Assembly (NCBI GenBank): GCA_043228905.1
Contig: JBHGNT010000005.1
Location: 18,848,001-18,912,000, forward strand
DNA from: Azolla caroliniana
Lineage: Eukaryota; Plantae; Polypodiophyta
Length of the DNA: 64,000 nucleotides
Direction: 5' to 3'
Shown here: positions 1-64,000 of the stretch, in pieces
Layout: every line of letters starts with the position of its first letter
Numbering within the stretch: position 1 is the stretch's first letter
Notes under the pieces: generated by a model
Databases searched by the model: none
What the model saw: only the letters and a program-made list of their open reading frames with translations
What the model was told of the DNA's origin: nothing
Made by a program: the position numbers and the translations under genes

Positions 1-900
1 TGAGTGCAATATTGGAATGAAGACATATTCCTATTCCAATGCCCTGAGTATGTTTTCTACCTTATCACTTTGCATTGATAGTTGTACCCATAATGGATCA
101 CCAATATGAAACCGCTTGTTGATGCCAAGGGGTAGCGAGTACTCCATCCATAAGTGGAAGAGGGTCATTGTCCACGTGGATGCCATCTCCCCTACAATGC
201 ACAACGAACATAGTTCTACCTCAGTAAAAAAGACGGCTAGATCTAGTCTTCGGCAAGCCACCTGAAACCTGTTTATTAGGCCAGATTAGCAAGTATGAAA
301 AAACATGGAGTTAACTCTTGATCTCATGCCCCCACCATAACGACATACCTAGTGAACTTATTTCTTGTTGTGTTATCCCATGTTTTCGTGATTGTCCCGG
401 GACCAACAAAGACAATCCCAATGTCCTCACCCTCAGCTATGTCGGATGATGTAATGTCTTGCAATTTGGCTGGGTCCACTTTTTTCTTGCGAATTTGGAT
501 TTTCGGCCTCCTTGGTTGTCGGATTATCGATTTTGATAGTTGTTCCTAACCACCATCGGCCACTACATTTCCCACATCGTTTGGCATGGGAAACCCATGA
601 TTCTTATTGTGAAATTCATACATAAGATTCAAACATATTCATTCACACTAGATTTACACTCACATAAGATGCACACATAATCATTTACCATACTTACATA
701 AGATTCAGATGCAGTCGAAATCTTCAACTTCAACAAATGGCCCACGTTGTGTATGGGGTTTGTATCCATGTTCGAGTCATTCATAGGCTTTTCAGTAATG
801 ATGTTTTCACTATCCATATCGTTGGATTTGGGGCACCTAGCACCCTTTCTTACAAAAACCCTAAACCATCATTCAAGTTAGCACACAAACACCACTATGT
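1..900 (-). pseudogene. Degraded Ulp1/C48 peptidase-like transposon gene remnant (copy A, runs off window edge)
   Basis: ORF 31..261 (LWMEYSLP..RFHIGDPLWVQL) aligns by eye with copies at 17.2 kb and 24.0 kb that carry the FIPTLHSSHWVL motif typical of Ulp1-like proteases in plant DNA transposons. The right boundary is approximate. Confidence 0.5.
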
Positions 901-1496
901 ATACACAATATATAGTTGAGAAATGATTCAGGCCATACCTCCCTTCATAGGGTATTGTTTCACCCCAATCCGCATCAAAGTCTATAAAGGTCTTGGACTG
1001 ACTAGCCATCTATACAAACCACGTGCCATTTCAATAACCACTAATATGTCCATTGCATTAAAGTTCGAATATGGAACCATGTGATCAAATGTAAATGAAA
1101 AGAAACCCTAGAAACGATTTAAAAAATAAAAATAACCATGAAAATACATACCTATTATCGCCTTTGTTTTGCGGATCGAATGTAGGTGGTTGGGAAGTGC
1201 TCATTGGTAGAAAGTGGTGCTCCTCTTGGATTTTGGCAGAAAGTGGTGCACCTCTCTGATTTTGGTGGAAAGTGGTGCTCCTCTCTGATTTTCCCTCCAA
1301 ATACCTTAAAACTCTCTTTTCAAAACAGTTTCAAAATGAGTGATTCAGGGTTTTTATAGTCAGTGCTCATTAATAATGACCGGGGTTCCTAGCCCGACTC
1401 TTGATTAATGAGCGTGGCTCCTTTTGAAAGAGTCGGGCTCCTAGTTACAAAGGTTGTCAAACATCGGGGCTCCTAGTCAGGCTCCCTAGTAAGTGA

Positions 1497-1780
1497 CGAT
1501 TTCTTCGCGCGTTTTTTTTATCCACATCGGATGGTGCAAATCGCACATGCCCTCGATTGAGTGACCTACATCGTCCCTCTCCGCGATTCCCTCACTTGCC
1601 CTCTTCAGTTTTTGGAGGTATTTAGACACGTCGGTACGTGCGACGTGTCTATTATGACACAAATCATTAATAGGGTTGGGGAGGGAATCACGGCCCCTGG
1701 ACGGTGCAGGTCGCTCGAAGCATGACGCGTGCAATCTACACCGTCCGATTTGGATAATAAAAAAACGCGCGACGAAAAAT
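1497..1780. repeat. ~285-bp imperfect hairpin
   Basis: TTCTTCGCGCGTTTTTTTTATCCACATCGGATGGTGCA pairs with TACACCGTCCGATTTGGATAATAAAAAAACGCGCGACGAA; centre TAGACACGTCG..CGACGTGTCTA near 1636. Confidence 0.75.
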
Positions 1781-1789
1781 GTTGTAAGA

Positions 1790-2080
1790 GGTCACCCAAC
1801 CCTATCAGAGGTTGCCCAAAATTACCTATTGTGGTCACCCAACCTACATATTTTGGTTTCCCAACCTACCTATTGTGGTTGCCCAACCTCTATAATATAT
1901 GTGGTTGCCCAACTTGTCATTTCAGTTTGGTCACCCAACCGACTTTAAATGTGGTTGCCCAACCTATCATTTAAGTTTGCTCACCCAACCGAGTTTCAAT
2001 GTGGTTGCCCAACCAAGTTTTAATGTGGACATGTGGTTGCCCAACCAAGTTTTAATGTGGCCATGTGGTCGCCCAACCTT
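1790..2080. repeat. Irregular minisatellite of GTGGTTGCCCAACC-type units
   Basis: About a dozen GGT(T/C)(G/A)CCCAACC cores with variable spacers. Confidence 0.85.
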
Positions 2081-3777
2081 TGAATCGATGACTATAAAAC
2101 CCTAAAACCTGTCATTATCTCTCAATTTTCCAAACAAGATTGATAGTTTTTTTTGCCGACAAAACGATTTTTCTTCAGGCGACTTGCAATCGACATTCCC
2201 AGCTATCACTTCTACAATCGATGCCCTACTACTTCCCAAGTGTGTATTTGTGTTTGTCTCTACATTTTCTGATTTTGTTTTTTATGTGATTGGCTTTTTC
2301 ATGTTGAGGGATTAGGGTTTGAGAGAAGGTTTTGGTTGATATTATGATTTTAATGTGATATTATGGCTTGATATTAGAATGATATGGAGAAGGTTTAGGG
2401 TTTAGCACAATACTATGATTGTAGAAACTGTAGGGTTTGGTTGATACAATGAATCGGTTTACTCTCAAAAACTGTTTACAAATTGTTTAGAACATGTTGA
2501 TTGATATGTGATCTTAGAATGTAAATGGTTTACAGTTGGAGTGTGTTGATATTAGCTTGATATTGAATTTAATTAGCTTGATATTAATTGTTAATGATAT
2601 TATGATATTAGCTTGATATTGATTATTAATGGTTTAGGGTTGAGATTATGATTTAATGCTTGATATTAGAATGTGGCCCAAGTTTAGAACAAGTTTAGCT
2701 CATTGATCATTGAATAGACTTGCAAAAATTGATTGATTATTAATGGTTTACGGTTTAATCCTTTGCTTGATTAAAGTTAATATTGTGTGTGTTTGAGTAT
2801 TAAATTCAAAAATGTTTGATTACTTATGTTTTCTTTTCCTTGTATGGTGGTAGATGGCTGTCAGGTCCAAGTACAATGACTGGCGGGATTCCAATAACGG
2901 TGAGATATATCCAACTAAAGAGAGGTACGTCACGAACCAATCTCCCCTAATAGTGGTAATGATGTATGATGCATGCATGCTGACTGATGATTTGTTAAAG
3001 GGTTTTCGTTAGAAGACATTGGAGAAGTTGTGCAACTGACATATCTAAGGGTGGGGAGAGCATGGATCAGGCACTGGTGGTTCATCTGCCTCGGATCGAG
3101 CCGATACAGGCCATGGCAACATTTGACGAAGATGCTTCTCCTGCAGGTATGTGGATTTACTCTCGTTGTATTATGTCAATCTTTATGTAACACATACAAA
3201 AACAACAAATGCTCCTAGCCTTAGCTCGTTGTATAAGGTTGGAAGAGATGCCAATGAGAACAAGGCCCGTGTTTATATCGTGGTTGAGTATTGCCGCCTC
3301 TCGCCAAGGTGGTATCGCAAAATATGTGACATGGAAACACATTTACGCAAGGCACATGGAATTGACATAGTCCTACCACAAGGGATGTAGATAGAGGAGG
3401 ATGGTACTCCGGGGGCAAGCTTTAATAACTATGAGCGTCAGAGATCACTTAGAAGATTCATGGATCCTGAAATCAAGTACCATAGAAATCGGCAGTCACA
3501 CATCCAAAAGTTGAAGGTTAGGGTTGTTTCGAGGTACAACTCTATTCCGGTGGAATTCCGACATGACACGTAGGCAGAGTTCGTGGCGCAATTTATGGAC
3601 TACGAGATGACCATCTACTACTCCAAAAAGGATGAGCGGTTGGAAATGTTGAAGAAGAAGATTGCATCTGGTTTGGATTCTTATGTAAGTATGAGTAAGG
3701 ATTTCATTCTTCATATGTGTTGGAGGGTTTATTGGCAAATTTTAGATAATAACACGCGTCTTATTGTGGTGAAATAG

Positions 3778-4167
3778 TGTAAGAAGGCGGGGATATCCAC
3801 CGAAGAGGGTGGTGTGTCCACTGATGTGGGTGAGGCTCTAAACCCATCTGAGGGTGGTGTGTCCACTCCACCAAGACAGAGACAGCCAAAGATGCATGAG
3901 AGAGAGAGTTGTAACCTGTTGTAATCGTCATCTGATGAAGAGGAGCTCAAGGTTGTTGCCTTAGAGTCTCTTGTGTATATTTCCCTCACTATAGTGATAT
4001 AGTTCGAAGTTTGTGGATTACCATGGTTTTTCCCTTTTCAGGTTTTCCACGTAAAATACTTGGGCCTCTATACTTTTGTTTTTTGTTTGTTGTGATTTTT
4101 GTTGGTTCAATCTTTGCACCCGCATACGCTTTAGTGAGAACCGGTTGTGGCCAATAGGATCCTCACA
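3778..4167 (+). mobile_element. Degraded or partial LTR related to the LTRs at 32447 and 42706
   Basis: Shares TGTTGTAA..CG, ATAGTGATA and CATGGTTTTTCCC...GGTTTTCCACGT motifs and ends GGATCCTCACA. Confidence 0.45.
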
Positions 4168-4622
4168 TATATATCTATACACCTTTGCATCAATAAGACA
4201 ATGTTATACATTTTTTTCTACCTTTGTATCAAAAGAGGACCTTCACAAGAACGATGGATTAAACATGGAAGATCAGCAAGTTATGGAGATTTAAAGATGA
4301 AGAAGATATAGAAGAAGAAGAAGGAGACGGGGAAGAAGAAGAACACAATATATCATTTGATCTTTCATTCATCAAGAATGTATGAGATTATGTTTCTTTC
4401 TTTTTTTCTCTATTTTACCTAATTTATATTTTTTCTTTCAGTCTTTGTTCATAAGAAAAGATTGTTGCAAACATGTTGGATGCTAAGAGGTCTAATAATA
4501 AGGACAATATGAACGGATCAAGTATTAACGGAGGAAGGAACTTGAAGGGATATAAAGTTAGAGGTGTTTTCCAAAAGTAGAAAAAGCAAGAAAAAAGATA
4601 AAGAATGTATGAGATTATGACA

Positions 4623-5333
4623 CCTCACAACATAAAATGTCTTATATTAAAAACAATCGGTGCAAGAAGCCACAAATGACAAAGCTCATAATGAAGCAAA
4701 AGATATAGAATCATCCAACTTAGAAAGCTCATATTAGAGAATAGGTTACGAGAAGCCATACACAACATATTGATAACGATGAAGTTGTAAATGACATGAT
4801 GAGGAGCTTTTCAATTAACGAAGACCATATTGATGATACCGATGGAAGAACCATCAAGTGTACGAAGCTCATTCTGAAAGCAACTGAAGCCTCATGACAT
4901 GAAATGTCTTATATTTAAAACAATCGGTGCAAGAAACCATAAACGACAAAGCTCATAATGAAGCAAAAGATATAGAACCATCCAACTTAGAAAGCTCATA
5001 TCAGAGAATAGGTTACAAGATGCCATACACAATATATTGATAAAGATGAGGCTGTAAATCACATGATGAGGAGCTTTTCAATTAACGAAGACCATGTTGA
5101 TGATATTGATGGAAGAACAATCAAGCATACAAAGCTCATTCTGAAAGCAATTGAAGCCTCACTACATGAAATGTCTTATATTAAAAACAATCGGTGCAAG
5201 AAGCCACAAATAACAAAGCTCATAATGAAGCAAAAGATATAGAACCATCCAACTTAGAAAGCTCATATCAGAGAATAGGTTACAAGATGCCATACACAAT
5301 ATATTGATAAAGATGAAGTTGTAAATCACATGA
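4623..5333. repeat. 267-bp tandem repeat, ~2.7 copies
   Basis: Unit CCTCA..ACAT.AAATGTCTTATAT restarts at 4623, 4890 and 5157. Confidence 0.9.
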
Positions 5334-5945
5334 TCATACACGTATCTTGGATCGTCTGTGTTCGCAGTTTTCTCACCAAGCCTAATTATTATTAGGTAGC
5401 AAATAGAAACGTTGTGGCTCCCTACCAAATGATAAAGAGGCATAGTGAGGGAATCGCGAGGCCAAGGGCACGTGTGATCTCCACCGTCCGATCTGTATAG
5501 AAAATAAGTGCGCCATAAAAAAATGACAACCTCTATCACTGGGAGCCCGACTCTCACAACCTTTGCACCAGGAACTTGACTCTATGTTAGCTTTTATCAC
5601 TAGGAGCCTAACCGGCTCAGTACAAGAGCCCGACCGACTCAGGGCAGGAGCTTGACTCAAATTCAAACATCAAAAACTTCAAAACAAATTGGGCGTAAAA
5701 CAAAAATTTCCCATCAAAATCTTGCACCAAAATTCCTAAAAAAATAAAAAACATCCAATTACACAAAACTTAAAACTTCAAATTACACTTACATTAAAGC
5801 TTAAAACTTCAAATTACACAAATCTCCAACCACAACATGTTTCTAACATCACAAGCTATGTAATTTTGATTCCGGAGACCAAAAATGCCCAAATTCCAAG
5901 TCAAAAAACCTGAAGATGAAATCAGAATACATATGTACGCAAAGA

Positions 5946-6345
5946 TTATGGCTCGCGTGGGGATGATTCCAAAATGCAACCACAATTTTTGCAACACTCA
6001 ACATTTAAGTCCCTTGAAGTCAAGTTCAAGCCATTGCAATGCAAACATCGAACCTTCTTAGTCTCAACCCGACTTGCACCTCTCTGTAGTTTTTTGGTGT
6101 GGGATTTGGAAGTGTTTGGGGAATTGCCAATAAGTTCTTGCAATATGTCGATTGTCGCTCCTCTATTCACACCAATTTGAGCCTTCTCCATTGGTTTGTT
6201 TCAGTGCACGTAAACCATATGTCTTTTGTAGTAGATCTACCATTTGTTGTAGATCATCCTCAACATATGATCGTTCAAGGGATCTTAACCCTTGCTCGAG
6301 CCATTGAATAGCTTCCTTGGTTGTTTGTATTTGAGATGATTCCAT
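5946..6345 (-). pseudogene. Frameshifted coding remnant ending in a C4 zinc ribbon
   Basis: Two overlapping ORFs; the C-terminal CLHC-x13-CKNCG resembles a TFIIB-type zinc ribbon. Probably transposon-borne. Confidence 0.3.
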
Positions 6346-8139
6346 GTCAAATTTAGTAGGGTTTGTTTGTACGTCTGGTTCTACTTCTGTTTCTCTGATA
6401 TCTCACATTTGCATTTGGGCCGCATGATCTATAAATGGTAATGACCCACATATGGTTGACATATGTGTCTCAATGATCATCTGAATTCTGAGTAAATGCT
6501 TACATTTACTTGCAAGGTCTGGGCAATCACATATGAGCATTGGAGCAAGACATTATACCATAGAGTGGGAGTCATCATGCTCAATATTTGGAACCAATAT
6601 CGAGCCTCATCTACAATATCAGTCACATATTTCTCGAGTATCCTCTCGACCTCTTTAAGTCTTGACCTTTGATCCCTACAATTTGTACGGTGCGCAAATG
6701 TACCACTCTCACATATTTCTTGTTATTACATGTACCATTGTATGGCGGTCCCTCCGATGCAAGAGCTAGTTTTATTATTCCCGATTAAGACATGCACAGA
6801 TCGATAATAGATTGGTTTATTCTTCCTCTCAAGGCAGTATACTTGATAAATTGCCAATGTCTCTCCACAATATTGGTATCATCAACATGTTTGTAGTTTA
6901 ATAATCTACCAAACTTGGGCCATAATTTCCTCCACAGACATGTCAAGCCACACCATCCTCCTTCTATATATTTCTAAACATCAAGTTTGTCTACATATTC
7001 TAACTTTAATTCCTCACACATCACATTGAACACAGATTCCGTAATGCAATGCATGAATTGACACATTTGTTGATAGAGATGGTTTCTCTCAGCAACACTT
7101 ACTTTGGGCAACAAGTTATCTACCCATGATTTTTTGTGTGAAACAGACACAACAAAGTCGGCATTACGTTTGCGACCATTGCCCTTGATCTTAGATGTGG
7201 TTTTGAATTTTTCTAATATGGCTTGTTAACTTTTTTGTGAGTATGCACCTCATTGTTGGCCAGTTTCAAACTTTTATCCACATAGGCTTTTGAGAGGGAT
7301 ATGTGAGATTATGCATATTACACAATTTTTTACAAAGATCCTATACATGCTATATGCATAATTTTAGGCATGGAGTTTCCAAGTTAGGATCTTGGTCTCT
7401 TTATTGTCGATATTGTGGTGGTTTCACCTCACATTTCTTGAGTTGAAACATTTGATACATGTCTATTTACGAAAGAGTCTTAGTGAGGGAACTGTGGTCA
7501 CAAACGATGCATTTTTCTAATCTTGTGAAATATGCATTGTCATATCATTATCCAAAAACATTGTGCACCTGTAACTAACATGGTAGTGACCAGGCTTTGT
7601 CATGTCTAACCAAGGAACTTGGAAATAACCTATAACCTGACCAATGGATTGGCTAACTTGGCTCAATCCTTTTTACGATATTACTAATCTGACAAGTTGT
7701 AGTAACCTAATAGAGATCATTATGAACTTGGCATGTGTCATTACTAACTAAACAAGTCCCAATAACCCAGTGGAGATCATTACTAACCTGGTCAATCGTA
7801 GTAATCCGATCATTCTCTAACTAACTTGATACCATGGAACTAGCCAAGTGTCGTGGTGCATCTAACTCGGCTCCAAATGCAACACGACGAAAACCCTGAA
7901 GGCATGACATTTTGGCTATTTTTTTAATCGATTGTCTACTACAAGGGTTTAGGAGGGAAGAAAACAGAACGGCTCAACCATATGTACATGCCAACCACCG
8001 ATACCTGATCTACTTTGTATATTGTATTTTTCTTATTTGTCTAGAGCATACGCTTTTGTCGGTTCTAATGATTCATGATTAATGTTTCGGGTTTTACGTT
8101 GGGTGAAATGTTGGGTTTTGTTTCAAGGAGTTGTGCATG

Positions 8140-8390
8140 GGTGAAATTGAAATCTGGTATTGATGTGCATGCATTCAAATAGTTGAAATCTGGCGTTGAT
8201 GTGCATACATTCAGGTAGTTGAAATATGGTATTGATGTGCATGCATTCATAATGTTGAAATATGGTATGGATGTGCATACATTCAGATAGTTGAAATATG
8301 GAATTGATGTGCATGCATTTAAATAGTTGAAATATGGTATTGATGTGCATGCATTTAGATAGTTGAAATATAGTACTAATGTGCATGCAA
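8140..8390. repeat. 36-bp minisatellite, ~7 copies
   Basis: Repeated GTTGAAATATGGTATTGATGTGCATGCATTCAAATA-like unit. Confidence 0.9.
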
Positions 8391-8410
8391 GGATTAATGA
8401 TGAGGATCAC

Positions 8411-8754
8411 GAGAGAGAGAGAGAGCAGAACACAATTTCAAAATTATATCAAGACTCTGTACACACACTGTGCTAAGTAGCACTATTTATACAAGTCCTC
8501 TTGGGACTGACAGAAGTACCATGTACTTCAATGCTCACACGAGCATCTGACACTTACTACGAGACTATAGCTACCTAGTAGTCTATCCTATACTAGGCTT
8601 CCGATTGGACTTCCGGTTACAGATTGCACCCGGCCTCCACTGCTTGCCGGTTCGGTTGCTCACCGTCATACCGATCCGTTTTGCCCGATCCGTCTCGCTT
8701 ACCGGCTCCGGCTTATTCAGTCGATCCGGCTCCGGTTGAGCTTGCCGCTCAACA
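8411..8754 (-). repeat. 3' LTR of copia, truncated within its (GA)n tract
   Basis: Matches ~13850-14193; preceded in element sense by PPT CTTGAGGGGGAG (8755-8766). Confidence 0.92.
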
Positions 8755-9486
8755 CTCCCCCTCAAGCTCAACCTGAGGTGGGGTCGTAGTGTCAACCTCT
8801 GTGGCAGCCGGTTCTTCCAACCGACTTCTCCTGGCGTCACTCCGCCTTGCTCGCGCTCCTCGTCCGGTCTGGTCCCGTTTGCCGCGACCCCTTTGGTTCT
8901 GCGCGCCTCGACCCTCTCGGTCGGCATGTCTGCTCAATAGGCCCATCTCAGCACTCACGTTGTTGTGACTCCGACGCTTGCCGATCCGTTGGTTCTCCCA
9001 CGATGGCATCGACTTCCGCTGTGTCCGTGTCCCCATGGCCTTCAGTCGATCCGACTCATCCGAATCCATCTGTTGATCCGAGTCAGTTGTCTCCGACTCG
9101 TTCCAGCTCTTGTCCGAATCAGTACACTCCGATTCGACTTCCGGCTTCAGGCCTCTCACCACATCAGACCACTTCCGAGTCTTGGCCTTCTCCATGCTTC
9201 CCTCGGCTTCTTCAGCCGGTGAACCGAAATCAAATTCTTCATTCGACTCCGCATCATGGTCAGTACCGTCCTGATGACCTCCGCACAGCATGCACTTCTC
9301 TTCCTGAGTGCACAACTCTTCTTCACAGTCACTTGCTCCGACCTGTTCGGATGTGTCGACTTCCTTCGTCGACTCGACTTCCTTCATCTTCTTGTCTCCT
9401 CTTCTTCCGACTCTCCTCTTGCTTCTCCCCCTCAAGTGCGGCACGTCGAGATGCTGAATACCAAGCATGTCGGTAAAGTGCTGCAA
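8749..9486 (-). CDS. End of RNase H plus ~220-aa in-frame charged C-terminal extension of copia pol
   Basis: Same frame as 9646..12246; reads past the usual ...LRG end of pol up to the PPT. Confidence 0.65.
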   Translation of the reverse strand: MQHFTDMLGIQHLDVPHLRGRSKRRVGRRGDKKMKEVESTKEVDTSEQVGASDCEEELCTQEEKCMLCGGHQDGTDHDAESNEEFDFGSPAEEAEGSMEKAKTRKWSDVVRGLKPEVESECTDSDKSWNESETTDSDQQMDSDESDRLKAMGTRTQRKSMPSWENQRIGKRRSHNNVSAEMGLLSRHADREGRGAQNQRGRGKRDQTGRGARARRSDARRSRLEEPAATEVDTTTPPQVELEGEC

Positions 9487-9645
9487 CTTGTCCGATCCGA
9501 GCGGCTTGGTGAAGATGTCGGCAACTTGCTAATCCGTATGAACATACCGTAGGTCAACTTCACCGCTCAGGACCCGCTCATGCACGAAGTGGTAGTGCAC
9601 CTCGATGTGCTTTGTGCGAGCATGGAACACAGGGTTCCTGGCGAG

Positions 9646-12246
9646 CTACAGGCTGCTCATGTTATCGCAGTAAATCGGGATCAGGGTCAGTACCTCGATC
9701 CGCAAGTCTTGCAGTAGTCGCCGAAGCCAGATGGCTTCACAAGTGGCAACGGTAGCGGCCCGGTACTCAGCCTCAGTGCTTGACAAAGCCACTGTGGGCT
9801 GCTTCTTGCTGCTCCACGCAACGGCCGCGCTACCTATGGAGAACATGTATCCGGAAGTGGAGCGGCGATCAAACGCATCGCCGGCCCAGTCAGCATCTGT
9901 GTAACCGACAAGCTCTTCGGGTATACCTTGCCGGTACATCAGTCCCCGGTCCTTAGTGCCGCTGACATACTGTAATATTCGTTGCGCGCACTGAAGGTGC
10001 TCCACGGTCGGCTTCTGCATGAACTGACTTACCATGCCGACCGGATAGCTGATGTCGGGTCGGGTGATGGTTAAGTATATCAAGCTTCCGACAACCTGTC
10101 GGAACCGTTTCTGATTGCAGGCCGATCCGGAGTTGGGACGGAGCTTCTGGTTCCGGTCCAGGGGTGTGGAGACAGGTCGGTAATTCGTCATGCCGAACTT
10201 ATACAGCATATTCAACACGTAATGTCGTTGTGAGAGCAATATGCCGTTGGGGGTCCGGATCACTTCAATCCCAAGAAAATAATGGAGGTCCCCCAGGTCC
10301 TTCATTTCGAATGCGTCCGACAACTGGGACTTGACGCGGTTGATTTCGGGAAGACCCGGTCCGGTGATGACTAAATCATCCACATACAAGAGTATACATA
10401 CCGGACCGTCAGAGCCTTGCCGGATGAACAACGAAGAGTCCGACTTAGAGACAACAAACCCCAGCTTACGCAACCGGTGCGTGATCTTCGCGTTCCAAGC
10501 TCGGGGGGCTTGCTTCAAGCCATAAAGCGACTTCTTCAGTCGGCATACCGCCGACTTGTTCATCTCCGATTGAAATCCGGGGGGTTGAGTCATAAAGACT
10601 TCTTCTTCAAGCTCTCCTTGAAGGAAGGCGTTCTTCACATCCATCTGGTGAAGATGCCACCCCCTTGCCGCAGCAACCGCCAGTACCACACGAACCGTCG
10701 TCATCTTCGCCACAGGAGCGAAGGTCTCATCGTAGTCGATTCCGTGGGTCTGGGCGTATCCCTTCGCCACTGACCGGGCTTTGTACTGGTTAACAAAACC
10801 GTCGGCGTTGTACTTGACCTTGTACACCCACTTGCATCCGATCGGTTTACAGTGACGGGGAGGATCAACTAGGTCCCAAGTTTCGTTGGCATCGAGTGCC
10901 CGCATTTCTTCGTCCATAGCGGCACGCCAATTTGCGTCCTTTGCCGCTTCTGCGTAGCTCTCCGACTCACGCACTTCTGTCACCTTAGTCATGTACGCAT
11001 AATGATGCGCCATGTAGTCATTGTACCCGTACCGCATGACGGGATCTTTCTGGCGAGTTGATCGGCGCAACGCACCGTCACCTGATTTGAGGCCCGTCTT
11101 GGCCAGTTCGGTCTTCGTTGCCAAAGATCCGCCTTTCTCCTTTCCGGAGTCGGATACGCACCGATCTGACTCTTCGTTGCCGGTTTCGAATTCCGGCATC
11201 TTCCTCTTCCCCTTCTCTTTGCGCGTGAACCGTTTCCTTGGTTCCTTGCGCGGGGAGAGCACGGCAGAGTCTCCACCACTTGCCGTCTCTTCATCTGACT
11301 GGTCCAACCAACTCAGTCGCTTGTTTAGTCCACTCAACCGTAATGATTCCGGACCCTCAGCTTGAGTCCCGGCTTCATCATCCTCTGCCAGGGCTAATTC
11401 AGGCTCACTAGCCTGATCTTCCGGCATTGGGTCGGGATCGGAAGTCAGAGTTGGTACGGAGTACCAGGATGCCGATTCGTCGAACTCGACATCCCGGCTA
11501 ACTCGGACTTCCTTCGTCCGGGGGTTATAGCACTTATACCCCTTTTGCTCTTGAGCATAGCCGACTAGGATGCATTTTTCCGATTTTGCATCCAGCTTTC
11601 TCCGCTTCTGATCCGGCACATGCACATACGCTATGCTGCCGAATATCCGAAGGTGTCTTAAGTTCGGCTTGCGCCCGAAATACAGCTCATGAGCTGACAC
11701 CTTGTCACCGATGCGGTTTTGTATGTAGACGGCCGTCTGGACCGCCTCCGCCCAGTAGAACCGGGGCATGCTCTTTTCCTCCAGCATTGCCCTTTCCGCT
11801 TCGACGAGTGTCCGCTTCTTCCTTTCGGCCACACCGTTTTGCTTCGGTGTGTATCTGCAGCTGAACTCTCGCCGAATTCCCTTCTGCTGCAGATAACTAG
11901 TGAATTGGCCGGAAAAATATTCCTTTTCGCCATCCGACCGAAGGCATTTGATCTTCCTCTCCGATTCCCGTTCCACCATCTTCTGGAGGCTCCGGAAACA
12001 GTCAAAGACTTCGCTCTTTCGCTCAATGAGGTAGATCCAAGTATGTCGAGTATAGTCGTCGATGAAGGAGACGAAGTATCGGCTCCCGCCAAGGCTTACA
12101 CTTTGTGCCGGTCCCCACACATCCGAATGGATGAGATCGAGCTTGTTACGGCTCCGGTTCCGTTTGGTGGGGAATGGAAGCCGGTGTTGCTTCCCAAGTT
12201 GGCAGGCTTCACAAATTTCGGCTCTCCGGCCGCTGAACTTCGGCAA
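9646..12246 (-). CDS. Copia pol: integrase, reverse transcriptase, RNase H (premature stop at 9646)
   Basis: Motifs CEAC, HSDVWGP, QNGVAER, YVDDLVITG, YTDADWAG and STEAEY. Confidence 0.95.
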   Translation of the reverse strand: MPKFSGRRAEICEACQLGKQHRLPFPTKRNRSRNKLDLIHSDVWGPAQSVSLGGSRYFVSFIDDYTRHTWIYLIERKSEVFDCFRSLQKMVERESERKIKCLRSDGEKEYFSGQFTSYLQQKGIRREFSCRYTPKQNGVAERKKRTLVEAERAMLEEKSMPRFYWAEAVQTAVYIQNRIGDKVSAHELYFGRKPNLRHLRIFGSIAYVHVPDQKRRKLDAKSEKCILVGYAQEQKGYKCYNPRTKEVRVSRDVEFDESASWYSVPTLTSDPDPMPEDQASEPELALAEDDEAGTQAEGPESLRLSGLNKRLSWLDQSDEETASGGDSAVLSPRKEPRKRFTRKEKGKRKMPEFETGNEESDRCVSDSGKEKGGSLATKTELAKTGLKSGDGALRRSTRQKDPVMRYGYNDYMAHHYAYMTKVTEVRESESYAEAAKDANWRAAMDEEMRALDANETWDLVDPPRHCKPIGCKWVYKVKYNADGFVNQYKARSVAKGYAQTHGIDYDETFAPVAKMTTVRVVLAVAAARGWHLHQMDVKNAFLQGELEEEVFMTQPPGFQSEMNKSAVCRLKKSLYGLKQAPRAWNAKITHRLRKLGFVVSKSDSSLFIRQGSDGPVCILLYVDDLVITGPGLPEINRVKSQLSDAFEMKDLGDLHYFLGIEVIRTPNGILLSQRHYVLNMLYKFGMTNYRPVSTPLDRNQKLRPNSGSACNQKRFRQVVGSLIYLTITRPDISYPVGMVSQFMQKPTVEHLQCAQRILQYVSGTKDRGLMYRQGIPEELVGYTDADWAGDAFDRRSTSGYMFSIGSAAVAWSSKKQPTVALSSTEAEYRAATVATCEAIWLRRLLQDLRIEVLTLIPIYCDNMSSL

Positions 12247-12314
12247 ACCGAAAATGACTTGTTTCGTTTGCAGGTCTTGAAGCCTCCGGTAGTTGACGTG
12301 GGTATCCGCTTGTG

Positions 12315-13694
12315 CTACAGGTCGATGTCCGACTCAACCTTCTGTCGTTTTGCGAACAGAGCGGTGCCAAAGTCATTGGTGTTGAGGATAAACATCCTCC
12401 CGTCTCTGTGCCCTTGCGCAATGACTTCGCCCTCATCCTCAATGAAGCACCCGAGGTGCGTAAACCGCACCTGCATCCCCTGGTTGACAATCTGACCGAC
12501 GGACACCAGCTTCCCTTTTTGTCCGACGTGGCTTAGAGGGACTTCTCCGACGTGCACGATTGGGTGAGGAGTGTCGTCTCCGGTTTCGACTACTCCTGGT
12601 TGATCCGGTTTCTCCAGAAAGGAGAACCACTCTTTGTGGCTTGTCGTGTGGTTCGACGCGCCGGAATCAACATACCACACTTCCTCCGTTTTGGAAGTGG
12701 TCTTCTTCATTGAGTTTGCCTTGTGATTCATCACCAAGGCTGGCCCCTTATTGGCCTTTCCGGTTCCGGATCCTCCTGATCCGTTTGCGTAGTGCGAGTT
12801 TTGCCGGCCATCCTTACCAATCTTGCCGGATCCGGATTTGTCCGAATCGGCACGCTTTCTCCAGCACTCGCTTTCCCTGTGGCCTTTTTTGCCACAATAC
12901 CAGCATTCCGTAGCGGATTTGTCTTGTCGGCTTCCGGCACCGCCTTGACTTCCCCTACTTGTGGAAGTCCCGGAATTGTTGTCGGCACGCTCATAGTGCC
13001 TCTGTTCCTGCTCTTGCCGGCCGCCTCCATTGCGTGCCGACCCACCTCTTCCACCACGCCCACGGAGCCGATCCGTTTCCGTGTACAACATTCGGCTGTC
13101 CGGGGATGCACTGGTAGATGCACCGGCGTGGTTCTCCTCTACAAGGAGCATCGACTGTAAGTCGAAGAATGAGGGGGTATTCTCCCTTGTACACACCGCA
13201 GTACGGAACGCTCCGAACTTGGACGCCAGGCCTCCGAGGCATACCTGCACCATCTCGTCTTCCTCTATGGTAACATTGATAGAGGCGAGCGAGTCGTAGA
13301 TCTCCTTTATCCGGCCCGTGTAGTCTGCCACGAACATGTTCTTCTGTCGAACATTGCTCAACTCCTGTCTGAGTTGCAGCTTCCGGGCAGTGGTGCTTGC
13401 GGCGAAAACCTTTTTCAGGTTCCCCCAAGCATCCTTCGGTGTCTTGGTGTCACGGATGTGGCTGAGCAGCTGATCGCCGACACTGGACGCGAAGCAGTAC
13501 ATCACCCTGCTTGCCGCCTGTTCCCATACCGGGAAGTCCTTGTGTGCCGAGTCGGGCGCCGCATCATTCACTCCTTCGACATAACTCCAGTACCCGTGTC
13601 CAAGCAGGTACTGGTGCATCTTGTAAGACCAGGATGCGTAGTTGCTCCTGTCGAGCTTCTCCACCGGGAGCGACGTAGCCATGCCTCTATCCAT
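12315..13694 (-). CDS. Copia gag and protease (TGG->TAG stop in the GAG-pre region)
   Basis: Copia gag N-terminus, CCHC knuckle CWYCGKKGHRESEC, protease WYVDSGASNH. Confidence 0.93.
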   Translation of the reverse strand: MDRGMATSLPVEKLDRSNYASWSYKMHQYLLGHGYWSYVEGVNDAAPDSAHKDFPVWEQAASRVMYCFASSVGDQLLSHIRDTKTPKDAWGNLKKVFAASTTARKLQLRQELSNVRQKNMFVADYTGRIKEIYDSLASINVTIEEDEMVQVCLGGLASKFGAFRTAVCTRENTPSFFDLQSMLLVEENHAGASTSASPDSRMLYTETDRLRGRGGRGGSARNGGGRQEQEQRHYERADNNSGTSTSRGSQGGAGSRQDKSATECWYCGKKGHRESECWRKRADSDKSGSGKIGKDGRQNSHYANGSGGSGTGKANKGPALVMNHKANSMKKTTSKTEEVWYVDSGASNHTTSHKEWFSFLEKPDQPGVVETGDDTPHPIVHVGEVPLSHVGQKGKLVSVGQIVNQGMQVRFTHLGCFIEDEGEVIAQGHRDGRMFILNTNDFGTALFAKRQKVESDIDL

Positions 13695-13776
13695 GTCTTC
13701 TACTGTGTCTGTTTTCGACTTGTTAAGGTTTTCTTCTCAAGAGTAAATGTCTGCAGCAGAGGTTCTCAACCCTCGC

Positions 13777-13788
13777 GCTCTGATACCA
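13777..13788 (-). other. Primer binding site, tRNA-iMet
   Basis: TGGTATCAGAGC directly after the 5' LTR. Confidence 0.95.
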
Positions 13789-14193
13789 TGTAAACGTAAG
13801 TGTTTGCGGAAGCGTAAAACAAAGAACAACACACAGAGAGAGAGCCAGAGAGAGAGAGAGAGAGCAGAACACAATTTCAAAATTATATCAAGACTCTGTA
13901 CACACACTGTGCTAAGTAGCACTATTTATACAAGTCCTCTTGGGACTGACAGAAGTACCATGTACTTCAATGCTCACACGAGCATCTGACACTTACTACG
14001 AGACTATAGCTACCTAGTAGTCTATCCTATACTAGGCTTCCGATTGGACTTCCGGTTACAGATTGCACCCGGCCTCCACTGCTTGCCGGTTCGGTTGCTC
14101 ACCGTCATACCGATCCGTTTCGCCCGATCCGTCTCGCTTACCGGCTTCGGCTTATTCAGTCGATCCGGCTCCGGTTGAGCTTGCCGCTCAACA
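13789..14193 (-). repeat. 5' LTR of copia (405 bp)
   Basis: TG...CA termini, adjacent PBS. Confidence 0.95.
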
Positions 14194-15260
14194 TACTATA
14201 GCAACAAACTTGTACTCTTGTACATCATCAAGTTCAACAAGGGGTGAATGTGGTTTAATACGATTTGGAATAGAACTTACCAGTCATGAAGAGAGAATGA
14301 TGAAATGCTAGATGTAGCTAGTGGCCACGATTGTGGGGGAAAATTAAGACGAATGTTTACATGATTGATTTTTGCATTAATGACGAAAGGGCTTAGTTGT
14401 TGATAATGCAATTTGGCACATGGTCTAATAGCCTTCATATGATGTCATAATAACCATACTCGATCTCCAACTTGAAATCTGGTTGGAAGTTGATGTTGAT
14501 CTGCATTGGATTTGTGTGTTACTTGAGCTTCCTTTAGATGAGTGGAAAGTTCTGTCTAAATATGTCGTACTCGATCTAAATGATCATGAGCACTAAGGTT
14601 TGTTGGTAATTTAGGAGCTTCCAATAATCATTATCAAGGATGGTAACTTGTGTATGCATAGAATGGTGTAACCCTAATAGAGGAATGTACAAAATGTTAT
14701 ATGTAAAATCTGCAAAATGTAATATATTGGCTCGATCATCTTGTTGATAATTGATGAACCATCAAAGATTCAGCTCTAATGTTTGATTTGTATGTTTTGT
14801 TTGATCATCAATTTGTGGATGATAACCCGGGAGGAGTTTGCAAGAGACTTTGAGCATTGTGAAGAGATGCATCCAAATTTTAGATATACATTGTGGGCCA
14901 CAATAATTAATGATGTTGTTTGGAAGACCATGGTCACGAAATGCTTCACACATGACCAAATTTGATGTTTCCTCACTAGTGATGTCTTTAGTGTATGGCA
15001 AGAAATGTGCCATTTTATTATATCAATAAACTATTGTTAATATAATATTGAACCCCATAGAATGTGGAAGATCTGTAATAAAATCTAAACACATAGATGG
15101 CCATGGCTTGTTTGGAATTGACAATGGCTGTAATACTTCGTAAGGATGATGTTGAGGCATCTTTGTTATACAACATGCATCACAGGTGCGAACATATTCT
15201 TTGAAAAATTCATATAGATGAGGCCACTAGAATGATTGTGTCAACAAATCCAAGGTCTTG
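14194..15260 (-). pseudogene. Old chromovirus-type gypsy integrase remnant, cut at the start of its chromodomain by the copia
   Basis: MAHFLP..HGLP..YHPQIDDQTKHTNQTLE; near 14200-14270 it reads PNRIKPHSPLVELDDVQEYKFVAIV, resembling a chromodomain start. Confidence 0.75.
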
Positions 15261-15787
15261 TGGACAAACACCAAAATACCCAACCATATATGTATCATTG
15301 CAAAATGTTGTATGACTTGGAGGGAGGATGGCCTGCACTTTTACTAGATAATGTTCCGATGGTCAAAATTTCACATGAATCTCAAAGCTATCCTTGCACT
15401 GTCCATTGTATATGTATATGTATGCATGTCTCACGTAATCTCAACCATTTTGAATTGAATGAATTCATTCGGATAGCAGATGGAGATGCAAATGCAAAGG
15501 GCAACACCCAACACACCACAATCCACAACACAACGCAACTTAAAACAATACAACACAAACTTAACACTACAAAATCCTTGCTCTCTCATCATATTCGCTA
15601 CCTCTTCTTCTTCCTCTTCTTTTCCTTCTCTTCCTTCTCCTTCTTCATCAGACTCTTAAGAGAATTGTTTAGCCACTCCAGTCTGTCAGTCTGACAGACA
15701 AAATGGCTACGAAAGATCTCTCTCCCTCTCTCTCTCTCTCAGAACAATCAAGAAAGCAAAGCTCGGCGAACAGTTTTCCCCCTCCCT

Positions 15788-15958
15788 ATGTTGTCTCCTT
15801 CCAATTCTTCTTCTTCTTCTTCTTCGGCAATGGCCGTAGAACAGAAGCTTGTCATCAGTGAGGAGCTCCTTCGTATTTGGAAGACCTCCTCAAGCTCTCA
15901 GAAGCTCCATGTTCAGCTTCCTCCTGCACGCTTCATCTACGAGCTCTTCTGGACTGTG
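15788..15958 (+). CDS. THO2: First coding exon of a THO complex subunit 2-like gene
   Basis: EQKLVISEELLRIWKTSSSSQKLHVQLPPARFIYELFWTV resembles, from memory, the plant THO2 N-terminus (ECKYVTEEFVRE.K....KL...P.LRFLYEL.W). GTGAGT donor at 15959 (phase 0) and a CT-rich leader upstream. Alternative start at 15830. Confidence 0.75.
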
Positions 15959-16959
15959 GTGAGTGCCTTTCTCCTATTATTTTTACCCTTTCCGTTGTTC
16001 TGTTGTCGCTACTTCTTTTCCCTATTTGTTTTCTCTGTTTGAAGACAAGATGATGGCAGTTTTTAGACTGCGTTGGAAAACATATACTTGATTTCTGCTT
16101 CCATTATCATGAAGAAAAATGAGATTTTATTTGCTTTTTCAAGAGTAGGAAATCATGAGGAAGTAACTCGTGTCCAAGGAAAAAAAGCTTTATTTCTGCT
16201 TTGTGTCTCAAGAGGAGAATATTTTCTCGTTTCAAGAGAAGGAAATGGTGAAAAACAAAACTACAACTCCTACTCAAGGGAAAATGTCATTCCTTATGAA
16301 GAGAAAAAGCAGATTTTATTTGGTGAAGAGAAGGGAATGGTAAGAAGGTAGCTCAAATTCAAGGAAAGCAGATAGCTTTCTTGGAAAAACAGATTGTATT
16401 TTCTGAAGCGAGGAAATGATGAAAGATGAAACTTGTGCTCAAGGAAAGTACAATGTTTTCTTTCTAATGAGGAAGAAAAGAGGATTTTATTTGATGAAGA
16501 GAGGGAAATGATGATGAAGTTGGTCATGCTCAAAGAAAGCTGATTTTAATTGCTGAAGAGAAGGAAATAGCTGGAAAGTAGTCCACGTTCAGAGTTGTAG
16601 TTTTAGTTCAAAGAATGGCCTTGTTCTGGTTCTGATGCTCAGTTGAAACAAATGAAAATAGTAGAAGTGAGCATAATTTGGGTGGGCAGGCAAATGGTAC
16701 ACATCCTCTTGGAACATGACCATTATGACATCCATATACCAAATGGTCATGATCTCATTCATTTACTCTAACGTCAACATGGAAACAACCACATCATGAT
16801 AAACCACATTGTCATTGAGTGCAAGGATGCATTCGTCGAGGTGCACCTACATGATGACAAACATAAGTAACACATGCGCACTCTTTTGGATCCCTTTTTG
16901 AAAGTATGTTACAAATTTGACATTATAATATCAAGAAGCCTAAAAGCCTTCGTGCCCAT

Positions 16960-18135
16960 TTCACCATAGTTATCTGATGGCGTTGCACGTCTTTGCATGT
17001 AATAGTCATAGGCCCAACCATTGGGTTGCATTGGGATGTTCAAGCCATGTGTCGATCCTTAGTTACGATGCAATGGTCGATCGACATGTTACATATCGTA
17101 TGTATCGCCATATATGCTATATTCTTCAAGGTGTTAGTCACCTTATTATTAAGTGGATTCAAGAGACTATTTGGTTAGTCACATTTGTAGCATCTACACT
17201 AGTCGCATCTTTGTCCAAAGCACCCAATGACTTGAGTGCAATGTGGGTATGAAGATGTAATCATGCTCAACCACATGTTCGAGGATGTCTTCCATCTTAA
17301 AACTTTGCTTTTGAAGTTGCACCCAAAGTGGGTCAACGATGTGGAACTTTTCTGACACCTCTTGAGACAATGTGTACTCCATCCACATGGTGAATGGACT
17401 CGTGGTCTACATGGATGCCATTTCCCCCCCAAGTTGCACATCATCCGCAAATCTGACTCATCCATGAAAACTGCGAGATTGAGTCTTTGACAAGCAAGCT
17501 AAAACCTTTTTCCAATCAACAATGCAAGTATATCGAGTGTTTGACATACAAGTTTTTCAAAACACAATGCTATTACTTGACAAATTGTTTGTTGGTTGTC
17601 ATGTCCTATGTTTTGGTGGCATTACCAAATCCAATGTTGTCAGTTCCCACATCAGGTGCACCCTCATTGGAATCTGATGTAATCTCCTCACATGGAGTTA
17701 GGTCCACCTCATTTTGTCTTACAATATTTTTTCCCTTCTTGGTCTAGTTGATGGTGTCTTGTCACATGGTTGGTGTTGTCCACAATAGTTGATAAAGCAC
17801 CATCATCTGTTGATATCCCAACCTTCTTACACTAAAAATTTTATGGTTTGACTCAACATATTATAAAAGCCATACCTTGTTTTAGTCACATACTAATCAA
17901 TTTTGAAGTTTCATACTTATATAATAATCATATCTAGATGCAAACTTTATCTTCAACTTGTCTAATCATTCTTTTCTAGAGTCGTTTATTGCTACCTCGT
18001 GAATTGTGAATCTTGCCATGAATCTTGACTTAGTGTTGTCTTAGAGTTTAATTGTAATGTGTAAGAACTGGGTTGCCACCCTTATCTTAAGCTTCCTCAT
18101 GTGTGATTGATGATTTTGTGTGTATTTTACCTCGG
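16960..18135 (-). pseudogene. Ulp1-like peptidase remnant, copy B
   Basis: KFHIVDPLWVQL...DYIFIPTLHSSHWVLW (catalytic His region), with a degraded IPMQPNG motif downstream. Confidence 0.65.
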
Positions 18136-18141
18136 GCTCCT

Positions 18142-19295
18142 TAAAATGCTTTAGTCACTATTGTTGCTCGTAGTTGTTGAAAAATGTCATGCCACTATTC
18201 TTCTCTATCGTACCTTGTTTCATTTCCTCTATCCTTAGCCCTCTTGGAAACATTATATCAATGCCATGTACCTGTCATAACATAGTGACATAAAATTAAT
18301 AGTTGTGAGGATTGAACCTACAACCTCACATCAATAAGATATAATGCTCAATCATTTGGATATAAACATATATTTGTATATAATAGGTAAGTATTGTATA
18401 GTTTAACATATAGTACATTCTAGAATATTCTAGTCTTTAATATATTTTAGAAATATTCTATTATGTATTTTAGACAGATATATTTTAGAGATATTTCTCG
18501 AGTATATTTTAGAGATATTCAATCTTAGAACTTGTATAAATACCTGTAACTTCTTTGCTCCTTTTTAAGGGATTCAATGCTAGTCATTGGCACATCAATC
18601 TAGTATTCTTGTTTCGCACCATCTTGTCTCGATCTTTATCTTTGTCTTCATTCTCTTTTGTTATTTCTAGTGTTTTAAGTTCCTCGGGAAGTTGAGAACA
18701 ATGATTTGAGGAACTTAGAACATTGGGAATGACGCAAGACAATGAAGATAGAGAGGAAGATCGAAACAAGATGGGCAAAACGAGAATACTAGATTGATGT
18801 GTTAATGACTGACGTTTAATCTATTAAGAGGGACCAAAGAGGTTACAAGTATTTATACAAGTTCTAAGATTGATTATCTCTAGAATATACTCGAGAAATA
18901 TCTCTAAAATATATCTATCTAGAATACACTATAGAATATTTCTAGAATATATTAAAGCTTAGAATATTTTGAAATGTACTATATGCTAGATTATACAATA
19001 CTTAACTATTATATACAAATACATACTCATATCTAAATGGTTAAACATGCCATTTTATTGATGTGAGGTTATTGGTTTAATCTTCACCAACTATATATTT
19101 TGTCACTGTGTCGTGACAATACCTTTTGCAAGTATGTCATTATCTATTATTTTTTCCAAAATCATTGTTGTGCTCGTTGGGATTACTCAAGCATTATACA
19201 TGATCAAGATTTTATCCACACTTAATATTGACCACATTTGAAGAGCAAAAGTGGGTTAAGTAAATCTAGTGTAACATATACATTAGAATTGTTGG

Positions 19296-19337
<42 letters not shown>

Positions 19338-19856
19338 TTATAGGATTATGACAATGTACATAAACTCAGCTATTGGAGGAGCATATTTACACACATTGAC
19401 AAAGATTGAGGCTAACAACATAGAGGCAACAATGGTCGTTTCTCATCTTTGGTTGGACCCCATACTGAAACATGTAACATAAGAGGAAGATCCTCCTTCA
19501 AAAGATGAGTTGATGTACATCATTGTAATCCTATAATAGTTATGTATATATCGACCAACCAATCTAATGCATATCTTATACTATATTTAGTTGACCCACA
19601 TTTGTTCTTAAAGTGTGGTCGAGATTCAATGAGGATAAAATCTCGATTATATATAATGCTTGCGTAATTATGGTGAGAGCAATGATGGTTTTAGAAGACA
19701 TAAAAGATGAAGGCACATTTGTGAAAGGTACATGGTATTGATGTAGTGCTTCCAAGAGGACTGAGGATAGAGGATAAAAACTAGGGTACTTCGGGGAAGA
19801 GATGTGGCAAAATGTTCTTAAGCAATTATAAGCAGCAACGGTCGCTAAAATGTTTA
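18142..19856. repeat. Older foldback palindrome (centre ~19435), interrupted by an 846-bp insertion
   Basis: 18142-18272 plus 19119-19385 is the diverged reverse complement of ~19490-19856. Confidence 0.85.
18273..19118. mobile_element. 846-bp fully palindromic LTR-like element with 5-bp TSD
   Basis: TGTCATAAC...GTCGTGACA ends, arms complementary up to a ~22-nt loop near 18695, flanks GTACC/ATACC. Confidence 0.85.
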
Positions 19857-20342
19857 CCTCCTCATTTTCAATGTACCAATCAAATCATTGTCTTCACTAA
19901 ATGGTGTCTCTAAATTGTGTGCACTAAATCTTGTTCGTTGTCAATTTGAGATATCTTCTAGTCTTGGTAATATCTTTCTTATTATGTTTATCGTTGTCTT
20001 CCTTAAACATCCAACTTTTGTCAGTGTAAAGTCATACACAATGATATCCACCTCACTAATGTCAATAATAGATGTATTACAAAAGTTTAAAGCATCACCA
20101 CGTCCAAAACTTTACCAATGCAGAATTGGTGCTCTAAGTGATGGCCATCTACATGTGTAGCTATTAATATCCCCACCTTGAGTTCTTGCAAGTTTCCTTG
20201 TCACCTGAGTTATGCTGGTGTTGTCATCCTTAGTTCCAGATAAATGTTTCTTTGTTGTAGATGAACCAAACTATGAAGATCAACATTAAGTGCTTGAAGT
20301 GGTGATTAAGAACCACGAGAATATTTTATACACCACATAAAT

Positions 20343-21625
20343 GACATTTGCAAGGTTCAATTACCATTAACACAATTCTTAATGGTTTTTTGTTAATCAG
20401 TGAAACACATGTTTACCATAAGGTGTATTGTGCAACATATTTCTTTGCAGTATCGATGTATATATTTTTCTCTTATAAAAACAGAGATTTTAGTACAATT
20501 CGAGTTCATGTAAACCCTAAACCTCTTTTATTTGAATAAAAATATAATTTTTAAACATGAACTCTATGCTTTATATCGAGTTAATGTAAAAAATAGAGTT
20601 TCGATCACAATTACATACAATGTATCAAATTCATGTTCAAAGTTTTTTTCTCGAATTTAAAAAAAATAAAAATAAAACAATTGAGCTTGAGTTGATGAAA
20701 AACCTAGTTTTTTCACCACAATTCAAACAATGTATAGAGTTCATGTTTAAAGTAATTTTTTCAAATTTTTTTGATATTTTATTTTTTTATTTATAATTTG
20801 TTTTTAAGAAAAAAAAACTTTAAACATGAATTCTATACATTGTATCGACTTCTAATGAAAACTCTAGTTTTTGCATCACTTAAAAAAAAAAGAAAAAAAG
20901 ACCCAAAATAGATAGAAAAAAATAAAAAAACTTTAAACATGAACTCAATACATTGTATCGAGTTCGTGTTGAAGAACTCAACTTTTTGACATGAACTCGA
21001 TGCAATGTATCGAGTTCACGTTTAAAGGTTTTTTTTTAGGGTTTTAAAAAAAACAATTTTGGTTTTTTTCTATTTATTTGGGTCCTTTTGGTTTTTTAAA
21101 AAAGAAGTTGAAATGATGAAAAAACTAGAGTTTTTATCACAAGTCGATACAATGTATTGAATTTATGTTTAAAAGTTTTTTTTTTCAAAAAAAAAAAAAA
21201 CATTCAAAAAAAAAAAAAAAAAAAAAACTTTAAACATGAACTAGGTACATTGTATTGAATTGTGGTAAAAAATCTGGTTTTTCATCAAGTCAAGTTCGAT
21301 TTTTTTTTTTTTAATTTGGGAAAAAAAACTTTGAACATAAATTTGATACATTGTATGGAATTGTGATGAAACGCTGTTTTTACATCAACTCAATACAATG
21401 TATGGAGTTCATGTTTAGAATTTTTTTTTTTCAAATAAAAGAGGTTTAGGGTTACATGAACTCAAATTGTACTAAAATATCTGTTTTGACAAGAGTAAAA
21501 GATGCATATCGATGTTGTAAAGAATTATGTTACACAACAAGATACCTTATGGTGAACATGTGCTTCCGTGATTAACAAAAAACCATTAATAATTGTGTTG
21601 ATGGTAATTGAACCTTGCAAATGCC
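20343..21625. mobile_element. 1.28-kb foldback element with modular internal palindromic repeats (MULE/FB-like)
   Basis: GACATTTGCAAGGTTCAATTACCA pairs with TGGTAATTGAACCTTGCAAATGCC; repeated CATGAACTC.ATACA.TGTATCGAGTTCATG modules with A/T tracts; centre ~20980. Confidence 0.85.
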
Positions 21626-21781
21626 ACATACCATCGTTTTGTATTAGGTTTTATTTTTCTTAATTAATTGTCTTAATCTCAATGTCTCTCTTTCTCTCTC
21701 ACCTTTGTATTCTTTAACTCTCACTATCCCTCTTACATACATCCATCTATTGTATACCGCTTGCACTCCTTGCATTGACCT

Positions 21782-23465
21782 AATTGAAAAATGAGAAGGC
21801 ACATTTGTTCAATAATATACATTGGTATGTCACAACAGGAGGGAGAAAATACAGAGATTGCTCATGTATACATGAGGAGAAAGTTCCTCTTTATAAAGGC
21901 CAAGATCTGGCCATTAGACTAACTAGCTATTAGAGCTAACTAGCCGTTGGGCTAGCCATTATAACTTTTAATCATTCAACACTCCCCCTCAAGATGGGCG
22001 AAAATATCCACTAAGCCCATCTTGTCACACAATTTAGTAAAACTTACTTGCCCAATTCCCTTTATAAGACAATTTGCTACTTGATGTTCAATAGAAACAT
22101 GACTCAATTTAAAATTTCCATTATCAAGTTTCTTCTCGATAAAGAATTTGTCGATTTCGATGTGCTTGTTCCTCTCATGCTGTACCGGATTGTTGGCAAT
22201 GTTGATTGCTGACTTATTGTCACACCACAACATCATCTGATTTTTTTGATTCACCCTTAGTTTTACTAGGAGAGTTCTCAACCATAACATCTCCGCAACT
22301 CCTACAACAATAACTTTATACTCTGCTTCGACTGTTGACCTTGTTACTACTGACTGTTTCTTACTCTTCCAAGAGACTAGATTGCCCCCAACAAACATGC
22401 AGTATCCTGATGTGGATTTCCTATCAAATGACGGGTTGAGATGTTTTCAAAATTGCATGGTTCTTCTTTGAGTAGAAATTCTTTGCTCTTACATTGAGGA
22501 TCATTGCACACTGTCATAGGCGAGAAATGATCATATTCTCCCTATAGACCCTCCAACTCTATGGCATATTCTTGAATCATCATATCTCCCTACCAGACGA
22601 TATCTATCTCTTGCTCGATTTGAAATACTTTCATGTTATTTCCCCTCCCAACATACGTCTTTTGCAATTTCTCCCAAATTTCCTCAACACTTAAAATTCC
22701 ATCAACGATTGTGGCGATTGATGGAACCATGGAGTTGAGAAGTCATGCGTACAAAGACATGTGGGTAGCTCTCCATGCTTTCCAATCATTGCTTGTTTTG
22801 ACAAGAGGTTCTTTCTCTTCTCTTGTTAGGTAGCCGTCAAGGCTTCTCCCTGCCAAGGCACCTATAATTCGACGCGACCAGCTCAAGTACGTGGCTGGTC
22901 CATCGAGTTTGAACTCAATTGGGAGGAGTTCAAGTTGAGGTAGTGGTTGTGTTCTTGTCACACCTCCATATGCTACAATCTCGGCTTGCTTCATGTATTT
23001 CACTAATGTTTTCACCTCATCCTCGTTCAATTTTAAGAACACCTCATCCATCTTCTCAAATTAGCCCATCTCTGCTCTCCTCTTCTGAATTCTTTTCTCA
23101 AGTCGCCTCTCAATCACATAGCAATGTCATCCCTTAAGGGAAAAAATCCCCTTTCCTCTCTTGGATGCTAGGATAGTGCTGTTCCAATCGTGGTCATACC
23201 AACAAAAGGGTGGATCTAGGTTTTGCAGAGGGTTGATCTAGGGTTTTATAGAGGGGCGGATCTATGCTCTAATACCAAATTGAAAAATGAGAAGGCACAT
23301 TTGTTCAATAATATACATTGGTATGTCACAACAGGAGGGAGAAAATACCGAGATCGCTCATATTTACATGAGGAGAAAGTTCCTCTTTATAAAGGCCAAG
23401 ATTTGGCCGTTGGGCTAACTAGCTATTGGAGCTAACTAGCCATTATAACTTTTAATCATCCAATA
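21782..23465 (-). mobile_element. Internally deleted Ale-like Ty1/copia (LTRs 21782-21981 and 23278-23465)
   Basis: TSD GACCT on both sides, PBS TGGTATTAGAGC, PPT, gag start (KLDGPATYLSWS) joined to RNase H (GGNLVSWKSKKQ..HIEID). Confidence 0.9.
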
Positions 23466-23494
23466 GACCTCAAGGTCAACAACTCCTAAACCTC

Positions 23495-26400
23495 GATGTA
23501 AAGTACACATAAAATTGTCAAACACACATGAAGAAGCTTAAGGTAAAGGCGGTGTGCCAATTCTAGTCCACTTCGATTCAATACCAAGGAGAAAATGAGC
23601 TAGAATTCGTGGCAAGATTCATGGCTTATGAGTTGAGGATATGTCATTAGACAAAGGAAAAATAGATGGAGAAGCTAAACATAATGATTGATGTTGGATA
23701 TAATTCTTATGTAAATATAAAACGTCAATATTATTTTGAATGTGACTGACTTTTGTAATATGTTGAGTCAAATTCTTAATTATGCAATGTAAGAAGGTTG
23801 GAAAATCAACAAATGATGGTGGGTTTCAATCGGTGGTGAACAAAGCCACCCATTTGAACATGGGACATGATGGCCAACAAAGAATTTGCTAGGCAATATC
23901 GTAATGTTTTGAAAACTTGCATGTTGAAGACCGCATCCAACTTACATTGTTGATTGGAAATAAGTTCTAGTTTTCATGTCGAAGAATTGATCTCGTGGTT
24001 TTTGTGGCTAAGTCTAATTTGAGGGCGATGTGCCAAGTGAGGGAAAATGACATCCACATGGACCATGACTATTTCACCATGTGGATGGAGTTCACGTGGC
24101 CCAAAGAGGTGTCTGAAAGGTTCCACATCGTCGATTCACTTTGGATTTAGCTTTAGAATCAAATTTCTAAGGTGGAAGACATCCTTGACCAAGTGCTAGA
24201 GCGCGACTATGTCTTCATACCCACGTTGCACACAAGTCATTAGGTGCTTTGAACGAAGATGCAACATAGTTAAATTAGTGTATTTGTTACGAAGGTGACC
24301 AACCATCTAGTCATTTGTGATCCACTTTATAATGGGTGATTGGTGCCTTGCAGAATCTAACATATATGGCGATATTGTGTCGTGATGTTTTCAAAACAAT
24401 GTGTGAAGCCACCCTTAATATGAAATAAAATAGTAGGTCAAATAAATTAATATTGTTAAGTAAACATTATTAGTAACAAAAATACATTTACATTTGTTAA
24501 AGAGCATGTTTTATGAATGAAAGGTCATAATTTTAAATCTTGTAATAAATGGTAAATATAAAGTTGGAGATGGTTTTCAAAAGTAGATAAAAAAACTTAG
24601 AAAAAAGTGGGATAAAAAAAGTAAAGTGTGGATATAAAGAGTTAGGTAAAGAAAAAAGCTCATAATTTCTTCATCCGATATCCAAGTTCAAAAAGAAAAG
24701 ATTCATAAGAAAGCTAACAAGAAGAGCTTCCCAAAAATATCTCTCTTCGCCCCCCCTTCTTTGATAAACTATCATATTATAAAATAAATCGTAATTTGAT
24801 TCATATGTTATAAAAGCTCTTAATTTGTAAACAAGTAATGTTTCCTTTCACCTATGTGTCTTTTGTGTAAACCTTCCCCTTGTATGATTATATGTCTTGT
24901 GATTGGGGACCGTTTCAAGCGTGCTCATGTACCCCTCCTTTCACAAAGGCATTTTAACTTTTGTGTCTCGTGTGTAAACCTTTCTTTTGTGTTATCGTGT
25001 GTCTTGTGACCGGGAAGGTTTTAGGAAACCATGCACCTCTCCTTATCATAAAGGCGTTTGGACATTCGTTTGCGTGTTCTTGTCTTTTGTTTGTGTGTTC
25101 ATGTGTCTTGTGACGGGGAAGGTTTTGGAAAACAATGCACCTCACTTTCTCATAAAGGCGTTCGGTCATTTGTGTGCATGTTCTTGTTTTTTGCTTGTGT
25201 GTTTGTGTCTTTTGACAAGGAAGGTTTTGGTAAACCTTGCACTTCTCCTCCTTATAAAGGCGTTTAGGCATTGGTGTGCTTGTTCTTGTCTTTTCTTTAT
25301 GCGTTCCGTTGTCTTGTGATGAGGAAGGTTTTGAGAAACCATGTACCTCTCCTTTTGACAAAGGCATTAAGATTTGTGTCTTGTGTGTGTAAGCCTTTTT
25401 CTCATACATTTGTTTGTCTTGTGACTAGGGGTTTGGGAATAAAGGCACAAGAGTGCCCAAACGCCTTTATGAGAAGTGTGCATTGTTTCTTAAAACCTTC
25501 TTCGTTACAAGACGAACAAACACACAAGGAAGAGACACGAGCACGCATATAAATACTGAAACGCCTTTATCAGGAGGTGCATGGTTTCTCGAAACCTTCC
25601 CCATCACAAGACGCATGAACACACAAGCAAGAGACAAGAACACACACACACGAATACTTGAACGATTTTATGAGGAGGTGAGGTGCATGGTTTCCCGAAA
25701 CCTTCCCTGTCACAAGATGCAGAACACACAAGGAAGAGACAAGAACATACACATGAAAGTTCGAACACCTTTATGAGGAGTTGAGGTGTATGGTTTCCCG
25801 AAACCTCCCCGTCACAAGATGCACGGACACACACAAGCAAGGGACAAGAATACATACATAAATGTTCGAACGCCTTATGAGGAGGTGAGGTGCATGGTTT
25901 CTCGAAACCTTCCGCATCTCAAGTCACATAAACACACAAAAGCGAAAGAGAAGAACAAGGACACGAATTTCGGAAAGCCTTTATAATGAGAAGTCCATGG
26001 TTTCTCAAAACCTTCCTTGTCATAAGACACACGAGACACAAAAGTTTGAATGTCTTTGTAAAAGGAAAGATACATGGGACACTCTAAACTCTCACCAATC
26101 ACAAGACATATGAACACATAAGAGGAAGGTTTATACATAAGACACGTAGGTCAAAGGAAAAATGACTTATTTACAAATTAAGAGCCTCTTTTATAAAATA
26201 AGAATAAAATTCAACAGGTTCTCGCATAAGAAAATAGTTTATCAAGGGGGGCGAAGAGAGATGGAGAAAAGAAATTAGTGGAGCATAAAAGAGAGAAATC
26301 CTTGATTGTTAATGAGGTCCCCCAATTTGACAGCTTCGTTGTCTCCTCTTGATGTTGAAGCTTCACGCTCTTCTTAGTTAAGATCCCTCTTCTTTTGCAT

Positions 26401-27000
26401 TTTGATTCCATAGAGTTTACGCGTCTTCTTCTTTTCTCTTATTCCATAGATGTTTTTTATTTTTATCACTATTTTTTTTTTTGTAATCTTAAATTTAATA
26501 TGCTAGATATTTTTGGAAAGCTCTTCTTGTTAACTTTCTTATGAATATTTTCTTTTTGAATTTGGATATCAAATGAAGAAATTATGAGCTTTTTTCTCTA
26601 CCTAGCTCTTTATATCCATGCCTTGCTTTTTTTCCTCACTTTTTTCTTTGTTTTTTTATGTACTTTTAAAAACCACCTCCAACTTTATATCCTTCGCCAT
26701 TTATTACAAGATTAAATCCTATGACCTTTCATTTATAAGGCACACTCTTTGACAAATGTAAAAGTATTTTTGTTACTAACAAAGTTGACTTCACAACATA
26801 TTAGTTTATTTGACCTATTATTTTATTTCCTATCCGGGTTGGTTTCACACATTATTTTGAAAACATCACAATGGATGGTATATAGCGTGCCGGCCAACCA
26901 TTGCATTACAATAGAGGGTTCACATCACACCTTGTACGTCCCAATGCAACTAATGGTAGGATTTGTGGCTATTACGTGGAGTTCATTGAACTGCTAGAAG
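23495..27000 (+). pseudogene. Ulp1-like peptidase remnant, copy C, split by a 2.5-kb palindrome
   Basis: Inverted homologue of 16960-18135. The His motif (DYVFIPTLHTSH) lies before 24377, and the VPMQ..G..CGYY-like Cys region resumes after ~26872. Confidence 0.65.
24378..26872. mobile_element. 2.5-kb foldback element with internal ~100-bp tandem repeats
   Basis: GTGATGTTTTCAAAACAATGTGTGAA pairs with TTCACACATTATTTTGAAAACATCAC; inner repeat arrays switch strand near 25435. Confidence 0.85.
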
Positions 27001-29002
27001 GGATTGTTAATGGAGTCCCTCATCTAAATCTGATGTAATCTTTTCACATTGGATCGGATCCATCTCTTTCTATTAGACTTGGATTTTGGACCTTCTCGGT
27101 CTGATTGGTTTGATACAAATAGTTTCAAGATCTCGCTTACCAAAAACAGTTATCGATGAATTTTTCGTTGTTGATCAAACCATTACTCATATTAGTGATT
27201 GCATTTTTGGGATAAATATGTACTTGTCTTGTTGTGCGCGATGACAAGGATATATGAAAAAATAGAATAGGCTAGAAAATGAGAAAATGTTTTAGCAATC
27301 AATTATGTAAAATGAATCTATCTGAATCAATTCATCAAGTTATTTTGCTATTAGTAGAATTAGGTATTCTATTGGGGAGTGTGGGAATAATATTACGTCA
27401 AACGTTTCAAACTCTTTGGATTTAGTAGCCAAGTTTGTTAAACATGGAGTTATATTCATAAATCATGCAAGTTTGATAAATGTCACATAGAAGTTTCCAA
27501 AAATCATCCAATGCATTTTAGCAAACAAAACCCATATTCAAAAATCATCCATTTTAGCAAACAAAATTCTAAAACACATGTTCTACAATCATCCAACGCA
27601 TTTTAGCAAACAAAATCGTTTTCGAAAAGCAAAATCATGTTTAAGAAATCATGCAAGTTTGATAAATGCCCCGTGCAAGTTTTCAAAAATCATGGAATGC
27701 ATTTTAGCAAACAAAACCATTGTAAGTAAACAAAACCATTTACAACAAACAAAAGTAGGAATTTGGTAGCAAACCAATAAAATATATATTTTTTCGATCG
27801 ATAGATGGCACGAACATCAAGACCTTATTCAACCCCCCCCAATCTCTGATCCTGCATCCAATGTTGAGCAAAATTATGCTTGAACTCTAAGAAGGCATGT
27901 GTGGCGCCTCCGTTCCTTATAAAATGTTGAAATTAGGTGCTAAGAGCTTATTTCGGGTCAACCACTTTGTGGTTGGGCCATACAATCAGGGTTTCTTCTT
28001 TTTATTCTTTAGATTTAGGGTTCTTTGTCTTCGTCTTTTCTCAACATACTTGAGATTTTAGGGTTTTCTTCTTCGTGAGTATTTAGGGCTCTTCTTGTGT
28101 TCTCAAATGTACCTTGAGATCGATTCTCTAGCGGGAGCCATTATTCTATGATGGATTCAAAGAAGTGGTTCGACAAACTCGCATGTTGGTTGTCGAAGGG
28201 GAGGATGAATGGCCCGAGAACACCACTTCAATTTTAGGCATCATAGCCATCAAGGTAGTTGTGATCTCGATGGCCCACTTGACTCGCACCTTCATAGGAA
28301 ACTTAACTAACTCCCCAACTTTCATTTTTATTTAAATTTAATTGTTGCCGTTTAACCATTCATTGTATCACTTCTCGTTACCAATATTGTATCTATTCAC
28401 TATGTACAATTTTGTAAACCTTATGTTATAAAGGGATTTGCTTTCTTTATAAAGTAGCCCATTTTTCTTAATATTGTGCAATCCTCTCGTAATCTTGTGT
28501 TTCTAGCACTTATCACATATTTTGATCCTAACCTGCTGTAGTAATTGTTGTTTGGCTCGTTGATCCCTTCAAGTCTAAAGTCCATTTGACTACATAGAGC
28601 TTTCAAGTCTTCAAACATCTACACCCTCCTAGTCTTTGCGTCCTCCCTAGTCCAAGACCCTCATGGTCACGCTCTGAATGTGTTTTGTGTCTTCTAATTT
28701 CAATTTTGTGTATGGTTAGTTTTGAGTACACTAATCTTTGAATGTGTGTTCTTATAAATCTTATTTGAGAGGGGTTTGAGCACTGGTATGGTCATGATGT
28801 CATGGCTCTCCTACGCCTTACTATCACAAAGTGGACACACCGTGTTTTGGGCCTTTTAATATTGTAACTTCATTATGTTATTTTGCCATCCCATATTGGG
28901 CTTGTAAGTTTTGTTACTTTGCCACGTGGTATTGTAAAATCTATTATTTTGCCTACATCATATTGGGCATGTAAATTCTCATTGGTATTGCAAATTTTCG
29001 GC

Positions 29003-29257
29003 TCATAATAGCCATTTTTCCATAATCAAGAAGTCAATTTTGCAATATTGATGTTGATACTCTAATATGATGTTGTCTTTGGTTTCAGCTCGTAATAGCC
29101 ATTTTGCCATAATCAAGAAGTCAATTTTGCAATATTGATGTTGATACTCTAATATGATGTTGTCTTTGGTTTCAGCTCGTAATAGCCATTTTGCCATAAT
29201 CAAGAAGTCAATTTTGCAATATTGATGTTGATACTCTAATATGATGTTGTCTTTGGT
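29003..29257. repeat. 87-bp tandem repeat, ~3 copies
   Basis: Near-identical units starting near 29003, 29090 and 29177. Confidence 0.9.
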
Positions 29258-30616
29258 ATGTTGTATATTGTATATTGTCAAATGTATATGATGTTGCCAT
29301 AACATTGGTATGTAATGTTTGTGGTATATGATGTTGCCATAATTTTGTCAATTTTAAGTATATGATGTTGTATAAGATCATGCAATCATGTGTATGAAGA
29401 CGGAGTGTTAGATTAGATAGTTGGGATCTTATCTATCTGATAGAGATGCAAATGTTTGTCTTGTGTGTGACTTCACTGTAACCTGGGGCCTATATACTAA
29501 CCCGGACCTTGTTTAATGTAAAATTTTAAACAACCCGAGGAAGTAATTTATGTCTGCAATCCAAGAATAATTATGTTTATCACCAACTACTTGCAATGAT
29601 ATTGTTTCGACAATAAGAAAACCACCACCTCCATCAACAAATTTTTTGCAGATTTTGAAGTGATTTACACAAGCAAAGCTATCAAAATCACATGAATTTG
29701 AGCAACCACATCTACCATTCCTGGATTGCTCTCTCATCCACAACACTCGCTGTCATATTGCTCGACATTTTCATATTTCTTTAAGTACTATCATATTGCT
29801 CTCATTTACACATTGTAACACCTTTAGATTCATGTGGGTTAGCCCTAAACCAGATGATTGATGCATATCATGTGGAAGAATTAGATTTTTTATTTGAGTC
29901 AGAATTCGAATTAGAGGAAACTGTCTGATGTAGGAACTTCAATTGAATGAAATGATGCCCAAGGGTCTGAGGTTGTTGAGACCAAGGATGACATGGATCC
30001 CTTCATGTAATGTCCCCCAAGGTATTTTGAGTTGTTGTGAAGTTATATGCATGCGTGTGAAAGCCTAGCAAATCCATTGAGGATTCGAACTATGGAGAAT
30101 AGAGTGGCAAACCTTTGTGGATACGATGCTCCAGTTGGCCAAAGTGCACTTGCTTGTTTGGATGTGTGCAAGGTTTAAGTCCAAGTTTGCTCGAAGTTTT
30201 ACATATATACTTGTGAGTATGTCAAGTTTAGCGTAATTCAATAATTGTTAACTAGTAATTTAGTTATTTATTACTTATTATTCATTTATCTTATTATTTG
30301 ATGATTTACTTGCTTAATTATTTACTTATTTAATCATTTGAATAATACTATTGTTTATTTATTTATTTATTTCAATTTCAATTGCTAAAATAATTTATTT
30401 ATTTACTTAACTAATATCATAACTCTTATTATCAAATTATTAATAAGATTATATCATTTACATATTTATTTTTTCTATTTATTTAATTATGTACCTAACT
30501 TTAGTATTAACATTAATGTCTCCATATTTTTTATTTTATTCTATTTACCTATTTATTAATCAATATAATTTATACTAAATTGTAAAATTATTGTTATTAA
30601 CTATTTTATGTTAATA

Positions 30617-30652
<36 letters not shown>

Positions 30653-30914
30653 AAATTAACATTAACTAACACATTAATTTTTTATTTATTGTAATATTAT
30701 TGCTATTATTTATCTTATTTTATTTACTATTAATATTTTATAAACAAGGTGTCAGATGGTCATCAAATAGCAATCAACATCAATGTCAATAAAGGACGGT
30801 GTCGTAATGTTCTTTTCAACATGTAGTGTGAAACCACCCTAAAAAGGGAATAAAATAGTAATTCAAATAAACCAATATTGTGAAGTCAATTTAAATTTGT
30901 TCACGAGAAAATAC

Positions 30915-31310
30915 ATTGAATGCAAAGATGTTTGAGAATAAAGCGCGATATAGAAGGTTCAAAGAAGGTAGGAACTCATCAACGGTCGGACTCTGACCCA
31001 TGCATGTACATCCGACAATTGACCGATGAGTCCCAGATCTACTTGATCTTGTATGTTGACGATATGTTGATTGTTGGGAGCAATCAACTAGAAATCGGAA
31101 GACTAAAGCAGAATCTTCACGAAGAAGGAACTCAGACAAGTCTGACATATCTCGGGCATGGGGATTAAGTGAAATCGGATGATAAAGACTCTCCGACTCT
31201 CCCAATCCCATTATATCCGAAAGGTGCTTAGAAGGTTTAACATGGAGAACGCTAAGTCGTCATCCACTTTGCTCTCCACGTCGACACGACTAACGGAAGG
31301 GACCTCCATC
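30915..31310 (+). pseudogene. Copia reverse transcriptase fragment (Tork/Tnt1-like)
   Basis: DSDPCMY..LILYVDDMLIVG; LSQSHYIRKVLRRFNM. Confidence 0.85.
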
Positions 31311-31344
31311 AACCGACAAGGAGAAAGAGGTCAATGGAAACATA

Positions 31345-31612
31345 TGTTAGGAACAGGTCCCTCCAGATGGGAAGCAAGCATGAACCGAATTGGAGTCCGG
31401 AGAAGAAACCAGAGCCATAGTCGGATCAACTGAAAGGCATTCGGTAGAATACGGTGAGGTCTAGAAGTGAACATATTTGTAAATATGTGTTGGCACGCCT
31501 AAGACCGGTTATATTTGTAAATAGCCCATAAAGTGTATGACATAGTGAGAGAGAAAGAGTGAGTGAGAATGAGTGTGTCACCTTTGCAACCTTTGATCTG
31601 ACGAGGAAGAAC
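31345..31612 (+). mobile_element. Partial LTR of the TGTTAGGAA family
   Basis: 5' end matches the LTRs at 32447 and 42706. Confidence 0.65.
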
Positions 31613-32180
31613 TCAAGGGATGTAAAAGTGTTGTGGCTTTAAGTTGCTCGGCTTTGTTAACCTGACATTGGTGACATTTAGTCACATAGCTATGTATGTC
31701 AGGGCACATCTTAGGCCAATAGAATTGGGTGAATATTAGAATGAGTGTACAATGTATTCCAGGGTGCCCTACTGAGGGTGCATCATGGCATTCAAAAAGA
31801 ATTCTCTTTTTGACCTCAGGCAAATTTGGAACACAGATGCCATTACGGTAGAGCAAACCGTTAGCAATGTGGAAGTATTCCTTCGAGGATGTGGTGGTGT
31901 CTGTTCCAGACTCAACTCTTGCCCAGTAATTCGCAAAATAACTATCATCAGGATACTTTCCTCGAAGGTGATCATAAAGATCTGATGTTATTTTAGTGAA
32001 GCTAAGCATGTTAACTTCACGAATGCGACTTAGTGCATCAACGAAAGTGTTCATGGAAGCTTTACGATATTGTATGGCAAAATCAAAGTCCTGGATGAGA
32101 TCAGTCCATCGTGCCTTACGACCTTTCAGGTCTTGTTGGTCACAAAAATATTTCAAGGACTCGTGCTCTGTAGTTACCCA
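31613..32180 (-). pseudogene. Gypsy RNase H end and integrase HHCC fragment
   Basis: ARWTDLIQDFDF..DALSR..ECHDAPSVGHPG..FYWP..CHQCQ. Confidence 0.85.
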
Positions 32181-32446
32181 ATATTACATCAGTGGTACAA
32201 AGATTCATTACATGGAAGTCTACTTCCTCTATATAAGTATCAATATAAATTCGTAATGAATGAATCACCCCGTTGATTTATTGTACTCTTCCATCAGCCA
32301 AGTACATTGTATAGTTGTGATCACTTACGATGGGTTGGATTCCCCATATCTGAACCAAACGATCATTCACAAAGTTGTGTGAGGTTCCCGAATCAAACAA
32401 AAATTGTACGGGAGATCCATTGACATACCCGTTTGCACGTAGTAAA

Positions 32447-33114
32447 TGTTAGGAAATAGGTACCTCCGGATGGGAAGTGAGAAGAACAATGTTGAGAAGA
32501 AACCGGATGACGAGTATCCGACAACGGAAGACCTGGTGAGAACCAAATGTGGAGTACCCGGCTACGGAAGACCTGGTGAGAACCGGATGACGAGTACCCG
32601 GTAAGAGCTGGATGGTGAAGGCCCGGTGAGAAGTACTCACCGGATGAAGGGACATATTCGTAAATATGTTTCTCTGAGAGTCCATCGGGGCTATATTTGT
32701 AAATAGCGGAAAAGTCATATTAGTATAAATATGACTTAGGGCAAACTTAGTGTTGTTGTTGTCATTCTTGTTGGTACAAGATTAGAGCGCGTAACTGTGT
32801 ACAGAGAGAGTGAGAGAGAGGAAGAGGTCGTTGCCTCTGTTGTAACCGCCGCCTGTGGCGAAGATAGCAAGCTCGAGGTCGTTGCCTCGGTGCTTTACTA
32901 TTGTACATTCTGATATAGTGATAGTTTGCAGTCTGTGGGTTGTGGTGGTTTTTTCCCTAGTTTGGGTTTTCCCTGTTAACACCCTGTGTACTCTTCTCTT
33001 CACTGTGTCGTGCGTTCATTACCTGATTTCTGTGTTTGATTCTAGGCTCGGTTGTGGCCGAGCGTTGTTCATTGGGAGCGTGTATCCCTGTCAGTAAATC
33101 ATTGGGTCCCAATA
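32447..33114 (+). mobile_element. LTR of the TGTTAGGAA family, no TSD recognised
   Basis: Highly similar to solo LTR 42706-43422; internal GAAGACC.GGTGAGAACC repeats. Confidence 0.8.
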
Positions 33115-33366
33115 CAGAGTGAGGGAAAGAACATTGACAATTACTTAAATGATTTGTATAGACCTCGACGACATTAGGAATCTGACCTTTATGGTCTGCA
33201 ACTTTTGCTTTGTTGTCGTGCTCTTTCCGTTGGAGCTTTCAACATTTTTCTTTTGTATGACCCTTCTTTTTGTAGAATACGCAAAAAGGATGTTGTCAGT
33301 TACAATTGTGATCCATGAATTCATTGGGTGTCTTGGTTTCCTAGCGAATTGCGACTATATAGAATA

Positions 33367-34607
33367 CTACGGTAAATTCTGACCACAGGATATTATATGG
33401 TCATGCCCGTAACACACTCCCCTCTTTAAAACATTGCACTCTTGCGATGGAAAGTTAGGGAAGTTAGTTCTGAGAGTATTTTCGCGTTCCCATGTGGCAT
33501 CTTTGATTGATTTATCCATCCATTTTATTTTAAATTCTCGGATTTCTTTAGTACGTAATTTTTTTGTTTTAACATCGAGAATTCTTTCTGGTAAATGTGG
33601 TTTAGAAGATAATTCTTCAGAAGTAACCAGAGTTTCAGTTGTAACTGTATTGTCGCCAGAACCTAGAAGTTCTTTTAGACGACTCACATGAAAAACTGGA
33701 TGAATTTTAACACCATCGGGAAGAGTGAGACGATAGGCTGATGACCCAATGCGTTTGAGGATTGTAAATGGTCCACAAAACCATGGGGCTAACTTAGCGC
33801 ACTTACCCGTAGACAATGTCTTAGAATTGTGAGATACACATAAAAATACCTTCTGTCCTGGGTTGAATACACGAGGTTACCTATGATGATCGGCATAAAA
33901 ACGTGCTCTATCTTGAGCTGTTTTTATATTATCTCGTGCAATATGCAACATATCTTGCATATCCCGAAGAAATTTTTGCATACTTCGCAACTCATCATGA
34001 TGTATATTAACATCAATCGGGGCTCGTGGCTAAAAACCATACATCAACATAAAAGGACTATATCCCGTCGATGTATGCTTGGAGCTTCGTTGGGTTTGTT
34101 GTGGTCCTTCTTTGAAGTGCGTTGATAGAGAAGAACTATTTCAACGGCCTCTTTGAAGGATTTTGGATCCTTATCGTGCACTATCCAGTGATAGTCCAAA
34201 TTGGGGATCCCATTGACAAAACAAGCTATTAACCAATTGTCCCCTTCTAGACCCGATTTTTGGATTTGGGTTCTAGCATGGTGGACATAGTCTTCTAGCG
34301 AAGAAAATTTCCTCCTAGAGAGGTTCATTAAAGCTTGAGTTGCCTCGATTTGAGAGGGAGGTTGCAAAAATTGGCCCTTAAAAACTGTGACAAAATTTGT
34401 CCAGGTATCGGGCAATTTCCCCAAAGTTCGGAGCCCATGCCACCAAGTGGCGGCCTTACCCCATAGTTCTCGACCGACATATGCAATCTTCGTACTAAGG
34501 TATTGGCTTATTTGTGAAAAATACATCTCAATGGACATTTGTCCAGGAGGATTTCCTTGAGTTCCTTCCGCTTGAGCGGATGCCATCGGGTCGTTATTTT
34601 GAGCCAT
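33367..34607 (-). mobile_element. Deleted chromovirus: gag fragment joined to integrase C-terminus with chromodomain, PPT and LTR start
   Basis: KLAPWFCGPF..HPVFHVS..PERILD..KIKW..DATWE; PPT AAAGAGGGGAGTG followed by TGTTACGG; gag AATWW motif in 34044..34607. Confidence 0.8.
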
Positions 34608-34609
34608 TC

Positions 34610-37118
34610 CGAAGACATCATGTTAATTTTTATTCCATGATCTATCAAAGAAATATAAGGAATTTGTTGCTCCGCAATTTTTGTAGGCGCCTCTATTGTT
34701 GCTTGAGCCCAATGGTTCTTTGTATAATGACTCCTATCCCCTTCATGAATTGCAATATTATTTATCTTCTTTACACTTGCATCATTGATGGTGTCACGAT
34801 CTAGATCTTGGAGTGATGCTGAACACACTCTTGTAACTTCTTCCGTGACGTGTTTTAAATCTGTCATGTCTTCTGTGTCCGAAGCAAGCTAGAAAGCTGG
34901 GTTTGTCTTCCCTTTTACTTTATCAAGGAGCATCCTTTTCCATCTCTCTTCTCTCTTGTTCTTGTGTCTCATGCCTTTTTGCCAGACTAACCTACTCAGC
35001 TCTTTTTCGCTTCTCTTCCACCATCTTGTGCATTCACTTGGGCGAATGCTAATAGTGCGTCTACTAGATCATTCCATCCAGTGAAGTGTCGTATTTCATC
35101 TCCTGCCCTTTTTAATTCATCCACTCGAACCTTTCCTTTTCTTGCATACTCCATCACATCCTACCAAAAGTCAGATCCACCATATGAGTCTTCTACACGC
35201 AACCCTAAGGTTGTCACGGATTGTATCACTTGAGTCGTTTCTCTCTCGACATCTTCCATTAGCTTTTTCATTCCACCTTTCCCGAAGTTGAGCTGGATTG
35301 GTTGTTGAGTCTTTGTCGAGTGAATCTTTCCATCTTGATAGTAGATTTTATCATGATTAAGAGAATCCCTATGTTCTTGACAGTCTTTCTTTTGGTGGTC
35401 GACACTATCAGACCACATACACCTTCGGACCATTCCACCTCCTTGCCTTGATGAAGTCGAGATTTGTCCCGATTCTAGCTTCGTCACTTTGATCGACAAG
35501 TCTTTCATGCCTTTCACCAATTCATGCAAGAGTGAATCTTCTATTTTCTTCTCTCCCGAGTCGTTCCCCGTTTCGTCTCCCTTCTTCTCCGGCAGCTCCA
35601 TAAACCATAACTTTCTTTTACAAAAATGGGTGCAAGCCCTTTTCACCTCCTCCCAATCTTCGGTAAGTCCACTAGGACTATTCTGATCTTCCAGAAGCAT
35701 TCCCATGTCTTTCCTGTCTTTAATATTAGTAGCTTGTAGAAACAATATTACTTTATCTAGCATTATTATATTTCTATCCCTAACATTTAATTGCTCAAAT
35801 CTTTCTAAAAACTCTTTTAACACTTCCAAAACACTTAAATGTTTATTAGACTCTACCCAATCCATGAAAGCTCGCCTTGTCATCCTTGACATATCGTTGA
35901 GGTTGTATTCATTCAGTAATGCTCTTTCGAAAGTTGCCCATGTCTGATGCTCCCTCTGTAGCTCCTGGATCCTTTGTTGTAGCCCAATCGCAGCGACTCG
36001 ACTAAAGCTATTAATTTTGGCAGCTTCGTCAACACTACGTTTAAGCATTTCTTCATTGTAAATCTTCAGATATCTTGTTAAATTTATACCTTCGAAGATT
36101 CCTACTCATGCAAGAATATTGTCGATGGCTTTGTCGATGCTTGCCATCATCCCTTGCTATCGCATCATTTGTTCCATCATCGTACACATAAGCCTCATTT
36201 GCTCCTCCATTTTGCCTTGATGCCGCCTTCACGTCGGGTTCACCAAATGTGTCGGGGTAGTTGTGGTTCGTGCGGCGAAGTCGCAGGGACTAAGGTTAAA
36301 GGGAGTTGACGAAACTTTTATAAGGCTTTGCGCACAAATGTTAGGAAGATTAAGGATAAGAAGAATAAGAGTTTAAAGTAATGTGTGTGAGAGAGATGAG
36401 CATAGATAAAAGATAAAGAGAATGTATGATTTAAGAAGAAAGAGTATAAGATATGAACATGATTTATATTAAGAAAACAAGTTTTTACCAACATTACAAT
36501 GCTTTATAACAAGATGAACCCTTTCTCTACCGACTCTTGATTTGAACCCTTGACTCGAACTTAGAAACACGAGCCTCTTCAGCAACAAGCTAACTTGTTT
36601 ATTTTATTAATTATGTTCTAACTTTCTCTTGATTGCCTTTTTATTTTCCTTTACCCTCTTTTTATAAATATTGCCATGCATATGGTAATGTGTAGGAGCA
36701 TGGCATGCATGTGATGCATGAGTTACATGTGATGCATGATCGTCATTTGGTGCACATGCATTGCATGTGATGCATGATAGCCATCATGCTCATTTGAGCT
36801 CCCATGTATGAAAAATATATGGGATAAGTATAATGATGGATATAATCCTAAAACAAATAGCCTAGCTTAGTGGTGTATGCTTTGTGCTTGATATACAAGG
36901 TTATGGGTTCAAGTCCCTCTATTTTACTTAATACAATATTTAAGTTTATTCTTATATAGTGAAGCATATTCTTGACAACTTTTTTAAAAACAAATAGCCT
37001 ACCCTAGTGGTATATATATTGTGCTTGGTTTATAAGGATGTGGGTTCAAGTGTTTGAAATATTACTAAATTCAATATTTAAATTTATTTTTATATCATGA
37101 AGCAAATCCTTCACGACA
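34610..37118 (-). mobile_element. 5' part of a tRNA-Trp-primed gypsy (LTR 36250-37118, PBS 36228-36245, degraded gag-PR)
   Basis: TGTCGTGAAG LTR start, PBS TGGTGAACCCGACGTGAA, gag ORF 35161..36048 homologous to 47856..49980. Confidence 0.85.
36863..37053 (+). promoter_or_regulatory. Two tandem tRNA-like Pol III A/B-box cassettes inside a gypsy LTR
   Basis: TAGCTTAGTGG followed by GGTTCAAGTCC 43 nt later; a degenerate copy lies 137 bp downstream. Confidence 0.6.
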
Positions 37119-38237
37119 CCGGTCCTTTCCTCCAGCTCCTTCTAACATCCTCCACCTAGCTTGCGCTCCTCGTCTAGTCTGTTTCTGCTTCCCACGACCC
37201 GTCCGGTTCTGTGCACCTTGACCTCCTTGGTCAGCTTGTCTACTCAGCAAGCCAATCTTAGCTCCTTCGTTGCTATGACTCTGGTGCTTGTTGACCCATC
37301 AGTTCCTCTGTGCCGGTGTCAACTTCCGCTGCTTTCTCGTCCGCTTGGCCTTTAGTTGATCCGGCTCTTCTGAAACCACTTCCTCTGATTCGTTCCAGGT
37401 CTTATCGAAGTTGGTAGTCTCCAACTCGCCTTCCATTTTTAGGCCCTTCACCATATCGGACCACGTCCGGGTCTTGGCCTTTTTTCGGTCGGCTCTATCC
37501 TTCTTGACTCTATCGCCGTTGCCGCTTGCTCTAACTTGTTCGGATGTGCCGACTCCTTCGGTCGGCTCGGCCTCCTATTTTTGCTCGTCTCCTCCCTTGG
37601 TTCTTTCTTCCTCTCCGGCTCCTTGTCTGCTGCCATCCGTTCTCCCCCTGAAGTGTGGCACGTCGAGATGCTATAGACCCAACATTTCGGAAAAGTGCTA
37701 CAATTTGTCCGATTTGAGAGGCTTGGTGAAGATGTCGGCAGCCTGTCGATCCATACGAAGATACCGAAGTTCAACTTCACCGCTCAGGACCCGCTCACGG
37801 ACAAAGTGATAATGCACCTCTATGTGCTTTGTCCGAGCATGGAATACAGGGCTCTTGGCGAGTTGTATGCTACTTATGTTGTCGTAGTAGATCAAGATCG
37901 GGGTCGGCACCTCGATCTGGAGGTCTCGCAGCAGTCGCCGAAGCTAGATGGCTTCACATGTGGCAATGGTAGCACCACGGTACTCGGCCTTAGTGCTTGA
38001 TAGAGCCACTATTGGCTGCTTTTTGCTGCTCCATGCAATAGTTGCACTACCAAGAGAAAACATGTAACTAGAGGTCGATTGACGATCCGATGCATCACCA
38101 ACCTAGTCAGCATCGGTATAACCGACTAGCTTCCCAGTTATACCATGTCGGTATAACAATCCTCGGTCCTTCGTGCCACTCACATATCGCAATAGTCGAT
38201 GCATGCATTGAAGGTGATCCACTGTCGGCTTCTGCAT

Positions 38238-38657
38238 TGTTGAGAGACAAGCTCAACATCGGCCGGATCGGTTGAGCAAGCCGAGGACCTGATCGGTTGG
38301 GACCGATCGGTTAGGCCGAACCAGTGTGTAATGAGAGGCCGTATCGGTGCGTAGACCGAAAGGCCGTTAGAAAGATATTCCTCGTAAGGAACAGTTTTGG
38401 GAGTAAGTGTCGAGGCTCATTTATGAGCACTCAAGTACTGTCAGTACTTGTGGCAACCCAACTGTCAAGGCTTGTATAAAAGTGCTCATTGAGCACATCC
38501 TATGTACAGATTGAATATTATTTTTGAATTAAGTTCTTGTGCTTACTCTCTCTCTCTCTCTCTCTCCTGTGCGTACTATGCAAACCTAAGATTTCCATTA
38601 AACCTGCGTTTTCTGTTGTTCGGTCTCCTATATTGCTTCCACACAACATTCTTTTCA
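38238..38657 (+). mobile_element. Solo LTR (relative of the host copia LTR) inserted in RT
   Basis: TG...CA, TSD TGCAT; removing it restores QFMQKPT. Confidence 0.9.
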
Positions 38658-41600
38658 TGCATAAACTGGTTGATCACCCCGACTGGATAACTGATGTTGG
38701 GTCGGGTGATCGTCAAGTATATAAGGCTTCTGACAATTTGTCGGAACCGTTTCTCATCGCAGGCCGGGCCGGAGTCAGGACGTAGCTTTAGGTTCAACAC
38801 ATAGTTTCTTTGTGAGAGCAATATGCCATCGGGGGTCCGGATCACCTTGATCCCAAGAAAATAATGAAGGTCCCCCAGGTCCTTCATTTCAAATGTGATT
38901 GACAACTGGGACTTCACTCTGCCGATTTCATCCAGTCTAGGTCCGGTGATGACTAAATCATCAACATATAGTATGATACAAACCGGACTGTCCGAACCTT
39001 TCCGGATGAACAATGACGAGTCGGACTTTGAGGCTACAAACCCCATCTTACGCAACCAGTGCGTGATTTTCACATTCCAAGCTCGAGGGGCTTGCTTCAG
39101 ACCGTAAAGCGACTTCTTGAGTCGGCATACTGCCGACTTGTTCATCTCTGATTGGAAACTGAGGGGTTGGATCATATAGCAACACATTCTTCACATCTGT
39201 TTGGTGAAGATGGCATCCCCTTGCCGCAACAACAGCCAGTACCACACGAACCGTCGTCATCTTCGCTATCGGAGCGAAGGTCTCGTCGTAGTCGATTTTG
39301 TGGGTTTGTGCGTATCCCTTTGCCACTAATTGGGCCTTCTATCGGTTGACTGAACCATCGGCATTGTACTTCACCTTATATACCCATTTGCAACCAATCG
39401 GTTTACACTGTTGGGGAGGGTCAACCACGTCCCATGTGTCGTTGGCATCAAGTGCCCGCATTTCTTCCTCCATAGCAGCACACCAATTTGCGTCTTTTGT
39501 TGCTTCTACATAGCTCTCCGGCTCACGCACTTCCACCACCTTAGTCATGTACGCATAGTGATGCGCCATGTACTCATTGTATCTGTACCTCTGGACGGGG
39601 TTCTTCTGGTGGATTGAGCGGCATAACTTTTCCTTAGCTGGTTTGAGGCCTTTCTTAGCCAGTTCGGACTTCCTTTCTGAAGATCCGCCTTCTTCCTTTC
39701 CTGGGTCAGATTCGCTCCGATCCAACCCTTCACTACTAGTATCATATTCCGGCATCTTCTTCTTCCCCTTATCTTTGCACGTGAATCATCTCCTCGGTTC
39801 CTTACGCGGGGAGAGCACGACAGAGTCTCCACTTCTCGCCGGTTCTTCATCCGACTGGTCATCCTGACTCAACCGCTCATACGGCCCACTTAGCCGGAAT
39901 GAGATCGGACTCTCATCTAGAGTACCGACACCTTCATCTTCTTCTTGAACCTCACCGGGTTCACTAGCCTCATCCTCCAGAATCGGGTCTTCATCGGGAG
40001 TTGGAGTCGGTAGGGAGTACCATGATGTCAACTCATCAAACTGGACCTCTCGACTTACTCGTACCTATTTAGTCCGGGGGTTATAACACTTATACCCCTT
40101 CTATTCATGCGAGTAGCCGACGAGTATGCACTTCTCTGATTTCGAATTCAGCTTCCTCCGCTGCTCATCTGGTACATGCACATATGTTATGCTACCGAAT
40201 ATCCGAAGGTGTCTCAAATCTGACTTCCGCCCGAAATACAGCTCATGTGCTGACACCTTGTCCCCGATTCGGTTTTGGATATAGATGGCCATCCGAACCG
40301 CCTCAGCCCAATAGAATTTGGGCATGCTCTTCTCCTTCAGCATTGCCCTTGCTGCGTCGACAATCGACCGATTCTTTCTTTCGGTCACACCATTTTGTTC
40401 TGGTGTATATCGGCAGCTGAATTCTCTCCAAATTCCTTTTTGTTGTAGATAACTGTTGAATTGGCCGAAAAAGTATTCTTTTCCGCCATCCAACCGCAAA
40501 CTCTTTATCTTCATCTTCGTTTCCTTTCGACTAAGCTTTGAAGGTTTCGGAAACAATCGAAGACTTCGCTTTTCTTCTCGATGAGGTAGTTCCACGTGTG
40601 TCGGTTGTAGTCGTTGATGAAGGAGACTACCAACTCTTGCCAAGACTAACGTTCTGTGCCAGCCCCCATACATCCGAATGGATTAGATCGAGCTTGTTAC
40701 GGCTCCGGTTTCGTTCGGTGGGGAATGGAAGCCAGTGTTGCTTCCTGAGTTGGCAGGCTTCACATATTTGGGCCATCAAGCCACTAAACTTTGGTAAACC
40801 GAACACAAATTGTTTTGATTGCAAATCTTGAAGCCTCCAGTAATTGACGTGGTCGATCCACATATGCCAGAGATCGATGTTCGATTCAATCTTCTATCCT
40901 TTGGCAAACATGGCGGTGCCGACGTCATTTGTGTTGAGGATGAACATCCTCCCTTCTCTACGCCCTTGCGCGATTATTCGGCCTTCTTCCTCAATGAAGC
41001 ACCCGAAGTGTGTAAACCGCACCTGCATTCCTTGGTCAATGATTTTTCCGACCGACACCAAGTTCTTTGTGATTGTCGGGACATGTAGAACATTCGTCAG
41101 CTTCCCCCTTTGTCCGACATAAGGGACTTCTTCGACATGCACAATCGGGTGAGGAGTGTCGCCTACGGTTTCAACAACTCCCGGTTGTTCCGGTTTCTCT
41201 AGAAATGAGAACCACTCTTCGTGGCTCGTCATGTGGTTTGACGCTCTGGAATCAACATACCACATTTCTTCCGATCCGGAAGTGGTCTTCTTCATCGAGA
41301 TCACCTTGTGCTTCATCACAAAGGTAGGCCCCTTTCTGATTTTCCCGGTTCCGGATTCTTCCGATCCTTCAGCGTAGTGCGAGCTTTGTTGATTCCCTTG
41401 TCCGGCCTTGCCAGATCTAGATTAATCCGAATCGGCACGCTTCTTCCAGCACTTGCTCTCTCTATGACCTTTCTTGCCACAATACTAGCATTTTGTGTCG
41501 ATTTTTTATTGTTGGTTTCCGGCTCTGACTTGACTCCCCTTGCTTGTGGAGGGTCCGGAACTGTTTTCGGCACCATCTCTGTGCCTTCAGTTCTGCTCTT

Positions 41601-42705
41601 GTCGGCCGCCTCCATTGCGTGCCGACCCACCTCGTCCTCCACGCCTACGACGCCAATCCGCCTCCATGAACAACATCTAGTTATCCGATTGATTGGTCCT
41701 CGACCCGCTCGCGTGGTTTTCTTTGACCATCAACATTGATTGTAAGTCGAAGAAGGACGGTGGCTTCTCCCGGGTGCAAATTGTCGTCCGGATTGGCCCG
41801 TACCGTTGTGCAAGACCACCAAGACATATCTGGACCATCTCGTCTTCTTCCACCGTTACGTTGATGGATCCGAGTGCATCGCAGATCGCCGTAATCTTAG
41901 TGGTGTAGTTCGTAACCGACATATCTCTTTGCCAGATGTTGTTCAGCTCTTGCCGGAGCTACAACTTACGGGTTGTGGTACTTGCAGCGAAAATCTTCCG
42001 TAGATTTTCCCAGAACTCCTTTGGCATTTTTGCGTCCTTGATGTAGCCGAGCATCTAACCGTGCACATCGGACGCGAGGCAATACAATATGCGGCTCGCT
42101 CCTTGCTCCCATGCCGGGAAGTCTTTGTGTGCCGACTCCGATGCTACCTCATTGGTTCCTTCCACATAGCTCCAATATCCATGCCCCAATAGGTACTAGT
42201 GCCTTTTATATGACCAAGATGCATAGTTATTCCGGTCAAGCTTTTCTATGGGAAGCGAACTTACCATACCTCTATCCATCTCGATTCTCTATTGTTCTTC
42301 ACCGGGTGTTAGGGTTTGTCTTCGGAAGCATTTGTCGGTTGCAGAGGAGTCTCAACCCTCGTGCTCTGATACCATGTAAAAGTTAGTGTGCGGAAGCTTG
42401 ACAAAACCGGTTTAGCTGGGCAGCAACAGAGAATAAAACACAGGTTCAATGGAAGCTTGAGAGTATTTAGCATACACGGGAGAGACTGAGAGAGCAGAAC
42501 ATAAACTCTATTAAAAAATAACACTATGTATTTTCTTCTATTTTTTTCATATACAACATGCTAAACAACATTATTTATACAAGTCCTCAAAAGGACTGAC
42601 AGAAGTACTATGTACTTCAATGCTCATACGAGCAGTTGACACTAACTACGAGGACTCTGACTACCTGGTAGTCTAGGAGTATAGGCTACTACTAACCTTC
42701 CGGTT

Positions 42706-43054
42706 TGTTAGGAAACAGGTTCCTCCGGATGGGAAGTGAGAAGAACCGTGTTGATGAGCAACTCGGCCGAGGCCTATCGGCCGAGGCCAAATCCGGATGT
42801 GGAGTACCCGACAACGGAAGACCCGGTGAGAACCGGATGTGGCGTACCCGGCAACGGAAGACCCGGTGAGAACCGGATGTTGCAGGCCCGGTGAGAACCT
42901 CTCATCGGATGGATGGGACATATATGTAAATATGTTCCAGAGAGCCCACTGGGGTTATATTTGTAAATAGCCCGAAAGTCATATTAGTATAAATATGACC
43001 TAGGGCAAACTTAATAACCATGATAGAGTTGTTGGTGTAACCTCTGTACAGTGC

Positions 43055-43140
<86 letters not shown>

Positions 43141-43422
43141 TATACAGAGATTGTGTCTCTGTTGTAACCGTCGCGAGGCGAAGATTGTGAGCAAGAGGTC
43201 GTTGCCTCTGTGCTCCCTGTTGTATTACTTTACATAGTGATAGTTTGGAGTCTGTGGACTCCCGTGGTTTTTTCCCTCTCAGGGTTTTCCACGTTAATAT
43301 CCTATGTATTCTCTTTTGTTTGTTTGTGCACTTACCTCCATTCCCATTTCTTCTGTGTTCGATTGTATCAAGTGATTTACCCTTCGGTTGTTGCCGAAGA
43401 TTATTCCGCGTATTACACGACA
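42706..43422 (+). mobile_element. Solo LTR (717 bp) with long (GA)n, inserted in the copia 5' LTR
   Basis: TG...CA, TSD CGGTT on both sides. Confidence 0.92.
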
Positions 43423-44362
43423 CGGTTCACATTTGAATCCGGCTCTCCGATCCGACTCTGGCTTGTTCAGCCGATCCGGATACGGTTGATCTTGCTCGCT
43501 CAACACACCTCAAGCTCTTATACCAGTTTCTGGAGAATGGATTGTAGATGAACGAGAAAGATCTGTTGAAAATATACACAATGCGGAAACAGAAAACAAC
43601 AAAATAGATAGGGAATGCACAATAGACAGTATTTACGTTGTCGAGGTATTCCTCGCGGATGCGTGGAATGGGGCGGGACCTCGGGGGTCTTGTACCGAAG
43701 AGCAAGAGAGAAAGGAGAAGGGAGGGGACCCACTACGTGCTAGCGTAGATTCACAGGGACACGGCCCTTCGATACAAAGACGCGAGTGGGACGCAGACAC
43801 CGAGGGACACGAATGTATGTAAATATATATATTAACAAACAAACAACAAGAAGCACGAAGTCTGTTACAACCGAACAGGCCGGCGAATAGATGCCGATGC
43901 CTGTTCGTAAACGCACAGAAAGGAAAGAGTAGGTTGGAGGTGCTGCCGGAAGCACTCGGGCATTCCTCAGAGCAGCGCGAGCCTCCCGAAACCTACACAG
44001 CAAGAAGCTACGGAGTTTGCGAGCCAGAGAGAGAGAGAAGCCTTCGCCCACAAACCGACAGCACTTCGTCCTCGACTCTCTGCGATGCCTTCCTCTTCCT
44101 CGTCTCCCTCCTTTTATAGGCAAGAAGGGAGCCGTTTCCTATTAACTTCCTACCTACCGAATCTACCTACCTCGGATCTTCCATGTCCCTAATTCTCTCT
44201 TATGTACAACATAAGGCGTACGTGCATGAAGAGCCGGGTCCTATGCTTCGGCGCACCGATTCCGCTCGTGGACGGTTTTCTTCACGACATCCGCCCCCAC
44301 CTAACCGCGCATCCACCGGCATGCGCCAAATTGAGTTGGGACAGAGAAAACCGGTCCAACCT

Positions 44363-47300
44363 TCATTCCCCGCCCGTCGGTTCTTCCTCGGTTTCGGATC
44401 GTTCGTCGTCCCGGTCCAGGTTATCCGGATCCGGCTCGTCGTCGTGACGCTTCTTGAACGCTTTGATCCGCTTCCTAGCTACCGGTATCGCCATTCTCGT
44501 GCCGTCGAGTTCCGCCAGATGGTACGTCCCGTTGTCGTTGGCGCTTTGTACCACGTAAGGCCCGAATCACCTTCTTGCGAACTTCCGTGTCGCTCGGTGC
44601 TGGTTGTCGAGGCTGCTGTCGTAGACTAGCACCCAGTCGCCTTCCTCGATCTTCTCCGATCGGAGCCGGTGCGTTCGGTCGAACCGGGCTTTGTTCCTCA
44701 TCCTTGCATCCCGAAGCTTTCCCGCAGCCTGCTCCACGTCTTCCGGCCTTCGCTCGAGCTGACGTATGCGCGCCGCCAATAGTTCCTCCCGGCTCATCTC
44801 GTCTCTCCAATCCACGGTTGCCCATGAGAAGACTGTACGTTCCATCGGCATGATCGGCTTCTGCCCAAACATGAGCTCTGCCGGCATGAATCCGGTTACC
44901 GAACTGTGCGTAGTTCGGTCAGCCCATAATGCGTAAGGCAGCAGCCGCGGCCAGTTCCCGACTTGACCCCCGCATGTCCGAACTAATGCCTTGACGATCG
45001 GTCCGTGTCTGCGCTCCACCTTTACATTTGCCTCCGGATTGTACGCAGTGGTAAGCGAGAGCTTGACTCCTAACCGATCGAACAGCTCCTCGGCCTCTTC
45101 GGCGTCCAACTCCCCGCGATCAGCCACGATCTTCCTGACGCACCCGTACCGGCATATCACATCCTCGAGCAGGAACCGACATACGGCTGCAGTCGTTTTG
45201 TTCTGAAGGGCCCAGCCTTCCACCTGGTTCGTCAGATCTTCCCGAGCTAGGACCAGGTACCGCATCTGTCCTACTCCCATCGGCATCGTCACCAGATCTA
45301 CAATCCATTTGAAGTGGATGGTCGGAGGGTACGTAGGGTGAAGCTCGTCCCGATGTCGGACTATGGAGTGCATCTGACAGCTCTCGCAAGTTGTCATGAA
45401 CCGATGCACGTCCTGGTACAGTCCCGGCCACCAGTACTTCCCCTTTATCTTCTCGAACGTGGCCCACGTTCCATGGTGTCCAGCCCAAGGGCTGTCGTGG
45501 TAGGCCGTCAGCAGCTCCTCCTGTTCTTCCTTCATTGCCACCACCCGGAGCGGGACGCCGTTCCTCTTCTTCGGGTGCTTCCATAAGTATCCGTCCCAGA
45601 GAAAGAATCGGTATGCTTTCTTCCGGATCCGGTTGGTTTCGTCCCTCGTCCATGATGCATCCGGCGTCATTGTCCTCAAAAATCCACCGATCTGGAGCCA
45701 CTCGCCGTCGTACTTGCTCTCATCGAAGTCGTTAAGTGCCGGAGTGCTCGCCCCATCGGTCGTCACGTACGCCGCCTCGAAGAAGTCCACGCCGACTTCT
45801 TCGTCCTCCGAAACCATGCCGCCCTCGTCATCAAACCTCGCCCTCGAAAGCATGTCGGCCATGGTGTTGTCCTTTCCGGAAATGTGCCGTATTTCCGGAT
45901 CCAGGGACTTGATGTACGCTATCCACCTGAGCATCGCCAGGTCCGGTGTCGCGCATCCGGAAACCATGCCGAGATTGGCAGGCAATCCGTCTCGATAATC
46001 ACTTCCGTCCCGATCAGGTAGTCTTTGTCGGCCTTTACTGCCGAAACGATACCCCAGAGTTCGCGTTTAACCTGGGCGTACCTTCGCTGCCGCTCACTGA
46101 GGACCTTCGCGCCGAATTGGATCGGGAACCGAATGCCGTCCCCGTCTTCTTGGTTGACGACCCATCCGATCCTGGTCGGACTCGTATCCACCGTTATGTA
46201 TACCGGGGTACCCTTCTCGTAGACAGCCTTCCGGAGCGCCGGTGCTGCCGCAAGAGCTTCCTTTAGCTTCCGGACCGACTCCGTGTGCTCGTCTCGCCAC
46301 TCGAATTTTCGCCCCCTTTTTAGCAACCCGTATAGCGGCTCCGCAACGTGGGCGTAATGCGGGATCCATATGTGGTAGAACGCGCATGCCCCCAGGAACC
46401 TCCGAACTTCCCTAACCGAGCTACAGTCGGTCGTCATCACGGAGATGGCTTCTACTTTTGCCGGAGACGGCTTCCGGCCATACGGTCCACACAAGTGTCC
46501 GACCACTAGGATTTCTGATTGCCCGAAGGCCGATTTCTCCCCGGAGAAGGTGAGCCTCGCATCCTCTAGCCTTTGTAGCACCTTCTCGCAGTCGTCGATG
46601 TGTGTTGCCACGAATCGCCGGCATCCGTCCGGCCCGACTGTCCCGTCCTTCTCTTCCACCGGGCACCCCTTTATCGGGATGTCGTCCAGAAATGGCATGG
46701 TGATGTCCGGGATGCAATCCCTCAGTACCTTGTTCATTGCATTCACCATGTGGGCCACCGAGTTGGTCCCTCCTTGTGGCAGGGTACACATTCGCACTAG
46801 GCCGAAGGGAGTTCGCATCGTCGTAATGTCTCTCCTCTCCACGGCTAGCTGGAACTGGTCGTACCCCGAGTACAGATCACCGACTGAGTAAATCGACCTT
46901 CCGGCGAAGGCCTCCGCGAACTCGTCTATGGTCGGTCTGATTCTTGCGTTCCGAATGGTCACTCTGTTGACCGGCTGCAGGTCCTAAATGAAGCGCAATG
47001 TTCCGTTTTTCTTTGGTACGGTAAACCATCGGTTCGAGTATGGCGCACTCGACGGTTCGAGAATACCCATATCGACTTTCTGCCTCAGTAGCTCCATCAA
47101 CTCCAGGATGTGAGCTCTTGGTACCGGAATCGGCTTGAGATTCCACGGCACATGTGGTACCGTGAATATCACCATCGGCTCCACGATTGTCGGGTCTACG
47201 CACCCGATCTCTTCCGGTGAGAATGCGAAGGCTTTCCCGTGCCTTCCGAGCATTCTCCGAAACCGGTCTTCCTCCGCCGGCAGTAGGAACCCGCCCCCAC

Positions 47301-47865
47301 CGATCTTGAGCTCCCGGGGCGTCCCGTCGGTGAAGGTGTGTCCTATGCAGGCCGGATCTCGTAAACTGGGGTCCGACGCAACCCCTCTGATTCGGGACTC
47401 GCTACCCTCCGGTAAGGGCGTTGCGACTGGCCTTACCTTCTGGTCTACAGTCTTGTACTTCGTGCTAACTCGGGCCGTCCGATCCGACCGGAGCCCCTGG
47501 CTGAAGTTCGCGATGACTTCGTACATCTCTTCGGAACATACCGGTATCGTCCGGTCTTCGTTAAGGTCTTCCCCGGCTACCTTCCTCAGCATCCCCAAGG
47601 TGTCGTCGAAGGAGACCGCCTCCACCGCCCCGCTGATTTCCTCGTCCGGGCCGAGAACTCCGCACGCTCGAAGTCGCTCCTCCATCCTTGCCCTTTCTCG
47701 GCCAATGATGCTGACTATCATACACCCTCCGTTGTTGGAGAAGCAGAATTTTCTACCTATCGCACAAGGTTTCTTCAGTTTCGGTTCTATCGTACAGCTG
47801 TGGGGTCTTTCCCGAGTGTCCGGATTGTCTCGGCCCCACGCCTTGGCAGCCCTCTCTAAAAATCC
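44363..47865 (-). pseudogene. Gypsy pol (RT, RNase H, integrase) with two nonsense codons and one frameshift
   Basis: DLYSGYDQ, LPQG, FLDD, TVDTS, HDSPWAGH..CESC, YNPEAN, FGPY; stops at 46984 and 44567, frameshift near 45980. Confidence 0.92.
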
Positions 47866-49982
47866 TCCCGGTTCTCGCCGCCGAGGGATTCGCGGTTTCG
47901 CTCGTGGTTCCGTCGCACTGTCAGAAATTGGACCGAATGGCGCCCGTCCTGGCTTTTGACCCTTGCGTAGGTCGAACCGTTGTCTAGCACCTTGGTCTCC
48001 ATCCGCGCTGCCGTGATGTATGGTTCCCCTAATATGACCGGGTGCGAGGATGTCTCCTGTACGAAGAAGTGTTGGTCAATCTCGACGTCGCCAATCTTGA
48101 CTCGCACGTTCGGGCAGGCCCCGTGCAGTTCCTCGGTGGTGCGCGTCGCAGCCCGTATCTTCCACCCGTGCTTGGTGTTGATCGGCCACTTTCCCTTCTT
48201 ATAGAAGTCCATGGACATCAGGTTTATTTCCGAACCGTGGTCCACCAATGCCACCACCAGTTCCTGAACATCTCCGATCTTTACCTGGGTCTCCGTGGTC
48301 GCTCGGGCCCAGTGCGGCCTTGAATAGTGGCTCTCCGCCCACTCATCTTCCAGCGCCATGTCGTCAATGTGCGTCATCCGCACCTCCACCGGTCTTTCCG
48401 GTTCCGTCTCCGTCGACAGCCTCTTCCGTTTCACCAGGTCCACAATGGAGTCATGGAACTCCTTCTTGGTGATCCCTAGCACCTCTCGCAATGACAGATC
48501 CACTTTGCTGTCGAGGATCCGTTCTTCTAGGACCTTTTGTAGGTCCGTAGTCCTTTCTATTTCCGTCCCCAGTCGGTATCCGCCCTTCCTGGGGTTATCT
48601 TGCGAGCTGGATCCACCGGCATCGTTCCGTCGTTGCCCGAATCGGGTCTCGTACCGTTGTGAGGGCCTGGTCGCTCCGGCTTTCCCCACTCGTTTGTCTT
48701 CTACCAGAGCCTCGTAGTTCCGGCAGGTGGCTTCTACGAAGGCCGTCTTCTCCTCGACCGGATCGCTCCACCCGGTTATTTCCCGGACCCGTCTCTCAGC
48801 GCGGTCCGTTTCATCTTTCCTTAGCCGCGCGCTGGCAAGACCTTCCAGCATTGCCGACCAGAATCCGTCTTTGCCCTCCTTTCGGGCCTCGCTGCCCCCG
48901 ACCCGAATGTCGGCCGACGCCGAGTAGTGGATGGCCTCCATGTGTCGGGCCGCTGCCTCTTCCATCAGTCTCTTCATTCCTCCTCGCCCGTCGTTTCGGT
49001 TTAGGGCCCTTCTGGTGTCGCCGGCGTGCACCCGGCCTTCCCACAGGTACACCACCCGGTTCCTCAACACTTCTGCGAAATCGCCGCAGTCCTTCCGGAT
49101 GTGGCCGACCTCGTCGCACCACATGCACCTGTTCCCTGCTACCGGCCGTCGGTCACGAGCCGGTTCGCCGCCTTCCCTTCGAGTCTGGGCGATCTGGTGA
49201 TCCTTTATCACCCGCGTCAACTCCTCCAGCGCTGCTCCTCCAGACGAGCCACTGACCATGCTGGTCGAAGCCAGACCGGTTTCGAGCCATTCCCGGGTTT
49301 CTTCCCTTCGCCCTTGCGGTGCCGGTTCAAGCCTCCTTGCTATGACAGAGCCCGCACCAGCCGCCCCGTTGTCAGCCCATTCTCGCCGTTTGTCGAAACG
49401 GCCACAGACTCTCTTAATCGCAGCCCAGTCGGTCGTCAGCCTGTCTTCGGTTTCTAGCAAGGAGCCGACTTGATCCCGGTCCCGCTCGTCCACCGACTTG
49501 ACGAACAGTAGGACCCGGCTCGTATCCAGAACGGTTCGGTCAAGCGCCGAAAGGCGCGCAAAGCGTTCTTCGAACTCCCGGAGGAGTGCCGACGCGTTTC
49601 TTCCCTTGCCGGGGGACTCCACCCACTCCATGAAGTCCCGTTTCGAGAGCCGGAGCGTGTCGTCCAGCCCGTATTTTTCTAGGAGTCGACCTTCGAACTC
49701 CTCCCAGGTACGGCTCTCCGCCCGCACCTCGAGCACCTCCGCATGGATGCTCGGCATCGCCACTCGAGGGAACCCGGCGAGACGCCTCTCTTCCGGAATG
49801 TCCCGCATCAGCATTTCTGCCCCGTAGGACGCCAAATACTTCGTGGCGTCCTTTCCGCTGAACCGGCCGATCGTACCGACGACCGCCTCAATGGCTCTGT
49901 CGAGGGCGTCGGTGCCCTCGCGTGTGCTCAATATCCGATCCACTGCCGAAGCCATGGCCTCCGCAAGATCCGACCCCTTCAT
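47856..49982 (-). CDS. Gypsy gag and aspartic protease
   Basis: CMWCDEVGHIRKDC knuckle and ALVDHGSEINLM protease; likely start just after the PBS rather than in the LTR. Confidence 0.88.
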   Translation of the reverse strand: MKGSDLAEAMASAVDRILSTREGTDALDRAIEAVVGTIGRFSGKDATKYLASYGAEMLMRDIPEERRLAGFPRVAMPSIHAEVLEVRAESRTWEEFEGRLLEKYGLDDTLRLSKRDFMEWVESPGKGRNASALLREFEERFARLSALDRTVLDTSRVLLFVKSVDERDRDQVGSLLETEDRLTTDWAAIKRVCGRFDKRREWADNGAAGAGSVIARRLEPAPQGRREETREWLETGLASTSMVSGSSGGAALEELTRVIKDHQIAQTRREGGEPARDRRPVAGNRCMWCDEVGHIRKDCGDFAEVLRNRVVYLWEGRVHAGDTRRALNRNDGRGGMKRLMEEAAARHMEAIHYSASADIRVGGSEARKEGKDGFWSAMLEGLASARLRKDETDRAERRVREITGWSDPVEEKTAFVEATCRNYEALVEDKRVGKAGATRPSQRYETRFGQRRNDAGGSSSQDNPRKGGYRLGTEIERTTDLQKVLEERILDSKVDLSLREVLGITKKEFHDSIVDLVKRKRLSTETEPERPVEVRMTHIDDMALEDEWAESHYSRPHWARATTETQVKIGDVQELVVALVDHGSEINLMSMDFYKKGKWPINTKHGWKIRAATRTTEELHGACPNVRVKIGDVEIDQHFFVQETSSHPVILGEPYITAARMETKVLDNGSTYARVKSQDGRHSVQFLTVRRNHERNRESLGGENREDF

Positions 49983-50004
49983 CTTCTGCTCTTCTGCCGC
50001 CTCC

Positions 50005-50022
50005 TTCACGTCGGGTTCACCA
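50005..50022 (-). other. 18-nt primer binding site complementary to plant tRNA-Trp
   Basis: TGGTGAACCCGACGTGAA complements TTCACGTCGGGTTCACCA, the plant tRNA-Trp 3' end as I recall it. The same PBS occurs at 36228 and 62199. Confidence 0.85.
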
Positions 50023-51480
50023 AGATGTCGAGGTATTCCTCGCGGATGCGTGGAATGGGGCGGGACCTCGGGGGTCTTGTACCGAAGAGCAAGAGAGAAA
50101 GGAGAAGGGAGGGGACCCACTACGTGCGAGCGTAGATTCACAGGGACACGGCCCTTCGATACAAAGACGCGAGTGGGACGCAGACATCGAGGGACACGAA
50201 TGTATGTAAATATATATATTAACAAACAAACAACAAGAAGCACGAAGTCTGTTACAACCGAACAGGCCGGCGAATAGATGCCGATGCTTGTTCGTAAACG
50301 CACAGAAAGGAAAGAGTAGGTTGGAGGTGCTGCCGGAAGCACTCGGGCATTCCTCAGAGCAGCGCGAGCCTCCCGAAACCTGCACAGCAAGAAGCTACGG
50401 AGTTTGTGAGCCAGAGAGAGAGAGAAGCCTTCGCCCACAAACCGACAACACTTCGTCCTCGACTCTCCACGATGCCTTCCTCTTCCTCGTCTCCCTCCTT
50501 TTATAGGCAAGAAGGGAGCCGTTTCCTATTAACTTCCTACCTACCGAATCTACCTACCTCGGATCTTCCATGTCCCTAATTCTCTCTCATGTACAACATA
50601 AGGCGTACGTGCATGAAGAGTCGGTTCCTATGCTCCGGCGCACCGATTCCGCTCGTGGACGGTTTTCTTCACGACAACGTGGAAACCCTAAAATGGGAAA
50701 AACCACGGGGCAGCAAGTTTTCACAATGAACAGAGATACAAGCAAAAGATTTACAAATCTCTGAGAATTAGAGTGTACCCACTTAGGATTTTGACAAGTT
50801 CCACGAAACTTTACCTCTCTTTTCGCACACTCTCGTGTCTCTTCCTACTCTCTATTTCTTCCTCGTTTCTACACTCAACCACAAAAGCTCTATACATAGT
50901 GCAACACATTCATAATGGTTGCCCTAGTGTATTTATACTCATAGACAATATGGGCTATTTACAAATGTAGTTGTTATTAGTATTATATAATGTGTATAAA
51001 TAATTAATCGGCCCGACTAGTCGGCCTTGTCTTTGACCATCCAGTTGACCCAACTTGTCAACCTTGTCTTCATTTGGAGCATTTATCAATGTAAATGACT
51101 ATCATAGTCAGCTCTCAATCCCCTCCAAGAACTAGTTGACGACCCTGTCAACTAGCTGGTCGGATCCGACTGACCATCATGTATTTGGCTCATTGATTCG
51201 ACTACCGACTTCTTCCTAGACTTCGACTGTCGACTTCTCCCATAGGAGGGAAAAATTCCTAACAATAAAATGGTTAGATAGAGTAGTAACGATTTTCTAT
51301 TCTTGACATAACTGTTCATGCGCCCTATAAAAAGGGACATGTAATCTTGTAAAAGTTTTATCGGTTGTATCGAGGCAGTCGTCTAATAGAATCTCTGTTT
51401 TCTTATATTCTCTATCTGTCTTCTAAGCAACTTTGTTATAAACTGTGTATTGTAATTAATCTATCGGTTGTAGCGAGTCA

Positions 51481-51806
51481 GATCTTGTGTTAAGCCCATA
51501 CTACAATCCGATCAAGTACAATTTTGTGCAAACCTACCCTTATACATTGGTGTGTAGTGTAGAACTGTCATGTGCGACCCGTTGGTGTTTTCCATCCCCT
51601 TGAAAGATAAATGGGTTCAGCCACAACCGAACTTCAAGCACAAGATCTTGTGTTAAGCCCATACTACAATCCGATCAGGTACAGTTCTGTGCGAAACTAC
51701 CCTTATACATTGGTGTGTAGTGTTGAACTGTCATGTGCGACCCGTTGGTGTTTTCCATCCCCTTGAAAGATAAATGGGTTCGGCCTCAACCGAACTTCAA
51801 GCACAA
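51481..51806. repeat. ~163-bp tandem duplication, apparently spanning an LTR end and PBS-like site
   Basis: GATCTTGTGTTAAGCCC...CTTATACA-TTGGTG...CTTCAAGCACAA twice, with a few differences. Confidence 0.85.
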
Positions 51807-51944
51807 GAGGGAAAAACGGAGAACTAAACACAGAGACACATGATGTTAACGTGGAAAACCCTAAATGGGAAAAAACCACGGGAGTCCGCAGACCCCAAAC
51901 AGGATCACTATATTTAGAAAAAGTACAAGAGACTCGCAGGCAAC

Positions 51945-52345
51945 AAACCTGTCCTGTCCGACGATCAGCATGTCATCAACGTACAATAGGAGGATAAGGA
52001 AGTCTCCTTCGTCATATGTCTTCACAAAGACACAATGGTCGGCTTGCGACTTGTGGAACCCATGGTCCACCATGAAGGATTCGAATTTCTAGTACCATTG
52101 CCGGGGGGTTTGCTTCAATCCGTACAAGCTCTTCCTCATTCGACATACCAAGTTTTCTTGACCGTTCTCCATAAATCCTTCCAGTTGGTGCATGTAGATT
52201 TCTTCCTCTAATTTTCCATGCAAGAAAACTATCTTGACATCTTGTTCAATTTCCAAGTCCATGTTGGCCGCAATGCTCAACACCATCCGGATGGATGTCA
52301 TCTTCACCACCGGGGCAAATATTTCGTCAAAATCCACACCCTTTT
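51945..52345 (-). pseudogene. Copia RT fragment
   Basis: [31 protein letters not shown]. Confidence 0.88.
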
Positions 52346-55300
52346 TGTTGGGAATATGTCCCTACAATGGGAGGAGCCGATTATTTGGGCCAAGAAGTGC
52401 TGACAATCGAAGACAAGGAGGAGCCGACTGTTTTGGCAAAGAAGAGCTGACAGTCGAATACGAGGAGCCAACTGTTTGGGCCAAGTATCGATAGTTGAAG
52501 AGTCGATTGCGAGAAAGTCGACTGTGAGAGATGACAGGAAGGAGATCCAGGTCGAAGACACGACCGACTAGTCGAGCCGACCAGATGGTCAATGACCAAG
52601 CCAACTAGTCGGACCAACTGGACAGTCGACACTAGAGTCAGCTGATGGCTACTTATTATTGTATATAATAATAGTAGTGATGTGTAGTAGGGGCTACACT
52701 TGTAAATAGCCCATATAATGTATGAGTATAAATACATCTAGGGCAAACGTGTGTAGAATAGAACGTAGAACAAAAAGGGAGAGTAAGAGTGTTGTAGTGA
52801 AGCGCGAGAGGAAGAACAGTGAGAGAGTGGCACCATAGTTGTGTGTGTGAAACAACAGGCACCAGAGAGCCCCACGAGGCTGATACACTCCACAGGGAGT
52901 GTTGTAATCTTCTCTATTTGTATGTCCACTATATAGTGAAGCTCTGTTCCCATGGTTTTCCTTGTTTAGGGTTTCCACGTAAAATCTGTGTACACTGTTG
53001 TTGTGTGTGTTCCGAGTTGTGTATTTCAATGTATTCTTCTTGTGAGTTAACGATTGGTTTCTCTACAAACTGGTATCAGAGCTTGAGGTGCAAGCATGGA
53101 AGGAGGTGTGAGCAGCTTCCCAAGTATGATAGTTTTAAACTCTCAAAACTATGCGGACTAGAAGATAAAGATGGAGGACCTTCTCATAGTCAAAGACATG
53201 CACGTGCCGATCGACAGAGCAGAAATACCCATGGGGGTATTAGAGTCGGAATGGAAACTTCTTAACAGAAAGGCGGTGGCCACCATCCAACAATGCGTCG
53301 ATGTAAGTGTCCTTCATCATGTGGTGAACGACACGAATGCCCACGAGATGTGGAAGAAGTTGTCAGGTCTATATGAGAGGAAGAACGCCCTCAATAAAAC
53401 CTCACTGATGAGAAAGATCATCCGGATGAAATACATAGATGGTGAGAGCATCGTAGAACACATCAACACATTCATGGGGTATGTGAACCAACTGGTTGCA
53501 ACCAAGTTTCCCCTTGAAGATGCAATGCAGGCCATACTACTGATGTGCACATTGTCGGACAGTTGGGAGAACCTAGTGGTTACTCTCAGCACCTCATGTC
53601 AAGAAGAGAACTTGTCTCTACAAGCAGTAAAGACAAGTATCTTGAATGAGGAGATGAGAAGGAAGGACAAGGGACTCATGTTCCAGTCAAAGTCGAATGT
53701 GGCTCTACATACCGATAGAGGAAGGAACTGGCAAAGAAGTCCACAACGAAGGGACGTGTCCCACGCCAGATCGAAGTCCAGAGGTAAGCTGACATGCTTT
53801 TATTGTGGTAAACCTGGACATTTCCAGAAGGAATGCTGACACATGAAGAAAGACAAAGGGGTTTGTAATAATGTTGAACCTAGGGAGATTCCTAATGAAA
53901 AGAACACTTTGGCCATTGCTACGAGCAATGAAGAATTTCTATTCATCTGTGAACGAACAAGTGCAAATGTTGCAAGCAAAGAATGCACATGGGTGATTGA
54001 CTTCAGTGCATCTTTCCATATAACTCCATCGAGAGAGTATTTCTAGACTTACATAGCCAAAGACCATGGTTATGTTAAGGTGGGTGACAATGGAGAGTGC
54101 AAGATAGCCAGAGTCGGAAGTGTCTGCTTGACGACATCGACAAGGTGTCGACTGACTCTGAAGGATGTTTGACACGTCCCCGATATCATATTGAATCTGA
54201 TATCGACTGGAAAGATGGAGGACGAAGGCTATAGTGGTAGCTTTCATAATGGAAAGTGGAAGTTCTGTTGAGGAAATCTTCTAGTGGCCCGAGCACAGAA
54301 AGAAGGCACATTATATATAATGCATGCCCGATTGTGCAAGTCGGAAGTGAATGTGGTAGCGGACTCGGTAGGACAGATATGGCACAAGAGATTAGGCCAC
54401 ATGAGTGAGAAGGGTCTGCATCTGTTAGCCAACCAGAAAATTCTACCAGAGGTAAAGGGAGTGCACCTGGAGAAGTGTGTCGACTGCTTAGTTGGAAAGT
54501 AGAACAGAGCAACATTCCACTCAAGACCACCAAGAAGAAGAGAAGTGCCACTGGAACTAGTACACATGGATGTGTGCTATGTAGATGCTCCATCACATCG
54601 AGGCGGGCAATACTTTGTGACCTTCATCGATGACTACAGTCGGAAGTTGTGGGCTTTTGTACTAAAGTCAAAAGATCAAGTACTGTTGTATTTCAAGGAG
54701 TTCCAAGCAAGAGCCGAACGGGAGTCAAGTTGGAAGTTGAAGATTGTCTAAACCGACAATGGTGGCGAATATAGAAAGGGAAATTTGAGGAATATCGCAA
54801 GGTCCAAGGTATTCAAATCGAATACACAGTGCCGAAGACACCTAAGTTGAACGGGCTTGCAGAGAGGATGAATCGAACAATCATGGAGAGAGTAAGGAGC
54901 ATGCTCTCTCATGCTAAACTGTCGATATCATATTGGGTTGAGGCGATGTACACATCGATTTACCTGATCAACAGGTCCCCCTCAGTACCATGGAAAGGTG
55001 ATGTCCCACAAAGGGTGTTGAACCTAGGGAGGTTCCTAATGAGAACACTTTGACCATTGCTACGAGCAATGAAGAACTTCTGTTCATCTGTGAACGAACA
55101 AGTGCAAATCTTGCAAGGGAAGAATGCACATGGGTGATCGACTCCAATGCATCTTTCCATATAACTCCGTCGAGAGAGTATATCTCGACTTACATAGCCA
55201 ATGATCATGGCTATGTAAAGATGGATGATAATGGAGAGTGCAAGGTAGCTAGAGTCGAAAGTGTCTGCTTAACGACGTCGACAAGGTGTCGGCTGACTCT

Positions 55301-55970
55301 AAAGGATGTTCAACATGTCCCCGATATCAGATTGAATGTGACTTCGACTGGAAGGTTGGATGACGATGGTTATAGTGGTAGCTTTCAAAATGGCAATTGG
55401 AAGTTCTACTGAGGAAACCTCATAGTGGCCCGAGCACAGAAAGAAAGCACATTGTATATGATGCATGCCCGAATGTGCAAGTCGGAAGTGAATGTGGCAG
55501 GGGACTCGGCAAGAGAGATATGGCACAAGAGATTAGGCCATATGAGTGAGAAGGGGATGCATTTGTTAACCGACCAGAAACTTCTACCAGAAGTAAAGGG
55601 AGTGCACTTGGAGAAGTTTTTCAACTGCTTAGTTGGAAAGCAGAACAAAGAAGCATTCCACACAAGACCACCAAGAAGAAGAGAAGCTACACTGGAACTA
55701 GTACACACGGATGTGTGCTACATAGATGCTCCATCACATCGAGGTGGACAGTTCTTTGTGACTTTCACCGATGACTATAGTCAGAAGTTGTGGGCCTTCG
55801 TACTAAAGTCTAAAAATCAAGTACTGTCATTTTTCAAGGAGTTCTAGGCAAGAGCCGAACGGGAGTCAGGTCAGAAGCTGAAGGCTATCCAAACTGACAA
55901 TGGTGGCGAATATAAAGGGCAGTTTGAGGAATACTGCAAGGCCCATGGTATTCGAATCGAATACATTGTA
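52346..55970 (+). mobile_element. Tork/Tnt1-like copia 5' half (LTR 52346-53067, Met PBS 53071-53082, gag, duplicated PR-IN)
   Basis: CFYCGKPGHFQKEC, WVID, IWHKRLGH, LVH.DV; 53872-54830 is repeated with divergence at 55016-55968. Confidence 0.9.
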
Positions 55971-55972
55971 CT

Positions 55973-56267
55973 TGTTGAGAATCAAGCTCAACTTGGTCTA
56001 GTGTGTGAACTCCCCTTGAGAGTGAATAGACACTCCAACGGTCAAGAGTCCCCATTAAGTCACCACTTTGTATTCTAGCATTTAGTATGAGTCATAGAAT
56101 CATATTCTATGACACATAAGTTATGAGCTTTCACATTCCCCATGCTCCATGAGTCTTGTAGTTAATGAAGAGAGAGGGTGACTATATAAATCACCATCCT
56201 CCCTCCTTGTAAAGGGTTGAGTCTTTCTCCTTTGTCAATATACTTTTACCTTGCATATTCTCTGTGT

Positions 56268-56319
<52 letters not shown>

Positions 56320-56625
56320 TACACACACACATAACTCACATCTCTTTTGCTTCACAAGAATCCATCTCTTGATTCTTTACATGGTATCAGAGCGATTTGG
56401 TAGCTCCATCTAGACCATTCGCCTCATCGTGATCGTGTGTTGCGCTTCACAAGAATCCATCTCTTGATTCTTTACATGGTATCAGAGCGATTTGGTAGCT
56501 CCATCTAGACCATTCGCCTCATCGTGATCGTGTGTTGCGCTTCACAAGAATCCATCTCTTGATTCTTTACATGGTATCAGAGCGATTTGGTAGCTCCATC
56601 TAGACCATTCGCCTCATCGTGATCG
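55973..56625 (+). mobile_element. LTR (55973-56381) followed by three tandem 95-bp LTR-end plus Met-PBS units
   Basis: TGTTGAG...CTTTACA; TGGTATCAGAGC at 56382, 56477 and 56572. Confidence 0.85.
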
Positions 56626-56629
56626 CCTC

Positions 56630-58910
56630 ATTCTTGTGGTGACCTGCTGGAGGTCTACGACTTCGGCGACTACCATGTTTACTGTCGGTCGCTTATCATA
56701 GCTCTTTGCCGGACATTGATTACTATAATGTCCTTCTTGCCGGCAGTAATAGCAATATGCTTTCCGGGTATTGCTGGATTCGGCATTGTTTCCTGTACCC
56801 GGTGGAGGACCTGTGGTAACCGCGGGATTCTAGTCCGGTTGGCTGCTTGAGGTGCCTTTTTCCGGTTCACGTGGGTGGTTCCCGTTTTTGAAATGCCGTT
56901 TTTTATTAAAGTTCTTTTTGTTGCAGTACCCTTGCCGGGGTTGGTCGTTATACCTCCCGTAATCTTCCCGTCGTTGGTGATACCCGGGGGAGTGATCCCG
57001 GTTGTGATGCTCGTACCGTCCATTGTAATCTCGGTACTTGTCATATCTCTTGTACTGGTCATAATTGTCTCGCCGATTGTCATACCGGACATCCTGTGCC
57101 GGTCGATATCGCTCCTCTCGCCGCCAGCGTTCGTCTTCTTCGTCTCGGTTGCTACGTGGCTCGATTTGCCGGACTGGTGGTGCTTGCCAATTCAATAAGT
57201 TATATTCGTACCGGTCCATCGTGTGGCTCGTAGATTGACAAAATAAGCAGTGTGTCCGCATGGTGCACTCCAGTGATGAGTGTCCAGAATTCAAGCAGGT
57301 CGTGCATTGGATTGCTTGCCGGAAACGGAGATCCTCATCGGTTGGTAATGCTCGTTGGAGGGCTCCCATTGTTAGCCAAGAGCTCGTTTTCTCCATTTCT
57401 CTAACCCGGTCGATGACCTGGTCGACGATGCTTGTGCGAAAGTCGATGACCATGCATACCGTTTGTAGAGGTTCCCAGAGCGCGGCTAAAAATATAGCCC
57501 GTGTTTCTTCCTTCGGAGGTGCGCGGGTAAGCTGACTGTGCATCCGTTGAAACCGGATGACAAACTGCCGAATGCTCTCCCCAGGGTCCTGCCAAATAGT
57601 ATAAAATAGGCCCATCATTTCTCTCTGGTCCACCTCCTTCTGAAAGAAGTGCAAGAATTTATCTTTCAGGTCCGCAAAGGTGGTGATGGTGCTGCGATCC
57701 TGCGTCTGGTGCCATCTAGTGGCCGGTCCTTCCTATGTCACGCCGAATTCGGCTATCTTAGATCGTTCCTTTTCGGCCGCGGTTAACCGTTGTGACACAT
57801 GGTTCGCTTCCCATGTTTGTTGAAACGCGTGAACATGAGCCTCCGCGTCCAGGTCATCCCGATATTTGGAGTACTAGAACGGCATGTCGTCATCTGGTGT
57901 CGGTACGCGAGCTGGCGGTGTCGGTGGTCTTTCCTGCTATTCCGTCGGCGTCGGAGGTCTTTGTCAGTCTTCCTTTGGTGTTGCCGGCTCGACTTCCGGC
58001 GTTGGAGGTTTTTGCCGGTCTTCTTCCGTCTCTGGAGGTTGCTCCACGTCTAGTGCCGGAGGTTCCCGGTCTGCCAACTCTAGTTCCGGTGTCGATAAGG
58101 TATCCGACTCCTCGTCCTCCGGTCCTCCTGGGGTGTCGTTACTGCTGCGATAGTTCGTATGCGCGCTGTAACCCCCTTCTGAATCCAATTCCAGCGCTGA
58201 AAATGCTTCGGATTCGCCGTCTCTTTCGGCCAAGGCCTGGAGAAGGGTTTCCGCTCCTCGGAGGCTGCTTAAGCTGCTTCCTGCGTCCGGGTAGGCATTT
58301 TGTTGCAAACGGTGCGACTCCTCCGCCACTTTCCGGATCACTTTGGAAAATGATCAATCCGTTCGGATTTCTTCCACGGCTTGCTGGAAAGCCTCTCGCC
58401 GCCTTCTCCGTTCAGCAAGTCTTCGTGCTCTCTCCGTAACTGAGTCGTCTGTTGGCCTAGTCATCCATTCCCGCCGCTGTTCACTGCGATTGTGTAGGAA
58501 TCGTGGTCGCCAAAAACTGTGTTACTCCTAGGGCTGGACAACAGCCTAACATAGGGTGTCCACTTAAGACACTTCACCAAAGGGTGGTACGGCAGAATGA
58601 CTTACGACACAACGTTTAATTAGACCTTAATCGATTACTTAGCAACACATCATTAACACGCGTTAGATATAGCAATGAGTACATAATGGTAATCAATACT
58701 GAGAGATTAATGCAATAAGTTCTATTAATTATCCGCTCCCAATTACATTGTAATCGGGCCTTTATATAGGTCTCCGGTGCGAAATACAAAACGGTGCCAA
58801 CCGGCACCTTTTCGGGATTGGTCCGGATCCGGATCGGCATATCGATTCCTATCCGTCCGTCCACATCTTCTCATATATTAATATATATATTAAGACTACT
58901 AATTACAACA
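56630..58910 (-). mobile_element. Athila/Tat-like gypsy 5' fragment: LTR ~58518-58910, Arg-type PBS, gag
   Basis: ACA-GTTTT-TGGCGACCAC PBS; gag Q..GESIRQFVIRF with several Cys/His knuckle-like motifs. Confidence 0.65.
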
Positions 58911-58949
58911 GTTCCCGAATAAACTATTCCTTTCACACTCTGGTTTGGA

Positions 58950-60043
58950 TCTCCTTAAGCCTTCTTGCCATCTGGTAACAGAACGGAGGAAGAGGACGTG
59001 GATAAGCGAGAGGCCGATTCGGCCAAGGACAAGGCAGACGTGGTCCGACCTATGACAACAACTCCCAATTCCGGCTGCAAAACGGAAGCCAACGAGGAAC
59101 CTTCACAAGAAGGGGGAGCTTCCCCGCCGACCCAAGCCGTCAAAACGCAACCGAATGCGGATATTGCGGAAAGATCGGCCACCACGAAGAAGAGTGCCGA
59201 AAGAAGATGTGTGAATCGGCTTCCACAAGCCGACAACTCACGAATTACGCGCACAATTCTGACTATGAAGAGTATAGCGAAATGTACGGGCACAACTCTG
59301 ATTACGAAGATCATGGCGGAATGTATGCACACAACTCCGATCGTGGCGGAATGTACGGGCACAACTCCGACTACGAAGATCGTAGTGGAATATATGCACA
59401 CAACTTCAACCGTGGCGGAATGTTCATGATGAAACATAGAGCAAACTCTATGTCGGCCACTACCTCAACCAGTGCCTCCGGTCCGGAAGACGTATGGTTC
59501 GTCGATTCTGGTGCCTCGAACCATATGACATCACATCAAGAATGGTTCCGAGAACTTCGAGCACCGGATCGACCTGGCTATGTCGAAACCGGAGATGACA
59601 CTACACATCCGATTCGGCACATCGGCAATGTTCCGTTCGGAAAAGAAGGTAAGCAAAATTACATTAAAAATGTCTTGCATGTATCGACCATTACGAAGAA
59701 TTTGGTCTCTGTTGGCCAAATTGTAGAGCAAGGGATGCAAGTTCGATTTAATCAAGGCGGTTGCTTCATCAAAAAAGAGGGCCGACTCATCACACGCGGA
59801 CGAAGAGAGGGCCAGATGTTCATTCTCGATTCCCACGAGATGAAATCCGCCATGTTCGCGAAAAACACGAAAGCCGACTCCGACATTGAGCTATGGCACA
59901 AGCGAATCGGCCACATCAATCTCAACAAACTCAAAGAAATGAAATCGAAAGGAGTCGTCATCGGACTCCTGACATTCAAAGAGAAGGAGATTGAAGGTGT
60001 ATGTGAAGCAACACCGACATCCATTCCCGAAAGAGCGGAACGT
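58950..60043 (+). pseudogene. Third fragment of the same copia clade (gag knuckle, protease, GAG-pre)
   Basis: CGYCGKIGHHEEEC, WFVDSGASNHMT, LWHKRIGH. Confidence 0.88.
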
Positions 60044-61124
60044 TGTCGTGAAGTTTCGCGTTCGCGTGTAGGAAGAGGCGGGACCACGGGGGTCTTGGAC
60101 CAAGGAGAGAGTGAGAGAGAGAGAGAGGCACAGAGATGCAAGCTCACAGGAAGAGATTAAGAGCAAGAAAACATGAATCCGGTTACTATAGTCAATAGCT
60201 TACAACTTGAATTGTTACAACCGGCAACCCGGTAATGGACCCTACACGGGGTCCTACTCACGCACACCGACGACAGCCACATGACTCGAAGAAACAAAAG
60301 GGGAAAGGGGAGAGAGAGACTCTGCTGGAAGCACACGGGCTGTCCATGAAGCAGAGGCAGCGAACTCCCGACACCCGTAGAGAACGACGATCGGAGGAGA
60401 GAGAGCTCGGCACTCGGTTCTGCAGCAGCACTTCGTCCTCGCCAATGTGCGATCCCTTTTCTCCCCTCTCCTCTCCTTAAATAGTTCTCAAAAGGGGGTG
60501 CCCTTTCTCCCTAGTCAAATCGCTTTATTCCTTGTCCCTTCTAACAGAGATACGCACAATCCCCTAATACATGTGTACTACTTAGTATTTACATCAACCG
60601 ATCCATTTATGAATCATGTACAAAATATCAAAATAGCAATTCATGCGCCCATCCGAGTAAGAGCCGATTCATGCGCCTTTTTCTCTGATTCCGCCTATGT
60701 CCGGTTTTCTTCACGACATCCACCCCCACCAAACCGTGCATCCACTAGCATGCGCCAAAGACGGGTAGATACCGAAGAAAACCGGCTTCACTCGTCGTTC
60801 TCCGATTCTCCGCCGGGCCCAAACTAATCGTCGTTGTCACTCCCGCTCGTAGGCTTCGGCTCGTCTTCGAACCGCTTCTTGAACGCTTTGATCCGCTTCC
60901 TGGCCACCGACACCGCTAACCGTGTCCCGTCGAGTTCTGCGAGGTGGTACGTGTCGTTGTCGTTCGCGCTCGTGACCGTGTAGGGCCCGAACCATCTCCT
61001 AGCGAACTTTCGCACCGCCTTGTGCTAATTGTCGAGGCTGTTGTCGTATACCAGGACCCAGTCGCCTTCATCGATCTTCTTTGGTCGCAACCGGTGCGAC
61101 TAGTTGAACCGGGTCTTGGTCCGT
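60044..61124 (-). mobile_element. 3' LTR (60044-60718) and integrase end of another gypsy of the Trp-primed clade
   Basis: TGTCGTGAAG...CTTCACGACA; RKFARRWFGPY..YHLAELDG homologous to 44363-44700. Confidence 0.88.
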
Positions 61125-64000
61125 TGTCGTGAAGATTTTCGGCAATAGTGTGAAAATCCCATAAAACGTACGAAATCGAGTATAAATCACATAATACAAT
61201 AATTGTGAAGATAACATTTTAAATAAATTTAATATCTAAGTACAAAATGATGGAGGTTTCGAATGCACTTTATTACACGAGAAACGGACAACTAAATATC
61301 AAGATATGAGGGTATAAAGTTTGTGAAAGGAAAAGAGAAAATTGTGAGATATCCCACATAGGCACGACAAATACGGCTCTCATCATATATAAGGTAGAGC
61401 AAAAGATGTTATCTTTGTGTCTATGTGTGGAGCATAGAAAGTTCAAGGTAACTTTAACTAATAGTGGAGGTGGGCTAGCTACTCGTAAAGGGTTTTGGCC
61501 AACCAAAACCGGACCGGCGATGCAGCCAGTGATCCGGCGGCATCCGACGGCAAACCGGTATCCGGCGCCGGTGAGACGACGGCATCCGACGAACCGGCGT
61601 CCGGTGACTAGATAAATAAATATGTAAATATATATACATATATACATATACAAGGAGGGCAAGTAAGGATTCGAACCTTGCACCTCCAAGTTAGGAGTCA
61701 ATTGGCTTACCATTAAGGCATGCCATTTAGTTGAATTTATATTTCTATCATTGTACTTTTACATGTAAATTCTCATACATGAGAGCTAAAATGAGTGACA
61801 TGGTTATCATGCACCACATGTAATACATAAGCGCCAAATGGCAAACATGCAATTTATGCATGTCTTGTACCCTCACATGCATCATATGCATGAGAGCATC
61901 TATAAAAGAAGGAAGGGGGAGGAGAAAAAAAACACGTTTTTTTTATTATGAAATTAAGAAGAGGAAATTCGTTATCAAATTGATCGTGTAACTTGTTTCT
62001 TAAATCTAAAGTTAAAAGTTCAATCAATCTCTTTGAATCGTGTAATCTCAACTTCTCTCTTTCCCAATCTATCTTAAGTACTTTCTTGCTAAAGCTTGTG
62101 CCAAAGCTTGTACCGACTTTGAATCCTTCCGGTCCAAAACCCCGGCGGTTCCGCCTCACGATCCGTGCGTAGTGACGGATCTTCACAACATAATTAAGTG
62201 GTGAACCCGACGTGAAAGAGGCGGTAGGAAGGATCACGTCGATATTAATACTTGGAGATGGCGTCCTCAAGCAACCAAGCGGGAGAGCTTGAAAGGATGA
62301 TGCTAATCGTCGAGCAAATGATGAGATCTCGAGACAACGACGCGAGCGTGGAGAAGGCTGTCGATCGTGTCATAGAGCTCGAGGGCCAATTCGATGGAAG
62401 GAACGTTACGAAGTTCCTTGATGCATATAGAAGGGAGATGAATCAGAGGGACGTGTCCGAGGCACGTCAAATCGCTTCAAGAGAGTTGTCGCCAACAACA
62501 TCCAAAGACGCGTCATCGAGCTTCAAAAAGGTAAGACAACATGGTCCGAGTTCGAGAAAACGATACTAGCGGAGTTCGTGACTGAAGACTCAACGAGGAT
62601 GACTCGACATGCCATGATGAAGTGGATAGAGAAGAAGAATAAGAAGATGAGGGTCTCGAGGGTGTACGACGAATTCGACCATATGTTTAGTCGTCTCCCC
62701 AAGTGTTGCTTGAAGAGGACAAGACTTTGTACTTCTTGAAGGCCGTGGACATAAAGGATAGACGGGAGTTGGGGACTCTTCTCGAAGATGATACCCAAGC
62801 AAATGGGCTCGTAGCGGACTGGATCGCGGTGAAGCGGGCATGCAATAGGCTCGACAAGGGTCGCCAATGGGTTGATGACACCGACTTGACGGGACCGACT
62901 ACCACGGAGGAAGCAAGACCGCCGAAAGTAGCTGAGCCGCTGAGACAAAGTAACGTGGAAGAAAAGAAGATTGATGACGACATCATTGAAGAGCTAGCGA
63001 AGAAGTTTGAGAAGGTCACGCTAGCCAACATGAATCATCGAGGCCCTAAAGGAAAAGAACCCTTTAGATGTGTGTGGTGCGATAGCATGGACCACATGAG
63101 AAGGGATTGTGCGAGCCTTCGAGAGGCGGTTCGACAAAATATCGTATACATAGAGGACAACATGATCTGCTCAAGCGAGACTAGAAGACCCCTACAGGTG
63201 AATTTCGGAAGAGGAGGAATGAAGAAATCTATGGAGGATGCCGATGCGATGCACTATGCTGCGTCGGCCGGAATAAGAGTCGGGAAAGACAAGACTGAAG
63301 CTGCTAGAGCAAGAGCAAAGTTTTGGACTTCCGTTCTCGAATATGAGAAGAAGGGAAAAGTCACATCGAACGAGGTAGAGCTTGCGGACCGAAGCGTGCA
63401 AAACATAACCGGGTGGTTGGATCCAGTGGACGACAACACCATACTCGCAGAGGTGATGTGCGACAACCACAAGGTGTTCGTCGAAGAAAAGAGAAAGAGA
63501 ATAGAAGAGCAAGGCCCATCAAAAAGACATAAAACAAGGAACGCGAAAAAGAAGGACGATGCGGAGACGAGTCGACCTTTACAAACGGAGGAACGAGAAT
63601 CAAGCCGAAAAGGGGAGCCGAGCATACGAGTTGAAGAAACAGTTCGGCCCGTGAAGGTTGGTGTCGAAGACCCCGCTCGGAGGACAAGGACTATACCTAC
63701 CTATAAGCTAAGGTCGGACATAGAGCAGACGACGGACCTAAAGAAGATTCTCGAAGAACGAGTTCTTGATAGCCACGTAACTTTGTCCTTGAGGGAATTG
63801 CTTGGCATTACGAAGAAGGAGTTCCATGACACGATCGTGGACCTTGTAAAGAGAAAGAGACAACAATCGGACGAGGAAGAAGAGAAGCCGCAAAAAGCAA
63901 AAACGAATGCCATAATGATGGCAAGAGATGAAGTCGATGAAGATATGGTGGACAGCCACTACACTCGACCTCATTGGGCACGAGCGACAACGGAGACGCC
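61125..64000 (+). mobile_element. Trp-primed gypsy 5' part: LTR 61125-62190, PBS 62199-62216, frameshifted gag (runs off window)
   Basis: TGTCGTGAAG...TTCACAACA; gag GQFDGRNVTKFL..CVWCDSMDH..YTRPHWARATTE. Confidence 0.9.
61658..61728 (-). promoter_or_regulatory. tRNA-like cassette (A box, perfect B box) inside a gypsy LTR
   Basis: Minus strand reads TGCCTTAATGG...AAGG-TTCGAAT-CCTT (T-arm); no proper acceptor stem. Confidence 0.65.

What the first reader, a model, noticed from the sequence alone, without database searches (positions are those of the whole stretch)
16960..27000. Russian-doll cluster of unrelated long palindromes inside an older ~10-kb inverted pair
Seen: four foldbacks with no obvious mutual similarity (18142-19856, 18273-19118 nested in it, 20343-21625, 24378-26872) lie between or within two divergently oriented Ulp1-like remnants that are inverted homologues. 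All arms are diverged, which argues against chimeric-read artefacts. Inference: either hairpin elements preferentially insert into cruciform-prone DNA, or a general palindrome-forming process acts here. If this is THO2 intron 1, the pre-mRNA would carry kilobases of dsRNA.
Basis: partly seen in the sequence, partly recalled or inferred. Interest (0 to 1): 0.72.

Follow-up and report, generated by a model that had tools for sequence, protein, structure and literature searches.

The report
Copy-back LTR palindromes nested in transposon
The nested mirror repeats are real but are not foldback transposon families: two are retrotransposon end-repeats joined to a flipped copy of themselves, likely mis-copied during reverse transcription, a form that recurs at about one in eight sampled sites of one small family in this plant genome, and they sit in one old mirrored transposon behind an orphan copy of the THO2 gene start, not in THO2's first intron.

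Summary
The inverted repeats exist (67-86% arm identity) but parse differently. 'B' (18142-19856) is the core of the outer Ulp1-like pair: one old palindrome of a dispersed TIR-element family E, centre ~19385-19486. A (18273-19118) and D (24378-26872) are each two 5' (U3-side) parts of ordinary LTR families joined tail-to-tail; A has a 5-bp target duplication confirmed by an empty site. C (20342-21626) is an internal hairpin carried in by a fragment of a ~3-kb TIR family. U3-at-both-ends forms occur at 6 of 50 censused A-family loci; the window's arms share 1-2 mutations unique to them against 20-31 private per arm, so they likely formed at insertion (strong-stop copy-back). Tight foldbacks are rare elsewhere (2 in 800 kb versus 4 in 10 kb), but three independent events are not beyond genome-wide chance. 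The THO2 exon here is an orphan duplicate; the real gene starts ~90 kb downstream. The scan has noted one-off fold-back LTRs before, in this genome and others; the family-level rate and timing were tested here. Transcription is untested.

The parts
15455..16679 (+). Orphan duplicate of the THO2 5' end: ~370 bp upstream, exon 1 (15830-15958, frame and GT donor intact) and ~720 bp of intron 1; fused to family E sequence at 16679/16680
   Evidence: 83-89% identical to G000:C5:18953700-18955500 (L086), where the full gene follows; its left boundary matches the end of an E-family terminal repeat in the real promoter (the match on the window side is weak)
16680..18272 (-). Family E, left arm, outer part; Ulp1-like protease remnant reading leftwards (HWVL near 17220, QPNGW motif near 17020)
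   Evidence: longer frames of relatives give Pfam ElaD-SseL-like_C E=0.005 (below cut-off) and an Atlas Peptidase_C48 lead 0.92
18273..19118 (.). A: palindrome of two U3-side ~410-bp parts of a ~470-bp LTR; both ends TG..CA; centre CCTC/GAGG with 22-nt loop; TSD GTACC (18268-18272)/ATACC (19119-19123)
   Evidence: family copies single-armed with PPT upstream or PBS-side internal region downstream; empty site L098 has GTACC once; junction found in no other of 40 scored of 112 candidates
19124..19387 (-).
   Evidence: contiguous with 17532-18272 in L064/L098
19388..19856 (+). Family E, right arm, inner part, including the ~99-nt centre loop (19388-19486), which is E sequence continuous with this arm; ~3-nt microhomology at the turn
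19857..21626 (.). Fragment of family F (~3.0-3.3 kb, TIR starting AACACGTT, 4-bp TSD), lacking both ends; contains palindrome C (20342-21626) with AT-rich palindromic subrepeats
   Evidence: 19857-20341 is 92.6-94.6% identical in 14 of 14 F loci and C lies at the same place in them; TSD matched 4/4 in 5 and 3/4 in 1 of the 6 copies with both ends seen, read by eye
21627..21776 (.). Unassigned 150 bp (continues as 23471-23483)
   Evidence: no match among the loci held
21782..23465 (-). Truncated Ty1/copia element, direct LTRs (89%), PBS and PPT, TSD GACCT; not palindromic
23484..24377 (+). Family E, right arm, middle part (Ulp1-like remnant reading rightwards)
24378..26872 (.). D: palindrome of two U3-side parts of a ~1.4-1.5-kb LTR with ~105-bp subrepeats; left arm has a ~260-bp deletion at 24742; turn near 25433-25459; TSD not readable, host E continuous within about 4 bp
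   Evidence: family has PPT-like tract before TGTCGTG and a TGGTGAACCCGACG primer site after the LTR end; empty-site comparison; X1 contig 25257-25840 bridges the centre
26873..26990 (+). Family E, right arm, outer part with the Q..G..CGYY-type motif
27016..27788 (-). Third, heavily deleted E piece (27016-27109, 27395-27788) in the orientation of the left arm, including the distal part both arms lack; gives a direct-inverted-direct layout

Best explanation
A and D are LTRs whose U5 side is replaced by an inverted copy of their own U3 side, likely made when plus-strand strong-stop DNA or a nascent strand switched template at a 3-4-nt microhomology during reverse transcription, giving DNA with two U3 ends that integrase likely inserted as one piece. 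Shown: the parent LTR families, the orientation, A's target duplication and empty site, recurrence at other loci, and near-absence of mutations unique to both arms. Inferred: that the switch happened in the particle rather than on the chromosome just after insertion. They landed in an older palindrome of the Ulp1-bearing TIR family E, itself likely a fold-back inverted duplication as old as the family. C is a family-borne hairpin that arrived inside an F fragment. The cluster is then mostly a TE nest in which rare copy-back forms coincide, possibly helped by A-family insertions favouring E- and D-containing tracts.
For: Parents are ordinary LTRs. Census of exact U3 starts on C1-C8 plus the first on C9 (57 rows, 50 loci, all examined): 9 loci carry an inverted LTR segment and 6 have U3 at both outer ends (5 events, 4 without the window). 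TSD is 5/5 at L224 and at L215 (outside the census), 4/5 in the window, 3/5 at L212 and L213, absent at L217. U5-anchored: 4 of 27 loci inverted, L284 with U5 at both element ends and TSD 3/5. D family: 1 fold-back (L283) in 20 census loci, 0 in 11 best-hit loci. Timing: shared departures unique to both arms are 1 (A) and 2 (D) against 29/31 and 26/20 private; at L219 arms differ 9.7% and each differs 8.8-8.9% from the partner LTR; L283 has 1 shared against 15/20 private. A's arms are sisters, 98/93 among 56 rows, with bootstrap not fully settled. L214's inverted piece joins PPT-LTR-internal start, a join found in circular or tandem intermediates.
Against: E and C are palindromes of non-retro sequence, so reverse transcription cannot be the only source. 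Affected LTRs include 5', 3' and solo ones and both polarities, which chromosomal switching at the LTR's ~12-bp terminal repeat also predicts. A's arms share 13-15 departures from the family state (12 of 13 also in other copies), and recurrent transitions cannot be dated. Counts are small and young perfect palindromes may be purged or mis-assembled. A particle-level origin does not itself explain clustering. D's TSD is unreadable; L213's arms (55 bp) are closer to each other (5.5%) than to any other copy (7-10%).
Confidence: 0.55

Rival explanations
1. Chromosomal template switching: a normal LTR inserts, a stalled fork folds back at a microhomology and re-enters at the LTR's terminal inverted repeat, keeping the TSD. 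The old E palindrome makes the locus fragile, which explains the cluster.
For: All turns examined have 3-4-nt microhomology and templated loops; both polarities occur; E and C show fold-back in non-retro DNA; direct-inverted-direct E layout; loop-back and strand-jump switching described in 10.1101/2023.04.19.537475 (passages); clustering of inverted triplications in palindrome-rich AT tracts in 10.1101/2025.01.14.632981 (abstract).
Against: In 6 of 6 other loci the shared fraction of mutations is 0.05-0.38, where a random later date would average 0.5; L219 arms are as old as its LTR pair; L215, L224, L217 and L283 formed far from any long palindrome that I detected within 1.5-5 kb.
Confidence: 0.25
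2. Two cDNA molecules were joined U5-to-U5, or integrated in concert by one U3 end each, and the giant palindrome later collapsed at its centre.
For: A and D keep most of the LTR on both sides and lose only the U5 end; the outer TSD is kept; single-TSD complex insertions from two templates are known (PMC1950507, first half read).
Against: Short asymmetric forms (L215: 75+22 bp, L224, L213) and the in-element forms L219 and L284 fit a template switch better; A's two arms carry the same subfamily markers.
Confidence: 0.1
3. A, B, C and D are independent foldback or MITE-like families that prefer cruciform-prone DNA.
For: C is palindromic in most F copies; TG..CA ends with a TSD resemble TIR elements.
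Against: A and D copies elsewhere are mostly single LTRs with PPT or PBS; the A junction is unique among 40 scored; B is part of E.
Confidence: 0.04
4. Assembly or chimeric-read artefact.
For: Alternative contig C1200 ends inside A; no listed X1 contig bridges the centre of A or of E.
Against: Arms differ 12-25%, mostly by transitions; host sequence is continuous with TSD; X1 contigs bridge D's centre, the E/F join and C's ends with 0-2 differences.
Confidence: 0.02

Closest known systems
Solo LTRs and TRIM-type non-autonomous LTR retrotransposons
   Same: A family: ~470-bp LTRs, TG..CA, 5-bp TSD, PPT, short non-coding interior, paired LTRs ~1.2-1.9 kb apart.
   Different: The window copy and 5 other census loci have U3 at both ends with no U5; such a piece has no primer site and is predicted not to copy itself.
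Template-switch complex LTR insertions (Sabot and Schulman 2007, PMC1950507; first half of the text read)
   Same: Abnormal template switching in reverse transcription gives one insertion under one TSD.
   Different: Those have three direct LTRs and two cores; here the product is inverted and LTR-only.
Inversion circles from autointegration in Arabidopsis virus-like particles (PMC7197481; passages)
   Same: Inverted LTR-containing DNA and strong-stop pieces exist inside plant particles.
   Different: They are circular and described as non-productive; the forms here are integrated with TSD.
Mu killer of maize (10.1101/2020.01.09.900282 passages; PMC5501947 passage) and inverted pararetroviral loci (PMC9868043 passages)
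   Same: Inverted duplication of part of a mobile element that could give a long hairpin RNA.
   Different: Those are shown to be transcribed and diced; here arms are 12-25% diverged and neither transcription nor small RNAs are shown.
Ulp1-carrying MULE and CACTA elements (Kaonashi and others; PMC2528002 passages)
   Same: Family E has a Ulp1-like remnant, ~150-bp terminal repeats and, in one copy (L101), a 9-11-bp flanking repeat.
   Different: No transposase found, so the superfamily is open; KI-MULE is described as non-TIR.
Replication template-switch inversions and inverted triplications (10.1101/2023.04.19.537475 passages; PMC4689423 search listing only)
   Same: Fold-back at microhomology with re-entry; direct-inverted-direct layout of E.
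   Different: The miRNA-scale events concern stems of tens of bases; here arms run 0.1-2 kb and date to insertion.

Membership tests
Foldback/MITE DNA transposon family (for A and D) | Many dispersed copies with the same two-armed structure | tested here: not met
   41 of 50 A census loci have no inverted segment and the others have different turns; 30 of 31 D loci have no fold-back
Foldback/MITE DNA transposon family (for A and D) | No LTR-retrotransposon signals | tested here: not met
   PPT before and primer-site region after family copies
LTR retrotransposon LTR (parent of A) | TG..CA ends and 5-bp TSD | tested here: met
   L007, L228, L240, L242, L248 and the window
LTR retrotransposon LTR (parent of A) | Paired direct LTRs with PPT next to the 3' LTR | tested here: met
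   L115, L219, L227, L237
LTR retrotransposon LTR (parent of A) | tRNA primer-binding site and autonomous gag-pol partner | tested here: inconclusive
   a conserved GTTTGAATCC follows 5' LTRs but was not matched to a tRNA; no linked gag-pol seen in L113-L115
Canonical solo LTR (window A, D) | One U3-R-U5 unit in one orientation | tested here: not met
   U5 end absent, U3 at both ends
LTR retrotransposon LTR (parent of D) | TG..CA, PBS, PPT, TSD | tested here: met
   PBS TGGTGAACCCGACG in L102, L109, L270, L277 (tRNA-Trp match recalled, from no call); purine tract in L107, L276, L279, L283; 4-bp TSD CCGG in L275
Mutator-like element with Ulp1 (family E) | Ulp1/C48 protease domain | tested here: inconclusive
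   His and Cys motifs visible; Pfam only below cut-off; Atlas lead 0.92 with 149 of 256 shared features
Mutator-like element with Ulp1 (family E) | Long TIRs and 9-11-bp TSD | tested here: inconclusive
   ~150-bp TIR pair and GCCCATGGA(TG) on both sides in L101 only; no TIR found at the window copy
Mutator-like element with Ulp1 (family E) | MURA-type transposase | not tested
   none noticed in the E loci held; no dedicated search
Transposon-killer hairpin locus (Mu killer type) | Inverted duplication of TE sequence | tested here: met
Transposon-killer hairpin locus (Mu killer type) | Pol II read-through transcript across the hairpin | tested here: inconclusive
   no holder on record as RNA; contigs of one run guessed to be RNA lie on pieces from 17185 to 28686
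Transposon-killer hairpin locus (Mu killer type) | 21-24-nt small RNAs that silence the family in trans | not testable with these tools
   no small-RNA data
THO2 intron 1 | Lies between the gene's exon 1 and exon 2 | tested here: not met
   a second exon 1 sits 2.9 kb before exon 2, ~90 kb downstream; use of the window exon as a distant alternative first exon is not excluded

The most novel reading that the evidence does not exclude
Copy-back reverse transcription is a regular by-product, in about a tenth of insertions of this small LTR family, so retrotransposons routinely seed their own hairpin loci. At this site the duplicated THO2 promoter and exon drive one ~13-kb transcript through hairpins of four unrelated TE families, a retained multi-family 'killer' locus.
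Probability: 0.12. Interest if true: 0.8.

Novelty: new variant of a known kind. Interest (0 to 1): 0.46.

Why it matters
Integrated LTR-only palindromes with a single target duplication would be a route from retrotransposition to long inverted repeats, and so to hairpin RNA and self-silencing. A rate near 10% in one family, with both polarities and dates at insertion, makes the mechanism testable by particle-DNA sequencing. Such pieces also mislead annotation, since TG..CA ends plus TSD look like TIR or foldback elements. I saw no paper describing such forms at family frequency in the listings of ten searches; most hits were seen as listings only, so this is a weak negative.

Tried and rejected
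RNA: no RNA holder listed; this is no evidence either way. X2 laid nothing; X1 left 14500-15852, 18108-19460 and most of 28700-44000 without near-identical cover; these blanks are not used as evidence. The X1 joint 21781-23278 may be an LTR collapse or a solo-LTR allele. A long-gap pattern for U3-U3 pairs could not be run, so pairs were found from single-end lists of which only the first 100 rows are shown (100 of 115 for A, 100 of 232 for D; no inverted pair among the 100 D rows). Pfam on nine short window frames gave nothing at cut-off. The bacterial promoter scan is irrelevant here. E arms are not resolved as sisters (10% of bootstrap trees) and D arms only weakly (76/67). Faster mutation inside hairpins was looked for and not seen at L217, L219, L283; window A is about twice the family median. 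Ginger-type or MITE origin for A was considered and dropped once PPT-linked LTR copies appeared. No E terminal repeat found either side of the cluster. C20 matches to the 16680 motif did not yield an intact E element. Sequence look-up of A in earlier findings gave nothing. No supplements were read.
Full report
Setting. The window is G000:C5:18848001-18912000 of a 523-Mb plant assembly. An earlier scan note calls it a fern; I did not test that.

B is the core of the outer pair. Searches with the outer arm (131 candidates, 40 scored) and with B's right arm (36 scored) hit the same places. In L064/L098 the sequence runs from 17532-18272 into 19120-19387 without A, and from the reverse of 23490-23857 into the reverse of 19391-19849. 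So the left arm (16680-19387 minus A) and the right arm (19388-26990 minus inserts) are one palindrome of a dispersed family E. The ~99-nt centre loop is E sequence continuous with the right arm and turns at about 3 nt of microhomology. The arms differ 22-24%, as much as from the nearest other copies. A third deleted E piece at 27016-27788 lies in the left arm's orientation. E carries a Ulp1-like remnant (motifs; sub-threshold Pfam and an Atlas lead) and a ~150-bp terminal repeat that was found in 18 loci plus the window, nearly all E loci. Ulp1 domains occur in MULEs and CACTAs (PMC2528002, passages); the superfamily stays open.

A and D are LTR-derived. A's family (1555 candidates, 40 scored) consists of ~470-bp TG..CA units, preceded by a purine tract or flanked by 5-bp TSDs, and paired in short non-coding elements. 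The window copy is two ~410-bp U3-side parts joined tail-to-tail. The empty site has GTACC once, the window GTACC and ATACC. Its junction occurs in none of the other 40 scored candidates. D's family (679 candidates) is a ~1.4-1.5-kb LTR with ~105-bp subrepeats, a primer site after its end and a purine tract before its start; the window copy again has U3 at both ends, with an unreadable TSD.

C travels with a host. The 485 bp left of C are 92.6-94.6% identical in 14 of 14 loci, and C lies at the same place inside a ~3.0-3.3-kb TIR family F with 4-bp TSD. The window holds an endless fragment; another F copy lies 3 kb left of the window. A truncated copia with TSD GACCT follows.

The forms recur. 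Of 115 exact A-family U3 starts, 100 were listed. I examined all 57 rows on C1-C8 plus the first on C9, which make 50 loci: 9 carry an inverted LTR segment (window, L212, L213, L214, L217, L219, L224, L232, L252) and 6 have U3 at both outer ends; L213 and L232 are one event duplicated. L224 has TSD GAGCT on both sides; L215, picked because it lies in an E copy and outside the census, has TTCTC. Among the first 30 of 60 U5-end rows (27 loci), 4 are inverted, including L284 with U5 at both element ends. For D, 1 of 20 census loci and 0 of 11 best-hit loci fold back; L266 is an inverted duplication that includes flanks and was not counted.

Timing. In A, 13 shared departures were listed and 12 also occur in other copies; in D, 30 of 32 do. 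Private changes per arm are 29/31 and 26/20. At L219 the arms are as far apart (9.7%) as each is from the partner LTR (8.8-8.9%). In six other loci the shared fraction is 0.05-0.38. Against this: samples are short, L213's arms look younger than the family, and hot-spot transitions cannot be dated. I read this as formation at or just after insertion, and prefer a template switch of strong-stop or nascent cDNA that ends naturally at the U3 start (inference). Plant particles do hold inverted LTR DNA and strong-stop pieces (PMC7197481, passages), and template switching yields single-TSD complex insertions (PMC1950507, first half). Chromosomal switching remains a real rival, and is needed anyway for E and probably for C.

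Density. In 16 hand-picked 50-kb blocks there were 33 inverted pairs with arm >=100 bp and spacer <=10 kb, but only 2 with arm >=300 bp and spacer <=500 bp; one of them reads as a same-family solo LTR nested in reverse. The cluster has 4 in 10 kb: 0.0008 such bins expected genome-wide, 0.13 at the upper rate; for the three local events, 0.13 to 6. So the density is unusual, but a nesting rule is not shown. A-family copies lie in or beside E or D copies at L215, L216, L217 and L278; three of these were picked for that reason, so this is a lead. A survey of plant LTR insertions found only a slight palindrome preference (PMC6911290, passages).

THO2. The THOC2_N matches lie at C5:18959495 and 18962993. 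A second copy of exon 1 sits at C5:18954107 with the next exon 2.9 kb on. The window's 15455-16679 is an 83-89% identical duplicate with several amino-acid changes, starting where an E terminal repeat ends in the real promoter. The cluster is therefore not in THO2 intron 1.

RNA potential. A folds at -493 kcal/mol, z -43 against 20 shuffles; A, C and D keep 3-7 uninterrupted helices of 21 bp or more per strand. No holder is on record as RNA. Contigs of one run, guessed to be RNA, lie on pieces from 17185 to 28686 with 0-2 differences and bridge D's centre and the E/F join. That supports the assembly; transcription is not shown. Mu killer and inverted pararetroviral loci are the functional models (passages).

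Earlier notes. The scan has recorded single-TSD inverted-LTR insertions in this genome and one-off fold-back LTRs in fungal and fish genomes; I did not check them, the term 'copy-back' and the Sabot and Schulman lead come from them, and they are not counted as support.

Verdict. Real, partly mis-parsed; a new variant of known template-switch products, notable for its family-level rate. Interest 0.46.

Noticed in passing
window 1413-1800; L092 1846-2298; L101 4628-4953; L026, L022, L074: The 1500-1777 palindrome is two E-family terminal repeats joined head to head; such pairs recur, often beside (TATG)n tracts.
   Followed up: partly
L086 1580-1690 (G000:C5:18953580-18953690): The real THO2 promoter contains an E-family terminal repeat ending where the duplicated segment begins.
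   Followed up: partly
L214 / L296 (G000:C4:7084600-7086800): A-family element with an inverted piece joining PPT, LTR and the start of the internal region, the join of a one-LTR circle or tandem array.
   Followed up: partly
L284 (G000:C1:6528847-6531865): A-family element whose 5' LTR is inverted from position 107 to its end while 19 bp of U5 stay before the internal region.
   Followed up: partly
G000:C8:16602151-16603671: 708-bp inverted pair made by a solo LTR nested in reverse ~100 bp past the primer site of a same-family element.
   Followed up: partly
L264-L283, L102-L112: D-family insertions often have a 4-bp target with central CG that has decayed differently on the two sides.
   Followed up: no
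G000:C30:204338-208919 (L124, L126, L127): Tandem array of A-family LTR units with ~752-bp period.
   Followed up: no
L087 3066-3413 (THO2 intron): A 350-bp AT-rich palindrome inside the real THO2 gene, with no match among the other loci held.
   Followed up: partly
window 8411-14193, 37150-42675, 43639-50676: Near-intact copia with 99.4% identical LTR ends, an older relative, and a gypsy with 98% identical LTRs.
   Followed up: no
G000:C20:8810000-8846000: Three near-identical ~3-kb segments with PPR and LINE fragments, and MULE-type transposase frames nearby.
   Followed up: no

What the first reader, a model, noticed from the sequence alone, without database searches (positions are those of the whole stretch)
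18273..19118. Integrated 'snap-back LTR': an 846-bp palindrome built from two head-to-head LTR 5' halves, with a verified 5-bp TSD
Seen: TGTCA...TGACA ends and arms complementary along their whole length to a ~22-nt loop. Each arm has a tRNA-like box near the end, an inward-facing TATA (CTTGTATAAATAC, ~18531 and ~18848) and a TC-rich R-like tract. Flanks are GTACC/ATACC, and the mirror arm of the host palindrome keeps the empty site with one GTACC (19727-19731, reverse strand), so it inserted as a unit. Known: TG..CA ends with a 5-bp TSD are the LTR-integrase signature, but solo LTRs are not self-complementary and DIRS elements usually lack TSDs. Inference: a non-autonomous hairpin element with two U3 att ends, perhaps from self-primed fold-back during reverse transcription, whose convergent promoters would produce dsRNA.
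Basis: partly seen in the sequence, partly recalled or inferred. Interest (0 to 1): 0.85.

Follow-up and report, generated by a model that had tools for sequence, protein, structure and literature searches.

The report
Old tail-to-tail LTR palindrome insertion
An 846-base mirror-image insert in a plant genome is built from two facing copies of a very common repeat that is likely a retrotransposon end (LTR), and it sits in one 5-base insertion scar; it is likely an old one-off copying error that the element's integrase still pasted in, not a new family of jumping genes.

Summary
The palindrome is real. The arms match at 345 of 410 aligned positions around a 22-nt spacer, and the ends read TGTCA...TGACA. 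The duplication is GTACC/ATACC (4 of 5, not perfect). Two empty sites and contigs from three studies support both outer junctions; the centre join was not bridged.

The arms belong to a repeat laid thousands-fold deeper than single-copy DNA, while the centre is only about 6-35-fold. A related contig (L001) holds one arm that runs on, without a mirror, to a TGACA end, giving an LTR-like unit of about 470 bp. Read inward, each arm has the TATA 12-mer and spacing of this window's Copia LTRs.

Best reading: two nearly complete LTRs, U3 ends outward, integrated as one faulty cDNA, most likely a fold-back product. No parent element, second palindromic copy or RNA was found, so 'non-autonomous family' is unsupported. 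Rivals are a post-insertion template switch, an inverted double insertion and a long-TIR DNA transposon. An outward-pointing tRNA-like box (Helenus-like) leaves arm polarity partly open. A plus-strand G·U bias (33:17) is unexplained.

The parts
18268..18272 (+). Left copy of the target-site duplication (GTACC)
18273..18685 (+). Left arm: about 413 bp of an LTR-like high-copy repeat, TG end outward
   Evidence: depth; 82% identity to L001 over 187 columns
18297..18370 (-). Degenerate tRNA-like stretch with a B-box-like motif, pointing out of the element (left arm)
   Evidence: ARAGORN at 80% threshold only, 1 of 44 calls in the window; B-box pattern in 0.1% of 20,000 simulated arms, pattern chosen after seeing it; negative at default and in Rfam
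18418..18513 (+). Array of five TYTAGA words upstream of the TATA; resemblance to heat-shock-type LTR promoter boxes is recalled, not tested
18531..18542 (+). TATA 12-mer, 258 bp from the left end, facing inward
   Evidence: same 12-mer 259 bp from the U3 start of the Copia LTR ending at 8754
18615..18685 (+). TC-rich R/U5-like tract of the left arm
   Evidence: same layout as the Copia LTR
18686..18707 (.). 22-nt asymmetric spacer; loosely continues the right arm's homology to L001
   Evidence: low depth
18708..19118 (-). Right arm: inverted copy of the same repeat, TG end outward
   Evidence: 82% identity to L001 over 172 columns
18850..18861 (-). TATA 12-mer of the right arm, facing inward
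19021..19094 (+). Mirror copy of the tRNA-like stretch, more decayed (coordinates by symmetry; pattern hit at 19038)
19119..19123 (+). Right copy of the target-site duplication (ATACC, one transition)
18142..19856 (.). Older host palindrome (arms 18142-18272 plus 19124-19314 against 19536-19856; K2P 0.33) into whose left arm the element inserted
19727..19731 (-). Empty target site (single GTACC) in the host's mirror arm
15830..15958 (+). Context: THO2-like first exon 2.3 kb upstream; no later exon in the window

Best explanation
The element is an old single insertion of two inverted, nearly complete copies of a high-copy repeat that is likely an LTR, and it was likely made as a faulty reverse-transcription product with two U3 ends that the LTR integrase then likely inserted, leaving the 5-bp duplication. 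Shown: the palindrome, one target site, high-copy arms, a low-copy centre and a one-armed relative. Inferred step 1: plus-strand strong-stop DNA (U3-R-U5) stopped a few dozen bases short of the U5 end, folded back or switched onto another plus strand and was copied back to the U3 start. Inferred step 2: a second plus strand annealed to the copied arm and made it double-stranded. Inferred step 3: integrase used the two identical TG...CA ends. A sub-variant is two separate cDNAs each donating a U3 end, with host repair joining the middle. With no primer site, purine tract or ORF the insert is predicted to be unable to copy itself. If transcribed it would form a ~410-bp hairpin matching a large repeat family.
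For: One target: TSD 4/5 (p 0.011), empty mirror site, and an X2 contig that runs from 18273 to 19141 with exactly the length of an empty site and letters that differ from the mirror arm (table 5c). Host arms (K2P 0.33) are older than the element's (0.18). High-copy arms: summed contig depth reaches 98,577 (X1) against about 50 for single-copy flank contigs, and falls to 307-944 at 18658-18751. On L001 it reaches 153,950 (X1) and 60,377 (X3). One-armed relative: L001 has the arm once, with no mirror in 1,247 bp, and runs on to a TGACA at 287. Three X3 contigs follow that tail to 279-289, and a contig in both runs starts matching at exactly 288. L001's tail shares only a short terminal inverted repeat with the arm start, as an LTR would. 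Promoter layout: the 12-mer occurs 5 times in 64 kb (0.02 expected), twice in the arms and three times elsewhere. Two of those three lie in the LTRs of a Copia element with gag-pol, PBS and PPT; the third (42572) is in a similar stretch. The offsets from the TG end are 257-259 bp. Both arms share a non-majority letter at 8 of 29 pairs (p 0.002-0.21 depending on the assumed background). Literature: Ty1 integrase inserts foreign DNA with TG...CA ends and makes 5-bp TSDs (PMC2939329, abstract). Template-switch cDNAs are integrated as one unit with TSDs (PMC1950507, passages).
Against: No parent element was found: no PBS, PPT or pol next to any copy of the arm, and no genome is held. LTR identity rests on layout and on one 1.2-kb contig from another sample. 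Most family depth stops matching L001 near position 205 (from over 10,000 to 150-290 in X1), so L001's tail represents only a few copies and the usual continuation was not seen. The centre join is not bridged by a listed contig, and at 18718 all depth listed carried a letter other than the window's. No priming microhomology could be shown. The tRNA-like box points the other way, as in Helenus LTR 3' ends. The region holds three or four other long palindromes with no LTR features found, so non-retro routes to palindromes operate here. PMC3187697 gave 0 occurrences of 'self-priming' or 'inverted', so I have no paper for the fold-back step itself.
Confidence: 0.45

Rival explanations
1. An ordinary solo LTR was already in place, and a DNA-replication template switch primed at the LTR's short terminal inverted repeat replaced its last ~35 bp with an inverted copy of its own 5' part. 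The TSD is kept and no unusual integrase substrate is needed.
For: Explains one TSD, shared letters between the arms and the asymmetric spacer that continues one arm. Several palindromes with no LTR features found lie within 10 kb. The family has thousands-fold depth, so a rare event has many chances.
Against: The left end follows the U3-type start, not L001's tail, from base 7 on, leaving only about 6 bp to prime across ~450 bp (one tail example only). Template switching at short inverted repeats is recalled; PMC4689423 was seen as a listing only.
Confidence: 0.15
2. The arms are long terminal inverted repeats of a non-autonomous cut-and-paste transposon with an integrase-like transposase (Ginger2/TDD- or GingerRoot-like), and this copy is an internal deletion derivative.
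For: TG...CA ends with inverted arms; TDD-4/5 have 5-bp TSDs and 260-297-bp TIRs (PMC2836005, passages). GingerRoot occurs in bryophytes and lycophytes (PMC6839031, passages). High arms with a low centre is also what TIRs around variable interiors give.
Against: L001 is one-armed and bounded by a short inverted repeat only. The 413-bp arms exceed the TIR lengths in the passages read. GingerRoot has 6-bp TSDs and mostly TA ends. The promoter layout matches the window's Copia LTRs. No stand-alone transposase appeared among the 14 ORFs scanned (14 of 73 listed).
Confidence: 0.14
3. Polarity is reversed: the repeat is a Helenus-like LTR with a tRNA-derived pol III promoter near its 3' end. The outer ends are then U5 ends, and the product arose from minus-strand DNA folding back within U3. 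This concerns polarity and can combine with the other routes.
For: Read outward, each arm gives an A-box-like stretch, a B-box, a T-run and CA about 30-40 bp later. This is the order seen in the Helenus LTRs of the supplement, including Selaginella Helenus-1_SMo with 5-bp TSDs (PMC10886601).
Against: The box scores below default thresholds, and similar boxes occur at 3 other places in the window by the spaced-box pattern. The ~467-bp unit exceeds the longest Helenus LTR in that paper's hymenopteran section (323 bp). The TATA 12-mer and TC-rich tract fit the inward reading.
Confidence: 0.14
4. Two elements inserted at the same target in opposite orientation (inverted double insertion). Each was reduced to a solo LTR, and the unstable junction with its middle TSD was deleted.
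For: Inverted LTR-element tandems with a target motif at the junction exist in Drosophila (PMC5932611, section 9). Central deletion of palindromes would remove both U5 ends. Arm-to-arm identity (84%) is about the same as arm-to-L001 (82%), which does not require the arms to be sisters.
Against: Needs base-exact reuse of the site plus three further events. No target-site remnant in the spacer. Shared non-majority letters lean to one source.
Confidence: 0.1
5. Assembly artefact.
For: The centre is not bridged by any listed contig.
Against: The arms differ at 65 of 410 columns, unlike a read fold-back. Both outer junctions are present in contigs of three studies and fit one empty site.
Confidence: 0.02

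Closest known systems
Solo LTRs and non-autonomous LTR elements (TRIMs) inserted by Copia/Gypsy integrase
   Same: TG...CA ends, 5-bp TSD (about 80% of plant LTR TSDs, PMC6911290 passages), TATA then TC-rich tract, no ORF
   Different: Two copies are inverted, both truncated at the inner end, with no PBS or PPT between them
Template-switch complex LTR insertions (Sabot and Schulman 2007, PMC1950507, passages)
   Same: An aberrant cDNA integrated as one unit under one TSD
   Different: Those have three direct LTRs and two interiors; this has two inverted LTR pieces and no interior
Inverted tandem (double) insertions of LTR elements (McGurk and Barbash 2018, PMC5932611, passages and section 9) and antisense nested EVD insertion (PMC11624286, passages)
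   Same: LTRs of one family in opposite orientation at one locus, able to give hairpin or convergent dsRNA
   Different: Those keep full elements and a junction target motif or a nested TSD; here only an asymmetric 22-nt spacer remains
Helenus / TRIMp3 (Kojima 2024, PMC10886601; parts 1-4 of 6 and supplement passages)
   Same: tRNA-like box near one LTR end followed by a T-run and CA; 5-bp TSD in the plant member
   Different: Helenus has direct LTRs with PBS and PPT and shorter LTRs (120 bp in Selaginella); here the box is degenerate and opposes a pol II-type TATA
Ginger2/TDD and GingerRoot DNA transposons (PMC2836005, PMC6839031; passages)
   Same: Inverted ends with TG...CA termini; 5-bp TSD in TDD-4/5
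   Different: Shorter TIRs, 4- or 6-bp TSDs in most members, and a transposase; the arm here also occurs one-armed (L001)
DIRS-1-type elements (recalled; PMC3950715 seen as a listing only)
   Same: Inverted terminal repeats on a retroelement
   Different: Use tyrosine recombinase and generally leave no TSD; have an internal complementary region and ORFs, none seen here

Membership tests
LTR-integrase insertion | TG...CA termini | tested here: met
LTR-integrase insertion | 4-6-bp target-site duplication checked against an empty site | tested here: met
   5 bp, 4 of 5 identical; two empty sites
LTR-derived arm | Arm occurs as a dispersed TG...CA unit with only a short terminal inverted repeat | tested here: inconclusive
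   One example (L001) plus a few contigs; most family depth leaves L001 near 205
LTR-derived arm | Parent copies flanked by PBS and PPT around gag-pol or a TRIM interior | not testable with these tools
   No genome held; collection scans gave no further homologue
LTR-derived arm | U3-R-U5 layout with TATA | tested here: met
   Same 12-mer and offset as the window's Copia LTRs; layout only, not activity
TRIM / solo LTR | Direct LTRs with PBS and PPT, or a single LTR | tested here: not met
   Arms are inverted; 22-nt spacer with no PBS or PPT
Helenus (TRIMp3) | tRNA-derived A and B boxes in the LTR | tested here: inconclusive
   Relaxed ARAGORN call and B-box motif only
Helenus (TRIMp3) | Two direct LTRs with PBS and PPT | tested here: not met
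   (for this insert; the parent family is untested)
Ginger2/TDD or GingerRoot | TIR pairs shared with a transposase-coding partner | not testable with these tools
   No genome; no such ORF among 14 of 73 ORFs scanned
GingerRoot | 6-bp TSD, 100-150-bp TIRs | tested here: not met
   5-bp TSD, 413-bp arms
MITE / foldback family | Many dispersed copies of the whole palindrome, each with its own TSD | tested here: inconclusive
   Centre depth only about 6-35-fold single copy and explained by arm homologues; no fold-back joints in 572 short contigs
DIRS | No TSD; tyrosine recombinase; internal complementary region | tested here: not met
   TSD present; no interior or ORF over 78 aa overlapping the element

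The most novel reading that the evidence does not exclude
The palindrome is one member of a small family of LTR-derived fold-back units that are re-mobilised by an LTR integrase acting on two identical ends, a retrotransposon-to-DNA-transposon intermediate. It may also be a locus kept because its plus-strand transcript, downstream of a THO2-like exon, forms a G·U-preserved hairpin that silences a repeat family of thousands of copies.
Probability: 0.12. Interest if true: 0.75.

Novelty: new variant of a known kind. Interest (0 to 1): 0.32.

Why it matters
As a one-off it is a fossil showing that a plant LTR repeat can end up as a self-complementary unit under one integrase scar. Such hairpins are proposed triggers of family-wide silencing (PMC11624286, passages), but a ready example in a decayed copy changes little. 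It would matter more if further copies with their own TSDs exist, because that would be a route from LTRs to MITE-like elements. It would also matter more if small RNAs map to it. Unreviewed AI notes report similar inverted-LTR inserts in this and other genomes, so a systematic count of fold points and end types could make the mechanism testable.

Tried and rejected
No whole genome is held, so the arm could not be searched genome-wide. Window self-BLAST found no other copy of the arm.

Collection scans: 1 locus in metagenome contigs (L001); 0. The 3 loci and the loci held (106 reported, 80 listed; 110 records in the BLAST file including L001) gave no homologue except L001, with best other hits of 23-30 bp at E 0.035.

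No RNA holder was listed, which is no evidence on expression. The RNA-guess run X7 gave only 3 partial contigs under 90% identity. No fold-back joints appeared, but contigs are short and this locus's own centre was not seen either. Rfam gave only sub-threshold miRNA-hairpin hits, which any long hairpin gives. The Atlas held no model for the gag ORF. The THO2-like exon had no Pfam or PDB hit, and tblastn with 3 THO2 proteins found no later exon. TYTAGA is not enriched window-wide (73 against 79 expected), only clustered in the arms.

A transcription-linked mutation bias across a THO2 intron was considered for the G·U excess, but two downstream palindromes lack it (37:35). DIRS and a perfect fold-back assembly artefact were rejected. 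Ten literature searches listed no paper describing palindromic solo-LTR pairs under one TSD in plants; subscription journals and Repbase are not covered.

Full report
Observation. Window 18273-19118 begins TGTCA and ends TGACA. The arms 18273-18685 and 18708-19118 match at 345 of 410 aligned columns, with 50 transitions and 15 transversions (K2P 0.18), around a 22-nt spacer. The plus strand folds to -492.9 kcal/mol, z -42.6 against 20 shuffles. The flanks are GTACC and ATACC: 4 of 5, chance 0.011, and one mismatch is expected at this age with probability 0.58. The element interrupts the left arm of an older palindrome (18142-19856, K2P 0.33) whose mirror arm keeps a single GTACC at 19727-19731.

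Independent data. No genome is held. Ten of 14 listed runs hold part of the stretch, four of them half or more. I laid four runs. Contigs of X1, X2 and X3 (three studies, one possibly the assembly's source) cross the left junction (18000-18334; 0, 0 and 2 differences) and the right junction (0, 0 and 1 differences). An X2 contig goes from 18273 to 19141 with 16 letters between, the exact length of an empty site, and differs from the mirror arm, so it is a second empty copy of the host repeat. No listed contig bridges the centre, and at 18718 all listed depth carried a non-window letter; 3,824 pieces were not shown. Arms 16% apart and a matching empty site make an artefact very unlikely.

What the arms are. 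Summed contig depth over the arms is 795-98,577 in X1 against about 50 on the flanks. It drops to 944 and 307 in the two central bins (X2 313 and 122 against 9; X3 307 and 106 against 19). The tool warns that summed depth is not a copy number; I use it only as an order of magnitude. One metagenome contig, L001, carries the arm once, 82% identical to each arm, with no mirror copy in 1,247 bp. It runs on to a TGACA at 287. Laid on L001:130-460, X1 and X3 reach depths of 153,950 and 60,377. Three X3 contigs follow the tail to 279-289, a contig in each run begins matching at 288, and none of 303 plus 269 contigs shows a joint. The tail shares only the terminal few bases with the arm start. This suggests a TG...CA unit of about 467 bp (my estimate from the alignment offsets), of which the arms hold about 413 and 433 bp. 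Against this, depth on L001 falls to 150-290 (X1) after position 213, so most of the family continues in a way I could not see.

Polarity. The 12-mer CTTGTATAAATA occurs 5 times in the window (0.02 expected): in both arms, in both LTRs of the Copia element at 8.4-14.2 kb, and at 42572. That element has gag, integrase and RT, a PBS and a PPT. In its LTR the 12-mer lies 259 bp from the U3 start and is followed by a TC-rich tract; in the arms it lies 257-258 bp from the outer ends, facing inward. The families are otherwise unrelated by BLAST. This favours U3 outward. A degenerate tRNA-like stretch (18297-18370, minus strand) points the other way and is followed by a T-run and the terminal CA. That is the order seen in Helenus LTRs (PMC10886601, parts 1-4 of 6 and supplement passages). 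It is found only at ARAGORN's 80% threshold, as 1 of 44 calls in the window, and not at default or in Rfam. I put about 75-80% on U3 outward, with the box being a captured SINE-like head.

Mechanism. Shown: one target site, two inverted pieces of one high-copy repeat, no PBS, PPT or ORF. Inferred: plus-strand strong-stop DNA stalled near the U5 end, copied itself or a sister strand back to the U3 start, was made double-stranded, and was inserted by integrase through two U3 ends. Ty1 integrase accepts foreign DNA with TG...CA ends and makes 5-bp TSDs (PMC2939329, abstract only). Template-switch cDNAs are inserted under one TSD (PMC1950507, passages). I found no paper for the fold-back step (PMC3187697, passages). 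To ask whether the arms are sisters I used 35 of the 40 rows shown table 3 (203 in all; I dropped 18617, 18718, 18719, 18761 and 18762). Both arms share the non-majority letter at 8 of 29 distinct pairs, the mirror has the majority letter at 20, and a third letter at 1. Significance runs from 0.002 to 0.21 with the assumed background. The three-way count with L001 (20 sites shared by the arms, 17 and 9 shared with L001) is not decisive. Rivals that give the same sequence are a replication template switch at an inserted solo LTR, an inverted double insertion (PMC5932611, passages and section 9) with later deletions, and a long-TIR Ginger-like transposon (PMC2836005 and PMC6839031, passages).

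Possible consequence. On the plus strand, mismatched transitions give G·U pairs 33 times and A·C 17 times (p 0.033; inner half 19:4, outer half 14:13, split chosen by me). The host palindrome gives 40:15, while two palindromes further right give 22:20 and 15:15 (element plus host 73:32, p 8e-5; Fisher against the other two, p 0.018). A THO2-like first exon with a GT donor lies on the plus strand at 15830-15958 (58% identical to the start of a liverwort THO2-domain protein). No later exon is in the window, so the element is either in a very long intron or beside a gene fragment. Strand-biased deamination or selection on a transcribed hairpin could both explain the bias; neither is shown. LTR hairpins are discussed as triggers of silencing in PMC11624286 (passages), where the link was not tested.

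Comparison and verdict. It works like an integrase-inserted LTR derivative, but fails membership of TRIM, Helenus, GingerRoot and DIRS as an element. Membership of a MITE-like family is untested and unsupported. Ten literature searches listed no description of this exact structure in plants, within the library's limits. Unreviewed AI notes describe inverted-LTR inserts under one TSD twice in this genome and in several others; these are leads, not support, and suggest a recurrent kind of accident. The host is a land plant that I did not identify. Verdict: a real, old, probably one-off variant of a known kind; interest 0.32.

Noticed in passing
window 15598-15960 (+): THO2-like first exon (43 codons, CT-rich leader, GT donor) with no later exon in the following 48 kb: a giant intron or a captured fragment.
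   Followed up: partly
window 18142-19856: Older AT-rich palindrome with a (TA)n tract near its centre; low-copy paralogues in the runs; plus-strand G·U excess 40:15; ends and TSD not resolved.
   Followed up: partly
window 20342-21626: 1.3-kb fold-back element with ~90% identical outer arms and internal ~110-bp AT-rich repeats in both orientations; no clear TSD seen.
   Followed up: partly
window 24382-26869: 2.5-kb fold-back element with 361-bp inverted ends (315 of 360 columns identical) and internal ~100-bp repeats, FB- or MULE-like.
   Followed up: partly
window 17103-18134 and 23494-24374: Large old inverted repeat (about 75% identical) enclosing the host palindrome, a second palindrome and a Copia remnant: a nest of palindromes.
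   Followed up: partly
window 18273-18290 and 19103-19118: The element's first 18 bases form their own small inverted repeat, so the terminal motif is present twice at each end.
   Followed up: no
window 61640-61712 (-), 36868-36920 and about 36990-37050 (+), 30136-30180 (+): Further degenerate tRNA-like A/B-box stretches in AT-rich DNA, one as a tandem pair; possible SINE heads.
   Followed up: partly
window 8411-14193 (-): Nearly intact Copia element with 99.4% identical LTR parts (344 bp); the downstream LTR is cut short at its U5 end. A 75% identical older relative lies at about 37-42.7 kb.
   Followed up: partly
window 43639-50676 (-): Young Gypsy-type element with 651-bp LTRs 98% identical, a purine tract and an apparent 4-bp TSD (ACGT).
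   Followed up: no
window 21778-23463 (-): Short, internally deleted Copia remnant with ~200-bp LTRs (89% identical) and an RNase H-like fragment.
   Followed up: no
L001 288-460: Low-copy repeat next to the arm-like unit, present in X1 and X3 with different upstream sequence.
   Followed up: partly

What the first reader, a model, noticed from the sequence alone, without database searches (positions are those of the whole stretch)
36850..61728. Outward-facing tRNA-derived Pol III cassettes in gypsy LTRs
Seen: A and B boxes at tRNA-like spacing (~43-44 nt) occur in the LTR at 36250-37118 (twice), the LTR at 61125-62190 (perfect GGTTCGAATCC) and both arms of the 18273 palindrome. They are always antisense, pointing to the LTR 5' end. 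I do not see them in the shorter LTRs at 43639 and 60044. Known: Cassandra TRIMs carry 5S Pol III promoters in their LTRs, and B boxes bind TFIIIC and can act as chromatin barriers. Inference: a tRNA-type analogue acting as insulator, antisense promoter or SINE progenitor.
Basis: partly seen in the sequence, partly recalled or inferred. Interest (0 to 1): 0.7.

Follow-up and report, generated by a model that had tools for sequence, protein, structure and literature searches.

The report
tRNA-derived promoter pads flanking LTR promoters
Several families of a plant jumping gene carry, at a fixed spot in their long terminal repeats, a decayed tRNA-like sequence that has kept its two RNA polymerase III promoter boxes, and these likely serve as landing pads for host factors that would keep the element's own promoter open, a role not yet tested.

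Summary
Mostly confirmed, with two corrections. A/B-box cassettes lie in the LTRs at 36250 (twice) and 61125, score above shuffles or match by homology, and are fixed family parts, not sporadic SINEs. The elements are Phygy-like (Trp PBS, NCGN target duplication). Among 32 complete LTRs (window plus metagenome contigs), 8 carry a cassette. The antisense cassette sits in U3, 133-238 bp upstream of the TATA box, collinear across families whose Gag is about 35% identical: box positions 79% identical, inter-box 41%. Correction 1: not always antisense; the 36250 family and others have a sense cassette downstream of the TATA box, so the cassettes face away from the promoter on both sides. Correction 2: the 18273 palindrome is a separate foldback (5-bp duplication) and its cassette is weak. 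Against function: within families boxes are not more conserved than inter-box (80% vs 78%), some copies decayed, most families lack it, and no expression or binding data exist. Closest known: Helenus TRIMs (sense, short, non-coding) and foamy-virus LTR Pol III cassettes. The scan noted antisense tRNA-like cassettes in retrotransposons of two other genomes, not in these LTRs.

The parts
36250..37118 (-). 5' LTR (869 bp) of a truncated Phygy-like gypsy element (family 36250)
   Evidence: Terminal motifs, CCGG flank and PBS; Gag homology at 36189-35023, no pol of its own found
36228..36245 (-). tRNA-Trp-type primer-binding site
   Evidence: Phygy uses tRNA-Trp in 81% (PMC6317226 supplement row)
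36856..36924 (+). Antisense U3 cassette, proximal copy: A box 36863-36873, B box 36906-36916, T4 run just behind
36993..37061 (+). Antisense U3 cassette, distal copy in a 137-bp tandem duplication: weakened A box 37000-37010, B box 37043-37053
36669..36844 (-). CATG-rich block between cassette and TATA box, homologous to that of the 61125 LTR
   Evidence: 77% over 113 bp here; 74-78% over about 185 bp in L067/L074
36659..36668 (-). Predicted TATA box of the 36250 LTR
   Evidence: motif and collinear alignment; start site not mapped
36538..36599 (-). Sense cassette downstream of the TATA box: decayed A box 36581-36592, B box 36538-36548
61125..62190 (+). 5' LTR (1066 bp) of a gag-bearing Phygy-like element (family 61125), inserted in another gypsy element
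   Evidence: multi-copy in 4 of 4 runs laid
61655..61727 (-). Antisense U3 cassette: A box 61710-61720 (one change private to this copy), B box 61667-61677, followed by a TA-rich tract
61741..61909 (+). CATG-rich block and predicted TATA box (61900-61909)
61980..62024 (+). Decayed remnant of the sense cassette
   Evidence: 11.6 bits with the sense profile, shuffled maximum 8.2
62199..62216 (+). tRNA-Trp-type primer-binding site
18273..19118 (.). Separate 846-bp foldback element, TG...CA ends, 5-bp target duplication; B-box-like sites at 18308-18318(-) and 19074-19084(+), A boxes poor
   Evidence: arms 82% complementary; empty site visible in the mirror arm of the host palindrome; no LTR homology
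43639..50676 (-). Complete Phygy-like element with short GC-rich LTRs (43639-44289, 50026-50676) and no cassette: internal negative control
   Evidence: LTRs 98% identical, ACGT duplication, gag-RT-RH-IN domains
60044..60718 (-). Short GC-rich 3' LTR without cassette: negative control

Best explanation
The long, AT-rich LTRs of several Phygy-like gypsy families carry tRNA-derived A/B-box modules at fixed places on one or both sides of the predicted Pol II core promoter, facing away from it, and these likely bind host TFIIIC (with or without TFIIIB and Pol III) so that the promoter would be held nucleosome-poor or bounded against spreading silencing. Shown: presence, position, orientation, family fixation, tandem duplication, box-like conservation between families. 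Inferred: capture of a tRNA gene or SINE head into U3 long ago, spread by LTR copying and U3 exchange, selection on the boxes. Untested: binding, transcription, and the direction of any effect on the LTR promoter.
For: Position: the A box lies 133-238 bp upstream of the TATA motif in 10 of 10 LTRs aligned, collinear from TATA through cassette, in families whose Gag is 33-43% identical. Pattern: between cassette types, box positions are 79% identical and inter-box 41% (26 pairs; shuffled 26%); single comparisons such as 13/17 vs 9/31 give p 0.002. Over 21 LTR cassettes G53, T54, T55, A58 are invariant, R57 21/21, C56 19/21, Y60 20/21, C61 16/21, position 59 varies and 62-73 are free, the profile of a TFIIIC B box. 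Within the 61125 family, three DNA runs (548, 880, 998 contigs) show variants at >=3% depth at 1 of 22 box sites, the degenerate R of the A box, vs 7 of 32 inter-box and 11 of 90 flank sites. The module is shared by LTRs with unrelated flanks (L002 vs window, 83% over 69 bp). It was duplicated in tandem in three families. No cloverleaf or shared RNA sequence is kept, which points to DNA binding, not an RNA product. TFIIIC binds A/B boxes in chromatin and tRNA genes lie in nucleosome-poor regions (PMC11346459, passages).
Against: Among six pairs recruited by LTR homology, boxes are 82/102 identical and inter-box 146/187 (p 0.38). The read-variant contrast is not significant (p 0.08 vs inter-box, 0.17 vs all non-box). 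The between-type contrast is partly circular, since cassettes were found by their boxes, and unrelated tRNA genes share 8-17 of 32 inter-box positions. 24 of 32 complete LTRs lack a cassette, including the five Gag rows of the well-supported sister clade of family 61125. L062 has both boxes broken, and the sense module is decayed in family 61125. The 21 cassettes come from about five families and are not independent. No binding, chromatin or stranded RNA data. DNA methylation impairs TFIIIC binding (PMC11346459, passage), so many copies may be unbound.
Confidence: 0.45

Rival explanations
1. Neutral relic: a tRNA pseudogene or SINE head was captured into U3 and is carried along with the neighbouring enhancer block; the boxes look conserved because they are how the cassettes were found.
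For: No box excess within families; decay in L062 and of the sense module; absence from 24 of 32 LTRs; tRNA pseudogenes lie next to such elements in L025 and L044; Kojima notes that 'not a few' Repbase LTRs hold part of a tRNA (PMC10886601).
Against: At the same position in deeply split families the boxes and the 43-nt spacing persist while inter-box falls to 41%; the two tandem copies in L078 share 14/17 box and 9/31 inter-box positions; T4 runs follow 16 of 21 cassettes within 40 nt vs 11.2 in shuffles (p 0.01, non-independent).
Confidence: 0.25
2. The cassettes are small Pol III genes whose 70-250 nt RNAs act on the element or the host, as the Pol III cassettes in foamy-virus LTRs do.
For: T4 enrichment behind the B box; type I cassettes can form a 9-bp helix round the B box, 94% paired with 2 compensatory pairs in 6 sequences; precedent in simian foamy virus U3 (PMC3993851, passages).
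Against: The helix is weak evidence (20 of 500 shuffles reach it) and type II shows no compensatory pair; RNA sequence is not conserved between types; the window's type I copy has no T4 for 169 nt.
Confidence: 0.13
3. In the genomic RNA the antisense U3 cassette is the complement of a tRNA and pairs with the D and T arms of the primer tRNA to aid initiation or strand transfer, as in Ty3; it could have arisen by reverse transcriptase reading through the primer.
For: Explains the antisense orientation and U3 location without Pol III; Ty3 U3 pairs with the T and D arms of its primer (PMC5371799, passages). A tRNA-like sequence in HIV-1 U3-R is recalled only; the paper was not held.
Against: Positions 59-73 match the primer's 3' end, read from the PBS, at only 2-8 of 15 in 23 cassettes; position 52 is G or A in 21 of 21 where the primer's A62 implies U; Y60 and C61 are kept though they fall inside the 18-nt PBS duplex. 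It does not explain the sense module. The full tRNA-Trp gene could not be obtained, so the D arm was not compared.
Confidence: 0.1
4. Helenus/Cassandra mechanism: Pol III transcribes the element's genomic RNA from the cassette.
For: A sense module lies downstream of the TATA box in several families.
Against: The main cassette is antisense; a T4 run follows the sense module 14-26 nt after the B-box start in 5 of 7 copies; the elements are kilobases long, encode Gag and have TATA motifs.
Confidence: 0.03

Closest known systems
Helenus (TRIMp3; Kojima 2024, PMC10886601; parts 1-4 of 6 and supplement passages read)
   Same: tRNA-derived sequence fixed in LTRs, conservation round boxes A and B, no functional tRNA, proposed SINE or tRNA capture
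   Different: Helenus are non-coding TRIMs of 311-1263 bp with the tRNA part in sense orientation in the two LTRs seen; here LTRs alone are 592-1150 bp, many elements carry gag, the main cassette is antisense in U3 and a Pol II TATA motif is kept. The one plant Helenus is from Selaginella with a 120-bp LTR and 5-bp TSD.
Cassandra TRIMs (as described in PMC10886601)
   Same: Pol III promoter inside plant LTRs
   Different: 5S-derived, sense, shown to transcribe the element itself; non-coding and short
Foamy-virus LTR Pol III miRNA cassettes (PMC3993851, passages)
   Same: A/B-box Pol III units in U3 of a coding LTR element, beside a Pol II promoter
   Different: They make hairpin miRNAs with shown expression; here no conserved hairpin product and no expression data
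Ty3 bipartite primer-binding site (PMC5371799, passages)
   Same: U3 sequence complementary to tRNA D and T arms in a gypsy element
   Different: Here the PBS is a full 18 nt and the cassette does not match the primer's 3' end
tDNA and ETC (extra-TFIIIC) chromatin elements (PMC11346459, passages)
   Same: A/B boxes acting through TFIIIC on local chromatin: the proposed mode of action
   Different: Described at host loci in yeast and animals; not shown inside plant LTRs in the searches run
Phygy clade of non-chromovirus Ty3/gypsy (PMC6317226, passages and supplement row)
   Same: Trp PBS, 4-bp NCGN target duplication, no chromodomain seen
   Different: Defined from Physcomitrella; no tRNA-like LTR module in the passages seen; RT tree against references not built

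Membership tests
Helenus / TRIMp3 | tRNA-derived sequence with A and B boxes in the LTR | tested here: met
Helenus / TRIMp3 | Short non-coding element (311-1263 bp in all) | tested here: not met
   LTRs of 592-1150 bp; gag in both window elements, gag plus the following pol-frame region in L032; 2.3-kb inner part in L078
Helenus / TRIMp3 | Cassette in sense orientation, able to transcribe the element | tested here: not met
   U3 cassette antisense; sense module mostly followed by a T4 run
Helenus / TRIMp3 | Pol III transcription | not testable with these tools
   no raw stranded RNA reads offered
Cassandra | 5S rRNA-derived LTR segment | tested here: not met
   no 5S match in Rfam scans
tRNA-derived SINE insertion | Own target-site duplication | tested here: not met
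   no flanking repeat beyond chance in 21 of 23 cassettes; the two exceptions are the tandem duplication and an AT-rich 8-mer
tRNA-derived SINE insertion | Dispersed copies outside LTRs | tested here: inconclusive
   none in 64 kb plus 225 kb chosen by PBS; the 20 of 170 loose ends shown look like other LTR subfamilies; no whole genome held
Functional tRNA gene | Cloverleaf | tested here: not met
   ARAGORN 0; best Rfam 16.3 bits vs 29; stems broken
Phygy | tRNA-Trp PBS and NCGN 4-bp TSD | tested here: met
Phygy | RT/IN phylogeny with reference Phygy elements | not tested
   no reference set on hand; only a Gag tree of fetched elements
TFIIIC-bound barrier element | TFIIIC occupancy and barrier or opening activity | not testable with these tools
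   needs ChIP and reporter assays
Ginger/GingerRoot (for the 18273 foldback) | 4-bp (Ginger1) or 6-bp (Ginger2, GingerRoot) TSD | tested here: not met
   5-bp duplication vs PMC6839031 passages

The most novel reading that the evidence does not exclude
Protein-coding plant LTR retrotransposons have captured tRNA promoters and keep them as a divergent pair round their own Pol II promoter, recruiting host TFIIIC as a built-in anti-silencing boundary, an alternative to the GC-rich short LTRs of sister families; every copy would then seed TFIIIC sites and chromatin boundaries through the host's repeat-rich regions.
Probability: 0.3. Interest if true: 0.75.

Novelty: new variant of a known kind. 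Interest (0 to 1): 0.5.

Why it matters
How LTR promoters stay usable inside silenced, repeat-rich chromatin is an open question. tRNA-derived boxes kept at a fixed distance on both sides of the TATA box, with cassette-less sister families as natural controls in the same genome, make one answer directly testable: co-option of TFIIIC. It would extend the TRIMp3 idea from short Pol III-driven elements to coding, Pol II-driven ones, and give plants a mobile source of TFIIIC sites. If neutral, it is an annotation note on one more source of tRNA-like repeats.

Tried and rejected
No whole genome is held, so copy counts and a genome-wide SINE search were not possible. ARAGORN at relaxed thresholds gave noise (431 calls in the window) and was dropped. 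Rfam on 20 loci found no tRNA. Two scans of viral contigs found nothing. The genome-contig scan gave 27 prokaryotic matches, none extending beyond the pattern with a score above 17.1 bits: treated as chance. No RNA holder listed; the one guessed-RNA run laid had 3 contigs and cannot show strand or expression. A first LTR-boundary rule mis-called several LTRs and was replaced. Loci with under 450 bases before the PBS or without an LTR-like end were left out of the LTR scan; 64 sequences were scanned, 32 complete. No plant tRNA-Trp gene could be fetched (three supplement files of PMC11700998 were unreadable and one was not searched), so the parent tRNA of each cassette is unassigned. A conserved upstream CAA motif was looked for by eye and is not constant. 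bioRxiv 10.1101/827881, PMC9033089, PMC13578239 and PMC9744471 (passages) had nothing on such cassettes. Ginger identity of the palindrome rejected on TSD length.
Full report
Setting. The window is a nest of copia and gypsy elements and foldbacks. Three gypsy elements have the same primer-binding site (62199+, 50022-, 36245-), which matches a tRNA-Trp 3' end as printed in a supplement of PMC10886601. The complete one (43639-50676) has an ACGT duplication. Trp PBS and NCGN duplication are the marks of the Phygy clade (PMC6317226, passages and one supplement row); I did not build an RT tree with references. The host is likely a seed-free plant; earlier notes on this genome say moss or fern, and I did not settle it. 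No whole genome is held.

Observation. B boxes with an A box 43 nt upstream lie at 36906, 37043 and 61677. On a generic A/B score of my own, built from recalled box consensus, 36906 and 61677 are the window's two best sites (27.7, 24.3); none of 8 shuffles reached 24, while three non-LTR sites with spacing of 50-54 scored 23.1-23.2. The 37043 copy scores 20.5 and rests on being the tandem twin. tRNA origin: Rfam's tRNA model aligns 36856-36924 end to end at 16.3 bits (gathering 29) with loops in register and stems broken; it gave nothing for the 61125 cassette or L029, but a profile of five tRNA-like genes found in the loci scores L040 at 17.0, L029 at 14.6 and the window copy at 9.5 bits against a shuffled maximum of 8.5. 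They are not working tRNAs. The short LTRs have no cassette.

Family survey. 64 LTR regions could be scanned, 32 delimited at both ends (27 loci, 5 window LTRs, two of them from one element). 7 of 32 exceed the 99th percentile of shuffles and L062 carries a decayed homologue; 24 of 32 have none. Partial LTRs add L029, L065, L032, L063 and the 3' LTR of L078. Cassette-bearing complete LTRs have 33-43% GC; 17 of the 24 without have 49-55%, but 7 lower-GC LTRs lack it too. On a Gag tree of 30 rows the cassette-bearing rows do not form one clade, and the five rows of the sister clade of family 61125 lack it: loss or U3 exchange.

Fixation. Contigs of four DNA runs cover the 61125 cassette at depths like its neighbours and bridge it to the downstream block. 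At finer grain, 548, 880 and 998 contigs lay on 155 bases; variants at >=3% depth fall on 1 of 22 box sites (the degenerate purine of the A box), 7 of 32 inter-box and 11 of 90 flank sites, leaving aside one A-box change private to the window copy (p 0.08 and 0.17). The loose ends shown (20 of 170) break at the A box and resemble other LTR subfamilies. No TSD flanks the cassettes and none was found outside LTRs in 64 kb plus 225 kb, a small and PBS-biased sample.

Anatomy. Three antisense types (I: 61125 family, L002; II: 36250 family, tandem; V: L078, tandem) sit at one place: aligned from the TATA motif, 10 LTRs are collinear through a CATG-rich block into the cassette, A box 133-238 bp from TATA. 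The block is 74-78% identical between families 61125 and 36250, whose Gag is 33-43% identical. A fourth type lies on the sense strand downstream of the TATA motif: 36538-36599 in the window, with both boxes in L067 and L074, tandem in L043, present in L032 and L063, decayed at 61980-62024. So the modules face away from the predicted Pol II promoter on both sides; 'always antisense' is wrong. TATA and U3/R limits are predicted from motifs.

Selection. Between types, box positions are 79% identical, inter-box 41%. Across 21 LTR cassettes the B box has the TFIIIC profile, with free position 59 and kept Y60/C61, and nothing downstream is conserved. A T4 run follows within 40 nt in 16 of 21 (shuffled 11.2). 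Against: the between-type contrast is partly circular, unrelated tRNA genes give a similar inter-box identity, the cassettes are not independent, and in six pairs recruited by homology boxes (82/102) are no better kept than inter-box (146/187; p 0.38). Structure is weakly supported for type I only.

The palindrome. 18273-19118 is an 846-bp foldback with a 5-bp duplication; the mirror arm of the older palindrome it landed in shows the empty site. It has no homology to the LTRs or loci, and its cassette is at the edge of chance. It should be kept apart.

Mechanism. Best reading (0.45): TFIIIC landing pads that shape chromatin at the LTR promoter; binding and effect are inferred from yeast and animal tDNA work (PMC11346459, passages), and a dampening effect on the neighbouring Pol II promoter, recalled from yeast, cannot be excluded. 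Rivals: neutral relic (0.25), small Pol III RNAs as in foamy-virus U3 (0.13; PMC3993851, passages), pairing with the primer tRNA as in Ty3 (0.10; PMC5371799, passages; weakened because the cassette's 3' part matches the primer at only 2-8 of 15 positions), Helenus-type transcription of the element (0.03).

Known and new. tRNA-derived LTR segments are published for Helenus TRIMs, and that paper says 'not a few' LTRs hold part of a tRNA (PMC10886601, parts 1-4 of 6 read; supplement passages). These elements work like Helenus only in carrying A/B boxes; they fail its size, coding and orientation features. Searches listed no paper on antisense or paired tRNA-derived boxes in coding plant LTRs; I saw listings only for most hits, subscription papers and Repbase entries are not covered. 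The scan's own notes hold two cases of antisense tRNA-like units in retrotransposons of other genomes, unchecked here, and none for these LTRs. Verdict: real, family-fixed, a new variant of a known kind, function open; interest 0.5.

Noticed in passing
window 18150-19849: Nested foldbacks: the 846-bp TG...CA palindrome sits inside an older palindrome, itself inside a 17103-24374 inverted pair that also holds a copia remnant and a further foldback (20342-21626). A fully palindromic element with LTR-like ends and a 5-bp duplication fits no Ginger class seen.
   Followed up: partly
window 24377-26872: 2.5-kb foldback with inner ~105-bp tandem repeats in both orientations; its end has a separate copy at 30799-30892.
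   Followed up: no
L044 1150-1224; L025 2244-2315 and 2614-2680: tRNA-Arg and tandem tRNA-iMet pseudogene-like copies lie a few hundred bases upstream of cassette-less Trp-PBS elements; L044 is 1 of 17 complete LTRs with host flank (14.5 kb in all). Possible insertion near tRNA genes, a route to capture.
   Followed up: partly
L078 1-2866: Non-autonomous Trp-PBS element with a 2.3-kb inner part, no Gag or Pol match, a Thr/Ser-rich frame, and two diverged antisense cassettes in its 3' LTR.
   Followed up: partly
window 36669-36844 and 61741-61899: CATG-rich block conserved at 74-78% between families with 33-43% Gag identity; resembles RY motifs bound by B3 factors (label recalled). Suggests a shared or exchanged enhancer.
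   Followed up: partly
L065, L002, L016, L038 LTRs: Mosaic LTRs: pieces of U3, cassette and U5 are shared in different combinations between families, pointing to frequent LTR recombination.
   Followed up: partly
window 8411-14193: Young copia element, LTRs 99.4% identical, with long gag and pol frames.
   Followed up: no
window 33370-34622: Chromovirus-like remnant with gag close to the integrase SH3-chromodomain end, apparently lacking most of pol.
   Followed up: no
window 61500-61610: GC-rich short repeats downstream of the antisense cassette vary in length between copies and could form hairpins in an antisense transcript.
   Followed up: no
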